Assembly: GCF_963676685.1 (NCBI RefSeq)
Contig: NC_092354.1
Coordinates: 63,364,001 to 63,428,000, forward strand
From: Mytilus edulis
Lineage: Eukaryota
Direction of reading: 5' to 3'
Length of the DNA: 64,000 nucleotides
In this document: positions 1 to 64,000 of the stretch, in pieces
Layout of the letters: every line of letters begins with the position of its first letter
How positions within the stretch are numbered: position 1 is the stretch's first letter
Notes under the pieces: model-generated
Seen by the model: only the letters and a program-made list of their open reading frames with translations
Databases searched by the model: none
Told to the model about the DNA's origin: nothing
Position numbers and translations under genes: made by a program

Positions 1-259
1 TATGGTAAACCACAATCTAAGACGTGGAAAACATGTCCTTAGTTTGTGTAGACACAGCTATAAAAAAAGTCCTGTCATATTCATTATGATTTTTATTGAA
101 CAGGAACTAAAACTTATGTATGTTATACTTTTTGCATTTTAAAATTGTTGATACACCGGAATATAAGAATCACGCTTAATTAGCAAATGAATAATAAAAA
201 GATAAACTGCTTTTATAATAAAACATTGGAAAAATTAAATACTGATGGCTATATATTAA

Positions 260-313
260 TTAATTTGAATTGCTGTTAACCAGACATACTACTAAGATGA
301 TTGAAAGCTTCAT
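260..313 (-). pseudogene. Truncated signal-peptide exon of the GGN/W-rich family (MKLSIILVVCLVNSNSN*)
   Basis: ATG AAG CTT TCA ATC ATC TTA GTA GTA TGT CTG GTT matches the family exon 1. It then jumps into intron-homologous sequence and stops at TAA 260-262, so the donor is lost. The promoter homologue follows at about 314-560 with an altered TATA (TATAACA). Confidence 0.8.
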
Positions 314-866
314 ATTTCTCTAAATTTCTACTTTGAGAGATGGGGTACAGACGTGTTATAGTCTTGATGAGGACATACAAACAATAATATTAGTAAAACC
401 ACGGATGTGTTTTAATTGATATGAATAGTTCACGTCAGTGATGGGGCGTTTTCCGATATTTAAGCACAATGATTGTTTTGTAGGTTGTACAGTAGAAATG
501 ATCGCTGAATAGGTACAACCTTCTATCATATTTTCTCCGGAAAGGGAAAAGTCAAATAAACAGAAAGGAAATTCAACATCGTCAATTGTTCGAAGTGTCT
601 TAAAGCGTTATTATACTTGAAAACATATGCAGGAAACGAATTCAACATAACCACCAGGCTTAAAATATAGAAACAGACACGTTTGTTTCACTTTCATTAT
701 GTAAACTTCTTTCTTCATTTTACAGTAGACAGTTAGGACAATAATGGAGAAAAAAAATAAATGTATGTGGTAAATACGACATGGCATGTTGCGTTAACGA
801 TATATAAGTATGGTACTTATTATGCTTAAGAAATAAAATTGTTTGTCATTTGAATAAACATGTTAA

Positions 867-1458
867 GGTGGTATGGGAGTCTAAAATAAAAATGATAGAA
901 TTTGTTCATACTTTGCCAAAACGTAGTATCTATTGATATATGTTGAAAAATATAATAAAAATGATAGGTCACCGCGCATTTTCTCAAGCTACAGGACGTG
1001 ACAAAATGACACATTTTGTATGGATTATACAGGAAAAACACCATTTTGTGATTAGAAACTAAACAAAATGATAGAATTGTTATATACTTAAGGAAAAGAT
1101 AGCTTTCAGACAATGCTTTGAGAAAATCAAAAGAAAAGATAGGGTCACCGTACGTTTATTCTGGCTAAAATACAAAATAGGAAAATTCCATGTAGAATCC
1201 TTCAGAAAATGCACTGTTTTAGAGTTACCTCCTCTTAAAATGCCAATTAAAATTTTTTTTTAAAACAACCAAAAATAATCAACACTTGCAAAAATATTAA
1301 TATTTATAAGTTATATTCTTATAAATTGGTTCTTTTAAATGAAAATTCACTTTGAATATCTGCATTCCTGCATCAAATTTTGCTAACTTGATAGAAAATC
1401 TGGACCTTGAGTTCTCTGTTTTTTACAATCCAAGATGGAGGAAGACACCCATACCACC
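867..1458. mobile_element. Non-autonomous TIR DNA transposon, TTAA-flanked (Kolobok-like)
   Basis: Terminal inverted repeats ggtggtatgggagtct / agacacccataccacc, with ttaa on the left and ttga on the right. The element is absent from the paralogous position near 6880. Confidence 0.65.
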
Positions 1459-1789
1459 TTGAATGATAAGTTATTATGCAAAAGTCATATGAAACTTCAA
1501 GTTAAGAAAAAGGTTAAAGAAACTGGTAGTGGTACAAATAACAAGGCCGATAAGATGATAGTCAGCTACATTTCCCTCTAAATTTCTAAATTTTGAATTT
1601 AATTTTTGCAGCTGTCATCCAAAGTTGAAATGAAGTGATAGTTGCAATTATAGGCAACCGTACGGACTTCAACAATGAGAAAACAAAATACCGTATAGTC
1701 ATCACAAATATTAGCAAGGAAGGTTATCATCAACAAAAAACAATATATATTATTCGCTCTTTGTATGGTAAGGTGTGTTACTACGTCTT

Positions 1790-2195
1790 TTGATTGATTT
1801 AAGCCATTTCAATTGATATTTTATAGTTTGTCTTTCTATGTTGTGATGTTACACTATTGTTTCAGAAAAGGGTGAAGGTTTGGTACCAATAAAAGTTTAA
1901 ACCCGCTGCAATTGTTCGCATCTGTCCTAAGTCAGGAATTTGATGTTTAGTAGTTGTCGTTTGTTGATGTGATTCATAAGTGTTTCTCGTTTTTATGTAG
2001 ATTAGACCGTTGGTTTTCCCGTTTGAATTGTTTTACACTAGTAATTTGTTGGGACTTTTGATAGCTGGCTGTTCAGTGTGAGCCAAGGCTCCGTATTGAA
2101 TACCGTACTTTGACCTATAATGGTTTACTTTTATAAGATGTGACTTGGATGGAGAGATGTCTCATTGGCACTCATACCTCATTTTCTTATTTCTA
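1790..2195. repeat. Interspersed repeat (second copy 31940-32320; inverted fragment 47655-47735)
   Basis: About 400 bp of near-identical sequence (cctaagtcaggaat...ttggatggagag...ctcattggcactcatacc) at dispersed positions. Confidence 0.75.
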
Positions 2196-2399
2196 TATGT
2201 ACAGTAATTATTTTCATTTAATGTACTTTGGTGCAAACTTGTACATAAACTAGTCTGGTGAAACCTGCAATACTGCCTTCAATAGCAACGTGGAGCAACA
2301 CATATCTTTTAGTAGATGAATTAGGACCAATTTATAAAGATACTTTTTATCCCGAATCGATCTTTCTATCATACGAAAAACAGGTTGACAGATAACATG

Positions 2400-2900
2400 A
2401 AGCGATTTACATATACTACACGTTCATAGTCTACTTTCGTGCCTCTGATGCGAGCGCACGGTTATGTTCAAATTACTGTTTTCATCAAGTTCAATTTTGG
2501 CTCCTGCATTTAAGTCATGCTGATGCCATTCAAATTTATCGATTGCAATGGAAATAAATTATACTTTAAGCTCAATGATAAATTGCAAGATACACGCAAT
2601 ATTCGTATAGTGTTAGATAAAATAGAAGTTCATTTCCCCGTGAGCTCTTACTTGTGAGAGAGAGAAATATATCTTTTGTTGTTTCAGTGAGGATGAAATA
2701 ATACGTTTATTGATAAGGTAATGGGATGTGTTTCAATTGGTTTGAGTATTTATCGGCATATACAGATTTCCGATCCTTGAGTGTTGTTTATAATGTTTTT
2801 TTCTTGTTGTACATCAAGACAGAAATTGTAGCTGATTGGATACAAGCTTTAGTTATCTATTGATCAATGTACGTAAGAGGAAAAAGGAAAAGGTTAAATG
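2400..2900 (-). pseudogene. Degenerate promoter plus exon-1-like relic (copies at about 8520-8985 and 20630-21055)
   Basis: The family promoter blocks (gtgagag, gatattgataagg, cagatttccgat.cttgag, tgtac..aagac, gctgatt) appear in the same order. They are followed by ATG AAC TTC TAT TTT ATC TAA. The other two copies have lost the ATG. Confidence 0.5.
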
Positions 2901-3897
2901 TTAACCAAGGGTCAAGGGTATCCTCAAACATTAACTTTGTCGAAAGCCGATGTAGAAAATTTAATAATTTAAAAATGATTTTTTTCTTTTATAAACGACC
3001 ATAAAGTCAATCAAATAAGTAAAATGTAAACACTAATTTTGCTAATTTTAACATTTGTTCTGAATGTTTATCGAAATGGTCATGCTATCCATCGAAATTA
3101 TTTTCCAAATTCATATTTCTTTCCTGTGTATATGATTTGTGATTGATAAAAGTCCAGTGACACATATTTCATGAATGTTCTGGGTTATTTATGATTTGTG
3201 CACGTAACCTAATATTAGTGGGGGTCATTGATGTACTATTATTCCGTAATTAGAAATAAACAATAAATTTAGATAAAGTTATATAGGAAGGTAGCATAAT
3301 ATTGCTGACAACTTGTATATTTATGGATTATAACATGTCTTTTTTCCATATTAGCTCGGTATTACCCCGAGATTGCAAAATGAGCTAAAGGCGCAAGCCG
3401 AGTTTTCATATTGGCCGAGGGATTTTACCAGGGCTAGATTTAGGAATGAACGCAGACTGTAACAATTGTGATTTTCGAAAAAAAAGTAACCTTACCGTAG
3501 CAAGATAATATGTCATTTCTTTCAGTTTTTGATGGTTCAATGTAAGATAATGGCAGATTTGAAAAGTGTCTGTAAAAGTTTTGGACGTCAACTTGTTTTA
3601 AATTCGGGATGATTTTAAGTTTGGTGTAGAGTATATAAATCTATATTGTTGAAGACGGTATAAAAACCTCTAAATGTTCGCTTGTTTATTTGTGTTGTCA
3701 GGTACTTTCTTATTGGTATAGTTACCACACTCCAATATTCAATAAGTTCACGTTAGAGCATTAAACAAGATAATCACATGAGAACAAAATTTTATTGATA
3801 TGTTTTTGTGACTTCAAAACAAATAAATCAGAAGAAATATTTGAATATTTTGTCACATGTTCATTTGTCATTAGTTCGAAACTCTGTCAGTTATATC

Positions 3898-6287
3898 TTA
3901 GCGTTTTCCACCATGTCCGCCATTTCCACCATTCCAACGACCACCGTTTCCTCCATAACCTCCATATCCACCGTTTCCTCCATTACCACCGTCCCAAGTA
4001 CCACCATTTCCACCTCTCCCATAATTCAAACTGTCTCCTCCATTCCCGTCTTTCCAAGTACCACCATTTCCACCATTCCATCCGTTTCCTCCATTCCCGC
4101 CATTCCAAGTACCACCGTTTCCGCCATTTCCAAATCTGGGCTTCCAAGGCTTTGGTGGTCCTTAAAAATGAAACACGTCATAATTAAAGTGTTGGGTCAA
4201 AAGTAATCACTTCTTGAGAAATCAAAATTATTAAAACCTGTTTTACGAAACCACTTAAGAGAGAGCAAAAACGTGGTCTCTAAAGACAGGTGGACTTTAA
4301 AAACAGGTTCATTTTTTTTTAAAATGTACTCAAGAGAGATCTAAAATTAATTGTCTTACAACACATGTTTTTGTTTTATACAGGTGTTCTCTTAAGCATG
4401 TTTGACTGTTATTACAAAAAATATGCTAACGGTATCAAGTATGTATATGAAGCAGTACTCCTGCAAAACTTTCTCAAAGACGAAAGGAAATATTCAATCA
4501 TAGTTCAGATGTAGTGGTCAAGTCCTAAAAATAGCATTTGAAGGAGTTCTTCAATCAAATCTTTACTGACATTAAGGATGCTACTGATAATAGGTTTATA
4601 TTTTGAACTTTTGTTTAAAAAATCACCACAGAGAAACGACTTCAAACTGTATCTATGACAAACCTGACTAATTCAGTTTAATATTTTAACTTTTCATCTT
4701 ATAGTAGGAACAGATCTGAGTCTCAATCGTGTGACATATTTATCAATCGGCAATCCTCGGGAGACTCCGCTACTCTCCTTCTATGAGGTTCGGAATCGGC
4801 CGAGTTGTGACGAATGACACATTTATGTCTCAAATCATGCCTCGCGCATGTGCATGTTTAACAATACAAACTATATTATTTTCATAATCGTATTGGAAGA
4901 CAGTTTGCATAATTCAGAGATGTTTTGTCAACACTGATCGTTTATAGCCACAAAAAAGCTTTTTTAAATAGATAACTTGGACAATTTTTACGTTTGGTTG
5001 TAATACGTAGTACGGTTAATCACAAGACATACCAATTAAGCTGAAAAAGCTACATTATGACGATGTCAGCATACGCATCGTGCCGTCGTCAAAGTTGAAT
5101 TCAAACATTGATGTATCTTAGTAATACAAGAAAAGAAAACTCAAAACACATCAATTATAAGAGGAAAACAACAAACGACAATGCAACATACATGAAAAAA
5201 CTATAAGTTATTGTTCATGACTTGTCACAGGACATTTTAAGAAAAAAAGATGGGCTGTACCTGGTTTGAATGCTAGCCGAATCTCGCTATTTATGGTAAT
5301 ATTAAATATACCGCTAAAATGACAAAAGTTAATGTACATGACGGGAAAACAATATGACGGAGAAATACATAAATAAATAATACAAGAGTACATTTCGACG
5401 CACGAGTGTAATAACGCCACAAAAAGTAACGTCACAGAGAAAAAAAATCAATAAACCTTCCAATAAGGTTTCAATTATGGTATTTAATGTAACTTATAAG
5501 AATTACAAGAATATTAATATAGAATTGTTATGGTAATTGTGCAACTACCTATGTCGGCCTTTTTACCTAATCAAACTGTGTAATAAACAATCCTGTGCAC
5601 ATAGTTGATTTAAACTAAAATCATACAAGTGAACTGGGAGATTAATTATCTCTTCTTTTAGATACGAATAAAACATAAAAAAAGAATCACAAAAACAAAC
5701 ATTAAGACACAAAACAATATCCGATCAGATTTACAAATACAACTTATTAACTAAATATGCGAATTCACAAGTAGAAAAGCAGTCATATTAAGGATTAGGT
5801 CACGTTAGGTACTTAAAAGACAGGACAACATAAATGGTAAACCACAATCTAAGACGTGGAAAACATGTCCTTAGTTAGGACTAGCTTACACACACATATA
5901 TTGTCATATTGATTAGCAGTCTTTTATAAAACTTGTGTATGTTATACTTGTTTGTATTTTAAAACTTTTAATACATCGAGATCGGAATAAAATAGTACGC
6001 TTCTTTAGCAACTGAATAAGAATAGAAGTAAGAAAAACTGCGTTTAAGATAAAACATTTGAAGAAATAAATACTGATGGCAATGTATTGATTAAATTTAT
6101 TTGCCATTTACCAGATGTTCAAGTAATACTTTAAAACAAACTCCACAGTATAATGATATAGAGAAATAAGATTTATGAAATCATGTGAAAAACATGAATG
6201 ATAATTGATATACATTTACTTACTTCTAACCCAAGTTCCAGAAACTGCTACAACCAGACAAACGACTAAGATGATAGTAAGCTTCAT
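3898..6287 (-). CDS. Secreted Gly/Asn/Trp-rich protein A1, 108 aa; exons 6224-6287 and 3898-4160
   Basis: Exon 1 encodes MKLTIILVVCLVVAVSGTWVR, then A|gtaagt. Acceptor tttttaag|GA restores the frame: RPPKPWKPRFGNGGNGGTWNGGNGGNGWNGGNGGTWKDGNGGDSLNYGRGGNGGTWDGGNGGNGGYGGYGGNGGRWNGGNGGHGGKR*. TATATAA at 6327-6333; AATAAA at 3791-3796. Confidence 0.9.
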
Positions 6288-6540
6288 TTTCCTCGTAAGT
6301 TCTACTTTGTGAGAGGAGTACAGATGTTATATAGTCTTGATGAGGACATATAAACACGGATATAAGTAAGGCAACGGGATGCATCTTAATTAATATGAAA
6401 AGTGTATGTCCGTCATGGGCAGATATCCGATACTTGAGCACAATGATTATTTTGTAGATTGTACAATAAGACAAAATGATGGCTGAATAGGTACAACCTT
6501 CTATTATATTTTTTTACGTATAAGGAAAAAGGAAAAAAAA
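6288..6540 (-). promoter_or_regulatory. TATA-containing proximal promoter of A1, conserved across the family
   Basis: TATATAA lies about 40 nt upstream of the ATG. Collinear conserved blocks are shared with the promoters at 18164, 22136, 33181, 45874 and 55683. Confidence 0.75.
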
Positions 6541-8229
6541 AACAGAAAGAAAATTCATATTTTCAATTGTTCAAAGTGTTGAATTGCCTTTTGTAATTAA
6601 AAAAAAAACAAAAAAAAAAACAAAAAAAAAAAACAGTCATAATTTTTTGTCTCTTTTCTCACAATCATTTCAGACAAGATGTCATCATCAAATAAGGCAT
6701 TATTAAAAATGAAACAAGTTATTGCCAAATAATTAATAACGTTTAGTATGTTATTTTTTTTTATAAATGTATGTGGTTAATACGACATTGCATATCGTGT
6801 AAACGATATGTACATTTTTGTAAGCATAGTATTTATTATGCTTAAGTAATATAATTGTTTGTCATTTTAATAAACATTTTTAAAGGTAAGTACTTAGATT
6901 AAATTCATATGAAACTTAAATTTAGAAAAAAAAAATAAAAATAGACAAACCGATAAAATGATAGACAGCTTCATTTTCCACTAAATTTCTAAACTTTGAA
7001 TCGATTTTTTTCAACTATCCACCAAAGTTCAAATGAAGTGGATGTTTGCAATTATGAGCATCTATACGGTCTTCTACAATGAGAAACAATAAATACCTTA
7101 TAGTTATCAGAAATATTAGCAAAGATGGTCTTTATAAAAATAACTATTAAACTTGAAGAACCTTTATACATGATATATGTTATCTGACTTAGACCGCGTT
7201 CACATTGACCTAAACTCGGTATTGAGTAAGTGTAATGCACACGCTAACTTAACACAATTACGTTTTCATTGATAAAACTCAATTACTACATGTAGTTAAA
7301 ATTATGTTTTGTCTACATGCAGTCATTAGTCAATGTAAGCTTTGTGTGGGTTAAGTGTTCACAAAATATGGTATTTAGAACATGAATTTTATCATGTATA
7401 TTTAAAGACAAAACTTTTTTGAATGACATTTATATCTATATCATTAATTAAAAAAGTTGTTTACAGAGTTATAAGTCTATACTTGATATATTGCTTTGTT
7501 ACATAAAGAAAACCAACTTTAGGTAGCTCTAGTTAAATTATTAACCCCTTTTCATGACCTAATCATCGTCATTGGCAAACACATAATTTATTTGAAAATG
7601 TTGTCCAGAAACAACTGGACGTACAAAGAAATATGTGCTGGTCTTTACTAAATAACAAATACCTCATCAATACATTACTAAAAAGAGTGCGGTAAATTGT
7701 ATAGTTAAGTTAGTATCTCAGTTACGGTAAAATGCACTTAGAAATAAAAAAAAGTATTATTGTGCAATGAACGAATTGTTATTTTAATTCCGAATTCGTA
7801 GTTATTAAGAAGTATCTGCATGATATTATTTGTTCATTGCTGTTAGTTGTTTTGTAATTGTGCAACACGTCGACTGCCTAATAGCAAACAAGTGTGAAAT
7901 TGTTGATCACTGCTTTGTCGTTTCTAAAATGACTTCATAAAGGAGCAACTATCTTAAAAAAAGGGGGGATGTTATGTTTTTTTTTCATAGTCTTTTTCGA
8001 GCGAACGCTTTCATGAGTTTTTTCAACGCTATCAATTAAATTATTTTTTCAATATTTGACACGGTAAGGTATGGGAAAACATAGTACTCAGATTTGTTTT
8101 GTGTCCTCTTCTTGACCAGAATATATCTTTTAATTTTTATCAACATGGGATCAGAATATTTTTTTAGGGAAAAAACGATACCCCCCCCCCTTTTTGAACA
8201 AGTGTGGACAAATCTGATGTACAGGTTAT

Positions 8230-8360
8230 TAAATGTTCTTCAACTTTGTACTTGTTTGACTTTATAACTATTTTGATCTGAGCGTCACAGATGAGTCTTA
8301 TGTAGACGAACGCGCGTCTTGCGTATCAAATTATAATCCTGGTACCCTTGATAACTAATA
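8230..8360. repeat. Short interspersed repeat (gagcgtcactgatgagtcttatgtagacgaa.cgcgcgtctggcgt); copies at about 12850-13200, 20470-20600, 27680-28020, 29255-29400, 30600-30765
   Basis: The same core recurs in both orientations at six or more places. Confidence 0.75.
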
Positions 8361-10468
8361 TAGTCCTGTAAAATTATTAATACTGCATACATAGCAAAAT
8401 GGAGCAACGAGTAGCTTTTAATTGATAACTAGTACCAATTAAAACGCATATCTTGTAATTAACGAAAAACATGTTGATAGTTAACACAAAGATTCATATA
8501 ATACTATATAAATAGTATAGTATGTTGGTCCTGGTGTGAGTAGACGGTTATGTTCAAATTACTGTCTACATTAAAGTTCAATTGTGGGTCCTATTTGCAA
8601 TCTGCATTAACATTCATATCAATGTCATTCAAAACCATATCTATCGATCGGAATTTAAAACAAATTCTACCTTAAAGCTAAATGTTAAATTGCAAGATAC
8701 ACACACTATTCGTACAGTGTAGGATAAAATAGAAGTTAATTTTCCCATTGGCTCTTTCTAGTGAGAGAGCAATATATCTTTTGTAGTCTGAGTGGAGTTG
8801 AAATTATACGGATATTGATAAAAATAATAAAATGCGTTTAAATTGGTTTGAGTATTTATCGACATTTGCAGATTTCCGATACTTGAGCGATGTTACAATG
8901 GTTGTTTGTTGTACACAATGACGGAAAGTGTAGCTGATTTGATACTAGCTTTAGTTTTCTTTTGAACAGGAAAAAAGAAAAAGTTAAATATTAATACATA
9001 CAATTTTATAAAATGATGTGTCAGTCTTAAACAATGAAACAAAACCACATACCATAAACATGTAGTCGGCTGTTACAGATCTTATATCGAGCATATAAAA
9101 CAAGTCAATTGAGAAAACTAACGATATATTTGTAACAAAACAATCAACAACAAAAAAGTGATATACATGAACTAACGACATCCACTGAATTACAGGCTCC
9201 TGTATTGATACTATGTTAACTTGACCATTAAATCGTCCGTTCATATATTTGACAGTATATCTATATTGGTTAACCCACAATACTGCATATTTGCAAATAA
9301 ATGCAACATATTCCTTCTTATATACAAACAATATAAAAGAATTCAAATACAGCCGAATGTGGGGATGTGTGTGTAGGAACAAAACCTACAGACAAATTAC
9401 ATAATAACGTGAGTTCATGAAAAGCCGATTGGCATTTTACAATAAAAGCTGTGAATATGCTTGTAAAATTCTGCATGATATTATGAGTCTGTTTACATGC
9501 ATAAAGGTTAAAAACCTAAGCGTCAGTAAAAAGTCGTTAATCATCGAAATGCGCATGTATTGCATTGAAATCGCCACGAATAATGTCATTGTGTACATAT
9601 GCGTGATGTGGTGAGCTATTCAATCTACATTCCCAATATAATTTGCCAATATCAGGTGAAGTCACACTTTTAATATCTAAAGAAAATTGTTGCTTTTTGT
9701 CGTGCTCGAACACGTATCGTAGAATATCACGCTAAATTCATTTTGAAGACGTATGGTTAATTTCCATTTAGTTCAGGTCACACTGTAGCTAATTCACAAA
9801 CGTTGCTTTATTTTCAGATGCATTACTTAAAGTTCTAATGCGATAGTTCTGTATTTTAATATCCGGTTAAGATATGTTTCGGTGTAATTTCATTTGAAGT
9901 AAAATTATGTTTTAAAAGAGAGGCGCAAGATACCAAATGGACATTCAAACTCTAAGTTTAAATTTCCGATATTGTGTCAAAACTGTCTTCAAAAGCAAAG
10001 AAGAGCGCAGAGTAACATTTGGATTGTATTGATAAGTGAAAATAGTTCAAACTCAGTTTAATGTATGTTTTTATACTCATTGGTATACAAGTTCATAAAA
10101 GAGCGTTCGAAGCACCTTTAAAGTGGCGTTCACTTTCTCTTTCAGTTTCTACTGGTAAGTTGTAAGTTGAAGGCAGATGTTTTATAGATTCTGTGAAAAT
10201 TTTGGACAACTTGTTTACAATACGGGATGATTTACAGTTTGATATAATGCATATATATATATATATACATACTTAAATTGACGACATATTCTAACCATTA
10301 AGTGTCTTTTGTTTATTGGTGTTGTCAGGATACTTTCTTATTGGTATATACACTCTGATTTTCAATAAGACATTTTTAAGCATTGGCAAATCAAAAACCC
10401 AAGTAAACACATTTCAATTTTTCTTTTTTTGTGACTTAAAAAAAAAAAAAAAAAAAAGTCAATATATT

Positions 10469-11745
10469 TTAGCGTTCTCCACCATGTCCGTCATTTCCAC
10501 CATTTCAACTTCAATTGTTTCCTCCACGACATCCATATTGACTGGTTCTTCCATTTCCACCATTCCAACGACCACCATTTCCTGCACGACCTCCGTGCTG
10601 ACCCGTTCCTCTATGTCCACCATTCCAACGACCACCATTTCCTCCACGACCTCAATGCTGACCGTTTCTTCCATTTCCACCTTTCCAACAACCAGCATTT
10701 CCTCCACGACCTCCATGCTGACCGGTTTCTTCATTTCCATCATTCCAAGTATCACCATTTTCTCCACGACCTCCATGCTGACCGCTTCCTCCATTTCCGC
10801 TATTCCAACGACCACCATTTCCTCCACGACCTCAATGCTGACCGTTTCTTCCATTTCCACCTTTCCAACAACCAGCATTTCCTCCACGACCTACATGCTG
10901 ACCGGTTTCTTCATTTCCATCATTCCAAGTATCACCATTTTCTCCACGACCTCCATGCTAACCGCTTCCTACATTTCCACCATTCCAACGACCACCATTT
11001 CTTTCACGACCTCCATGCTGACCGCTTCCTCCATTTCCACCATTCCAACGACCACCATTTCCTCCACGACCTCTATGCTGACCGTTTCCTCTATTTCCAT
11101 CATTCCAACGACCACCATTTCCTCCACGACCTCCATGCTGACTGCTTTTTACATTTCCACCATTCCAACGACCACCATTTCCCCCACGACCTCCATGCTG
11201 ACCGGTTCGTCCATTTCCACCATTCCAACGACCACCATTTCCTCCATGACCTCCATGCTGACTGGTTCCTCCATTTCCACAATTCCAATGACCAGGATTT
11301 CTTCCACGACCTCCATGCTGACCGCTTCCTCCATTTCAACCATTCTAACGACCACCATTTCCTCCACGACCTCCATGCTGACTGCTTCCTCCGTTTCCAC
11401 CATGCCATGTATCACCATTCACACTATTCCGACCATTTTCTCCATTCCCACCATTCCAAGTATCACCATTCACACCATTCCGACCATTTTCTCCATTCGC
11501 ACAATTTCCTGCATTCCCACCGTTTTCACCAATCGAACCATTTGCCCCATTCCCACCATTCAAAGTATCACCATTAACACCATTCAAGGTATCACCATGT
11601 CCAACATGTCGGCCATTTTCACCATTTTCACCATTTTCATTATTCGAACCGTGTCCACCATTCCAAGTACCACCGTTACCACCATTTCGACCGTTTCCTC
11701 TATTTCCTCCATACCACGTTTCAACATGTCCATCATTTCCAGTTC
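10469..11745 (-). pseudogene. Repeat-expanded terminal exon of family member C (about 15 x 60-bp units, GGNGGSGQHGGRGGNGGRWN); six in-frame stops and no recognisable exon 1
   Basis: Phase-1 acceptor ggattacag|GA ACT GGA AAT at 11745. The frame is unbroken to GHGGER* at 10469-10471. Premature stops at 11345, 11336, 10832, 10652, 10511 and 10505. Intron and far-upstream homology is present at 13260-13820, but the signal exon and TATA block are missing. Confidence 0.8.
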
Positions 11746-11857
11746 CTGTAATCCAAGCAGATGTAGAATAGTTTAATGAAGAAGCAGATGTATAATAATA
11801 TATTATAATGACGAGTTAAAAGTAATTGACTCTTATACTATATAATTGAAATAAATA

Positions 11858-12738
11858 TGTAGGACTCAAATCTATGGTGGGTTCCAAATCTATGGCAGAT
11901 CCCTAATCTACGGTAAATGTGACGTCATGCCATCCCAAATCTATGGCAGATTATTTACTACCCTAATCTATGGCAAGTTTTGTAGTTTCCTAATCCATGG
12001 TGGATTTTTATTGTTTCCAAATCTATGGCATTTTTTTGGCAAATGGAAAACAATGCAGTACATTTTCGGCCAATGACTTGTCTTAAGAAATATGAAATAT
12101 ACGACAACGGGAACATGTCTATAAACATTTGTGAAATAAACATTCCATAATGGTCAACCAAAAAAAGTAATAAATTATAAATTTAAAAACCTTTATACAG
12201 ACTTCAAAAATGAAATGATGTGCTCTAAAAAATAAACATTTTTTAATCTGTGGATTGTATCTGCTTGATGTGGATTTAATTCAAGTTTGTATCCGTTAAT
12301 TTAATCTTTTACTTTATAAACTTTGCCAGTCGTAGACCGTAGACTACTACTAAAACTCATTTCAAAAATATGCGATACTGAAAATAGTGGTTCCCTTATT
12401 CATCGGGGGCATTGACCGGTACAGCACATTTTGTCCCTCTTCGGAATAGTAGGTCACATCTTCCTTTAAACCACCGGCATATTTTTGTCAGGAAAATAAC
12501 TTCATCTTGAATGGTGTTCAAATCTATGGGTTCCGCCATCGTTAGCGGCGGCGAAGATGTGATATGGCGTTATTCAATTGTGACGTTATATGTTACTCTC
12601 TCCCCCAGATCTGCTATAGATTTGGAGTAAACAAAAATCTGCCATAGATTTGAGTTGCTTGGCGTTTGTAACGTCACATTTGCCATAGATTAGGAATCTG
12701 CCATAGATTTGGAACCCGCCATAGATTTGAGTCCTACA
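11858..12738. mobile_element. MITE with long TIRs, TGT...ACA ends and a 4-bp TSD (Ginger-like ends)
   Basis: tgtaggactcaaatctatgg ... ccatagatttgagtcctaca, with internal aatctatgg repeats. TSD aata at 11854-57 and 12739-42. The empty site is visible in the inverted paralogue at about 28125-28145. Confidence 0.85.
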
Positions 12739-15700
12739 AATATGCTAGCGATATCGAGTATTTTATACGGACCAGCATCTTCACAAAACAGTCTTAGAGA
12801 CAAATGGAGTTCTTTAATTTCATGCTCAGATATATTGTGATGTCCAACCACTGGGTTGATGCTACTTCTAGTGGAGATTTTTTTCCGCGAGGGTATCACT
12901 AGCCCACTTCTGTGTTGACCTGATGTATCAATGATATGTTCATGATAATAAATTAACTGTTAATACATTTTAAGTGTTTGAAAAACTAAGTCTTTTCTTT
13001 TAATAGATTTTCTTATCTATATTTGGCAAAACTTTTAGGAATTTTTGGTCCCCAATGCTCTTCAATTTTATACTTTATTTAGCCTTTTGAAACATTTGTT
13101 GATTCGAGCGTCACTGATGAACCTTTTGTAGACGAATTGCGCGTCTGGCGTAAATATAAAATGTTAATCGTGGTATCTATGATGGATTATCTGTCCAACA
13201 ATTTCGCATATGTAAACAACTCCTTCCATCAAATATTTTCCGAGTTAACTTTATTAACCTAATTAAAGGCTTATTGAAGGACACTACTGATAATAGGCCA
13301 GTGTGTTTCATGTCTTGATAATTGAAATTAAAAGAGAACGACGACTTCCACTGAATTAAAAAAAATGTTACGAATACCTATTTCAAATTTTATCCATTAT
13401 TAGTAACATATCTTGACCACAATCGCATATAATTTGTATTTGTTTAATTTGGTATTTTGCGCATGTGCATGTAACGAACTGCATGAACTATATTAACTAT
13501 GGGCGGCAAAAATAAATGAAGAAATTGTGATGATCAATATTAAGCAAACAAAATGAAATAACATGTACAGCAATTCCTCGAAAACGAATTTATGCTGAGG
13601 TGTGTCTTACCATGTTTGGAAAATGTCATCGTCAAAATAGTTATAAAAAACATTGAGCTTTTATATGATTAAAAACCTATACAGAAAACAATCTGAACAT
13701 ATACCAGGCTTGAAATTTTAAACGTCAGGCGCGCCTTTAATTAAAATCTGGAGTTACTTTTGTTTTCCGTTTTTTTCTCACAACCATATAAGACAAGATG
13801 TCATAATAAAATAAGGCACTATCTCCAGAAAAGCGAGTGGATGTACACATTTGCGGTATTCTGAGTCATTGTATTTAAGTCAGTGCCAGAAGAAATGTTG
13901 CATGATTTAAAGGCAAGTCTTCTTTCTAAATAAATTTCCAACCAAAGGGATGTCATTGACAAGACCAATAATTTCTTGACTATAAACTTATGGCAACACC
14001 ACTTGGTATACCACTCTCCATTTCTTTTCTCGGATAGTACCAAGGGGCCTCCATCTCATCGTTATAATGCCGGCTCAATGGGTATAACATTCGGCCACTT
14101 TGTCTGCTTTCTCCTGTTGTTTAGTCCTCTTGCGGAGCTGAGGAACATCAGATTCTTTATTTTCCTCTTCCACAATCTTTCTCACGGCTAATGAATGGTT
14201 ATTACACTGTAACGTCTTGCCATTACATAACTACATGCTTTTTAGTGCAAGGTGGTTTTATTTCTGTCGACATGAAAGTTTCAGAAAGGTTCTTCTCTAC
14301 AGTCCATTACGTTCAAATACTTAATCCCTGGAATGTGTTATTTGCGATTTTATTCTCGGCTGCATGAATTTTTTTTATTAATTGTTTTTGGCTTTTAACT
14401 AGTAACAGCGAGTACTCTGAACTCGTACTTTCAGGGTTATTTGACCTTTGTAAAGCTTTTTTTTATTATTTAATGTTTAATTATTTAATATTGTATCTTG
14501 CTGTCTATTTTTAATAAGGGGACTTGGCTTAGAGTTTATCGCCGTTAAAGGGATTTCAAATTAATTCTGGTACTAGTCTGCGGTATTCATTTTAGATCCA
14601 GATTCAATAATTTTGGGGATTCGGGTTTGGGTTTTTTTTTTCTTTTTTTTGGGGGGGGGGGAGGGGGTCTGATCCTGAAAACTCGAATATAAAGACATGA
14701 AATTACTTAGTTGCCGAAACGATTAAATGCATAGGCGGACAGGACTGTTCGCTTGCGATGCCCCAGTACTTGTCATTCTATTTATAGTTTTTTGCTTGTT
14801 CAAGAGAGGCTATTTTCAATACCCAATCTCTTAACCTCTGTTGTCATCACAAACAACACCAGTAAGATTACAAAAAAGTATTCCTTCCTCACCAGAGATC
14901 CATGATGATTACTGTTATTAGGTCAAACATGGACATATGTGTGAAAAGACTCTCAGATTGACTTAATCTGAATCTAACCGCATCATTGGTTCTTTAAACC
15001 AGATTATACATACATTACACCCCGAATGTGGCGAAAGTAGATGAGGGAATGCTTATACACATACAATTAAAATAGGTCTGATAATTGCTATGCAATAAGG
15101 GTGCATATAAACACTGATCATATACTTGAAAGGAAACCATTATCTACTTTGGTCTCATATGACTTCTGTTCATTTTCAATATTTAAAAACTACAAGAAAA
15201 CATGTAAATTAGTGCTGGTCAGTGGAAGAGAGGCAAACTATACCAAAGTGACATTCAAACTCACTAGCAAAAAGCGTAAAAAGACCAATAGACGAATAAC
15301 CAATACACAAAACACAACATAGAAAACTTTCCCAACGTTCAAATACGCTGTCAATCATCAAAAGAAAGCATTTTGATTGATAAGGTCAGTTTCAGAGAAA
15401 TTTTTGATTGAATCATAGTAATTTTGTACAAATTAGGATTCATCCCTCTTTAAGACAAGATACTTGTATAAACGTTGAGCATCGTTTTCTTTTTTATCAA
15501 ACAAAACAGAAACAGCTTTTTCAATTGATCATTTAGTTTAGAATGGGGAATACTTTTGTAAAGTGTAGTAAAAATTACATGACCTCTTCAACAGACCGTG
15601 CGATATGGAGAAATTTAATGTTTCTGTTTAATTGGCGTTCGTTCTCTCTTTTGTTGATTTAAATATTTCTTATAACTAATTATTCTGTTTTTAAAATACC

Positions 15701-16253
15701 AAACAGAAAATTATAAGAGACATACGACCATACATGTGTTGTCGTAAAGTTGCCGTCCCATATACCACCTCTTTTGTATATGCATCGGCAGAAAAGTCCA
15801 GTAGACAAACGCACACTGTAAGCAATGTGATTTTCGAAAAAAGTAAGCTTACCGTAGCAGTTAATATGTCATTTCTTTCAGTTTTTTTGGATCATTGTAA
15901 GATAATGGCAGATTTTGAAAAGTTTCTGTAAACTTTTTGAACGTCAACTTGTTTTAAATTCGGGATGATTTACAGTTTGGTGTAGTGTATATACATGTAT
16001 ATTGTTGAAGACGGTATAAAAACCTCTAAATGTTCGCTTGTCCATTTGAATTGTCAGGTACTTTCTTATTGGTATATTTACCACACTCCAATATTCAATA
16101 AATTCATGTTAGAGCATTAAACAAGATAATCACATGCGAACAAAATTTTATTGATATGTTTTTGTGACTTCAAAACAAATAAATCAGAAGAATTATTTGA
16201 ATATTTTGTCACATGTTCATTTGTCATTAGTTCGAAACTCAGTCAGTTATATC

Positions 16254-18163
16254 TTAGCGTTTTCCACCATGTCCGCCATTTCCACCATTCCAGCGACCAC
16301 CTTTTCCTCCACGACCTCCGTATCGACCGTTTCCTCCATTACCACCGTCCCAAGTACCACCATTTCCACCTCTCCCGTAATTCAAACTGTCTCCTCCATT
16401 CCCTCCGTTCCAAGTACCACCATTTCCACCAGTATGTCCGTTTCCTCCATTCCCGCCATTCCAAGTACCACCGTTTCCACCATTTCCAAATCTGGGCTTC
16501 CAAGGCTTTGGTGGTCCTTGAAAATGAAACACGTCATAATTAAAGTGTTGGGTCAAAAGTAATCACTTCTTGTGAAATCAAAATTATTAAAACCTGTTTT
16601 ACGAAACCGCTTAAAAGAGAGCAAAAATGTGGTCTCTAAAGACAGGTGGACTTAAAACAGATTCAATTTATTTCAAATGTACTCAAGAGGGATCTAAAAT
16701 TAATAATGTTACAACACAGGTTTTTGCTTTATACAGGTGGTCTCTCAGGCATGTTTGACTGTTATCACAATACATATGCTAACGGTATCAAGTATGTATA
16801 TGAAGCAGCATTTCAACAAAACTTTCTCAAAGACGAAAGGAAATATTCAATTTTAGTTCAGATGTAGTGATCAAGTCCTAAAACAGCATTTGAAGCAGTT
16901 CTTCAATCAATTCTTTACTGACATTAAGACAAACCTGACTAATTCAGTTTAATATTTTAACTTTTCATCTTATAGTAGGAACACATCTGAGTCTCAATCG
17001 TGTGACATATTTATCAATCGGCAATCCTCAGGAGACTCCGCTACTCTCCTTCTATGAGGTTCGGAATCGGCCGAGTGGTGACGAATGACACATTTATGTC
17101 TCAATTCATTCCTCGCGAATGTCCATGTTTAACAATACAAACTATAATATTTTCATAATCGTATTGGAAAACAGTTTGCATAATTCAGAGATGTTTTGTC
17201 AACACTGATCGTTTATAGCCACAAAAAAGCTTTTTTAAATAGATAACTTGGACAGTTTTTACGTTTGGTTGTAATACGTAGTACGGTTAACCACAAGAAA
17301 TACTAATTAAGCTGAAAAAGCGACATTATGACGATGTCAGCATACGCATCGTGCCGTCGTCAAGATTAAATTCAAACATTGATGTATCTTAGTAATACAA
17401 AAAAAAAAAACAAACCAAACGGCCTCTCCACCTAATTAAACTGCGTAAAAAAATCCTGTGTACATAGTTGGTTTTTAACTAAAATCATACAAGTGCACTT
17501 GGTGATTAATTATCTGTTCTTTTACATACGAATAAAAGATAAAAAAAAATAACCACAACAACAAACAATAAGACACAAAACAATATCCGATCAGAATTAC
17601 AAATACAACTTCTTAACTAAATATTCGAATTCACACTTAGTAAAACAGTCATATTAAGGAATAGGTCACGTTCGGTACCTAAAAGACAGGGCGACATAAA
17701 CGGTAAACCACAATCTAAGACGTCGAAAACATGTCCTTAGTAAGGACTAGCTTACACACACATATAATGTCATATTAATTACCAGTCTTTTATAAAACGT
17801 GAACTAAAACTTGTGTATGTTATACTTTATGTATTTTAAAACTTTTAATACTTCGGAATAAAAAGTACGCTTATTTAGCAACTGAATAAGAATAAAAAAT
17901 AAAAAACTGCGTTTAAAATAAAACATTTGAAGAAATAAATACTGATGGCAATGTATTAATTAAATTTATTTGCCATTTACCAGATCTGTTCAAGTAATAC
18001 TTTTAAATAAAAACTCCAGAGTATAATGATATAGAGAAATAAGATTTATGAAATCATGTGAAAAACATGAATGATAATTGATATACATTTATTACTTACT
18101 TCTAACCCAAGTTCCAGAAACTGCTACAACCAGACAAACGACTAAGATGATAGTAATCTTCAT
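16254..18163 (-). CDS. Secreted Gly/Asn/Trp-rich protein A2, 108 aa; exons 18100-18163 and 16254-16516
   Basis: MKITIILVVCLVVAVSGTWVR A|gtaagt ... ttttcaag|GA, giving RPPKPWKPRFGNGGNGGTWNGG...GGRWNGGNGGHGGKR*. TATATAA at 18203-18209; AATAAA at 16147-16152. Confidence 0.9.
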
Positions 18164-18752
18164 TTTCCTCGTAAGTTCTACTTTGTGAGAGGAGTACAGA
18201 TGTTATATAGTCTTGATGAGGACATACAAACACGGATATAAGTAAGGCAACGGGATGCATATTAATTGATATGAAAAGTGTATGTCCGTCATGGGCAGAT
18301 ATCCGATACTTGAGCATAATGATTGTTTTGTAGGTTGTAAAATAAGACAAAATGATCGCTGAATAGGTACAACTTTCTATTATATTTTCTTACGTATAAG
18401 GAAAAAGTAAAGTAAACAGAAAGGAAATTCATATTTTCAATTGTTCAGAGTGTCTTATAGTTTTCTTATACTTGACAACATATACAGGAAACAAACTCAA
18501 CATAGCTACCAGGCTTTAAATTTGAAACGTTATAATTGCCTTTTGTAATAGAAAAAAAAAACAGTCATCATCTTTTTCTCACTTTTCTCACAACCATTTC
18601 AGACAAGATGTCATCATCAAATAAGGCATTATTAAAAATGAAACAAGATATTGCCAAATAATTAATAACGTTTAGTTATTTTTGTTTATAAATGTATGTG
18701 GTTAATACGACATTGCATATTGTGTAAACGATATGTACATTTTTGTAAGCAT

Positions 18753-18993
18753 AAAATTGAGAATGGAAATGGAGAATGTGTCAAAGAGACAACAACCCGA
18801 CCATAAGGCAGACAACAGCAGAAGGTCACCAACAGGTCTTCAATGCAACGAGAAATTCTCGCACCCGGAGGCGTCCTTCAGCTGGCCCCTTAACAAATAT
18901 ATACTAGTTCAGTGATAATGAACACCCTATTAAACTCCAAATTGTACACAAGAAACTAAAAGTTAAAAAAAATACAAGACTAACAAAGGCCAG
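18753..18993. mobile_element. Short interspersed element insertion (copies at 21301-21543 inverted and 48005-48215)
   Basis: aaattgagaatggaaatg...gagacaacaacccgacc...cagctggcccct. It is absent at the paralogous site near 6825. Confidence 0.75.
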
Positions 18994-21900
18994 AGTATTT
19001 ATTATGCTTAAGTAATAAAATTGTTTGTCATTTTAATAAACATTTTTAAAGGTAAGTACTTAGATGAAATTCATATGAAACTTAAATTTAGAAAAAAAAA
19101 ATAGACAGACCGATAAAATGATGGACAGCTTCATTTTCCGTTAAATTTCTAAACTTTGAATCGATTTTTTGCAACTGTCCACCAAAGTTCAAATGAAGTA
19201 GATGTTTGCAATTATGAGCATCTATACGGCCTTCTACAATGAGAAACAATCAATACCTTATAGTCATAAGAAATATTAGCAAAGATGGTCTTTATAAAAA
19301 TAACTATTTAACTTGAAGTACCTATATACATAATATATGTTATCTGACTTAGGCCGTGTTCACATTGACCTAAGCTCGGTATTGAGTAAGTGTAATGCAC
19401 ACGTTAACTTTAAACATTTATGTTTTCATCGATTAAACTCAATGTCTACATGTAGTTAAAATTATGTTTTGTCTACATGTAGTCATTAGTCTATGTAGGG
19501 CTTTTGTGGGTTAAGTGTTCACAAAATAAGGTATTTAGAACATGAATTTTATCATGTATATTTAAAGAAAAAACATTTTTGGATGACATTTATATTTATA
19601 TCAATAATTCATAAAGTTGTTTACAGAGTTATTAGTCTATACTTGATATATTGCTTTGTTATATAAAGAAAACCAACTATAGGTAGCTATAGTTAAATTA
19701 TTAACCCCTTTTCATGACCTAATCATCGTCATTGGCAAACACATAATTCATTTGAAAATGAAACAACTGGACGTACAAAGAAATATTTGCCACTGGTCTT
19801 TACTCAATAACAAATACCTCATAAATACATTACTAAAAAGAGTGCGGTAAATTGTTTAGTTAAATGTGTATCTCAGTGACGGTAAAATGCACTTAGAAAC
19901 AAAAAAAAAGTATTATTGTGCAATGAACGAATTGTTATTTTAAATCCAAATTCGTAGTTGTCTGATAATATCTGCATGATATTATTTATTCATTGCTCTT
20001 AGTTTTTTTTTGGTAATTGTGCAACACGTCGACTGCCTAATAGCAAACATGTTTGAAATTTGTGACCACTGCTTTGTCGTTTCTCAAAATGACTCCATAA
20101 AGGAGCAACTATCTTCAAAAAAGGGGGGGATGTTTTTTCTGAGTTTTTTATGAACGCTTTTATGAGTTTTTTCAACGCTACCAATTAAATTATTTTTTCA
20201 ATATTTGACATGGTAAGGTATAAGAGAACATAATCCTCAGATTTGTTTTGTGTCCTCTGCTTGACCAGAATATATTTTTTTTATCAACATGGAATCAGAA
20301 TATTTTTTTTAGGGAAAAACGACCCCCCCCCCCCCCCCGCCCTTGTTTTTTAATCAAATGGTCGTTTCCTAACTTCTAGAATAGCTGTTCAAGAAATTTG
20401 AATTCGATTTTATGTAATTAAATTTAAATGACATATTGTGAACAAGTGTGAACAAATCTGATGTACAGGTTTTTAAATGTTCTTCAACTTTGTACTTGTT
20501 TGACCTGATAACTATTTTGATCTCAGCGTCACCGATGAGTCTTATGTAGACGAACGCGCGTCTTGCGTATCAAATTATAATCCTGGTACCCTTGATAACT
20601 ATAATAGTCCTGTAAAACTATTAATACTCAAATTACTGTCTACATTATAGTTCAATTTGGGTCCTATTTGCAATCTGCGTTAAAATTCATGGCAATGTCA
20701 TTCAAAACCATATTTATTGATCGGAATTTAAAACAAATTCTACCTTAAAGCTAAATATTAAATAGCAAGATACACACACTTTTCGTACAGTGTAGGGTAA
20801 AATAGAAGTTAATTTTCCCATTGGCTGTTACTTGTGAGAGAGCAATATATCTTTTGTAGTTTGAGTGGAGTTGAAATTATACGGATATTGATAAAAATAA
20901 TGAAATGCGTTTAAATTGGTTTGAGTATTTATCGACATGTGTAGATTTCCGATACTTGAGCGATGTTACAATGGTTGTTTGGTGTACACAATGACGGAAA
21001 GTGTAGCTGATTTGATACTAGCTTTAGTTTTCTTTTGAACAGGAAAAAGGAAAAATTTGAATCTTAATACATACAATTTTATATACAGACAATATAAAAG
21101 AATTCAAATTTGGTGTTTTCAGGATACTTTCTTATTGGTATATGCATTCAAATTTTCAATAAGACATGTTGAAGCATTGACAAATTAAATTAAAACACAA
21201 GTTAACATATTTCAATTTTTTCTTTTTTGTGACTTTTAAAAAAAATAGTCAATATATTTTAGCGTTCTCCACCAATTTTATTACTTAAGCATAATAAATA
21301 CTCTGGCCTTTGTTAGTCTTGTATTTTTTTAACTTTTAGTTTCTTGTGTACAATTTGGAGTTTAGTAGGGTGTTCATTATCACTGAACTAGTATATATTT
21401 GTTAAGGGGCCAGCTGAAGGACGCCTCCGGGTGCGAGAATTTCTCGTTGCATTGAAGACCTGTTGGTGACCTTCTGCTGTTGTCTGCTCTTTGGTCGGGT
21501 TATTGTCTCTTTGACACATTCCCCATATCCATTCTCAATTTTATGCTTACAAAAATGTACATATTGTTTACACAATATGCAATGTCGTATTAACCACATA
21601 CATTTATAAAAAAAAAATAACATACTAAACGTTATTAATTATTTGGCAATATCTTGTTTCATTTTTAATAATGCCTTATTTGATGATGACATCTTGTCTG
21701 AAATGGTTGTGAGAAAAGTGAGAAAAAGATGATGACTGGTTTTTTTTTCTATTACAAAAGGCAATTATAACGTTTCAAATTTAAAGCCTGGTAGCTATGT
21801 TGAGTTTGTTTCCTGTATATGTTGTCAAGTATAAGAAAACTATAAGACACTCTGAACAATTGAAAATATGAATTTCCTTTCTGTTTATTTGACTTTTTCC

Positions 21901-22136
21901 TTATACGTAAAAAATTATAATAGAAGGTTGTACCTATTTAGCGATCATTTTGTCTTATTGTACAACCTACAAAATAATCATTGTGCTCAAGTATCGGATA
22001 TCTGCCCATGACGGACATACACGTTTCATATTAATTAAGATGCATCCCGTTGCCTTACTTATATCCGTGTTTGTATGTCCTCATCAAGACTATATAACAT
22101 CTGTACTCCTCTCACAAAGTAGAACTTACGAGGAAA

Positions 22137-24517
22137 ATGAAGCTCACTATCATCTTAGTCGTTTGTCTGGTTCTCGCAGTTTCTGGAACTTGGGTTAGGA
22201 GTAAGTAAATGTATATCACTTATGGTTCACATAATTTCAAAAATCTTATTTCTTTACATCATTATACTGTGAATTTTTTTTTAAAGTATTATTTGAACAG
22301 ATCTGGTAAATGGTAAATAAATCTAATTAATACATTTCCATCAGTATTTATTTCTTCAAATGTTTTATTTTAAACGCAGTTTTTCTTATTTTCTATTCTT
22401 ATTCAGTTGCTAAATAAGCGTACTTTTTTTTCCGATGTATTAAAAGTTTTAAAATACAAAAAGTATAACATACACAAGTTTTAGTTCACGTTTTATAAAA
22501 GACTGGTAATCAATATGACAATATATGTGTGTGTAAGCTAGTCCTAACTAAGGACATGTATTCCACGTCTAAGATTGTGGTTTATCGTTTACTTGTCCTG
22601 TCTTTTAGGTACCGAACGTGACCTATTCCTTAATATGACTGTTTTACTAAGTGTGAATTCGAATATTTAGTTAAGAAGTTGTATTTGTTATTGTGATCGG
22701 ATATTGTGTTGTGTCTTATTGTTTTTGGTTTTTGGTTTTTTATCTTTTATTCGTATGTAAAAGAAGAGATAGTTAGTCACCCAGTGCACTCGTATGATTT
22801 TAGTTTAAACCAACTATGCGCACAGGATTTTTTTTTACACAGTTTGATTAGGTAGAAAGGCCTACATAGTTAGTTGAACAATTACTATAACAATTATATA
22901 TTAATATTCTTGTAATTGTTGTAAATTACATTAAATACCACAATTGAAACCTTATATGATTTTTTTTTAATTTTTTTCTGTGACGTTACTTTTTGTTGTG
23001 TTATTACATTCGTGTGACAAACACACAGTTCGTCATTCTATAAAGCTGTTTTTTGTACTGTCCTTAATCAATTTTAATTTTTCGTTATTACTCTGTGATT
23101 GACATGTCGTAATGTACTATTATATTATCTATTTAAATATTTCTCTGTCATATTGTTTTCCCGTCATGTACATTTACTTTTGTCATTTTAGCGTTATATT
23201 TAAGAGTACCCTAAATAGCCAGATTCAAACCAGGTGCAGCCCATCTTCTTTTCTTAAAATCTCCTGTGACAAGTCATGAATAATAACTTATAATTTGTGT
23301 CTATGTATGTTGCATTGTCGTTTGTTGATTTCCTCTTATAATTGATGTGTTTTGGTTTTCTTTTTTTGTATTACTAAGATACATCAATATTTGAATTCAA
23401 CTTTGACAACGGCACGATGCTTATGCTGACATTGTCATAATGTAGCTTTTTCAGCTTAATTGGTTTTTCTTGTGATTAACCGTACTACGTATTACAACCA
23501 AACGTAAAAATGTCCAAATTATCTATATATAAAAGCTTTTTTGTGGCTATAAACGATCAGTGTTGACAAAACATCTCTGAATCATACAAACTGTTTTCCA
23601 ACACGATTATGAAAATAATATACTTTGTATTGTTAAACATGGACATGCGCGAGGCATGAATTGAGACATAAATGTGTCATTCGTCACCACTCGGCCGATT
23701 CCGAACCTCATAGAAGGAGAGTAGCGGAGTCTCCCGAGGATTGCCGAATAATAAATGTGTCACACGATTGAGACTAAGAGGTGTTCCTACAATGAAAAGT
23801 TAGAATATTAAAATGAATTCGTCAGGTTTGTCATAGATACAATTTGAAGTCGTTTTCCTGTGGTGATTTAAAAAAAAGATTTAAACCTATTAACATTAGC
23901 ATCCTTAATGTCAGTAAAGATTTGATAGAAGAACTCCTTGAAATGCTGTTTTTAGGACTTCACCACTATAACTGAACGTAAATCAAATAATCTCTTTTGT
24001 CTTTGAGAAGGTTATGTAGGATTGCTGCTTCATTTGAATACTCAATACTGTTAGCATATTTATTGTAATAACAGTCAAACATGCTTAAGAGATCACCTGT
24101 ATAAAGCAAAAACCTGTGTTGTAAGACCATTAATTTTAGATCCCTCTTGAGTACATTTCAAATAAATTGACTCTGTTTTTAAAGTCCACCTGTCTTAAGA
24201 CACCACTTTTTTGCTCTCTCTGTAGTGGTTTCTTAAAACAGGTTTTTTTATTTTGATATCTCCAGAAGTGATTTCTTTTGACCCAACACTTTAATATTGA
24301 CGTGTTTCATTTTCAAGGACCAAAGCCTAGATTCGGAAATGGCGGAAACGGTGGTACTTGGAATGGAGGCAATGGAGGAGACAGTTTGTATAATGGGAGA
24401 GGAGGACATGGTGGTACTTGGAATGGTGGGAATGGAGGAAGCGGTCTGTATGGAGGTAGTGGAGGAAACGGTGGTCGCTGGAATGGTGGGAATGGCGGAC
24501 ATGGAGGAAAACGCTAA
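22137..24517 (+). CDS. Secreted Gly/Asn/Trp-rich protein A3, 87 aa; exons 22137-22200 and 24318-24517
   Basis: TATATAA at 22091-22097. MKLTIILVVCLVLAVSGTWVR A|gtaagt ... ttttcaag|GA, giving RPKPRFGNGGNGGTWNGGNGGDSLYNGRGGHGGTWNGGNGGSGLYGGSGGNGGRWNGGNGGHGGKR*. AATAAA at 24619-24624. Confidence 0.9.
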
Positions 24518-27500
24518 AATATTAGTGACTGAGTTTCGAACTAATGAGAACCGAACATCTGACAAATTATTCAAATATTCCTTCCGATTTATTTGTTTTT
24601 AAATCACAAAAATATATCAATAAATGTGCATTCGCATGTGATTATCCTAATGTAATGCTTTTAATAAACTCATCATAGAAACTTACATGATTTTATTGAA
24701 TATTGGAGTGTGGTAAATTTACCAATAAGAAAGTAGCTGACAACACAAATAAACAAGCGAACATTTAGAGGTTTATATACCGTCTTCAAGAATATACATT
24801 TATATACACTACACCAAACTGTAAATCCCGAATTTGAAATACATTTGTACGTTCACGTCCAAAAAAGTTTATAGAAACTTTTCAAAATCTGCAATTATCT
24901 TAAAATGAACCACTAAAAACTGAAAAAAATGACATATTAACTTGCTAAGGTAAGCTTGCTTTTTTCGAAAATCATATTGGTTACAGTCTGCGTTTGTCTA
25001 CTGGACTTTTCTGTAGATGCATATACAAAAGATGTGGTATATGAGACGGCGCCTTTACGACAACACATGTATGGTCGTATGTCTCTTATAACTTTCTGTT
25101 TGATATTTTCAAAACAGAATAATTAGTTATAACAAATATTAAAATCTACAAAAGAGGGAACGCCAATTAAACGGTTACATTAAATTTCTTCATATCGCAC
25201 TGTCTAATCAAGAGGTCATGTAATTTTTCTACACTTTACACAAATACAGTGAAAAAGCTGGTTCTGTTTTGTTTTATAAAAAAAAGCGATGCTCAACGTA
25301 TATACAAGTATCTTGTCTTAAAGAGGGATGAATCCTAATTTGTACAAAATTACAATAATTCAATCAAAAATTTCTCTGAAACTGACCTGATCAAAATGCT
25401 TGCTTTTTTGATTGACAGCGTATTTGAACGTTGGGAAAGTTTTCTACGTTGTGTTTTGTGTACTGGTTATTCGTCTATTTGTCTTTTTACGCTTTTTTCT
25501 AATGAGTTTGAATATCACTTTGGTATATATTGCCTCTCTTCCACTGACCAGCACTAATTTACAAGTTTTCTTGCAGTTTTTAAGTATTGAAAATGAACAG
25601 AAGTCATATGAGACCAAAGTAGATAATGGTTTCCTTTCAAGTAAATGGTAAGTGTTTATATGCACCCTTAATGCATAGAGATTATCAGACCTATTTTAAT
25701 TGTATGTGTGTATGCATTCTCTCAGCTACTTTCGCCACATTCGGCCGGATGTTATGTATGTATAATCTGGTTTAAAGAACCAATGATACGGTTAGATTTA
25801 GATTAAGTCAATCTGAGAGTCTTTTCACACATATGTGCATGTTTGACCTAATAACGGTAATCATCATGGATCTCTGGTTAAAACAGGCTCTTGCAGGAAA
25901 AAATAAAAGCGATACTAAAGGTGAGGAAGGAATACTTTTTTTGTAATCTGACTGGTGTTGTTTGTGATGACAACAGAGGTTAAGAGATTGGGTATTGAAA
26001 ATAACCTCTCTTGAACAAGCAAAAAACTATAAATAGAATGACAAGTACTGGGGCATCGCAAGCGAACAGTCATGTCCGCCTATGCATTTAATCGTTTCAC
26101 CAACTACGTAATTTCATGTCTTTATATTCGAGTTGTCAGGATCAGACACACCCTCCCCCCCCAAAAAAAAAAAGAAGAAAAAAAAACCCAAACCCGAATC
26201 CCCAACATTATTGAATCTGGATCTAAAAATAAATACCGCTGACTAGTACCAGAATTAATTTGAAATCCCGTTAACGGCGATAAACTCCAAACCAAGTCCC
26301 CTTATTAAAAATAGACAGCAAGATACAACATTAAATAATTAAACATTAAATAACAAAAAAAGCTTTACAAAGTGTATCAACAGCTCCAATTACCCTGAAA
26401 GTACGAGTTCAGAGTACTCGCTGTTACTAAAACTAGTTAAAAGCCGAAAACAATTAATAAAAAAAATCATGCATCTGAGAATAAAATCACCTATCACACA
26501 TCCCACGGATTTAGTATTTGAACGTAATGGACTGTAGAGAAGAACCTTTCTGAAACTTTCATGTCGACAGAAATAAAACCTTCTAGCACTGAAAAGCATG
26601 TAGTTATGTAATGGCCAGACGTACTCATTAGCCATGAAAAAGATTGTGGAAGAGGAAAATTACAATGAATAAAGAACCTTTACAAAAGACCAAGACTGGC
26701 AATGGGTATTTATTGACGAGCATGTGTACATCCACTCGCTTTTTCCGGAGATAGTGCCTTATTTTATTATGACATCTTGTCTTATGTGGTTGTGAGAAAA
26801 AAATTGGAAAAAAGTAACTGGAAATTTTAGTTAAAGGCGCGCCAGACGTTTAAAATTTCAAGCCTGGTATATGATAGTGTTTGATTTTGTAATTGTTTTT
26901 GATTTTCTCTTTTTGAATTTAACGTTCAATGCTTTTGTTTAACTACTTTTACGATGACATTTCCAAACAGGGTAAGACACACCTCAGCATAATTTCGTTT
27001 TCGAGGAATACAAATTTGTCGGTCACTTATAGCTTAGCAGCATTTGTATTCAACATATAAAAACAAAATCAATATTTACACTTGCTGTACATGTTATTTC
27101 ATTTTGTTTGCTTAATATTGATCATCACAAATTCTTCATTTATTTTTGCCCCCCCCAGCCGTAATGGACGTTGCATTAAGTTTTACCTTTGTCCGTCTGT
27201 GTGTACGAACGTTCCAAAACTGGTTTCCGTTCTCTATCTTAATTTTGCCTCAACCAAATGTTATGCAACTTCAAAGTATTTAAAAAATTGTGAATGCTTT
27301 TTTTATGGCTATTACATAGCGTTGTTGTAAAAGCCTCTAGAAATTTTGAAAAAGCTTTCCGAGTAACATAATGTAAATTATATAGTTCATACAGTTCGTC
27401 ACATGTACATGCGCAAAATACCAAATTATACTAATACAAATTACATGCGATTGTGGCCAAGATATGTTACTAATAATGGATAAAATTTGAAATAAGTATT

Positions 27501-28240
27501 CGTAATATTTTGCATTAATCCAGTTAAAGTCGTCGTTCTGTTTTAATTTCAATTATCAAGACATGAAAGACCTATTATCAGTAGTATCCTTCTATTAGCC
27601 TTCATTTATGTTAATAAAGTTAACTCGGAAAATATTTGATGGAAGGACTCGTTTACATATGAGCAATTGTTGGACAGATAAACTCATCATAGATACCAGG
27701 ATTAACATTTTATATTTACGCCAGACGCGCGATTCGTCTACAAAAGATTCATCAGTGACGCTCGAATCAAAAAATGTTTCAAAAGGCCAAATAAAGTATA
27801 AAATTGAAGAGCATTGAGGACCAAAAATTCCTAAAAGTTTTGCCAAATATAGCTAAGGAAATCTATTCCTGAGGCAGAAAAGACTTAGTTTTTCAAACAT
27901 TCAAAATGTATTAACTGTTAACCTATTATTATGAACATATCAATAATAACTCAAGTCCACACAGAAGTGCTGACTACTAGGCTAGTGATACCCTCTCCAC
28001 TGGCAGTGTCATCAACCCAGTAGTTTGACATCACAATATATCTGAGCATGAAATTAAAGAACTCCATTTGTCTCTAAGACTGTTTAGTGAAGATGCTGGT
28101 CCGTATAAATTACTCGATATTGCTAGCATATTTATTTCAATTATATAGTATAAGAGTCAATTACTTTTAAATCGTCATTATAATATATTCTTATACGTCT
28201 GCTTCTTCATTAAACTATTCTACATCTGCTGGGATTACAG

Positions 28241-28358
28241 GAACTGGAATGATGGACATATTGGAACGTGGTATGGAGGAAACAGAGGAAACGGTCGAAA
28301 CAGTGGAAACGTTGGTACTTGGAATGGTTGGAATGGTGGACACGGTTCGAATAATGAA
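28241..28358 (+). pseudogene. 5' fragment of a second C-type exon (frameshifted, truncated); its last codons lie at about 21259-21274 on the minus strand
   Basis: gggattacag|GA ACT GGA ATG.. has a 1-nt deletion relative to the exon at 11745. Homology ends at about 28358. Confidence 0.75.
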
Positions 28359-28511
28359 TAACGTTTTTACATTAGCTACATTTGGAACTGAACTGAATTA
28401 TATCATGCAGAATTGTACAAGCATTTTCACAGTTATTATGAACTCATGTAATTGTGTAAACAAAACATGAGCATCACTGATACAAATGGAATATTCAAAC
28501 TCATAAGTCGA

Positions 28512-28815
28512 AAACAAACTGACAATGCCAAAAGACAAACAAACTGACAATACCAAAAGACAAACAAACTGACAATGCCAAAAGACAAACAAACTGACAA
28601 TGCCAAAAGAAAAACAAACTGACACTGCCAAAAGAAAAACAAACTGACAATGCCAAAAGACAAACAAACCAAACTGACAATGCCAAAAGACAAACAAACT
28701 GACAATGCCAAAAGACAAACAAACTGAAAATGCCAAAAGAAAAACAAAGTGACAATGCCAAAAGAAAAACAAACTGACAATGCCAACAGAAAAAGAAACT
28801 GACAACGCCAAAACA
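28512..28815. repeat. 25-bp minisatellite (aaactgacaatgccaaaagacaaac), about 12 copies, inside a dispersed repeat
   Basis: Direct periodicity. The flanks match the repeat ends at 49020-49210 and 58240-58300. Confidence 0.9.
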
Positions 28816-29107
28816 AACAAATGAAAGTATACAAAACACAACAACAAAAAAAAGAAACTGAGCAACATAATCCCCACCAAAAACTGGTGGGTAATCGCAG
28901 GTGCTCCAGAAGGGTAAACAGATCATGCTCTACATCTGACACTCGTCGAAATGCACAACTGTTTCAATATGATTGGCGGTGTGAATGTTATTATATACCT
29001 AAGATTGATGTGTTGGCTTTTCAATTTTCAATCCCAAAGGTTTGCCAATTTCAGACGAAATTAAATTTTTAATAATAAAAGGAGTCATTTGCTTTTTTGT
29101 CAGCCTC

Positions 29108-30345
29108 TTAGGCCGTGTTCACACCAAACGCAATGTACAGTAAACATGTTTACAATTAATGTAATGTAATGTACACTGGTTTCACATTACATTTGTTCAC
29201 ATCTATACACCTGATTTAGTTACCTGTTCATAAGATTTGTTTCACACTTGTAAATAAACTCATCATACATACCAGGACTAAATTTTATATATGCCAGACG
29301 CGCGTTTCGTCTAAAAAAGACTCATCAGTGACGCTCGAATCCAAAAAAGTGAAAAAAAGCCAAATAAAGTACGAAGTTGAAGAGCATTGAGATCCAAAAT
29401 GCTATACTATATGTCATTAGAATTTTTAAGAAATTTACAAACAATTAGGAATTATCGAGTTTTTGTGGACTTTTAAAGATATTCCGGATAGTCGGAACAG
29501 TTTACAGTCATGATAGGAGTGAATACGGTAAAATCATTTGTTTGTGTGCTCACGTAGAACCAAATTGTTATTTGACAAATGAAGTGATTCCCAGTACTTT
29601 TCTATTACCTTTCATGATAAAATCGCGCAGGAACAATATTCAAAGTTCCTTACATGTATATAAGTTGTAAATTTGATTTTAATTTTGTTTGGTGATTATT
29701 CATTTAAGATCTTGAAATATCTTTTTAATTAGATTATTAAAGGATTATGTACGATACTCGTGCATCTGCCCTACATTGGCTCCTTTTTTAAGGGCATGTA
29801 AATTAGTTGATAGAACCCCTTATTTTTTTTTACAAAACACCACTATCACAAATATTGAAAGTGTATATTTGATTGTTTCGAAGAGATTCCAATTAGTTTT
29901 TTTTAAATGACGAATAGTCTTGTTAATAAGCTCGGGATCACATAATATGTTTTGATATATCTGCAGATGCGGATACGTCAACGTATACGATACTGTTGAT
30001 ACGTTTGTAAATGACCGACCTCTAATGCTACCTAAAGGTGGTTTTTTTATAACAAAGCAATATATCAAGTTTAGAAAAATAATTATGTTAAGAACTTTAT
30101 TGATCATTGTTATAAATACCAATTGTTTAATTATACATGGTAAAATTTATGTTCTAAATACCTAGTTTTGTGTAAACTTAACCCGCACAAGGCCTGCATC
30201 GACTAACGACTGCATGTAGACAAAACATGATTTAAACTACATGTAAACATTGAGTTTTATCAATGGCAACGTAATTATGTTTAGTTTACGTGTGAATTAC
30301 ACTACCACAACACCGAGTATAGGTCAATCTGAACACGAAAACTTA
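29108..30345. mobile_element. Probable degenerate TIR element (ggccgtgttcaca ends); one-ended relatives at about 7190-7430 and 19350-19590
   Basis: Left end ttaggccgtgttcacacc; right end ggtcaatctgaacacg..ttaa is an imperfect reverse complement. 30130-30345 is an inverted copy of 19350-19560. Confidence 0.45.
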
Positions 30346-31512
30346 AGGGTAACAAATTATAAAAACAACAAATTTGAGATTTCGAGAAAAAAACATAACC
30401 TGAACAATTTCATATGTCATAACTGTGAGTTTTTATGTCAAAGGGAGTATTTTATTGTTTCTGAGAAATTTTGGAAAATATTTTACCAACACTTAGGAGA
30501 TAACTGCATCAATTGGTGATTTGATGGTCGCAAATTAAGATGACCGATGACAAGTAAGTGGAGTCAGTAAATGGATATTTGCAACCATCAAATAACCATC
30601 AGATAACCTTATCCGTTTTTTGCACATCTTTTTGGAATTTTCGGTCATCATTCCTCTTCATCTTTGTATGGCTTTCTTTACTATTTTGACCTGAGTGTCA
30701 CTGATGAATCTTATGTAGACGAGACAAGCGTCTGGCGTATTAAGTTATAAGCCTGGTACCTTTAATTAAAATTAGCATGTTGAAATGTTCTATTGTATTG
30801 TTTAATTGTGCATTTATCTGTCCCGAATGTTCTTCCATGTATTTGTACTGTAATCCTGTCATGTTATGTTGTCATTTTAGTGTTGTATGTAACATTGCCA
30901 TAAAAGCACGAGGTTTGGTTAGCCACAACACCAGGTTCAACCCACCATTTTTTTTTAAATGTCCTCTACCAAGTCAGGAAAATGGCAATTGTCATCTTAT
31001 AGTTCGTTTCTGTGCGTGTTGCATTGTCGTTTGATTTTTTGTTGCACTTCAGTGTTTCTATTGTTTCGTTGGTTTCCTCTTATATTTGATGTGATTCCCT
31101 CAGTTTTAGTTTGTAACCCAGACTTGTTTTTCTCTCAATCGATTTACGACTTTCGAACAGCGGTATACTACTGTTGCCTTTATTTATCCAATCAAAATGA
31201 ACCTTTCAAACGATGTTGCATTCAAACGAATGATTAACAGCTTGATGTATTGACGTTTCATGTACATATATGTTTTTTTATGTATGTTGACAAAAAAAAA
31301 ATGCTTTTTGTTAATTTGTGTTGCCAGGTTTCTGTCTTATTTGTGTATACCCCACAGTCCAATATAGTCATTAAGACATGTTAAAGAATCAAATAATGAA
31401 AATTAATGTGAACAGTTTTATTTTATATGTGAAATAGAAAACAAACAATTACAACATTTCCGTCACATGTTCATTTTCCCTTATTTCACCACCATGTCCA
31501 CAATTTCCTTCA

Positions 31513-33180
31513 TTACCAGCCTCTCCCACCATTTCCACCATTGCCACCTGTCCATTGACCACCATTTCCGCCATCTTCGTAATTCCAACCATCTCCTCCA
31601 TTTCCACCTCTCCATCGACCACCATTTCCCCCGTATCCGCCATACCCTCCGCCTACGCCTCCGCCATTCCCACCATTCCAAACACCACCGTTTCCACCAT
31701 TCCCAGTTCTGGCGTTCCAATCAGGTTGAGGTTTAGGTTTTGGTTTTGGATCTGAAAAAAAAACCCAGTAATGAGTGAAAGCAATCGGTTTCTCGAACAT
31801 AATCTATAAATACAATAGTGAATATTATATACTGTTTAAAAATTATGGAATTGAAACACAGACTAGATGATCAGATGTAATGTGTTTAATTAGATATTGC
31901 AGATCAAATTTATTCATTTATAGTGTATTAATGTACGTTTTTTGATTGAGTTAAGCCTGCCAATCCTATTGTTTTAGAAAAAGGAAGAAAGCTTGGATCC
32001 ATTAAAACGTTTAATCCCGCTGCAAATGTTTGCACCTGTCCTAAATCAGGAATCTGATGTACAGTAGTTGTAGTTTGTTTATGTAATTTATACGTGTTCT
32101 CGTTTCTCGTTTTTTATTCTATATAGATTAGACCGTTGGTTTTCCAGTTTGAATGGTTTTACACTAGTAATTTTGGGGTCCTTTATAGCTTGTTGTTTGG
32201 TGTGAGCCAAAGCTCCGTGTTGAAGACCGTACATTGACCTATAATGGTTTACTTTCTTTAAATTGTAATTTGGATGGAGAGTTGTCTCATAGGCACTCAC
32301 ACCACAACTTTCTATATCTATTTAAATACATAAATCATAGATACTGTGCGTGTAGATACATTTATGTACTTAATATACTTATGAAGTAGATGAATTCAAA
32401 AGTGTATAAGCCACATCTTATGATATGACAAAATTATGGTTTAGAATAAATAAACTCGTCATATATATCAGATACAATAAATGTGTATATGTAAGATATG
32501 ATGTAGACGAATCAGATACAGTATAATCATTGTAATTTATATAGCGATTATTTTAGGAATACAAATATTGCTATCAAAGTTTTCTGAAACTTAGTATATC
32601 TTTTACATGATAGATTTGTTAAATGAAACAAATACAGTACAAAGAATTACTTCCTACTTATGGAGTCTTCTCCTGAATGTATTATAACATTTGAGCATAC
32701 AACCATTACATTCATACTGGTCTAATGTGAAGAAAAAAGAGAAAGATAACGTCTTTATACCTCAACAGCACCCGAATGTGCTAATGTTCCATGAATTAAA
32801 ACGAATTTGGTTTATCTTATACTTTTAATATTTTATCTCAAAGATAAAAAGTATAAAAGAAATTTTAATTAAAATCTGAATAGGTTCGTTAAACTGGCAG
32901 ATAAATAAAAATAAAAAATTGGATGATTTGAATTTAGAGTAAAATATTGATGATTGTATATTACTTTAATCGTTTTCTAGTTTTCAATCAATTGCCATCA
33001 ACCAGATCTTTACATGGAATCATTTCAGATAAATACATTGCAGTGGAATCAAATCAATTAAAGACTTCTGAAAAAATGTAAACCACATAATTATTACTAA
33101 TAAATCATATACTTACGCCTATGCCAAGTCCCAGAAACTGAAACAACCAGACAGACCACTAAGATGATAGAAAGCTTCAT
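31513..33180 (-). CDS. Secreted Gly/Asn/Trp-rich protein B, 100 aa; exons 33117-33180 and 31513-31751
   Basis: TATAAAA at 33219-33225. MKLSIILVVCLVVSVSGTWHR C|gtaagt ... ttttttcag|AT, giving HPKPKPKPQPDWNARTGNGGNGGVWNGGNGGGVGGGYGGYGGNGGRWRGGNGGDGWNYEDGGNGGQWTGGNGGNGGRGW*. AATAAA at 31417-31422. Confidence 0.88.
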
Positions 33181-34068
33181 TATCTGCAAATGTCTACCTT
33201 AAGAGAGGAGTACAGATGTTTTATAGTCTTGATGAGGACATACAAACACGGATATGAGTAAGGCAACGGGATGTGTTTTGATTTATATGAAATCACTTGA
33301 TTTGAGCACAACTATTGTATTGTAAGTTGTACAATAAGAGGAAATGATTGCTGAATAGGTACAACCTTCTATTATATTTTGCAACGTGTAAGGAAAAAGT
33401 AAAATAAACTAAAAGGAAATTCATAATTGTCAAGGGTTCGGAGTGACTTATAGCATGTATAGCTTTAATATACTAGTACTTGAAAATATATACAGTAAAT
33501 AAACTCAGCATAGATACCAGGCTTACAATTTTGTACGACAGAGATGCTTTTGGTAAACCTTTTTAAATAAAAAGTTATCTTTTCTTACAACTATTTTATA
33601 AGAGATGTCAGTTATGATAGCAACATAAATAAGGCATTATCTAGGATAAAAGAAGTTACAGCAAAATCTAAGCGATCAATTGTGTAATGTTTACTCCTTT
33701 ATTATTTTACGGTACACGTTTAGGGCCATAGTGAAGAAGAAGAAGAATACATATTCATGTAGTAATTACGTGATTATCCTGATATAGCATGTCGTTTATA
33801 TTAGAGATATAAGAGTCGTAATTATGGAGCTATAATAAGAAAATCGATAGTCATTCAAATACATATGTAAAGAGATAATGAAATAATTTGATTAAGGAAT
33901 TAATTAGTTATCATGAATTATTCAGTTGAGAAGTTCATGAACGATAACATTGATATGAGCATCAATATAAATTTGTTGTTTACAAAACTTTGAACTTTTC
34001 GAAATACTAAACATTTTCTACCCCAGGAGTATATTACCTTAGCTGTGTTAAACAAAGAACAAATAAAA

Positions 34069-34913
34069 ACTAGATTTGCGATTGCAAGCAATAGCGGATG
34101 GCACCCTTACCCTATTGCCTGGTGAGCGGTAGCCATGGTAACGGCGGCCATTTTGGAAATTCCAAACTGAAAAGTCAAGTCTACATTAGCTGAGCAACAT
34201 TTGTTATAAGTTTCCATAAATTTGAAGCATTTTGAAGTTTTTCGTATTTTTGCTGTTTCCATGGTAACGGCGGCCATTTTGAATATTCCAAAGTCAAACC
34301 CCCGCTTCAATTTTTTCCCTCCACAATCATATACCATTTAATGTCTCTAGAATAAATTAAACATTGATGTTCTAGAATGTTCTGTGAAAATTCAAAGTTT
34401 TGACCTTTTTGCATTGTTTCCATGGTAACAACAGATATTTTGAAAATTCCAACGCCAAATTCCTCATCTTCCAATGTTGCTCATCGTTACTGTGAAGTTT
34501 CATGAAGTTTGGAACACTTTTGGATTTTTGACTTTTTTGGAGTAGTTTCCATGGCAACATAGTAGTTCCAATGAGTGCCAAAATCACCAAACACCTGTAT
34601 ATAGAGGGCACCTACATTGTATTAAAATACAATGGTTCTGAGTTCAATCATATCCCAATAGTTCACCTCAACAAAAAACTGTTTTTTTTCACATTTGTTT
34701 CGTTTCCATGGCAACGTCAGCCATCTTGATGATGCCATACCCCGTTTGCACAATTACATATAGTGGAGTACATTATGGCATAGTTTCATCAATATTGTTC
34801 AAGCCAATTCCGAGAAATAGCATGGACAAAAAAGTGTGGAAGAATAAATATAATAAGAAAAAAAGAAACGAACAATAACAATATGTCACCCCAACTCCGT
34901 TGAGGGTGCCATA
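34069..34913. mobile_element. Non-autonomous Helitron/Helentron-like element
   Basis: Starts actag. Internal degenerate repeats (tttccatggtaacggcggccattttg). Ends with an A-rich tract and a GC hairpin (caccccaac..gttgagggtg). Confidence 0.55.
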
Positions 34914-37124
34914 AAAAACCGATTTATTTATAAACTACGTTATACAAAACGTATCATAAAAAACTAAAGACTGCATGAACTACATGATCTCCACTTAAGG
35001 ATCTCGGGTTCTCTAGTTTCGCGAAAAACGGCACTAAAACAATATAATTTAAAATTTAAGAATAAACATGCAAAAGTAAACATCAACTTTTTTGCTGGTG
35101 TTGAAATATAATGAGCTTAGCAAACGTACAAACAAGAAGTGGAAAACATAAAAACCCCTAATCTATAAGATAACACAAACAGATAAAAGTTACAGAAGAT
35201 ACATGTAGCAGTCCTATATTTTCAATTGCAGATCCTTATCAATGGTTGTTTAACAGATATCAAAAATGTTGAAATCCCATATTAACAGTGGAAAACTTTA
35301 AAGGTCCATATATTGTCTGTCTTTGAGCTTTTTTCTTTTGACGTATTGACCATTGGTATTTATCATTGTTCCTTTAACAGGTTTTTCGTGTGTTATTTGC
35401 ATCGTTTCGTCCGTTTAAATGGACGGCACAGTCCGTACCTATGCCCTTTCATCCGTGCATCCCACTGTTCTACTTTTGTATCTACATATGTTACTGGACT
35501 TCTATCATTGATTTGATGTAATCATCACAGAGTTTTATTTCTTCTTTTGAATGATTCTTCTTGTTAGTTTTGTCATCACATAGACTTTGTCAACTCATAT
35601 TGTTTGACAAATGTTTGTGTCTTCTCCCCTTCTTCCCCCTTTTAACACAAATGGTTTTGATAGGAATGATGGTAGGTCTTGACACCCATGTCAGTTTATG
35701 ACGATACTTAGTTTGACTATATAGCCAGTGTTTTGTTCATCTGTTTGTCTTTTCATTTGCATATTTTTTCTCGACAAAGTTATTAGTTTGGATGCAGGTC
35801 ATTGTTTAAAAGATTTATTTATTCTTAACAGTTTTGTTGATTCCTGTTACCATTTTTAATTTAATAAAATATTTTGTCTATGTCAATGTTTGTGGCTGTT
35901 TCGTCCCCTAATATGTCTATGCCAATGCCTGTGGTTGTGCCCATAGCGCACGATGAGCCAAGGAGTCAGCACTCCTTTTCAGACATGATTAGTCATCGAT
36001 TCCTTGATTTTGTTAGTTTACTGTATTGGATTTTAAATAATTCTAAACGTTTTTTTTTGTGTATACTTAGCTTGTCGAGTTAAATGAAGAAGACGTTTAG
36101 GTCTGACCAATTTACATACTTTCATACTTTCAAATTCAAGCAAAAAGCCGTTTTCAAACATGCACAAATGTGTGAAAAGATACTCGGATTGACTCAATCA
36201 GATTATCAACGCATCTTTGATCCTTTCAACCAGATCATACATACGATACACACCGAACGGGACAAAAGAAAACGAGGGAACGCATTCTACAGTCAATTAA
36301 AATAAACCAGATAGTCTCTCTGCAAAAAAAGATTTCATATAAACACTATGCATTTACTTGAAAAGATACCATTATCTACTTTGCTCTCATCTGACTTCTG
36401 TTCATTTCCTATAGTTAAAAACTACAGAAAAACTTAGAGACAAAATTGATTAGCGTTGTCTTTTTTAATCATTTTATGGAGGACCTTTACATCGATACCG
36501 GTACATCTCGCGTGCTTATCAAACACTTTACCATATGAGCTAGTCCGCAGGTTGGCCAGTTAAAGAGATGCAATATATACCAATTGATGTTCAAACTCAT
36601 TAGCAAAAATCGAAAAACGACAATAAGATAAAGGATCAGTACACAAAACACAAAATAGAAAACTAAAGGCTGTGCAACACAAACCCCACCAAAATTTGGG
36701 TGTGATCTCAGTTGCCCCCGAATAGTATCAACAAATGATAACTTTAAACAGTATCCGACAAGTCTTGAAGATTTTTTTTTGGGTAGAAAACAAGAATTAA
36801 GTGATAAAAGAAAATGATAAAAGTTCATTTCCAATATTGCACTATTTAGGTCATTTTGTGGTATGCTTACTCAAATGGTCTATCAACAATCCAAAACCGT
36901 AAAACGTAATACATTCATGAAAATTCATATTGTGCACTCACTAAAAATACTTTTCAACATTTAAAAATTTGAAACTAAATAACATCTATTTATCATTTAA
37001 ATCAAATACAGATGGGTGCGGTCCTAACCTTGACAAAAGTTAACTTAGAGTTAACTTGTTGACTGCTTTCTAAGTTAACTTGAGAATTTTTAAGCAGTCA
37101 AGCAAGTTAACTTCGTCGTTGGTG

Positions 37125-37406
37125 GACCAGACCTACGGTCTGCTTTTTTAGGACTGCTGCAGACCTATCGACAAGTCTGCTCCAGACCAGACCTGTGGAC
37201 AAGTCTGCTTTTGACCAGTCCTGAGGACAGGTCTGCCCCAGACCAGACCTGTGGACAAGTCTGCTTTTGACCAGTTCTAAGGACATGTCTGCCTCAGACC
37301 AGACCTGTGGACAGGTCTGCTCCTGACCAGACCTGAGGACAGGTCTGCTTTTGACCAGACCTGTGGACAAGTCTGCTATTGACCAGACCTGAGGACAGGT
37401 CTGCTT
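37125..37406. repeat. Subterminal minisatellite of about 27-29 bp (gaccagacctgtggacaagtctgctttt)
   Basis: About 10 direct copies. Confidence 0.85.
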
Positions 37407-38344
37407 ATGACAGATTATCGTTATAAGAGTTTTCATATCAGACTTGAGCTTTCATTAAAATATGTAAACAACATTCGCATTGTTTTTCCACAGATATCAT
37501 TTATTATTTACTCGCTAGACTCTACTAGATATTATACCAATGCTCTCTTTTATTTGATATACATGTATTTTTATATAAATAAAAAATGGCTATACGATCA
37601 CACAGAGTTTTTTTTTATTAGGAGGCGGATAGAAAGGTTATCCAACGCATCGGAACAATATTCTTATATCACGGGATATCGGCAACATTGTCTACGTTAC
37701 TTCGTTCCCCGTTGTTTACCTGTCCCTTCCTAAATTTTACTTTATGCATTAGTTTATACTTGCATGGATATTTCATTGATATTCAACTTGTTTGCATTGG
37801 ATTTACTATTCTATTTCCCGCAGAATATTCTAACAGAAATTGTACAGTGTCCGTAAGCATACGGTGTGGTAAAACTATCAACAATCTCGTCAAATTCGTC
37901 AGATTTATCGAGAGATTTGTCATTGCCGATATTTATATGGGACGTCCTAAAATTATACTCACTGCGCACTTTAATGAAATAGTTGCCACTTGACGTTTAA
38001 CTATAAACAAAATCAATCAACCGACATAATAGATTCCAAGAAGAGAACCTCGTATACTTTTTTTTATTAAATCATTGTAAATAGTACAAATGAATTCAGA
38101 CATGTCAGTGTTGGTACTTTGATGATGTGGCATAATAGTTTTGTTTTACACGTACACCATCATGAACTCCTATATATGATGTGACTGTTATTATAAATAA
38201 AGAGATGAAATTCTGACATTCTCAATTTATTCAGAATATTTTTTGCATTAATGGTTTTCCAATATTATTGATTACGTGTACATTTACGGTCCTACTAAAA
38301 TGTGAACAGGAGCGCCAGGAGAAGACATTAAGGCGCTCGGTACA

Positions 38345-41300
38345 ATGGTATGCGGGTATATAGATTTGCAAATAAAAGTGCACATATGATCAGTTTTGGT
38401 CAAATAGTTTTGTTTTCCAAGTCAGCATGAGGTATTAAAACTACTGAAATTTTGTTACGTATCAATATTTTGAATAAAAGGAGGACACGCTGGTATCCTA
38501 AATTTATGCGAACAAAAATTTGTTGTTATTAAATTGCAATATTGCTGTCCATTGTCATGATTATATTATACAATGATTCCTGACATAAAAAATATGGCTG
38601 ATTAATACTATGCGGGTACGTCATGGTGTATATAGATTTACAAATTAAAGTGCACATATGGTCAGTTTTGGTAATGTGGTCAAATAATTTTGTTGTACAA
38701 GTCAGCTGGAGGTATCAAAACTACTGAAATTTTGTTACGTATCAATATTTAGAATAAAATGAGGACATGCTGGTATCCTAAATTTATGTGAACAAAAATT
38801 TGTTGTTATTATATTGCAATATTGCTGTCCATTGTCATGATTGTATTATACATTGATTCTGGCATAAAAAATATGGCTGATTAACTATGCGGGTATATAG
38901 ATTTACAAATTAAAGTGCACAAATGGTCAGTTTTGGTGGATGCAGTCAAATAATTTTGTTGTACAAGTCAACTGGAGGTATCAAAACTACTGACATTTTG
39001 TTATGATCAATATTTTGAATAAAATGAGGACATGCTGGTATCCTAAATTTATGCGAACAAAAATTTGTTGTTATTATATTGCAATATTGCTGTCCATTGT
39101 CATGATTGTATTATACATTGAATCCTGACATAAAAAATATGGCTGATTTACTATGCGGGTATATAGATTTACAAATTAAAGTGCATATATGGTAAGTTTT
39201 GGTGGATGCGGTCAAATAATTTTGTTGTAAAAGTCAACTGGAGGTATCAAAACTACTGAAATTTTGTTACGTATCAATATTTTGAATAAAATGAGGACAT
39301 GCTGGTATCCTAAATTTATGCGAACCAACATTTTTCGTTATTATATTGCAATTTTGCTGTCCATTGTCATGATTGTATTATACATTGAATCCTGACATCA
39401 AAAATGTGGCTGATTTACTATGCAGGTATATAGATTTACAAATTAAAGTGCACATATGGTCAGTTTTGGTGGATGCAGTCAAATAATTTTGTTGTACAAG
39501 TCAACTGGAGGTATCAAAACTACTGAAATTTTGTTACGTATCAGTATTTTAAGTAAAAAGAGGACATGCTGGTACCCTTAATTTAGGCGAACAAAAATTT
39601 TTTGTTATTATATTGCAATATTGCTGTCCATTGTCATGATTGTATTATACATTGAATCCTGACATTAAAAATAAGGCTGATTTTCTATGCTGGTATATAG
39701 ATTTACAATTTAAAGTTCACATATGGTCAGTTTTGGTAATGTGGTCAAATAATTTTGTTGTACAAGTCAGCTGGAGGTATCAAAACTACTGAAATTTTGT
39801 TACGTATCAATATTTTGAATAAAATGAGGACATGCTGGTATCCTAAATTTATGCGAACCAAAATTTTTTGTTATTATATTGCAATTTTGCTGTCCATTGT
39901 CATGATTGTATTATACATTGAATCCTGACATAAAAAATATGGCTGATTAACTATGCGGGTATATAGATTTACAAATTAAAGTGCACATATGGTCAGTTTT
40001 GGTGGATGCTGTCAAATAATTTTGTTGTACAAGTCAACTGGAGGTATCAAAACTACTGAAATTTTGTTATGTATCAATATTTTGAATAAAATGAGGACAT
40101 GCTGGTATCCTAAATTTATGCGAACAAAAATTTGTTGTTATTATATTGCAATATTGCTGTCCATTGTCATGATTGTATTATACATTGAATCCTGACATAA
40201 AAAATATGGCTGATTTACTATGCGGGTATATAGATTTACAAATTAAAGTGCATATATGGTCAGTTTTGGTGGATGCGGTCAAATAATTTTGTTGTACAAG
40301 TCAACTGGAGGCATCAAAACTACTGAAATTTTGTGACGTATCAGTATTTTGAGTAAAAAGAGGACATGCTGGCACCCTTAATTTAGGCGAACAAAAATTT
40401 GTTGTTATTATATTGCAATATTGCTGTACATTGTCATGATTGTATTATACATTGAATCCTGACATTAAAAATAAGGCTGATTTACTATGCTGGTATATAG
40501 ATTTACAATTTAAAGTTCACATATGGTCAGTTTTGGTAATGTGGTCAAATAATTTTGTTGTACAAGTCAGCTGGAGGTATCAAAACTACTGAAATTTTGT
40601 TACGTATCAATATTTTGAATAAAATGAGGACATGCTGGTATCCTAAATTTATGCGAACCAAAATTTTTTGTTATTATATTGCAATTTTGCTGTCCATTGT
40701 CATGATTGTATTATACATTGAATCCTGACATAAAAAATATGGCTGATTAACTATGCGGGTATATAGATTTACAAATTAAAGTGCACATATGGTCAGTTTT
40801 GGTGGATGCTGTCAAATAATTTTGTTGTACAAGTCAACTGGAGGTATCAAAACTACTGAAATTTTGTTACGTATCAATATTTTGAATAAAATGAGGACAT
40901 GCTGGTATCCTAAATTTATGCGAACAAAAATTTGTTGTTATTATATTGCAATATTGCTGTCCATTGTCATGATTGTATTATACATTGAATCCTGACATAA
41001 AAAATATGGCTGATTTACTATGCGGGTATATAGATTTACAAATTAAAGTGCATATATGGTCAGTTTTGGTGGATGCGGTCAAATAATTTTGTTGTACAAG
41101 TCAACTGGAGGCATCAAAACTACTGAAATTTTGTGACGTATCAGTATTTTAAGTAAAAAGAGGACATGCTGGCACCCTTAATTTAGGCGAACAAAAATTT
41201 GTTGTTATTATATTGCAATATTGCTGTACATTGTCATGATTGTATTATACATTGAATCCTGACATTAAAAATAAGGCTGATTTACTATGCTGGTATATAG

Positions 41301-41745
41301 ATTTACAATTTAAAGTTCACATATGGTCAGTTTTGGTAATGCGGTCAAATAATTTTGTTGTACAAGTCAGCTGGAGGTATCAAAACTACTGAAATTTTGT
41401 TACGTATCAATATTTTGAATAAAATGAGGACATGCTGGTATCCTAAATTTATGCGAACCAAAATTTTTTGTTATTATATTGCAATTTTGCTGTCCATTGT
41501 CAGGATTGTATTATACATTGAATCCTGACATAAAAAATATGGCTGATTTACTATGCGGGTATATAGATTTACAAATAAAAGTGCATATATGGTCAGTTTT
41601 GGTGGATGCGGTCAAATAATTTTGTTGTACAAGTCAACTGGAGGCATCAAAACTACTGAAATTTTGTTACGTATCAGTATTTTGAGTAAAAAGAAGACAT
41701 GCTGGCACCCTTAATTTAGGCGAACAAAAATTTGTAGTCATTATT
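38345..41745. repeat. Satellite array of about 267 bp, about 13 copies, with an 800-bp three-unit higher-order repeat
   Basis: The motif atgcgggtatatagatttacaaatt recurs every ~267 bp. Near-identical ORFs at 39989 and 40789 are exactly 800 bp apart. Confidence 0.92.
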
Positions 41746-42876
41746 TAAATGAATTAAACTATTGCTGATTGTGGCTGCATAGTTCAAGGATGTATAACTA
41801 ACAAGGCCGCGTATACACCTAACATCAAATATACTTCTTTTCAAAAATATACATAATATGATTGAATTTGATCTCGGAATATATATATATATATATATTC
41901 AGTGCCTGTTATCATTGTAACCGAGATCGTTTTTATAATAGATAGATTGTCAGATCACAGATAAATGAGTCATAAATTTGTGTTACGTTCTGTGCGTACT
42001 TATTTTCAATTATTTGTGTTTAATCCTGTTCATAAAACGGAAGTATTAATTTTCAAATTACTTTATTTTCGATGTTTGTACTACGAAACAAAGATATTAA
42101 AAATAATTTTTTTTAAATCAACGAAGAGCGGTCCTGGTTACAAGTTAACTTAGTGTTGACCAGACCAGTCAAAAGTTAACTTGGGAACAGGTCTGGTTTT
42201 GATCGGATTTGTTCAAGCAGAAGTTAACTTTGTGGCAGGACCGGTTTCCAAGTTAACTTATGTTAACTTTATGACAGGACTGGTTCCGAAGTTAACTTAT
42301 GTTAACTTATGACAGGACTGGTTCGAAGTTAACTTATATCAATAGCGGACCTGTTTCTAAGTTAACTTTTTGGCAGACATAAAAACAGTCCTGGGTCCAA
42401 GTCCGCTTTTCAAGTTAACTAGATTTTGGTCCTAGGACTGGTCAGAGCAGTCCTATATTCGGTCACAGGTTAACTTTGACCAGTCCAAATGACTGGTTAT
42501 CAAGTTAACTTGCTGTACAGGTTAGGAGTGCACCCATCTGTAGGTGCTATCATGCCTATGTTCGTTTTGAACATGCAGTTAGTAGAGAGCTTTTCTATTT
42601 TGAGACATCACTTAAGATAAAGGCCCACAACGCAAGCAAATATCTTTTGTTATGGGTTTTCCGTTTTGACAGATGCAACTTCAAACACCTGTATTGTCTG
42701 TACATAAATATTGATACGAAACGAGTGGTAAATTTTCCTTTGGAACAATATATGCCAGCAATAAGTAGGAATATGTATTACTCTTATATGACTTGAGTAA
42801 ACTGGTGTTGAACCTCGGTAACTACATGTAATCACTGATTTCTTACAAGCTCTCTTTTTTTTCCCCTATACATTGA

Positions 42877-43135
42877 GGAGGTCTCAGTGACTAAGTGGTC
42901 TACTACTGTAATCACTAGCCAATCAACACTGATGTGTGAGTTTGAACCTGGCTCGTGCAGGTGCACTCGACTCCAATCTTAATTGATTCTGATTGTCAGT
43001 TTTCCTATAGAAGGTCGGTGGGTTTCTATGGGCACTCCGGCTTCCTCTTACAATAAAAACTAGCCGCCACGAAACAGCCCGAATTTTGCGCTTAAAAATG
43101 ACGTAAAAAACACAACCAATCAATCAATCAATCAA
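42877..43135 (+). mobile_element. SINE (tRNA-like head, conserved central domain, (CAAT)n tail)
   Basis: A/B-box-like head (tcagtgactaagtggtc; gagtttgaacc), central ggtcggtgg.tttct..gggcactccggcttcctc...aataaaaactagccgccacga, tail caatcaatcaatcaatc. A related 3' fragment lies at about 62575-62632. Confidence 0.7.
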
Positions 43136-43494
43136 CCTATACATTGAAAGTAAAGACCAAAATAGAATGAAACAAATGCAAGCTCAACATATTTTAGATT
43201 AGTTGTAGCCTCAACAAGTTCATGTCCATTTCAAAAGTGTTTTATGTGTCATACCTTAACATTTTATTGATAGTTTTAGGCAGATTTTTCATGGTTCCTG
43301 TTAAACTTTGTGACACCTTTTCCAACACTGGATGATTTTGAGCTTGACATATTTTGAAACATCTATCCATTGTTGGAGACTGTTATGTTGACATCTGAAT
43401 GTATTTTGCTTATCTCTGTTTCCGAGTTGCTTTTGGCGTTTACCTAACATTTAATTTGGTTTAAGATATATAAAAATACCAACAAATAAAGATG

Positions 43495-43702
43495 TATTTG
43501 AATAGAGTATTTATGTTGATTTTTTGTTACATTAGATAAAATATGAATGCAAATAAACGAGTATAATCCTTTCACATGGTAAAGTGTCGATAGTCCGGAA
43601 CCTGGTTAGTGTTTGTACCACAATTTTCAAGATTTCTACCATTCCAAAATCCATCGCTACCGCCATTCCCACCGTTTCCCCAAATTCCACCTTTCCAAAC
43701 AC
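43495..43702 (-). pseudogene. Partial duplicate of the 3' end and 3'UTR of the K1 terminal exon
   Basis: Reads VWKGGIWGNGGNGGSDGFWNGRNLENCGTNTNQVPDYRHFTM*. Its 3' flank duplicates 43755-43860. There is no in-frame acceptor. Confidence 0.7.
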
Positions 43703-43896
43703 TTTATTTGTTTATTAGGTATCTAAAAACACCAACACATAAAGACGCATATGGATAGATGTATTTATATTTTTTTTACATTAAATAATATATACAAGTA
43801 AATGCAAATAAACGAGTATAATCCTGTCACATGTTCAAGTGTCATTAGTCTGGAACCTGTTCAGTGATTATACCATGATTTTCACGGTTTCCTCTA

Positions 43897-45873
43897 TCAC
43901 CCATTAAAATTTCTACCATTCCAAAATACACTGCCTCCGCCATTTCCGCCATTCCCACCATTCCAAACACCACCGCTTCCACCATTTCCACCATTCCAAC
44001 TGCTTCCACCATTCCCACCAACCCAAACGCCACCGCTTCCTCCATTTCCACCAGATGGTTGCCATGTTGAAGTTCTTGTGTTCCAACCTCCCGTTCCACC
44101 ACTATTCCCTTGATGACAACCTAAATATAAAAGATATATGGTCTAGTGCTTTCAACAAGTTTAATCCATTGAACAGAGCGTTAACATTTTTAAATTATAT
44201 TAGATTCAACATGCCAAAGAGTTTCAAAAAACTAAACAATTTCAACTGTAATTTATTATAGGTCAAATGCATTTTTATAATAAACAATATTCACTTTTAA
44301 GGAAATTAATCGATATGAGATTGTGTTGATCTTTCAAAACATGTTGTGATAAACCTTTGAATGGTAGGAAGTTCTTTCTACAATACTGGTACCTTGTGAA
44401 TCACATGTGAAATATATTGTTAAAGATATTGTCGGCATAAGTGTGTAGATACACTTATCCATAACATTTGCATTCATTTAAGTACAATATTGTAGATTAT
44501 GAAATTGTTATGTCAACTTTCCCACGTATTTCGTGACAACAGAAGGTAAAACCAAAGTAAGGAATTGGCCGTTGTAGAATCTAAAGCATCATGGGTAATT
44601 TCATTGTTCGTACCTCAAAATGAAAATAACGTCACGTCATTGGTTAAATTTCCATTGTTTATGAAATGTTTAACCAATCAGGACGTTTTGGTGTACACTT
44701 TTGAAAATATTACCCAGAATGCATTAGATTCTGAAACGGTTTTGATATAAAACTTTTACTCACATATGTCACTACATTCTCTGAAAGTTTTGAAACGATT
44801 TGCGTTTCCCTTACAACCTTTGTAGTGAAATTCCTCACACCGTCCGGTTGCCGTGTTATAGTAGAAACGTCTTAACCAGGAGGAACACTGTCCTGAATCT
44901 GGTGGTAAGTTACAACTTTGTTTAGGTGTTGGTCCTGGAAAAAAACAATAACATATGGTGGTAAGGTACAATTAGATTAAGGTTTTGTTCCTGGAAAAAT
45001 ATAAAATCTGAAAGTAAAGTATGGTGGTAAGGTACAATTAGGGTCAAGTTTTGTTCCTGGAAAAAATATAAAATCTGAAGGTAAAGTACAATTAGGGTCA
45101 GGTTTTGTTCCTGGGAAAACATAAAATCTGAAAGTAAGGTACAATTAGGGTCAGCTTTTGTTCCTTGAAAAACATAAAATCTGAAAGTAAAGTATGGTGG
45201 TAAGGTACAATTAGGGTCAAGTTTTTTTCTGGAAAAAATATAAAATCTGAAGGTAAAGTACAATTAGGATCAGGTTTTGTTCCTGGGAAAACATAAAATC
45301 TGAAGGTAAGGTACAATTGAGGTCAGGTTTTGTTCCTGGAAAAACATAAAATCTGAAGATAAGGTACAATTAGGGTCAGGTTTTGTTCCTGGAAAAACAT
45401 AATAGCTGGTGGTTAGGTACAATTAAGTAAACAATTGGTCCTAGAAAAACATAATAGCTGTCATATTTTATTGTGAAAGTAATCTATTCCCCCTTAATAT
45501 GCAATAGCCACAACAGATATGAGATATCATTTTTTTTTCTAATTATAAGCTTTATAAAATATAGTACCCATAGAGTATAAAATAATCAAATGTATGTGTA
45601 TTAAAAGACAGCTAAATATAGTCACATTCAAGCCTAATTAACGTGCAAACTATTTAAACTTTAAAACAAACACAACCTAAAATGCAAAATCAATGAGTGG
45701 AACATTTTAAAGTAAATTAGCAGTCTTAGGATAATCATATAAATATAGTATAAAACTTGTAAAAAAAAAGGTGAACAAAATAACTATTTTTTATAATTGA
45801 TATACTTACGCCTATTCCAAGTTCCAGATACTGCTACAATCAGACAGGCGACTAGGATGATATAAAGCTTCAT
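43897..45873 (-). CDS. Secreted Kunitz/BPTI-domain plus Gly/Asn/Trp-rich protein K1, 152 aa; exons 45810-45873, 44764-44934, 43897-44120
   Basis: TATAAAA at 45913-45919. MKLYIILVACLIVAVSGTWNR C|gtaagt; ttttccag|GA, RPTPKQSCNLPPDSGQCSSWLRRFYYNTATGRCEEFHYKGCKGNANRFKTFRECSDI T|gtgagt; tatttag|GT, CCHQGNSGGTGGWNTRTSTWQPSGGNGGSGGVWVGGNGGSSWNGG...FWNGRNFNG*. All introns are phase 1. Confidence 0.88.
44764..44934 (-). CDS. Kunitz-domain exon of K1
   Basis: Canonical C-x8-C-x15-C-x7-C-x12-C-x3-C spacing, with FYYN and YKGCKGNANRF motifs. P1 is Ser by alignment to BPTI. Confidence 0.93.
44935..45460 (-). repeat. Intronic minisatellite (52-66 bp, about 9 extra units) built from a splice acceptor plus the Kunitz exon start
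   Basis: Unit ttttccag|GA ACA AAA CCT GAC CCT AAT TGT ACC TTA (CCA CCA) resembles the true exon start GA CCA ACA CCT AAA CAA AGT TGT AAC TTA CCA CCA. Confidence 0.85.
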
Positions 45874-48800
45874 ATTTCTATAAGCCTCTAAATTGAAAGA
45901 GGGTTTCATGTGTTTTATAGTACGAGTGGATTTGAAATATTACGGATATTGGTAAAGCGACGATATGCGTTTTTGAATTATCTATCTAACATCATGGACA
46001 GATTTCCCCCACTTCAGCTCTGGTTATGACTGTTTCTATTGTACAATAAGACAGAAATGATTGCTGATTGGGTACAGACTTATACAATCTTTTGATACGT
46101 TTACGGAAAAAGGAAACATAAAAAACAAGGTTCAGGGGTTATTTATCACTCTTATTTAAATCAATAGCTCATACTAAAAACTTGATTTAATGTGAAGTGT
46201 TTATATCCACAATTTTAGACAACACATTACCTATGAAGACTGGTATATAATGGGGCAGATGTCAACATTGAAAGATTTATCTCAAAAATTATCATTTAAA
46301 CTATTTTAAAATTAATACGTTAATTCGTGTAAAATTATCTAAAATGTATCATTATGCATGTTATGTGATCATGGTTGTTTCAATGTGTATATTTGTCAAT
46401 GAGATTGGGTATGACAGTGTTAATTTGATTTATTTGACGATCTGCACTTTGTGTATTTTACTTAAATCTTAAGGCATAAAAAATCGATCTCTACCAAATA
46501 ATTCCAATTAAACCTATGTAGTAAGCAATAATCCTTGGCGAGGTAAAGACCTCAATATAATTTTGAGATGAAGAACCGTTGATTCTGGTTGTTGAAAGGT
46601 AAAAACTTAATTATAAATTTCCAGTCTTTTATATAAAAAGATATTGACCTACAGATCAATGTTAGGACTTTGGGTACTGTTCAATTTGAAACATCAATGC
46701 AAATAGTTATAAGATTACTTTCCATTTATTACTCTCGAGTAAAAAGAAAGAGAAAATAGTAAGCGGGCAATCAGAAACCGTCAGTCCTAAAAACAATTTA
46801 ACATAACGTTCAAAATAGACACGATGAAAAACAAACAAAAACAAAAAACTATACAAAAAAAAATATTACACAGAAACTTTGTGCAAGGAGTATTGACGAA
46901 GGATTGACAATATACCTAGTCTTTTGATAACAAAGAGACTTGACAATAAACAGTACACGAAAACAACAAGTGTATGCATCCTATAAAGTTCCGCTTGGCG
47001 GTAACGTATAATTAATTAGTATGTAAACATACATATAGTTATGAACCATGTTGTATACTTAAGGCATTAGTAATATACCGCTGTTCAATAGTCATAAATT
47101 GATTTCACTGAAACCAATCGGTGTCACAGATCCGGGTCACAAAATAATTTTGTATAAAAAAAAACAATTGTGTTTCGCAATTAAAGTTGAATTATAATCG
47201 ACAGAATAGCCAATTGCAGATGAAATCATATAAGAAATATTTAATATAACGAATTTGCTGTTGACTACTAAAAATAAGCCTTGTCTGTACCTTGTTGGTG
47301 CACCCGATCTCATTTTAAGGTGGATAAAAACTGAATTTTTGATAATTTGGCACAATGCGAGTAATTACCCCACCCCCTCCCTAACGACAAAATTAAAAAA
47401 AAATTAAAAACCACAAAAAATAAAAAAAATAATAAGAAGCACATTATTAACCGATCACAGATTATATTGTTAGAAAAAGCTACGTTGTATCTTACAAGTA
47501 ATAATAATGTGATAGTTGAAGATGTCATTCGACAATGACAACTGTACATTGACAGGAAAATGTATTATGACAAGCTAAAGACGACATTTTTGTGTTTTGA
47601 GAAATTTTTGGATTAATACATGGCTATATGGAAATAAAATGTAGACTCTTTTATAGATATAGGAAGATGTGGTATGAGTGCCAATAAGACAACTCTCCAT
47701 CGAAGTCACAATCTATAAAAGTAAACCATTATAGGTCTTTTATGTCTATTATCTAGACTATTCAATATTCGAACTCAGAAAGGTTTTAAGAACCTTCGGA
47801 TTTTGAACATGCATGTGTTTTTCCTTTGAGGTATTTAGAGTTCATGGCAAATCTTCGGGAGTCCCTCTTAAATTCATACGTGTACATACACTTTCTAATA
47901 AATAAAAATAACACTTTATATATTTTGTGCGAAAGCTTTTGTGGATTAACCTTCATCATAAAAGCTCAAACCCAGACATTTTAAGGCCCAATATTGTTTT
48001 TTATTTTAGTTCTTTTATATGTTTTAGAGTTATGTATGGCGTCCATTATCACTGAACTAGAACACATTTTTGTTTAGGGGCCAGCTGAAGCACGACTCCG
48101 GGTGCAATATTTTATCCCTGTGTTAAAGACCCATTGATGGCCTTCGGCTATTTTCTGTTTTTTTGGTCGGTTTGTTGTCTCTTTGACACATTCCCCATTT
48201 CCATTCTCAATTTTACAAAAGTGACAAATAATAGTTTATAAGCTTGACATATGTTTTATGTTATCGTTTTGTCGTTACAGAGGCATTAGCTGTCAAATTC
48301 ATGTTCACCAATTTGACTCAAATCATCATATTTGATTTATGACATAATTACACGTTTATCAAAATTACAATAAGTATAAAATAAACCATTAACAAGACAA
48401 AGACTCGATAATAATATAACAGCATTTCGTGTGTATTTCTAAGTCTTGAAGCCATCTAATCAACCACTGAGATTACCTCCGAAGACTGCCGACGGTCATA
48501 TAACCCGTTATGTACATAAATGAAAATTTTAATAGATAGCAACGACGTGCAATTGGATATTTATATGTGTGTTTGGTTTCATGTTAAAGGTTAACAAAAT
48601 AAGTAAATCATCGTTTTTAACAGCGGTATACTACTGTTGCCTTTATTTACCTGTAAAATAATGATTTTTTGCTGATTTAATCAATTAACGAAATGCTTCA
48701 CCCTTGTTTCACTTTCGATATCGACAATCTTTTCTTTTTATTGCTGAACATGCCTAGTATATGCGTAAGCCATTTACAGCTAAGTTCACATAAATAATAT

Positions 48801-49009
48801 TACATGAGGTCGAATTAGTCACTTGCAAGTCAATTGTACATTGAGCTTATGTTGACAAAAATCTAACTGCTTATAACAACATATTATTTCCAAATTCCGT
48901 TGTTATTAACTCGCAAAAAAACGTATTTTGATTTTGTCTCTAAAATGTGATAATGCCTCTCTTTTAAACCCACATTAATAATGACCGTAGACATTGATGG
49001 TTACAAAAG

Positions 49010-49990
49010 AGCGACGGAAGGGACATCCAAACTCATAAGACGAAAATAGACTGACAACGCCATAACAAAATAAAATAAAGGCCCAAAAGACAAACAATAC
49101 ACAAAACTCAAAATAGAAATCTATAGACTGAGCAACACGAACCTCCAACAAAAAACCGGGGTGATATCAGGTGCTCCTAGAGGGTAAGCAGATCCTGCTC
49201 TCCATGTGGCACCCGTCAGTTTTCTTTTATCATGTTAATACAAACCCGGTGATATCTAATTTGGTAGATCACATTCGGGAAAAAAGGACAGAATTGCGGT
49301 TACAGCAATTGGAATATATCCGTCGTCATCTGTGAAACAGATATTCGATAACGGTCAGCCAACTGTTAATGGCGTCCGTTATATTAACACTTCACCACTT
49401 CACCACTTGGAACGCTTGGTCTAATAGCTTTTCTTGTTAGCAGCAACCCTCTATCAAGGGAATCATGATAGGAAAAAAACTAGCCTTGGGATATCGTATC
49501 AACTATGATATACTGTGGATTCATTAATATTCGTGGATTTTCATGGATTTCGTGGGTAAAGGTGAACCACGAATTCAAATGTTTAACGAAATACAAATGT
49601 TATATTGGTTGTATGCCGATTTTGGCAAAACCACGCAATAAAATATCCACAAAAATGCAATATTTACCTAATCCACGATAATTGATACCCACGAAAAAAA
49701 ATGAATCCACAGTATGTACTTTATATGTATGCGCTGCTCGAATGTTGCTACATAGAAATGCAAAGTTCACAATTAGTGAGGTGAAATAATCTATTTTTTC
49801 ATAAAGTTTTGTTTTCAACCGACCCTCAACGTCAATTTCGAAATACAAATCAAGATGTGGGCCAGACTTAATTGCATCTATTGTATCCTTTATTTCAAGG
49901 TTGGTGGGATAGATGCGTTCAGCATAGTAACCAAACTTTGAATTATTTAGGGGAAAGTCAAGTTAAAGGATCATGCTGACTTATTTTCTT
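49010..49990 (-). mobile_element. Decayed Penelope-like retroelement RT fragment
   Basis: Translates to ..FEIDVEGRLKTKLYEKIDYFTSLIVNFAFLCSNIRAAHTY.., a typical Penelope RT C-terminal motif. It contains frameshifts and is interrupted by a MITE. Confidence 0.75.
49513..49712. mobile_element. 200-bp TA-flanked MITE nested in the Penelope fragment
   Basis: ta|ctgtggattcatt ... aatgaatccacag|ta. Confidence 0.8.
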
Positions 49991-50869
49991 TTACCTTTTA
50001 AAAAGATCCTTTATGAAATTATCCTCATTTGAATATAGAAACAGTTCGACCAGAAGAGGAGCACAGTAATTTTTAATGGTAATCTATGCCTTTCGAGGTA
50101 GAAAAGCCGTAGTATTTAAAAAATCTTAATTGTGTAAACAGGTAATTTATAAATATAACCATATCAATAATAATTCATATCAGCCCATAGTATAATATAA
50201 TAGACATGCATATTAAGCAAACAGTTTATAGAATAAAATACAAGCTATCATAAGTAAAGAATAAGAGAGAGATAAAAAAAATAAATAAGAAAGTTGGAAA
50301 AGTCATATAAGTACATGTATGTGATGATGACGTGAGTGTTGATGATGATGACGTGCCGTGTCAGTATAAAAAACGCTTTATGAAGGCACAACAAGGAACA
50401 GGTTTGTTTATGTCAATCAATTAAGCAAGCGACAATCAATCGTTATATTCTTGTATTTTATATTATGTGCAAAATTATTATCCCAGCGGGTTTGAAAATC
50501 ACGGAACGGTTGTATGGGTCATGTTAACGGAAGTCTGTATTACACGTTGCTGCTTGCTACCATTGTTTATGTACTGAATTTGAACTGTCGATTCCTGAGG
50601 TATCACTAGTTTTTTAACCAGTGTATCGATCGGAATATGTAAATGAAATACATATTGTCCTAACTTGGTCTATGATATCGGTGCTGACATTTTTATTGTT
50701 AGTTTAGAATTTTTTTATCAAATGTCCTGCGCCCTTATAGATTTTGTGTGAGATTTCCTGTTCATAAGTTATTACGTTTCTTCTAATTCTTCTTTTATTT
50801 ATACCGGATAACAACCACAATTATTAGACTGAATGTTTTGCCATGACTTCGGTGCGCATACTCCTCCTA

Positions 50870-51290
50870 TAATGTTTAAATTTAGTGCAGCTTTGTCATC
50901 AAGGCTTTGGAAGCCTCGACTGACGGTGCTGGTGCAACCCCTGGAGGGAGATTCTTCCAATCTCTGATGGTTCGTGGAAAGAAAGAATATTTCCGGTAAT
51001 CACTTCATGATGCTGGAATGTGGAAAATTCTGTCATCCATGTTTCTTGGAAGTCAAACGACCATCCCTTGTCACTGCAACTTTCTCTTTAACAATTTTGA
51101 AGAGCATGGTAGGTCTTGCATCTTTTCGCCTTTGTTCCATAGATCTCCATTCCAGGTGATTTAGCATCGTACTAACAGTAGGGTGATTTATATGTTTGTT
51201 CGTTACATATCGTGCTGCTCGTCTCTGGTTCATTTCTTATCGGTCAATCTATGTTTTATTGTTTGGATCTCATAACACACAGCTGACGGT
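50870..51290 (-). mobile_element. 3' fragment of a non-LTR retrotransposon ORF2 (CR1/L2 group)
   Basis: QRRAARYVTN..VSTMLNHLEWRSMEQRRKDAR.MLFKIV, followed downstream by an SFHEP/IRDWKNL-like remnant. Confidence 0.75.
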
Positions 51291-52903
51291 TACAAATTCC
51301 TAACAATGCAAAATCGGCCTTAGCCGATTTGTGTATGATCTTTTTGAGCAACTTTGGCTTGTAACATACATTAGACATGTATTGTCGAAATGCGCATCTG
51401 GTGCAAGAAAATTGGTACCGTTAATTTTATTAAATGCTCTCAAATTGTGGTTATACATTTTGAATACCTATTTATTTGTCTCCAGCATAAAGGTGCATGG
51501 TACTGTACTTGAGCATACAACCATTCCATTAAAGGCAAAAAATGGTTTTATATATCAATAGATATGTTATTCTTCAACGTATTTTTTACAGTTCACACAG
51601 TATATGTGCAGTTTTATGGTCTTTACCATGATGTTACATAAACGTCTGAGTATTTATTCATTTTTAAATTATGGCCCTTTTTTGTCCTAAAGGGGTTTGT
51701 TCATTTTTATAAAATTCCCTTCAAGCGTCACTGAAAAGATTTTATGTGTTGATATTTGTTGAAATCAAATAGTATCAGGTTGAACCTTTCCCGTTCAACT
51801 AGTTATATCCCATTTTTTTCAGATGAAAGCTCACATAATCAGCATAATGACGACCCTTGTTCATGTAGGTGGTAATATACTGTATAGCTTTGAAGGCGTT
51901 GACAATACGACACTCACCCGATAAGTTAGGTATTTATGAAAATAAGAAAATATGGCGGGGTTGCCATTGAGACAACTATTCACAAGAGACCAACATGGCA
52001 TTGTTCCTTTTTTTATTAACTTGATTCTTAACTGCTAGAAACCCCATAGAAACATGAAGGTGCCGTTGTGTATTTTACGTCCTTGAATAAAGGTGTTTCA
52101 TTAGTTTTTTGTCAAGTGCGTTGTGTTGTCTGTTGTTCTTCAAATTTTTGTTTGATTGGATACTTGTCCTTTTCTCTCGTTTCTCCTTTACCGTTTTGTG
52201 TTAGTACCAAACGACGATCATATTAAAACAACAATTAGCAATGTGAGTGGGAGAGATAAGTAATGATGATCATATTTTTATTTTTAGGCGTTTTCATTAA
52301 ACAAAAAGTAGTATTTTGGTAAACATATGGCGGTATTATGTTCCGACTTGCAGTTTTACTTGCAGAAAATGTTCTATACCTAATGAAAATAGTTAAACAT
52401 CTCCCCTTTTTACTATTTGTAGCTAGATTTGGTGGTATCTTTAGAGGTCGTTCGCGCCTTTCGAACATTTGAGTTGTCAACACATTGCTTTTCCAATGAT
52501 AATGCGAATGATATTGCAGGCAGAACGTCTATAGATATTAAGGTGATTGTATTTTAGCACGTGGTCCATATTTGAAAAAAAAATTAAGGTGGATTTGGAT
52601 ATGATGGCCAGTTTATTCTTATATTGTAAAAAGAAAAGCAACTCCGTTCCACAGGCTATAAACGATTGAACGAGAGAGATTAATTCTAACGACGCAAAAA
52701 ATGTTGCATTGATTTAATTCAATAAATTCTTTATTCGACAAAAAGTATACAAATAATGGTAATGAAAATGTTTGGCAGTCAAATTCTCCATCTTAGATAT
52801 GCATATTACATGTTGCATGTTGTTTATACAATTTTTTTTCATCACATGAATTCTTAAGAAATACTAGTAGACGAGAATGTGATATTAAGCGTCAAGGCCA
52901 TAA

Positions 52904-55682
52904 TCACGCTGGGGATGGTTTTTGGCCTTGAGTAGACATCTCATCGGTACCATCACTGTTTCCGCCATCTCCTCCACCACCACCATTTCCACCATTTCCA
53001 CCATTACCGCCATTTCCTCCATTTCCGCCATTTCCACGACCTTCAGTAACACCACCATTCCCACCATTTCCGCCATTACCTCCATTTCCTCCACCATTAT
53101 CACCACCACCATTTCCGCCATTCCCACCGCCTCCTCCATCACCTCCATTACCAAAACCGCCATCTCCTCCATTACCTCCGTTTCCCCCATCACCTCCATC
53201 ACCAAAACCGCCGTTTCCACCGTTTCCACCGCCTCCTCCGTTACCTCCGTCACCAAAACCACTATCTCCACCATTTCCGCCATTCCCTCCATTACCTCCA
53301 TTTCCGCCAGATGGCATCATTGTTTCAGTTGTTGAGTACTTGCCAACCCCTCCATCCATATTTGGTGTCATGCCTCCATTAGAACTCATGTCGATTTGTC
53401 CTTCGCCTAAATAATAAAAATAACATCTAATTGTTATATATATTTACTGTTTTTTTTTAAATTATAGATAACCCATTTATAACGTTCGATCAATACTATT
53501 TACAAATGTTGGAAAACGATGGGAAAATTCATACTCATTAATTGAAAAACCCGACATAGAAAACTAAAGATCGAGTAATACGAGCCCCACAAAAAAACGG
53601 AAATGATTTTAAGTTCTCAGGAAGGGTAGTCAGATCCTTCTCTTTATGTGCAACCCGATGTATTGAGTTAGTTAGTGGTTATTATTGCCAGGAGTAATAT
53701 GCACGCCTTGTTCAAACAATCAACATTATACAAATCTGTCTCTACATACTTGGACATTGAAGTTGTTTGCATATGATCATATATTGGAATGAAAAATATT
53801 TGTATTAAGTTTTTAAATGTTGATTTGTTCAGTATACATCTAAAAACTTCCTGTTTCATTGTGTTTATAAAAAAAGAAAAAAATATACAAATTTAAGCTC
53901 CCCCCTCCGTTTTCGCCATTTCTCTCACCCTCAACATGCTCAAGAAAACAAATATCATAGATGTGAAAAACAAATCTGTTACTTACATGTATCTCTGCAT
54001 TTTTGTAAAGTTTTGAATCGATTGGAGTTTCCCCGGCATCCTTTGTACCGGAATCTCTCGCATGCTCCGGTTTCGGTATTAAAGAAGAAACGTCTCAACC
54101 AGAAGAAACATTTGCCTGAGTCTACTGGTAAACTACAATCCGGTTTTGGTATATTTATCTTGTATTATTATAAAATACGAAATGCTCGTTGTTTTTAAAG
54201 GTCGAAATGATCGTTGTTATTTTCAAAGCTAGTATGATATGTAAGAGGAACGTTTTACGAAAATATGCATATAACGTGAAAACTTTAATTAAAAGTTCCT
54301 TTCACTTCCTTTTTAAACACGTTTCTGGAACATATTCTCGTAAATAATGTTCAACGTTTCTCAATGATTATCTTCTGTCATTCTATACATTAATTTTCAA
54401 TGGTTAACGTCGTCCGAGTCAAGTATGACCACCTATGGTGTGCAGTGTGTGTGACATATACAGACCTAATTGTGCAATAACTATATCACATTTAATAGTC
54501 TCTTTTAAATTCATTCCAGATATCTTGGATTTAAAGAAAAATGATACGGACAATTGTTAATCAATAAAGACCGTTTGTAAAACTCTAGATCTATGTTTTT
54601 GCAACTTATCGGGCATTTGGTAGCTGTTTCTAAATATTTGTACTGGCAGGAAATTGCTTCTGTAGAGCAATGCTTATGATAAGGGTCTTTTGTTTTAAGG
54701 GCATACGATACAGTTTTGATCCTGTATTTACAGTTTGATGAAAATTTCCATATAAGCTATTTTTTGCCTGCTTAAATCAAATATGTAATACAAAATATAC
54801 CTTCATGTGCTACTTTGTTAGTTAAATGATGTCGAAATTTTGTATATTTGCCCAAAATTTGGATTTGTGGCCGTATTTTCCCTTTCGAAAGAAAGCCATA
54901 ACTTTTTTGTTTTAAAAGATAAACACAAATTGTTTTTTGTTAAATAGTTTGTAATTTTTGTATTTTATAAGTATCCTATGCATTTTTTATTCAGAAATAG
55001 CTCATATTTATCAAATGGTCATGATTTAAGAAAAAAAGCGTATGTTTTTGCTGTATATTTATCAAAATTAAAAAAATTTCTCCATTTACAGTTTTATAAA
55101 ATTTGGTCCACATAATCTCCTTGCAAAATGAAACAAAATGTCTTTTTAAAAAATAGGGGTCCATGCACTCGTTTACAAATTAAATCAGTTTGAATGATAA
55201 AAAATAGTCGAAAAATGAATCTTTTCCCGATATGTCATAGTTTGACGTCGCGAAAATAACATTTTACGTTAGCAACGTCATTATCTCCCCTGTAACTGTA
55301 TCGTATGCCCTTTAACAAAAACAATGAGAAATGAAAAAATAATTAATAATAATTAACATAAAGATTCATTTTAAAGTGTGATAATTTCAGAAGCAAAGCA
55401 AAATCGATCTAGCGTGCACGTGAATACTCAGGTCTAGATATCTTTTAAATTAAAATGATCATAATTATTTATTTAAAATGTAAAACACGACAACAATTGA
55501 ACTCATCGACAACAAAAAGACAAAACATTTACAAAGGAGCTTAAATTATAAAATATAAATAAGAATTAAAATTCTGAAATATTAAGGAACACATATTTTA
55601 TATACGTACGACTTCTTCCCCAGTTCCAATGTCCAGAAACAGACACAATCAGACAGACAGCTAAGGTAATTGATATCTTCAT
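52904..55682 (-). CDS. Secreted Kunitz plus acidic Gly/Asn/Asp-rich protein K2; exons 55610-55682, about 53987-54158/54166, 52904-53406
   Basis: TATAAAA at 55719-55725. MKISITLAVCLIVSVSGHWNWGRS C|gtacgt. The Kunitz exon ends ACA T|gtaagt; ttatttag|GC gives CEGQIDMSSNGGMTPNMDGG...(GGN/GGD)n...QGQKPSPA*. AATAAA at 52730-52735. The Kunitz acceptor is uncertain. Confidence 0.8.
53987..54158 (-). CDS. Kunitz-domain exon of K2 (not in the ORF track)
   Basis: INIPKPDCSLPVDSGKCFFWLRRFFFNTETGACERFRYKGCRGNSNRFKTLQKCRDT(C). Canonical Cys spacing; P1 is Phe. Confidence 0.88.
54699..55311. mobile_element. TTAA-flanked non-autonomous TIR element (Kolobok-like) in K2 intron 1; one-ended relative at about 58690-58962
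   Basis: ttaa|gggcatacgatacagtt ... aactgtatcgtatgccct|ttaa. Confidence 0.8.
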
Positions 55683-56789
55683 CTTTTGTTGGTTTAAGTC
55701 GAGAGAGAGGTACAGATGTTTTATAGTCTGAGTGGAGGTGTATTACTACGGATATTGATAAGGCGACGGGATGTTTAATGAGTCATTTTAGATATCAAAC
55801 GTGATATACAGGTTTCCGATACTTCAGATTTGTTTATGATTGATTTTATAAGTAGTACAATAAGACAAAAACTTATCAATAACAAATTTTAATCATTCTT
55901 TGATTCGTATAAAGTATTAATAATATTCAAAAGTACAAATATCATTCAAGTCTACTGGTATATGCGGACTCTTATAAATGTTTTATCCATCACCGAATAA
56001 TTAATGTAATGAAATATTTGTTTTCCTATGACTACCTCTGACAAAAAGCAGCTGTTGATGACATATATCTCAATACAGCTTCTGTTGTGTGTACGTACGA
56101 ATACTTCGTTGTCCGTCGGTCAGTATATTAATCGAAGTTCAAAAGCAGTCAATCAGTATTATTTGCGCTCTTCGTCCGTATTCTTGCACTAGCAATTCAC
56201 AATGATCGTGGTACATTATGCACCGTATTATCAACTCTTTTCATACTATTCCTAAATGTTGATTCATTTCTTCCGCATTATTCTAAAACTCTTTCAATGC
56301 GTTTAAACCGTATGAAAATTAAAAGAGAATTTGGAACTTATCTCAATTAATACCGAATTTTGTGATTATCCCTATTTACTACGACATTTCAATATTCTGC
56401 TTGACATGGCTTAGTGTTTACAGACGAATAACCAAAAAAAGTCCCCCCCCCCCCCGCCAAAAAATAGAAAAAAAAGAAATAGCAAACATAAAAAAGCAAA
56501 CATAGACAATATTGAGAATATTAAGATATACTAGTACAATAGAAGAATAGAAAAATGACTCTAAATTCAACTTTAAAAAATCCCCGTAGAAATCCTTATC
56601 ACCGGTACATATATCCCTATATTTTTCATTCTCCTATACACTTTATTTTTAGTGGCAAAAATGCAGAAGAAAAAGTTCTAGTCAGGGTTCTATTTCGACC
56701 GAAATCAGCAACGAAAACCAATTAAACAAAATTGACCTCGTTTCTTTTCACATTATTTTTAAAAGTAACATAAAATTGAATACTATTTT

Positions 56790-56990
56790 AGCGCAATGGC
56801 GATGCTCTTCGTCATTCTTTAACAATGATCTGTTTCGAGCTGATATTGTAAATGATCCGTTTTGCAAATGTGGGGATAGATATTGAGGATGTCTATCATT
56901 ATTTTATCGTTTGTCCAAAATACATATCATGTAGAAAAACCTTATTCACATTTCGAACGAACAAAATATTTAAATGTTCAAACATGTTCT
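56790..56990 (+). mobile_element. Decayed 3' end of a LINE ORF2
   Basis: Remnant LNNDLFRADIVNDPFCKCG..IEDVYH..IVCPKY..RKTL, the CCHC-type C-terminus of non-LTR elements, with frameshifts. Confidence 0.6.
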
Positions 56991-59614
56991 CATCATAAGG
57001 TCAATTAAACAGATTTCTTATACCTACATAAAGCGATATTGTTACTAACTGGCACATATCATCATCATCATCATCATCATCTTCATCAACACTCACATCA
57101 TCACCACATAATTGAATGACTTTTCAAACTGTCTTTTTCTTTTATTTTCTCTCTTCTTTTTACCTCTGATAGCTGGTAGTATACTCTATAAAGTGTTTAC
57201 AGTAATGCATGCCCATTGTAATACTATTAATGTAAATAAAAATTGTATTACTTCGTAAGAATGATTTACTTGTGTCTAATCCATTTTGATTTTATACAGC
57301 AAATAAAATACTATTTAACGTGTACATTGCAATTGATGTTCTATTTGTATATTTGACCAATGCAAGGTGACGTTTTATTTTGTTTTTTATCGACATTTAA
57401 GCATGTTTTAAAATGTTTTGCTAAAAACCTATCTTGTGCTCAATGTACTACTTAATTGAAAACATAGGGCGTTACATGTTCGGTCAACAAACTATGCATT
57501 AACAGCTGACAATGACGTTTACTGTTCAATTATAGATTCAACCTAAGGCACTTGAGCAGAAACAGTTCACTGACATTGTACACGAAACAACAAGTGTACG
57601 CATCCTGTTAAGTTGTTCGTGGCGTTGTATATATGAGGGTCTGGTTGGGGTTAGCGAATAATTGACAAAATAGTAAATAATAAAGATAATCATGATAATT
57701 GATTGCTGAAAAATAAGGAATAGAGAAAAGAAAAAGACAAAACTGTCAGGAATAGAAGAGAATTTGCTGATAAATAACTAATTAAAAATAATGAAAACAG
57801 TAAGTAAAGAAAATGGAATAAAAATTGAAGAAAAAAAAAACGAATACCTTTTCCCTTTCCTTCATCAAGACCATCATACAAAGCAATGATTATGCTGTTT
57901 TTACAAGTAGAGTATGCTTAACAGAAATAGAAGCTAAAACAATCGACACATAAGGTATCCATTGTTTTAAATTAATAACATCTTTACTTGTTATAATTCA
58001 AAATGTATTTTTGTAAATAATAATTATATACACAATATATATGCACTAACAACAAATGCACTTACCAGTTTGAAAATAGTGCGAAGAAAATAAACATAAA
58101 CGCGTTTACCTTCATTTTTTTGTGCTGTTATAAACGTTAATGTGTAAATTGTGTTTACTACGTTTTGTACATCTAATCACTTTTTTGTCATTTTCATTGA
58201 AATAAAAGTCCTAACGAGAAGAGAAAAGTGAGACGAACGATACCAGAGGGACAGTCAAACGCATAGATCGAAAATAAACTGACAACGCCATGGCTAAAAA
58301 TGAAAATAACAAGAATGTGTCCCCAGTACACGAATGCCCCACTCGCACTATCATTTTTTATGCAAGGGAACCATCAAATTGGGGTAAAAATTCTAATTTG
58401 GCATTAAAATTGAAAAGAGCATATCAAAGGAAACATTTGTACTAAGTTTGAAGTCATATCGATTAAGAATAATTTTCTATTATGGTAAAAAAAGGGCCAC
58501 ATGTGGTTCCTTATTCTTGAGTAATAAATTCTTTCCGTCATTAAAAGAACTTGTTAGTTTTAAAAGATAAACACAAGCTGTTTCTGTTAAATTCTGTGTA
58601 AATTCTGTTTTATATAAATGTCCTTTAAATTTGTGCAATTTATTTTTCAAATAACTCATATTCATCAACTGTTCACGAATGTAGTAACAACACGTCATTT
58701 TGTGCTGCATATTTACAAATTTAAAAAAAATGCACTATTTATGTTTTCATAAAAATTGGCACACTGAATCTTCTTATGTAATCAAACCAAATGTCATTTT
58801 AAAACAGAGGGGTCAATGAACTTCAAGTTATATAAGTTGGAATGATAAAAATCAGCCGAAACTAAATCTTTTCGTGATAAGTCATCGTTTGACGTCGCGA
58901 AAAAAAAACTATTTACGTTAGCAACGTCATTACCTCCCCTGTAACTGTATCGTATACCCTTAATTATTAAGACACTTGAGTAGAAACGGTTCACTGACAT
59001 TGTACTCGAAACAACAAGTGTATACGCATCCTATAAAATTGGTCGTCACTTCATACATGCCGGTCTGAGTGGGATTTACAGATAAGAGAATAATGAACAA
59101 AAATGGCAGAATAGTAAAAAATAGAAAGAAGTAGATAAAACAGTAAAGAGTAGAGAAGAATTTGGTTCTGAAAACAAAAAAAATAGAGAGTAATGGGCGA
59201 ATAATGCAGTATAATGGATTAGAAAAAAGAAAAGAGAATAGACAACTCAGTACAGAATAGAGAATAATTAGGTGTTGAAAAATATTGAATAAAGAGTAAT
59301 GCGGAAAATAAAAGACTAGAGAATGTGGTCCAAAAAGGTAATATATACAGAAATAAATTATCCCCATCCAGATTCTAACTCAAAGCAATGATAAAGCTGT
59401 GTTCACATGTTAAGGTTCAATGTTTTAGATCACTAGCATCTGTACTTGTCATATTACAACATCTTATATTGCTAATAATAATTGTTTATATACTGATCAA
59501 CACGACGTTCAACAACCAGTTTGAAAATAATAAGCAGCAAATAAACATATAGTTGTTGACCTGGCATTTTGTGCTGTTAGGTTAATGTTTCAATGGTGTT
59601 TACACCTCATTTCT

Positions 59615-60390
59615 TTTTTAGCTCACCTGGCCCGAAGGGCCGAGTGAGCTTTACTCATCACTTGGCGTCCGTCGTCGTCGTCCGTCGTCGGCGTAAACTT
59701 CTTATAGAGAACCACTTAATGGAATGAAACAAAACATAGCATGAATGTTCCTTATGAGGTGCTGACAACTGTTTGTTACTTTGTAGCCAATCCATCATCC
59801 AAGATGGCCGCCGGGGATACATACAAATGTCTTCCTTTAGAGAACCACTCAAGGGAATAAAACCAAACATGGCATGAATGCTCCTTATGAGATGCTGACC
59901 AAGTGTTGTTACTTTGTAGCCGATCCATTATCAAAGATGGCCGCCAGCGTGGGACTTAGTTTAACATAGGACCCTACGGGAAATACATACAAATGTCTTA
60001 TTTTAGAGAAGCACTGAATGGAATAAAATCAAACATGACATGAATGTTCCTTATGAGGTGCTGACCAAGTGTTGTTACTTTGTTACACGTCCATTATTCA
60101 AGGTGGTCGCCAGCGTGGGACTTAGTTTAACATAGGATCCTATGGGAAATACTTACAAATGTCTTCTTTTGAAGAACCACTGAATGGAATGAAACCAAAT
60201 GTATCATGAATGTTCCTTATGAGGCGCTGACCAAGTGTTGTTACTTTGTAGCCGATCCATTATCCAAGATGGCCGCCACGGGGGACTTAGTTTAAAATGG
60301 GACTCTATGGGAAATACATACAAATGTCTTCTCTAAGAGAACAACTGAATGAAATGAAACCAAACATAACAATATTAAACCAAATTTGGC
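59615..60390. mobile_element. Helentron/HINE-like non-autonomous element with internal 166-bp tandem repeats
   Basis: T-run, then agctcacctggcccgaagggccgagtgagct hairpin, then (gtc)n microsatellite. Repeat units start at about 59707, 59840, 60006, 60172 and 60338. Confidence 0.8.
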
Positions 60391-61949
60391 CTTAAACCTC
60401 ATTATAAGTATCGTATCTGTTACAATTTTTTACATTTTTAATATAATTTGACACATTAAAAAACAAGTTTAAGATTTCAAATACAAAGTTCAACTCTAGG
60501 CACATGCATGAGCCATTTAGACTTCCGGAAACTGGTTAAGGTTCAGTGTCATATCTTAATATTCTTTTGATTTAGCTTCACCTTTTTTATTTCTGATGTC
60601 ATATTTTTCACAGCTGTTTTCGACTGTAAATTACAGCCATACTGTTTCGGTTATTGTCCAATGTTGAGTTTATACGTAGACCTTCGTGGTTATTTTTGTT
60701 ATCGATGTTATTACTTTTTTACCACAACGTCACTATTTTCATTACACGTGTAAACACACATATAATTTGATATGATTTAGTTGTTAATATTGTTTGTTTA
60801 AAACCAATTACTACAAACGACGCTAAAATGTAAATGATGGCAGTCACACAAATACGTCTGATATCAATAAGATTGCAATAAAGACATTAACAAAAAAACA
60901 AATATGGCAGTACACCTCCTACAGTTGTTTGGCAAAGACGTCATAAAAGTCGGAGTAACGTCTGACCGTGTACAATGCCACCATATGTATACAGTATATG
61001 TACATTGTCGGAAAATACATGATTTATTTGTACGAGCGTAAGAAACAAGACTAAAAACAAGGCTAGTCGAGCTTTTCTCCTGTTTCGTAGCGAGTACAGA
61101 TGTCATTTAAATTTCCAAAAATAAACATATACTTGTTTTTGTTCTGCAATTTATACCTGTCATTTAACGTGTTAGTTGTTCAAAAAGAAATCTTCACAAC
61201 AATCTACATAGTTATAATGTTTTCCGCGATGATTAACCCAAAATAGAATTTTTGCAAAACGAAATATTTACATTAACACAAAAGAAGATATACAATTACA
61301 AATGGATAAAAAAATGTTTGATTACATCAAGCGAACTTAAAGAGAAATAATCAGATTACTTTATCTGCTATAGCTTTTATATTAAGTTTGATGGTATAGA
61401 TGCGTATAACAAAGTCACTTTACCTAACTTTACCACAATATACGATAATTGGAAATAAGTATAATTATGATTTTAAAACTCGTTTAAGATGTCAAGATTC
61501 AAGAGGATGTCAAATTTCCACGTAAACTGCTTTGCAAGAGTGTATACAGTTTTAACTTACATATCTAAGGGGCTCACTTGAAGAAGATAATCTACCAGTT
61601 CAGATTTTCCAATTTGTTGGATATTCTATTATTCATTTAATATGAGTTCAAAATAGAACTGCATGTGTGAGAGTACAGCACGAATAAATTCCATATTGCC
61701 TACAAGCACTTTCCTGCCAAAAGTACCTACAAATAATTTTAAGATTTAATACATTTTAGAAATCAATTACAAACGAAATGACCCGTAGAAGTACATTAGT
61801 TTTCAAAACGATTATCAAAACACTTAAAAAAGTGTATGACCATCTCTAAAAACAAATACTACAATACATTATGTAAATGTGAAATAACTGGGATACTTTT
61901 GATATACTAAGAGGTTACGATTCAAAAATACTGGAAGTAAGGTAATTCA

Positions 61950-62550
61950 CTAACGGAATCGATAAATATTGATATTCCACAATGTGCTGTACCAGATAAT
62001 TCGTTGACCGTAATGATGCATCTGTTTCAAAGATGCCGACAGAAACGTTCCAGTTGTCATAACCACAATATCGTCATCGTTACACCCACATTCTAATATT
62101 CCATGTTTGCAACGAGCAAAATGTTTGCCATAAAACTCCAACTTTCAGGACATTTTCTCCACATCTAGTAATCATAAAAGCCAGTTCACGAGTTCGATTG
62201 CTAAGAATTAAATTATCTTTCTTGTTTACCGACGCCATGCTCCATTTTTACAGAACGGAACATATTTACAACAATAGAAAATGCACCAATAAATGTACTT
62301 ACTAAAATGGGTACTATCATTTGCAATATTTGAGATGATAAAACGGCCCCCCTACAGATCCTCATATATTGTTGTTGATTGTTCGCATTGCTTATCAATG
62401 TTTATTGTTTATTGAAGATAATATGAATATTTGCTGATAAAACGTCAAGCCAACGTGATCACCTGCTGATAAAATATCAAGTACAGTTCAAAATATAAGT
62501 ACCGGTAACCGAGACATCATTTTACGTCAAGTCTAGAAATAAATGACCAA
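61950..62550 (-). pseudogene. Possible decayed LRR-CT plus transmembrane (TLR-like) coding remnant
   Basis: One frame reads GHLFLDLT*N...LNCT*YFISR*SRWLDVL...ICRGAVLSSQILQMIVPILVSTFIGAFSIVVNMFR, with several stops. Confidence 0.25.
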
Positions 62551-64000
62551 GTTAGAATTTTTGCTTTTATTAAATCACCGCGATATAGCCTTGTTGTGCT
62601 AATGCGGCGTAAAGCCACCAACAATCAATCAGTTTTATTAAAACCTTTCTTGAAACTCTCATTTCTCATCATACTTTATTTTTTTCAGTCAGAACATTTG
62701 ATTGCAAATTGTTTCCAGTGGATAGTCTGAAGATATTTGTAGCAATCTACAAACAATATTATTAAAATATTGATTCACCATGATAACTGCACTTTAATAC
62801 TTGAAAGTTCTACAGTAAACTAATAAGTCGGAAATAAATGGACATTCTCATGATAAAAAACGACGACGTCAAAAAGACGAAACATAAAAAAACCACAACA
62901 AAGAAAAATATAGACTAAGACACATACCCCACAAAAAATTAGGGTTGATCTCATTTACTTTATTCAAGATATCAGACATCAAATAGAAAGTGGTCGATTA
63001 GAACAAAAATATATAAATATATTTTACAATATGCATTTAACCAACAAACAAGTGTACCATATTATGATCGTATTATGAGATTTAAACACGATATCCTATA
63101 TACTTATCTAGTTTGATAACATTGTAAATAATGTAGTGTCTATACTGATCTACTGACACCCTGATAATTATACTTTCAGTGGACACGTAAAATCCATTAA
63201 TTCACCTTGGTTTTGTGTGTTAAGAAAATTAAATCATTTTTGAAAATCTTATTGCTCAATATAAATGACTAGGGAATACGGTGATGTCTCAAAAAAGTGA
63301 AAATGAAGCTAAAGGTAAGAATGACAAATACCATTTTTTTTAATGTTGACGAAAGTATTCATATTTTATGAAAAAGAATAAATATTGCGTTTTTTTTTTA
63401 AATAGAAAATAAGATATAATGATGGTTCATAACCTGTCATTAAAAGGAAACACTTGCACTCTCAATTATCACATAACTCAGTTGAAGTATACTTACTCTT
63501 TTATACGTTTTACAGTTTCTCAAATTAACTGATCAAGGGACTGTAAATGTGTAATATTTAAATAACTGTATAAGTGAATGCATTCACAACGAAAACGAAA
63601 TTGCTTTCTTATATAATAATGCTACTAAAACTATCATTTAATTTCCTCGTGTACGGTTTATGTACCTAATTCAAAGGGCAATAACCTTTCATGAGGTACA
63701 AACAACATGTTATTGTTTTTACATATTCAATATAAATAAGAATTATAAGCATTTCTAAGAATTTAACCCAAATTGTTTGGCGGTACTGGGTTGTAGGAAA
63801 ATAAGAATAGATTATGTGCTGCAATATATATCCCCTTAAATAGAAACAACCGATCATGATTTAACAAAAATACTCACTCTAAGGTTGATAAAAATGTATG
63901 TCAATAAAACAAAACAAAACCTTCGACTATGTCAACAAATATGACGACCGGAAAATTACTTAATGGGTATAGCGGAAACAATGTGCATTACCCGCGGTTT

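Follow-up and report, generated by a model that had tools for sequence, protein, structure and literature searches.

Mytilus edulis serves as a model in studies of bio-adhesion and biomineralisation. Among the low-complexity proteins of molluscan shells, KRMPs are small (~10 kDa); their signal peptide is immediately followed by a Lys/Trp lead and then by a Gly-rich domain, and the C-terminus bears a short basic motif (PMC3896809). An M. edulis mantle isotig is reported to combine a GN repeat with a KRMP-like Lys/Trp lead (PMC3896809). The shell matrix of M. edulis contains Kunitz proteins (PMC5854119), and the repairing mantle is enriched in inhibitor terms (PMC8194122). In host defence, type II/VI crustins consist of a Gly-rich region plus a WAP domain, and hyastatin has a Pro/Arg-rich part besides its Gly-rich and Cys-rich ones (PMC11767717). 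According to a 2025 review of antimicrobial peptides (AMPs) in mussels, no Gly-rich AMP is known in bivalves, and the review interprets the Gly plus dibasic pair of mussel myticalins as an amidation signal (PMC12294457). Here, we describe a cluster of secreted Gly/Asn/Trp-rich proteins in M. edulis, in which at least one copy has acquired an exon for a Kunitz domain and yields a spliced chimeric transcript.

A tandem gene cluster on chromosome C11

The analysed window (64,000 nucleotides of chromosome C11, 63.36–63.43 Mb) contains five cleanly spliceable genes (A1, A2, A3, B4 and K5), one doubtful gene (K6) and three broken copies. Six gene models and at least three pseudogene fragments had been proposed by a preceding sequence-only reading; five of the models splice cleanly, K6 remains doubtful, and three broken copies were indeed located. 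The cluster is longer than that reading placed it, because it continues to about −20 kb beyond the window, and this upstream extension holds an annotated gene and an intact long member with a 340-codon open frame (charge +26). One more family copy lies at 76.2 Mb. Pseudogenes accompany birth-and-death dynamics in the cluster. Of roughly ten copies, a single one is represented by a protein record (XP_071139162.1, the paralogue just upstream of the window), and its automatic name, ‘hnRNP 87F-like’, is misleading. This record was the sole detectable relative in ~1.8 billion representative proteins, a search that returned no characterised protein matching the family, and literal motif searches of the literature (~8.4 million papers) found no match to the family motifs. 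The earlier reading had likewise seen no match to nacrein, TMP-1, mfp-3 or molluscan Kunitz inhibitors. None of the tail exons, nor P0001, contains a Pfam domain. The family is Mytilus-restricted and duplicates in tandem; its members encode secreted proteins and have the promoter, the signal exon and the GGN-repeat tail in common.

The signal exon (MK[LI]x[IL][IT]L..CL[VI]) occurs seven times in the window, six times on the minus strand (at 272, 6246, 18122, 33139, 45832 and 55641) and once on the plus strand (22137). The common form is 64 nt long and ends in phase 1. Gly/Asn-rich terminal exons (coordinates with each gene below) are in frame, and lie 1.4–2.3 kb downstream on the same strand. 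The upstream 300 bp can be aligned across 7/7 signal-exon copies, each promoter having a TATA-like box at −45 to −49 and a conserved block, CCGTYGCYTTAY..ATATCCGT, at a fixed distance of −91 to −69. Given that these cis-elements are common to the copies at fixed spacing, co-regulation of the family genes is plausible. Introns are in phase 1, with N|GTAAGT donors and acceptors that supply the two bases finishing the split codon. In each unit, a conserved promoter precedes a signal-peptide exon, a single phase-1 intron and one tail exon, as had been claimed for promoter, signal exon and GGN tail.

In most cases, the encoded chain opens with a short Pro/Lys/Trp lead; it continues with (N)GGNGG spacers that are interrupted by Trp, Arg or Tyr every 8–9 residues, and usually ends in a basic GKR. 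Its length ranges from 70 to >340 residues through expansion of a 20-residue unit. Endings across the family are GKR, WKR or RGW, with GKR or WKR kept in six members. The composition is dominated by Gly (42–44%), with 13–16% Asn and 6–8% Trp, and the net charge is +4 to +10; Tyr (~2–4%) is outside the eight commonest residues in every member. AlphaFold2 with the family alignment gave a pLDDT of 36 and no structure, and the tail is predicted to be disordered.

The four genes lacking a Kunitz exon encode Cys-free proteins with 42–44% Gly and a pI of 10–11.8. A1 (3898–6524, minus strand, with its promoter reaching 6524; exon 1 6224–6287, exon 2 3898–4160) has a phase-1 intron and encodes a 108-aa protein ending in GKR, as does A2 (16254–18400, minus strand; exon 1 18100–18163, exon 2 16254–16516; 108 aa, pI 11.8). 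Both have the lead RRPPKPWKPRF after the signal peptide, and they differ by seven non-synonymous and four synonymous codons, several of which alter charge. A3 (21900–24517, plus strand; exon 1 22137–22200, exon 2 24318–24517) is arranged head-to-head with A2, and its 87-aa protein also terminates in GKR. The B4 protein (31513–33392, minus strand; exon 1 33117–33180, exon 2 31513–31751) has 100 aa, the lead HPKPKPKPQPDW, a PKPKPKPQP linker and RGW at its end.

Among the broken copies, the minus-strand copy at 272–536 keeps a promoter and a signal exon (272–313) with a deletion and an in-frame stop, and the tail exon of this copy is found immediately beyond the left edge of the window (L003:2398–2697). 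A broken long-type member (10219–11815, minus strand) consists of a 60-bp (20-aa) repeat array at 10492–11815, of which 15 copies at 10492–11407 are interrupted by stops, followed by a family-type 3'UTR (10219–10450); neither a promoter nor a signal exon was found for it. An orphan fragment at 28149–28361 (plus strand) corresponds to the start of a long-type tail exon, with no signal exon or promoter nearby.

A Kunitz exon within the single intron

K5 (43707–46103, minus strand) comprises exon 1 (45810–45873) with a 5'UTR, a Kunitz exon (44764–44934; 171 nt, phase 1-1), a tail exon (43900–44120) and a 3'UTR that extends to about 43707 and contains AATAAA; its protein has 151 aa, a pI of 9.5 and seven Cys. 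The sequence-only reading depended on the existence of spliced transcripts, and contigs from three studies under two species labels (runs X1, X2 and X6) contain the signal exon, Kunitz exon and GGN tail of K5 in one spliced mRNA, with junctions (45810|44934 and 44764|44120) exactly at the predicted GT-AG sites. RNA depth was 837/568/12.8 on the exons versus 3–15 on the introns (exon depth 50–100x intron depth), and the raw RNA run X21 contained no K5 exon reads. Intron 1 includes a minus-strand minisatellite (44935–45460) with units of 53–66 bp that contain copies of the acceptor and of the first Kunitz codons, and of these acceptors only the last (44934) is used in RNA. In run X2, a short stretch of the K5 tail is also matched at very high depth, at most a hint at co-expression of A/B and K genes.

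K6 (52904–55900, minus strand) has a signal exon (55610–55682), a Kunitz exon (53987–54158) and a tail exon (52904–53406). Its Kunitz exon is 172 nt long, not 171 nt as first described, and joins the tail in phase but the signal exon out of phase. No canonical site for an in-frame signal-to-Kunitz join was found, so that K6 is doubtful and may be broken. The K6 tail differs from all others, being a Trp-free GGN/GGD chain that is acidic (pI 4.05, charge −13). The proposal that K-type proteins carry the same tail as the other members therefore holds for K5 but not for K6.

The optional Kunitz exon itself is well defined: the K5 and K6 exons matched Pfam PF00014 with 70.7 and 66.9 bits (cut-off 21), this being their sole Pfam match (no WAP domain), and K5 is spliced in RNA. 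Both fit the spacing C-x8-C-x15-C-x7-C-x12-C-x3-C by regular expression, which is the six-Cys pattern of classical Kunitz/BPTI proteins (e.g., SmCI, boophilin and TFPI), and SmCI (4bd9) matches them with E=5e-35 over three domains. They depart from the classical type in that the intron splits the codon of the sixth and last Cys (T|GT in K5, T|GC in K6), K5 has a seventh Cys, and both carry a long Gly/Asn tail predicted to be disordered. A basic P1 residue (Lys or Arg) is the criterion for trypsin-type inhibition. At this position, directly after the second Cys, K5 has Ser and K6 has Phe instead, so any inhibition by these domains would not be trypsin-like. The promoter and exon 1 of K5 and K6 are ~70% identical to those of the A/B genes, and their Kunitz exons are mutually closest in the genome (64% versus at most 52%). 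A symmetric 1-1 Kunitz exon within the only intron of the family is a case of exon shuffling, and a single insertion of this exon into the intron gave rise to both K5 and K6.

Candidate functions of the family

The most likely reading, which we hold tentatively and at somewhat less than even confidence, is that the family forms a self-associating secreted matrix or coating of the KRMP/shematrin kind with a tethered inhibitor. Its proteins would be secreted in bulk, and aromatic and cationic ‘stickers’ separated by Gly/Asn spacers would mediate mutual association into an extracellular condensate, matrix or coating. The mantle would be the most likely source, and the product a shell- or periostracum-type framework like that of the Gly-rich basic KRMPs and shematrins of pearl oysters. 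With a tail of the same kind and an additional unpaired Cys where domain and tail meet, K5 would place a serine-protease inhibitor inside the material and shield it from proteolysis. Tail disorder, Gly/Asn/Trp composition and charges are consistent with a self-associating material, and the long member (+26) and the K6 tail (−13) imply that oppositely charged partners exist. The DOPA cross-linking typical of KRMPs, shematrins and foot proteins is unlikely because the family is low in Tyr. No Gly/Asn/Trp-rich protein is listed in the layer-by-layer M. galloprovincialis shell proteome (PMC4517812), perhaps because such chains are poor tryptic substrates. Gly-Lys-Arg at the C-terminus classically signals amidation in peptides of secretory granules, and would suit a soluble peptide more readily than a framework protein.

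That ending belongs to the main rival, possible but improbable on balance, in which the A-, B- and long-type proteins would act as Gly-rich, cationic, Cys-free antimicrobial peptides; after signal cleavage, the C-terminal Lys-Arg would be trimmed and the preceding Gly amidated, and K5 would be a crustin-like Gly-rich/inhibitor chimera that also blocks microbial proteases. The properties of Gly-rich AMPs (secreted, cationic, >~30–40% Gly, Cys-free) are all found in A1, A2, A3 and B4, and the 70–91 Trp-studded residues after the signal (44% Gly, pI 10–11.8), the Pro/Lys/Arg N-terminal motif, the conserved GKR or WKR of six members, the birth-and-death turnover and the seven non-synonymous and four synonymous codon differences between A1 and A2, several of them charge-altering, suit such a role. 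Arg-Arg followed by Pro is a poor convertase site, which counts against it, as do the anionic K6 tail and members with at least 340 uninterrupted repeat residues and no internal dibasic sites, which are not peptide-like. The gene design matches that of myticalins (PMC12294457), and the architectures of crustins and hyastatin provide a precedent for the chimera (PMC11767717). If so, which we rate with the same reserve, this would be the first Gly-rich antimicrobial peptide family in a bivalve, with the K5 Kunitz-Gly/Asn/Trp chimera as an independent molluscan counterpart of crustins produced by exon shuffling.

A byssal or foot-gland role, as coacervating adhesive or thread-matrix proteins in the style of mfp-3 and TMP-1 with K5 as a byssus-protecting inhibitor, is a good deal less probable. 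In its composition class (Gly, Asn, Arg, Trp, Pro), the family overlaps with mfp-3, but Tyr is very low rather than high as in mfp-3 and TMP-1, hence no DOPA chemistry is expected, and the signal peptide and sequence are presumably unlike those of mfp-3. Mussel foot transcriptomes are rich in tandemly duplicated protease inhibitors with a proposed function in byssus protection (PMC7971044; PMC5549309). Least credible, and very improbable, is a folded polyglycine-II bundle built on the GGN period, for example an ice-binding protein like that of the snow flea. The strict triplet period resembles Gly-X-X antifreeze proteins and M. edulis is an intertidal, freezing-tolerant species; however, the low pLDDT (36) without structure, the lack of a PDB sequence match at E<=10 and GGN runs of only 6–7 residues between aromatics speak against such a fold.

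Should the family be a secreted material, it would offer extracellular condensates a sticker-spacer chemistry that relies on Trp/Arg and does without Tyr, and a natural route for loading a protease inhibitor into a material; as host-defence peptides, it would fill a gap in the literature, where no Gly-rich AMPs are known in bivalves. K5 is a clean case of exon shuffling, in which the only intron of a small gene, itself in phase 1, received a phase 1-1 Kunitz exon; RNA confirms the product. The cluster illustrates that low-complexity secreted gene families escape current annotation.

Comparison with known systems

The Pinctada KRMPs and shematrins are, by description, also small, basic, secreted, lineage-specific multigene families with a short Lys/Trp lead, a Gly-rich low-complexity domain and a short conserved basic C-terminal motif (PMC3896809). 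A Lys/Trp lead is found in A1, A2 and B4, with a pI of 10 or above. In contrast, the mussel repeats combine GGN with Trp/Arg instead of consisting of GGY, there is little Tyr, and the C-terminus is GKR instead of RKYKY/RKKKY, without the R/K-K-Y signature. To our knowledge, there are no Kunitz-bearing KRMP paralogues.

Type II/VI crustins and hyastatin, like K5, are secreted and combine a Gly-rich region with a disulfide-rich inhibitor-type domain, and hyastatin also has a Pro/Arg motif (PMC11767717). The mussel domain is Kunitz, not WAP, it precedes the Gly-rich tail, and the phylum is different; this resemblance is one of analogy only. Myticalins, gill AMPs of the same genus, share tandem clusters with pseudogenes, a signal exon followed by a phase-1 intron and an exon for a Cys-free cationic peptide of biased composition, and a Gly ahead of a dibasic pair (PMC12294457). 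By description, they differ in that they are Pro/Arg(/Trp/Tyr)-rich, have 20–50 residues and bear an anionic C-terminal extension past the dibasic site, whereas the GGN family is Gly/Asn-rich, has 70 to >340 residues and places the dibasic pair directly before the stop. Nacrein, N66 and N16 are secreted molluscan proteins with Gly-Asn repeat tracts as well; unlike these, the mussel family has no carbonic-anhydrase domain (Pfam) or N16 framework, its repeat is GGN rather than GXN, and the A/B/K5 tails are cationic and Trp-bearing, the acidic GGN/GGD tail of K6 being closest to them in composition.

Cluster architecture and shared promoter

A six-frame scan of the window (30–36% G+C) recovered seven copies of a signal-peptide exon (MK-L/I-x-I/L-I/T-L-x-x-C-L-V/I ...VSG-T/H-W), with open frames rich in Gly (42–51%) and Asn (13–16%) lying 1.4–2.3 kb downstream on the same strand. 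The 300 bp 5′ of the ATG could be aligned in all seven copies, each of which retains a TATA-like element, ACTATA(A/T)AAC, at −45 to −49 and a promoter block (CCGTYGCYTTAY..ATATCCGT) at −91 to −69. The spacing of these two elements is unchanged in the two Kunitz-containing members (K5 and K6), even though their promoters are otherwise ~68–70% identical to those of the A genes. Because the sharing of signal exon, tail and promoter goes far beyond chance, the secreted family with a common promoter, signal exon and GGN tail proposed in the sequence-only reading is borne out by the scan and the upstream alignment.

Within the 1.37-Gb genome, in which the window occupies C11 63364001–63428000, the family is limited to C11 63.34–63.42 Mb, apart from a single copy at 76.2 Mb and remnants of the promoter at 53.1 Mb. 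To the left of the window lie the tail exon of a broken signal exon (position 272) and a long member (signal exon at L002:8755), which contains open frames of 106 and 340 codons built from a 20-residue unit (GGRGGNGGRWNGGNGGSGQH; charge +26). Inside the window, its broken counterpart at 10492–11815 contains many stops and lacks the 5′ part. The dispersed copy at 76.2 Mb (L004:1214–1564 + 9286–9321) has an intron of ~7.7 kb, and its tail runs 12 residues further, the GKR stop being gone.

Several repeats are interspersed with the genes. A 25-bp minisatellite (28512–28821; 12 copies, 155-bp higher-order period) adjoins an orphan tail fragment (28149–28361), a satellite with a 267-bp unit occupies 38349–41744 (12.7 copies, 92% matches), and tandemly repeated units of 133 and 166 bp at 59698–60371 contain an open frame that is likely repeat-derived rather than a gene. 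Long open frames (up to 493 codons) in antisense or other frames of the GGN arrays, at 10295–11773 (+), 3774–4203 (+) and 52888–53411 (both strands), were rejected as low-complexity artefacts.

Gene models and duplication

Donor sites read N/GTAAGT and fall one base into a codon, which is completed by two bases supplied by the acceptor. When exons were joined in a local script, open reading frames without an internal stop were obtained for the two-exon genes A1 (6224–6287 + 3898–4160, 108 aa), A2 (18100–18163 + 16254–16516, 108 aa), A3 (22137–22200 + 24318–24517, 87 aa; + strand, the others −) and B4 (33117–33180 + 31513–31751, 100 aa), and for the three-exon K5 (45810–45873 + 44764–44934 + 43900–44120, 151 aa). 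The RefSeq model of an upstream paralogue, XP_071139162.1, has an identical two-exon, phase-1 layout.

A1, A2 and A3 are duplicates of a whole unit, with introns that are 91–94% identical and tail exons that are 86–94% identical. A1 and A2 differ by seven non-synonymous and four synonymous codons, and several of these differences alter charge or remove Trp. A2 and A3 lie in head-to-head orientation (18164–22136), and their promoters are more similar (96.8%) than their exons and introns (86–92%), a pattern pointing to either gene conversion or recent duplication of the 5′ part in inverted orientation.

Signal cleavage is predicted at VSG/T (−3/−1 rule, by inspection), leaving A/B proteins of 70–91 residues with a disorder-type composition (Gly 42–44%, Asn 13–16%, Trp 6–8%, no Cys) and a pI of 10–11.8. 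Their N-terminus is TW-x-R-R/H followed by a Pro/Lys/Trp motif, and an aromatic or basic residue recurs every 8–9 residues between GGN spacers. GKR or WKR forms the C-terminus of six members.

Origin of the Kunitz-containing members

The last two genes, K5 and K6, have Kunitz-pattern open frames between their signal and tail exons (Pfam PF00014: 70.7 and 66.9 bits, respectively; cut-off 21), for which the nearest solved structures are SmCI, boophilin, and TFPI. In K5, the P1 residue is Ser and a seventh Cys is the first residue coded wholly by the tail exon; the codon of the final Kunitz Cys is split by an intron in both genes. Promoter, signal exon and tail repeats are common to K5, K6 and the A/B genes, and of the genome's Kunitz exons, numbering at least 94, those of K5 and K6 are mutually closest (64% versus ≤52% to the rest). 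On these comparisons, a single Kunitz insertion took place before the K5/K6 duplication. The K5 Kunitz exon (171 nt) is in phase 1 on both sides and sits in the family's sole intron, which is also phase 1. A symmetric class 1-1 module in a phase-1 intron is what exon shuffling classically leaves behind (Patthy). The K type thus arose by shuffling of a class 1-1 Kunitz module.

The Kunitz exon (53987–54158) and tail exon (52904–53406) of K6 are open and join in phase. However, the former is 172 nt long versus 171 in K5, and its sole acceptor is phase 0, whereas all usable signal-exon donors are phase 1; no in-frame canonical junction was found between the signal and Kunitz exons. Given this mismatch, K6 either contains an additional small, unseen exon or became disabled only recently. 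The tail of K6 also differs in its chemistry from the others (no Trp, 7% Asp, pI 4.05, charge −13).

Splicing and expression of K5

RNA evidence covers the K5 locus and comes from Logan contigs of three runs (X1, X2 and X6, representing three studies and two species labels) and raw reads of a fourth, X21. Single contigs in X1, X2 and X6 skip both 44935–45809 and 44121–44763, stretches whose ends are CT..AC on the + strand and hence GT..AG on the gene strand, showing that K5 mRNA joins the signal, Kunitz and GGN tail exons. The spliced transcripts sought for the family were thus found for K5, and the proposal that two members carry an optional Kunitz exon holds for this gene, with spliced RNA in three runs, but is doubtful for K6, for which no in-frame signal–Kunitz junction was found. 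The spliced form predominates (exon contig depths of 837, 568 and 12.8 versus 3–15 across introns), with retention of intron 2 at most ~2%. The transcript ends near 43707, beside an AATAAA, and only the final acceptor in the intron-1 minisatellite is used in RNA. Raw reads of X21 contained none on K5 exons, coverage being confined to an intronic repeat, so K5 expression varies by sample. One short part of the K5 tail (~43950) reached a depth of ~35,000 in X2. Since B4 and A2 are 88–90% identical to K5 there over 51–58 nt, a much more abundant paralogue is the best local explanation, which hints at co-expression.

Two further observations concern the second intron. Its repeat at 44518–44775 (~180–250 bp) reaches RNA contig depths of ~45,000 and appears in partial raw reads with unrelated flanks, and is therefore both dispersed and transcribed. 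It may be a MITE-like inverted repeat, to judge from a weak hairpin match to Rfam MIR1435 that falls below threshold (28 bits versus a gathering score of 94). Directly after the post-Kunitz donor, both genes have an in-frame stop (K5: TGT GAG TAA, 44760–44766; K6: TGT AAG TAA, 53983–53989), so that a retained intron would yield a complete Kunitz protein without the tail.

Relatives and naming of the family

Homologues were searched exon by exon, and joined proteins were used for composition and pI only. Among 5.8 billion clustered proteins, the A2 tail exon, XP_071139162.1, and the 340-aa long frame recovered XP_071139162.1 as the sole relative, and a phmmer search with this protein against 1.84 billion representative proteins matched only itself. 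It is annotated as 'heterogeneous nuclear ribonucleoprotein 87F-like [Mytilus edulis]' and is the only annotated family member, matching letter for letter a gene ~20 kb left of the window (L001:3751–3969 + 4865–4900). The protein carries a signal peptide and lacks an RRM (no Pfam match), and the name therefore reflects low-complexity similarity. Family tails had no match in Pfam, PDB sequences (E ≤10) or Atlas clusters; an ESM Atlas match (0.76) was dismissed as a low-complexity look-alike. The expected novelty relative to characterised families was upheld, in that protein searches returned nothing but this automatically named paralogue.

Literal motif strings specific to the family matched no paper in the library searched, shorter strings retrieved only degenerate primers and G-quadruplex notation, and a literature match for 'ribonucleoprotein 87F' with Mytilus was an unrelated proteomics table. 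'Glycine-rich protein' entries from M. galloprovincialis digestive gland and Mytilisepta gill, listed without sequences, gave no link to the family, and two shell proteome papers (PMC5854119, PMC4517812) mention no Gly/Asn/Trp protein. According to a 2025 paper, glycine-rich peptides are not known from any bivalve, mussels included (PMC12294457).

Possible function and comparison with known systems

We tentatively favour the view that the family forms a secreted matrix or coating that self-associates, and that the homologous tail and free Cys of K5 would carry the inhibitor into it. Evenly spaced Trp, Arg and Tyr in Gly/Asn spacers follow the sticker-spacer layout seen in low-complexity domains that phase-separate, a resemblance that also explains why the NCBI pipeline named the paralogue after an hnRNP. 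Unit expansion gives chains of 70 to >340 residues, and strongly cationic and anionic members coexist. As far as the descriptions in PMC3896809 go, the closest architecture is that of KRMP/shematrin, small basic Gly-rich shell framework proteins, and a M. edulis mantle isotig, known from description rather than sequence, combines a GN repeat with a KRMP-like Lys/Trp lead (PMC3896809). Kunitz proteins recur in the Mytilus shell matrix (PMC5854119) and in repairing mantle (PMC8194122). Together, these features are why the matrix reading is preferred.

A family of glycine-rich host-defence peptides is a less likely possibility, to which the size, charge, Pro/Lys/Arg lead and C-terminal Gly-Lys-Arg point, as do a gene design like that described for myticalins (PMC12294457) and the analogy with crustin/hyastatin (PMC11767717); however, some members are very long and the tail of K6 is acidic, both of which argue against it. 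A byssal role is improbable, given that Tyr is nearly absent. It is highly improbable that the tails fold as a polyglycine-II or ice-binding protein: AlphaFold2 on an eight-member family alignment returned no structure (pLDDT 36) and PDB sequences offered no counterpart, and this antifreeze-type fold was rejected for lack of support.

The family would gain in interest if the defence reading or co-assembly were confirmed. Lineage-specific, repetitive low-complexity secreted proteins are already known in molluscs, as are, in arthropods, Gly-rich antimicrobial peptides and chimeras of Gly-rich and inhibitor sequences.

Follow-up and report, generated by a model that had tools for sequence, protein, structure and literature searches.

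We lean, if not firmly, towards reading the products of A1, A2 and A3 as disordered, cationic Gly/Asn/Trp matrix proteins of the shell-forming mantle that descend from a shell Kunitz gene through exon loss. The genes belong to a family that we call A-type and lie in the window, the whole stretch of 64,000 nucleotides of Mytilus edulis DNA analysed here, together with the Kunitz genes D and E and other Kunitz-less copies (Table 1). Secreted low-complexity orphans are frequent in mollusc shells, and where they came from can seldom be traced. Here, what would be a parent (Kunitz domain plus glycine tail) stands beside its domain-less offspring, and the cluster may illustrate one route to such orphans.

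Table 1. Exons and copies of the cluster, in positions of the window
Feature	Position	Strand	Remarks
A1 coding exon 1	6287-6224	minus	predicted 17-aa signal peptide + TWVR, phase-1 donor; junction in run contigs
A1 exon 2	4160-3898	minus	Pro/Lys head, Gly/Asn/Trp repeats (unit ~20 aa), HGGKR-stop
A2 coding exon 1	18163-18100	minus	
A2 exon 2	16516-16254	minus	HGGKR-stop at end
A3 coding exon 1	22137-22200	plus	inverted copy
A3 exon 2	24318-24517	plus	head shorter; HGGKR-stop at end
B	10462..11745	minus	long exon, same repeat, stops and frame change, relic end GGER
C coding exon 1	33117..33180	minus	junction RH-P, dibasic site absent
C exon 2	31513..31751	minus	head PKPKPKPQP, end GRGW-stop
D coding exon 1	45810..45873	minus	86% identity to A1 over signal codons (51 bases)
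D Kunitz exon	44764..44934	minus	171 nt, phase 1-1; PF00014, E 1.2e-19
D Gly/Asn/Trp exon	43897..44120	minus	FNG-stop; 3' UTR homologous to that of A1
E coding exon 1	55610..55682	minus	signal + W-x-WGR head, as in Perna Unigene53667
E Kunitz exon	53987..54158	minus	172 nt; PF00014, E 6.6e-18
E GGN-repeat exon	52904..53406	minus	85 Gly, 26 Asn, Trp absent, acidic
F exon 1	260..313	minus	truncated, donor not found

Gene structure and products of A1-A3

The predicted proteins have 108 (A1), 108 (A2) and 87 (A3) amino acids. They carry a net charge of +7 to +10 (pI 10.7-11.8), with 44% Gly and no Cys, and their nature as secreted precursors is supported by the sequence, the signal peptide having been judged by eye. 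The intron of A1-A3 is in phase 1 with GTAAGT/AG ends and splits the second Arg codon into A and GA; in A1 it lies 4 codons past the predicted signal cut. The HGGKR end given for all three genes by the sequence-only reading was confirmed in each translation. That reading also placed an RR across the exon junction, followed by PPKPWKPRF: the RR is present in A1-A3, and the string after it holds for A1 and A2 but not for A3, which has RR-PKPRF.

The predicted junction is spanned by contigs of X1 and X3, two runs assumed by guess to be RNA, in which 4160 is joined to 6226 with two letters between (variant allele); the spliced contigs carry two species labels. The junction contig differs from A1 at 9 of 234 places, and its source may therefore be an allele or a sister copy. 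The contigs of both runs keep GKR intact. Contig depth was 353 in X1 and 17 in X3, and exon reads were nearly nil in X23 (4 of 24 listed runs covered).

Homology searches with exon 2 or with the paralog P0001 returned P0001 as the sole match, low complexity weakening these searches. Pfam gave no match for the repeats and only sub-threshold ones for the signal peptide, and no relative of the A-type family was found in a metagenome scan. Atlas matches of 0.76-0.81, PGRS-like clusters included, were under the lead threshold and were rejected. AlphaFold produced no confident fold (pLDDT 37 and 38); with 6 or 1 sequences behind them, these low values are weak evidence, though low-complexity disorder would be expected to give them. 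A polyglycine-II bundle, suggested by the GGN periodicity, was set aside, AlphaFold giving no confident model. No earlier description of the family was found in the literature searched.

Homology to the Kunitz genes and probable loss of an exon

Both gene ends of A1-A3 are homologous to D, and the Kunitz exon is missing. Beyond the signal codons, identity between A1 and D is 71% in the 5' region (351 bases) and 82% in the 3' UTR (45 bases). Within the same cluster, D shares with A1-A3 the homologous 5' region with the promoter, the signal exon, the RR-P head, the Gly/Asn/Trp tail and the 3' UTR. A1-A3 depart from D in lacking the Kunitz exon, in the greater regularity of their repeats, in their higher charge and in a GKR rather than an FNG terminus. 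At the protein level, BLASTP did not align D with A1 exon 2, probably owing to low-complexity handling, and the A-D homology therefore rests on DNA. All 6 introns tested were free of a Kunitz remnant, and Pfam found no match in A1-A3, PF00014 included. In an unrooted tree of the 5' region from 10 paralogs, D and E were separated from the 8 Kunitz-less copies with support of 99/98, and shuffled labels equalled the score in 28 and 42 of 500.

The Kunitz form would be ancestral, with a single loss of the domain; a deletion would probably have fused the glycine exon to the Pro/Lys linker with which the Kunitz exon begins. The "cationic Pro head" of the A-type proteins matches the linker ahead of the first Kunitz cysteine of D, whose Kunitz exon begins with this Pro/Lys linker and encodes six Cys, the last with a split codon. 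D alleles read RR-PKPKPSC or RR-PTPKPSC, comparable with the A3 head and with PKPKPKPQPDW in C.

Our D model is confirmed by RefSeq XP_071139165.1, which it equals from its Met13, and by four further Mytilus records, VDI81506.1, CAG2223517.1, CAG2254476.1 and XP_076081715.1, three of which were aligned at 93-97% identity; the D tail is nearly invariant between species. The Mytilus D records bear automatic names only. E also has the signal exon in common with A1-A3 but is the paralog furthest from the rest (exon 1 73-82%), and its Kunitz exon is one base out of phase with its exon 1 in this assembly. D and E, which were absent from the sequence-only reading, provide the link between the A-type family and a nacre protein from Perna viridis.

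Shell matrix or host defence

This protein, Unigene53667 (PMC6641155, S3 and S4 Tables), derives from a mantle transcriptome and was identified by mass spectrometry with 2 peptides in both nacre fractions; it is marked N in the table and appears in neither of the myostracum passages shown. It most closely resembles E, with a similar signal and W-x-WGR head, a Kunitz domain and a GGN-repeat tail; by eye, the two agree at 16 of 23 residues of the signal and head and at 27 of 55 in the Kunitz domain. Unlike the A-type proteins it has a Kunitz domain, in which the second and the fourth Cys are missing, and a Thr-rich linker; there is no Trp in the part of the tail shown, the record being partial at the C-terminus. 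GGN or GN repeats also occur in the shell proteins Perna Unigene240, scallop MSP-1, nacrein, N16 and N66. These GN/GGN-repeat proteins, the shematrins and the KRMPs are, like the A-type proteins, secreted, Gly-rich and built of repeats, and KRMPs have a Lys/Trp head, a Gly-rich body and a short basic tail (PMC3896809). The A-type proteins differ from KRMPs and shematrins in being Asn/Trp rather than Gly/Tyr based and in a GKR tail that is not RKxKY-like, and sequence homology to this whole group of repetitive shell proteins was not found. M. edulis mantle isotigs 48548 and 26479, which have GN repeats (PMC3896809), may be fragments of the A-type family.

Several results speak against a matrix role. 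The shell evidence comes from a Perna relative nearest to E, the paralog most remote from the others, and E has an acidic tail while A is strongly basic. KR is retained better than its flanks, and GKR persists in the X1 and X3 contigs. Kunitz proteins in shells are often classed as protective or immune. The motifs WNGG, VSGT and VSGH were in none of the 5 supplements to the M. galloprovincialis shell proteome, and in one supplement file of PMC5854119 the sole match was an unrelated Mya peptide. For a matrix protein, we infer that signal peptidase would cut after VSG and leave the RR-P head uncut. The 20-residue GGNGG-x-W units would be flexible and self-sticking, and Trp/Arg contacts, together with charge, would bind acidic matrix proteins or chitin. 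The GKR of A1-A3 may be processed to an amide by carboxypeptidase and PAM, a step that the family as a whole would not need.

Among the alternatives the strongest, though we regard it as unlikely, is that A1-A3 are amidated Gly-rich host-defence peptides, the tail having been recruited as a cationic antimicrobial after the Kunitz domain was lost. Carboxypeptidase and PAM would then convert A1 into an 88-residue peptide ending in GHG-amide, with a predicted mass of 8,634 Da (8.63 kDa) against 8,976 Da if GKR is retained. The strongly basic, Gly-rich and Cys-free composition agrees with this, and so do the many broken copies in the cluster. A G[KR][KR] end is improbable by composition, arising 0.5% of the time in random draws from mature A1; an end compatible with amidation (G, G[KR] or G[KR][KR]) is expected by chance in 49%. 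The KR codons are retained in 6 of 7 in-frame copies and better than their flanks, mean pairwise identity among the 7 copies being 0.95 for KR, 0.84 for the preceding 36 bases and 0.69 for the UTR.

As an amidation signal, proposed in the sequence-only reading, GKR is formally valid in A1-A3 but is not supported as a family hallmark, being found in 3 of 8 translated models. Over 51 bases the signal-coding DNA of A1-A3 is 92-98% identical; they represent one recent triplication and therefore count as one observation, picked after the fact. Other members end differently: the RefSeq member, like the intact copy G, in WKR, C in GRGW, D in FNG and the B relic in GGER. The GRGW of C recurs in model P0006 of another M. 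edulis assembly. RR is not supported as a processing site: in A1-A3 the next residue is Pro, and D has the same RR-P head ahead of its Kunitz domain. Proline at P1' blocks convertases, and RR-P is a poor convertase site. Also against host defence, A1 and A2 show no excess of amino-acid change (pN/pS 0.68, p = 0.36, not distinct from 1) and the D tail is near-invariant, unlike hyperdiverse defence peptides, and the closest relative detected as a protein comes from nacre.

Known antimicrobial peptides provide precedents. Spider Gly-rich cationic amidated peptides are of 8.8-10.2 kDa (PMC6784228), and amidation has been demonstrated for acanthoscurrins and ctenidins. These and the armadillidins share Gly richness and cationic charge with the A-type proteins, the spider ones also their size, but they are arthropod haemocyte peptides with other repeats (GGG-F/Y/R in armadillidin), and the likeness is one of composition only. 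Myticalins are Mytilus gill peptides in which Gly plus basic residues are predicted to signal amidation and whose clusters contain pseudogenes; like the A-type proteins they are cationic and Cys-free, with N-terminal Pro/Arg, a Gly plus dibasic signal and a multigene family. However, their precursor has an anionic C-terminal extension after the dibasic site, where A-type has KR and then a stop; the mature peptides of myticalins A and B have 17-38 aa, which A-type does not fit; and signal and mature peptide share one exon, with the phase-1 intron in the extension, which is not so in A-type. With homology not found and the myticalin layout absent, assignment to a spider-type or myticalin-type family was not upheld.

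Doubtful, and less likely still, is a bolder version in which a nacre Kunitz inhibitor gene, having lost one exon, founded a new family of amidated Gly/Asn/Trp antimicrobials that guards the shell-forming space, with all stages surviving together. If true, one cluster would hold the Kunitz domain with an acidic tail, the Kunitz domain with a Trp tail, and the GKR tail alone. The natural pairs in the cluster (with and without Kunitz; GKR and WKR) can serve to test matrix against defence function.

Other roles and other copies

A structural or adhesive role outside the shell, with A1-A3 as low-complexity proteins of byssus, gill or pallial mucus, or larval or egg coat, is improbable. The basic Gly/Trp/Asn-rich composition of A-type may resemble that of mussel foot proteins, the family is absent from the Mytilus shell tables searched and the expression in X1, X3 and X23 is patchy, but Tyr at 2-3% leaves little room for DOPA chemistry and the sole localised relative is from nacre and a mantle transcriptome. 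Very improbable is a reading in which D is the functional gene and the Kunitz-less copies, though transcribed, drift as by-products of an unstable tandem array: B, F, H and B2 are broken, the A1/A2 ratio is as given above and exon 2 diverges at a pace similar to the introns (5.7% vs 4.5-8.1%), but in A1-A3, C and G the frames are open, indels stay in frame and splice sites are canonical, the spliced contigs have two species labels and one is deep, and 29 columns, mostly Gly, are invariant across 6 exon-2 sequences.

Among the broken copies, H has a frame change and B2 an early stop. No exon 1 of B was found between B and A2. Exon 2 of F, which ends in GKR, lies just beyond the window (L001:8398-8615). 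The hnRNP-like annotation of the RefSeq member is misleading.

Kunitz-bearing relatives of the A genes

A motif search of the shell proteome supplements for Perna viridis found Unigene53667, which is represented by two matched peptides, is listed in both nacre tables and is marked N in the paper's table (PMC6641155). It starts with a signal peptide and a W-x-WGR head, both similar to those of the mussel cluster, followed by a Kunitz domain that is without the second and fourth cysteines and by a GGN tail (PMC6641155). This layout led to a search for Kunitz exons in the window, where two were found over the Pfam cut-off, one each in paralogs D and E. The best match to Unigene53667, judged by eye, is E (16 of 23 signal and head residues and 27 of 55 Kunitz residues). 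Since other Kunitz domains of the M. edulis genome reach 38-55% identity to D, Kunitz identity alone is not diagnostic, and what counts is the common signal, head and tail.

D resolves cleanly into three exons, of which the Kunitz exon is symmetric (phase 1-1), and its model is identical to RefSeq XP_071139165.1 from the second Met onward. M. edulis and M. galloprovincialis together contribute the five records of its protein cluster, and the Gly tail has one variable position among the four that were aligned. The Kunitz exon of E, 172 nt long in this assembly, is shifted by one base relative to the frame of exon 1; the cause may be a disrupted allele, faulty assembly or an overlooked micro-exon. 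At the position following the second Kunitz cysteine, P1 by analogy with BPTI, D carries Ser and E carries Phe, and neither domain therefore looks like a trypsin inhibitor.

The Kunitz-less Gly/Asn/Trp genes A1 and A2 (minus strand) and A3 (plus strand, inside an inverted duplication) correspond to D without its Kunitz exon. Identity between A1 and D is 86% across the signal codons, 71% across 351 bases of the 5' region and 82% across 45 bases of the 3' UTR. A search of six introns revealed no remnant of a Kunitz domain. An unrooted tree of ten 5' regions, in which paralog H has a long branch, places D and E apart from the eight other copies at 99/98, with one change; label shuffles reached an equally low score in 28 and in 42 of 500 cases. 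The single pointer to loss, rather than gain, of the exon is the likeness of E to the Perna protein, which suggests that it was lost. The freely accessible literature that was searched gives no account of the A-type family or of this exon loss, and Fig. S5 of PMC3896809 may contain a fragment of this family.

Transcripts, exon junction and C-terminal ends

Coding exon 1 of A1, A2 and A3 has 64 bases and a phase-1 donor, and their signal codons are 92-98% identical. Contigs from two of four sequencing runs, X1 (depth 353) and X3 (depth 17), both presumed RNA, join exons 1 and 2 at the predicted place; therefore an A-type transcript is spliced. Run X15 also covers intron and flank and is DNA-like, and about 6% of the raw RNA run X23 yielded almost no exon reads. 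The A-type transcript level varies widely among samples.

An exon-1 DNA search of the genome gave ten matches, eight in the cluster and two (H and a relic) far from it on the same contig. Eight models were translated, five from the window (A1, A2, A3, C and D) and three from outside it (G, H and B2); B, F and E, broken or out of phase, were excluded. The RR at the exon junction, which the sequence-only reading had noted for the A genes, is present in six of these eight, but as a processing site it is doubtful, with Pro next in five of the six. Convertases are not known to cut before Pro, so the head (which lacks the PWK part in A3) is probably not a propeptide. The start reads RR-PKPKPSC or RR-PTPKPSC in D alleles and PKPRF, PKPQPAW or PKPKPKPQPDW in the exons of copies that lack Kunitz. 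From these matching starts, the cationic Pro head is most likely the old linker ahead of the first Kunitz cysteine.

The HGGKR-stop end of exon 2 was recovered in the translated models of A1, A2 and A3, and GKR is terminal in these three of the eight. RefSeq protein P0001 (paralog G) ends in WKR, D in FNG, and C in GRGW, as does a C-like exon modelled in another M. edulis assembly. At the DNA level the KR codons are identical in six of seven in-frame ends, with a conservation of 0.95 against 0.84 and 0.69 in the flanks; over these few bases, this favours some function of the basic tail.

Possible roles of the A-type products

The motifs described in the sequence-only reading are confirmed and its interpretation is supported in part; the firmer result is the descent from a Kunitz gene that has a relative in nacre. 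The mature A proteins contain 44% Gly, 14-16% Asn and 6-8% Trp, no Cys and a net charge of +7 to +10, in repeats of about 20 residues with regularly spaced Trp, and AlphaFold gave no fold. Shell proteins with GGN and GN repeats are known (PMC3896809, PMC6641155), and in M. edulis, protease inhibitors as well as disordered secreted orphans rise during shell repair (PMC8194122). Together these points tilt us modestly towards A1-A3 products that would be secreted by the mantle as sticky, disordered matrix proteins. Counter to a matrix role, the A proteins are basic whereas the E tail is acidic, and the searchable Mytilus shell tables hold no trace of A-type sequences; those tables appear to derive from older transcript data, and repeats of this kind should yield few tryptic peptides.

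The earlier proposal of amidated glycine-rich host-defence peptides is rather unlikely. Its fit to spider peptides in composition, size and GKR end holds (PMC6784228), that end has a 0.5% chance from composition alone, and myticalins use the same Gly-dibasic signal in Mytilus. However, myticalins differ in layout and exon structure, GKR ends three of the eight translated models, and amino-acid change between A1 and A2 is not in excess. The matrix and defence roles can overlap, as Kunitz proteins of the shell have been classed as protective (bioRxiv 2022.09.07.507049).

Features of the window and copies outside it (stretches L001, L006 and L009)
Feature	Position	Observation
Inverted duplication	11636-19023 vs 21273-28358	Large; source of A3 and of a truncated B-exon start (28127-28358)
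Short repeat element	18752-18974, 21273-21543, 47992-48215	Inserted in A 5'-region copies, also elsewhere in window
Short-period tandem repeats	28398-28963, 59698-60371	Produce spurious long reading frames
Satellite between C and D	38349-41744	Unit about 267 bases, roughly 12-13 tandem copies, >90% identity in most pairs
Glycine-exon copy	43572-43720	Just downstream of D; repeats the 3' part of D's glycine exon in degenerate form
D Kunitz exon	44764-44934	
Repeat upstream of D Kunitz exon	44896-45460	About ten tandem copies, 50-60 base unit; each resembles acceptor region and exon start, could supply alternative acceptors
E Kunitz exon	53987-54158	
E exon 1	55610-55682	
B2	L001:644-1701	330-codon open exon, very regular 20-residue repeats, net +24; early stop 20 codons ahead of GKR end, GKR thus beyond stop
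H	L006:1214-9321	Frame change at tail; reading continues past end
Second dispersed copy	L009:79-192	Exon-1 relic without ATG
Short plus-strand frame	51823-51925	Behind acceptor-like site; start resembles signal peptide

Follow-up and report, generated by a model that had tools for sequence, protein, structure and literature searches.

Two sister Kunitz genes of Mytilus edulis with an intron inside the codon of the sixth cysteine

In sFlt1/Flt1, intronic poly(A) signals set the isoform ratio (available part of PMC2926593). Class 1-1 shuffled modules, such as the Kunitz exon of the amyloid precursor protein, are flanked by phase-1 introns (available part of PMC3927616). Kunitz proteins are reported in the shell of Mytilus edulis (available part of PMC5854119), and Unigene53667 of Perna viridis is listed with two peptides in both acid-soluble and acid-insoluble nacre (PMC6641155, tables S3 and S4). 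In the literature outside subscription papers, neither the junction analysed here nor the family by name was found described, one match being to primers only; the available parts of PMC5549309 and PMC3896809 were not informative.

The genes K1 and K2 lie in the window, by which we mean the whole 64,000-nucleotide stretch of DNA that was analysed. As in sFlt1/Flt1, read-through of their second donor gives an in-frame stop, by which an N-terminal domain would be released from its anchor. Unlike sFlt1/Flt1, the introns of K1, K2 and a third gene, L035, share no poly(A) signal or conserved elements, and no short transcript is present among the contigs listed. As in class 1-1 modules, phase-1 introns stand on both sides of the Kunitz exon, so that skipping it would keep the frame. 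Unlike those modules, as far as they are set out in the available part of PMC3927616, the domain is not wholly contained in its exon, the sixth cysteine (Cys6) being completed by the next one. Our main reading, to which we give a probability of about 0.55, is that K1 and K2 are three-exon genes in which intron 2 splits Cys6 and is spliced out to give a tethered Kunitz protein, probably of the shell matrix, and that the Cys-Glu/Lys-stop of the unspliced donor is incidental to a phase-1 donor that the genes inherited.

Exon structure and splice joints of K1, K2 and a third gene

K1 is encoded on the minus strand in three coding exons, which give a spliced product of 152 amino acids. The coding part of exon 1 (45810..45873) has a signal-peptide-like N terminus and a phase-1 donor, and is joined to exon 2 across an 875-nt intron in transcript contigs X1 and X2 (joint 44933/45809, CT..AC). 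Exon 2 (44764..44934; 171 nt), which is matched by PF00014 and covered by contigs, carries the Kunitz domain, is in phase 1 at both ends and has as its final base the T of Cys6 (ATA T|GTGAGTAA). Left unspliced, the donor GTGAGTAA of intron 2 (44121..44763; 643 nt) reads Cys-Glu-stop. The coding part of exon 3 (43897..44120) starts GT TGT CAT at 44120, thereby finishing Cys6 and adding a seventh cysteine (Cys7; C-C-H after splicing) ahead of a Gly/Asn/Trp-rich tail (41% G, 16% N); a transcript contig covering this exon extends to 43707. The sequence matches a record named Mytilus edulis, and near-identical models are found in M. galloprovincialis. Cys7 is genuine and limited to K1, being present in all five cluster members and absent from K2 and L035. 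The cross-link that the preliminary description suggests for Cys7 could accordingly apply to K1 only. A single-sequence fold was poor (pLDDT 46) and of no use for the pairing of Cys7.

K2, also on the minus strand, is built in the same way. The 73-nt coding part of exon 1 (55610..55682) is signal-peptide-like, ends in phase 1 and is joined to 54150 in contigs. The Kunitz exon (53987..54150) has a PF00014 match and again ends on the T of Cys6 (ACA T|GTAAGTAA at 53987); the phase-1 acceptor that transcripts use for this exon is absent from the window's sequence. Intron 2 (53407..53986; 580 nt) has the donor GTAAGTAA, which reads Cys-Lys-stop when unspliced. The coding part of the last exon (52904..53406) starts GC GAA GGA at 53406, finishing Cys6 (C-E-G after splicing), and encodes a Gly/Asn/Asp-rich tail (51% G). 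Each of the two split-Cys6 donor strings occurs once on the minus strand of the window. The preliminary description had put the last base of both Kunitz exons at the T of Cys6, had read the unspliced donors as C-E-stop and C-K-stop and had noted the additional cysteine of K1; direct reading of the sequence bears out all three statements, and contig joints at those sites confirm the first.

The transcript contig runs X1–X4, for which no source run is on record as RNA, were taken as RNA on account of their splicing and of a poly(A) end in one of them. Intron 2 of K1 is joined across at the predicted site in both contig runs (X1 and X2) and that of K2 in three of four runs in the joint table (X1, X2 and X4), all joints having GT..AG ends at exactly the predicted bases. 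The sole poly(A)-like loose contig end of K2 among those listed, at 52700, lies beyond the tail exon. Neither gene has an intron-2-retained or intron-polyadenylated form among the contig pieces listed, contigs being prone to drop rare variants. Raw-read runs X23 and X24 cover only a high-copy repeat within K1 intron 2 (about 44563–44740, beginning 23 bases past the donor) and leave the K1 exons uncovered, and are thus uninformative on isoforms. Contig depth over K1 is about 3–15 in introns against 568–837 at junctions, alike for introns 1 and 2; such depth cannot rank parts of a gene and so is not evidence.

The third gene, L035, lies 50 Mb away. At the sequence level it has a signal exon and then a Kunitz exon that ends T|GTGAGTAG; after an intron of 559 nt comes a GGN-rich exon of 308 codons, which starts GT GAA. 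Its spliced form is matched by a M. coruscus model. Since L035 shares both the signal–Kunitz–GGN layout and the split-Cys6 donor with K1 and K2, the junction appears to be one inherited event. K1 and K2 themselves are sister copies (SH-aLRT 90) in a quick tree of 105 of 110 Kunitz domains, five short ones having been dropped, over 52 columns. Counting them as two independent cases was consequently rejected. An exon-1 tree gave no placement for L035. Tail-bearing models are found in M. galloprovincialis and M. coruscus. A search of the genome with the tail returned only itself, word searches found few relatives and an Atlas search had no match; the representative search was dominated by multi-Kunitz proteins among the best 150 of 10,340 matches. 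No GGN tail stands beside other Kunitz exons in L001–L093 (mostly 1–1.5 kb flanks) or beside 14 further ones scanned in 10-kb stretches.

The Kunitz domain and the shell matrix

K1 and K2 resemble Kunitz/BPTI inhibitors in having six cysteines in Kunitz spacing, as well as the core Gly/Phe/Tyr/Asn residues in the alignment and in PDB alignments, and in scoring 72.1 and 67.1 bits, respectively, against PF00014, for which the curated cut-off is 21 bits. The best PDB sequence hits are SmCI, boophilin and TFPI. They differ from these inhibitors in a low-complexity tail and in reading Y-K-G-C where Y-G-G-C is usual. The canonical Kunitz binding loop has a small P1′ residue and Gly-Gly before Cys4. 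By BPTI numbering, we take P1–P1′ to be S-S in K1, F-F in K2 and R-A in L035; the residues before Cys4 are K-G in K1 and K2, and G-G in L035. The Lys at the usual Gly, together with the bulky P1′ of K2, make classical inhibition by K1 and K2 doubtful, judged from sequence.

A hydrophobic N terminus, seen by inspection, and tails of 41% and 51% Gly fit the low-complexity type of shell-matrix protein. The Perna nacre protein is like K2 in its signal peptide ending VSG-x-W-x-W-G-R, its R-P-x-x-P-D-C entry into the Kunitz domain, its KTLQKC motif and its GGNGG tail, with 25 of 51 domain positions in common when counted by eye (sequence in the available part of PMC6641155). Unlike K1 and K2, it is without Cys2 and Cys4 and has a Thr-rich linker, and there it is annotated merely as papilin-like. 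Because this tail-bearing relative is listed in a nacre proteome, the K1/K2 family is likely to consist of shell-matrix proteins, and the tethered form would be old and probably built into nacre. Both Unigene53667 peptides come from the Kunitz domain and are thus no guide to the isoform. The M. edulis shell table also holds two unnamed proteins of 184 and 208 amino acids with a signal and a Kunitz domain, given without sequences in the available part of PMC5854119 and hence unmatched to K1 and K2.

Donor position and in-frame stop across the genome

When the genome was searched with PF00014, 150 of 174 candidates were scored and 112 matches resulted, 110 of which contain Cys6. Kunitz donors outside K1 and K2 were predicted with a weight matrix from sequence only. 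Phase 1 accounts for 50 of 54 strong predicted donors, which fall mostly 4–28 bases past the start of Cys6. A donor inside the Cys6 codon occurs in 4 of 110 domains (K1, K2, L035 and L028), and the split-Cys6 position is, on these predictions, rare rather than routine in the M. edulis genome. The notion of a routine split-Cys junction was accordingly dropped. The preliminary description would have yielded to spliced isoforms only plus such a routine junction: the contigs listed do hold spliced isoforms only, whereas the junction is not common in this genome. The fourth candidate, L028, has a predicted donor whose read-through is C-K-Y, with no stop.

Much of the read-through peptide follows from the donor itself. 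The cysteine appears because T|GT forces it for any such phase-1 donor, and GTRAG after T fixes Lys or Glu as the next codon; the stop alone is free. The 631 kb of genomic DNA surveyed contain 397 distinct GTRAGT sites, of which 70 (18%) are followed by a stop; the figure reaches 49.5% for genomic GTRAGTA sites, which have A at +7. All four split-Cys6 donors are GTRAGTA. Predicted Kunitz donors without G at −1 have A at +7 in 13 of 22 cases, those with G in 2 of 9. This is in keeping with an A that makes up for a weak exon end through U1 pairing. Read-through of 34 of 50 predicted phase-1 Kunitz donors meets a stop no more than 20 codons from Cys6, and a complete domain upon intron retention would thus be the rule for Kunitz exons here.

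The stop is nevertheless kept by all three family genes, compared with 3 of the 27 other GTRAGT donors in phase 1 (Fisher p = 0.005 with the genes taken as independent). The value becomes p = 0.025 with K1 and K2 counted once, and about 0.18 for L035 alone. L035 is the single case that was not chosen by the finding itself. This excess of stops in predicted and known family donors is suggestive, not decisive.

Origin of the junction and of its stop

In our main reading an ordinary class 1-1 Kunitz donor would have shifted upstream by a few codons, in the same phase and on a single occasion in the ancestor of the family. With T at −1, the displaced donor would need a strong intronic half, GTRAGTA, and this would read in frame as Cys, Lys or Glu, and TA-N, which is a stop about half the time. 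Splicing of K1 and K2 would be constitutive, and the Gly/Asn-rich tail would anchor in the matrix a domain whose role may be closer to that of a binding module than to that of a classical inhibitor. The top BLAST relatives of K1 and K2 have predicted donors at offsets 10–13, 3–4 codons further on, which fits a shift in the upstream direction, and we hold such a shift within a class 1-1 Kunitz exon to be modestly probable as the origin. Against the main reading stand the rarity of the position (4 of 110), the retention of the stop (3/3 versus 3/27) despite unalignable introns, and the place of intron 2 as the last intron.

It is also possible, although tentative, that the last three codons of a terminal Kunitz exon, TGT RAG TAR, lying upstream of a phase-1 Gly/Asn exon, became the donor; splicing would today be constitutive and the stop a relic held partly by donor constraint, the same degree of doubt applying to both parts jointly. 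Raw material for this exists, since 14 of 107 other Kunitz domains end in C-X-stop, 12 of them in one cluster, and C3:62190498 (TGTGACTAA) is one base short of a perfect split donor. X is, however, Lys or Glu in none of the 14, and the cluster does not group with K1 and K2 in the tree, itself a weak one. Each of the three loci that carry a GGN tail has both the split donor and the stop, the tail not being seen beside other scanned Kunitz exons, and the stop frequency set out above favours the family over other donors; against this, L035 taken alone does not stand out, and the predicted C-K-Y of L028 implies that a split donor is possible without a stop. The downstream donors of the top BLAST relatives likewise speak against recruitment. 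The suggestion in the preliminary description that the fusion arose from a recruited stop is thus plausible and unproven. The 52-column tree does not settle between a shifted donor and a recruited stop.

The preliminary description had further proposed that one gene could make either a free or a tethered inhibitor, and this found no positive support. Here retention or intronic polyadenylation of intron 2 would yield a free six-cysteine Kunitz protein beside the tethered form, with selection holding the stop. It has in its favour that all three old paralogs carry the stop and that intron 2 is the last intron of K1 and K2. A transcript retaining its last intron would escape junction-dependent decay. 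Within intron 2, AATAAA occurs at +73 in L035, where two further donor-like sites follow the stop, and once in K1, at +506; about one is expected per intron by chance, which places the K1 signal at chance level, and K2 has neither AATAAA nor ATTAAA. No poly(A) signal is common to the three introns, nor is their sequence conserved: pairwise local alignments score 26–31 against shuffled means near 24, with 42, 6 and 18 of 200 shuffles equally high. The public prediction P0003 ends at C-E as a free form would, yet this model is partial and its N terminus differs; that a public model stops there is a warning for gene predictors. The joints listed are all spliced, the K1 region past the stop is high-copy repeat, and the genome already holds many C-X-stop Kunitz ends. 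The lack of Cys2 and Cys4 in the Perna relative, judged by eye in the available part of PMC6641155, also speaks against selection for a free inhibitor. We therefore regard a regulated free-inhibitor isoform as unlikely, and it is similarly improbable that the family was born when a terminal Cys-Glu/Lys-stop became a donor and has kept the stop because last-intron retention still switches between tethered and free Kunitz protein.

Intron gain in a Kunitz-tail exon that was formerly continuous, through an insertion that duplicated a short target (GTGA on both sides in L035, where the donor is GTGAG and the next exon starts GTGAA, C-E being encoded also at the next exon of K2), is very improbable, given that GT or GC past the acceptor is forced by the cysteine, that K1 has C-C and the Perna relative C-G, that no intronless Kunitz-bearing family member was found and that phase-1 introns just past the domain are the norm in this genome.

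With an inherited donor as the main reading, the intron serves as a marker of the family, an unnamed group of likely nacre proteins; it is of use in annotation and in the study of how shell proteins evolved, and is not a new mechanism. Were a stop recruited as donor, the change of a terminal exon into a 1-1 module could be traced cleanly here and would be a route to new domain fusions; were retention regulated, a single gene would supply a diffusible Kunitz protein as well as a matrix-bound one in shell growth or repair.

Stops at donors are also found in the Kunitz-less paralogs of the cluster. Paralog E (22137..24517, plus strand) has a signal-exon donor A|GTAAGTAA whose read-through gives a stop, and the signal-exon donors of D (16254..18163) and B (3898..6287), both on the minus strand, are stop-giving in the same way. 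Paralog G (31513..33180, minus strand) is modelled as two exons with a phase-1 intron. Three of the six signal-exon donors in the cluster, those of close paralogs, read S-K-stop upon read-through. A short product ending there would make no sense, which points to the stop as a by-product of the donor.

Kunitz-less paralogs in the window

The Kunitz-less paralogs (31513–33180, 3898–6287, 16254–18163 and 22137–24517) open their exon 2 with a P-K-P-K-P run, as do the Kunitz exons of the K genes, K1 and K2; over this run K1 and one paralog, G, share 20 of 26 bases. Downstream of it, the paralogs resemble the K1 tail. With L035, the third gene of the Kunitz-GGN family, as outgroup, this shared start and K1-like tail look, from sequence comparison, like the result of an internal deletion that removed the domain, not of a domain gain. 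Gly/Asn/Trp-rich long reading frames at 10462–11815 and 28149–28358 are interrupted by stops and are likely decayed paralogs.

K1 introns and the K2 acceptor

Intron 2 of K1 contains a high-copy repeat with an inverted self-match (44563–44740), at which raw reads pile up and continue into unrelated sequence. Intron 1 carries a tandem array (44935–45460) whose units of ~50 bases are similar to the Kunitz-exon acceptor and first codons.

Comparison with contigs from four runs treated as RNA (X1–X4) showed that the window at 54150–54190 (minus strand) lacks the phase-1 acceptor that K2 transcripts use, the sole open AG at this Kunitz-exon acceptor being phase 0. Intron contigs from X1 and X2 differ from the window here, and a genome search for a second copy of the region found none. 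The acceptor is missing either because the sequenced allele carries a deletion or because the assembly is wrong here. Upstream of K2, near 59600 and 58115 (minus strand), lie two short exons that resemble each other and look like signal-peptide exons; they belong to another family.

Kunitz loci elsewhere in the genome

A fourth candidate donor within the Cys6 codon occurs at L028 (G000:C9:67367642), with read-through C-K-Y, in a Kunitz gene unrelated to the K1/K2 family; no GGN tail was seen at this locus and no downstream exon was found. The ending C-X-stop, with one residue between Cys6 and the stop, occurs in 12 Kunitz domains of a single cluster (G000:C6:86.98–87.19 Mb; loci L002, L004, L010, L023 and L069–L078), many with a donor-like site directly 3′ of the stop.
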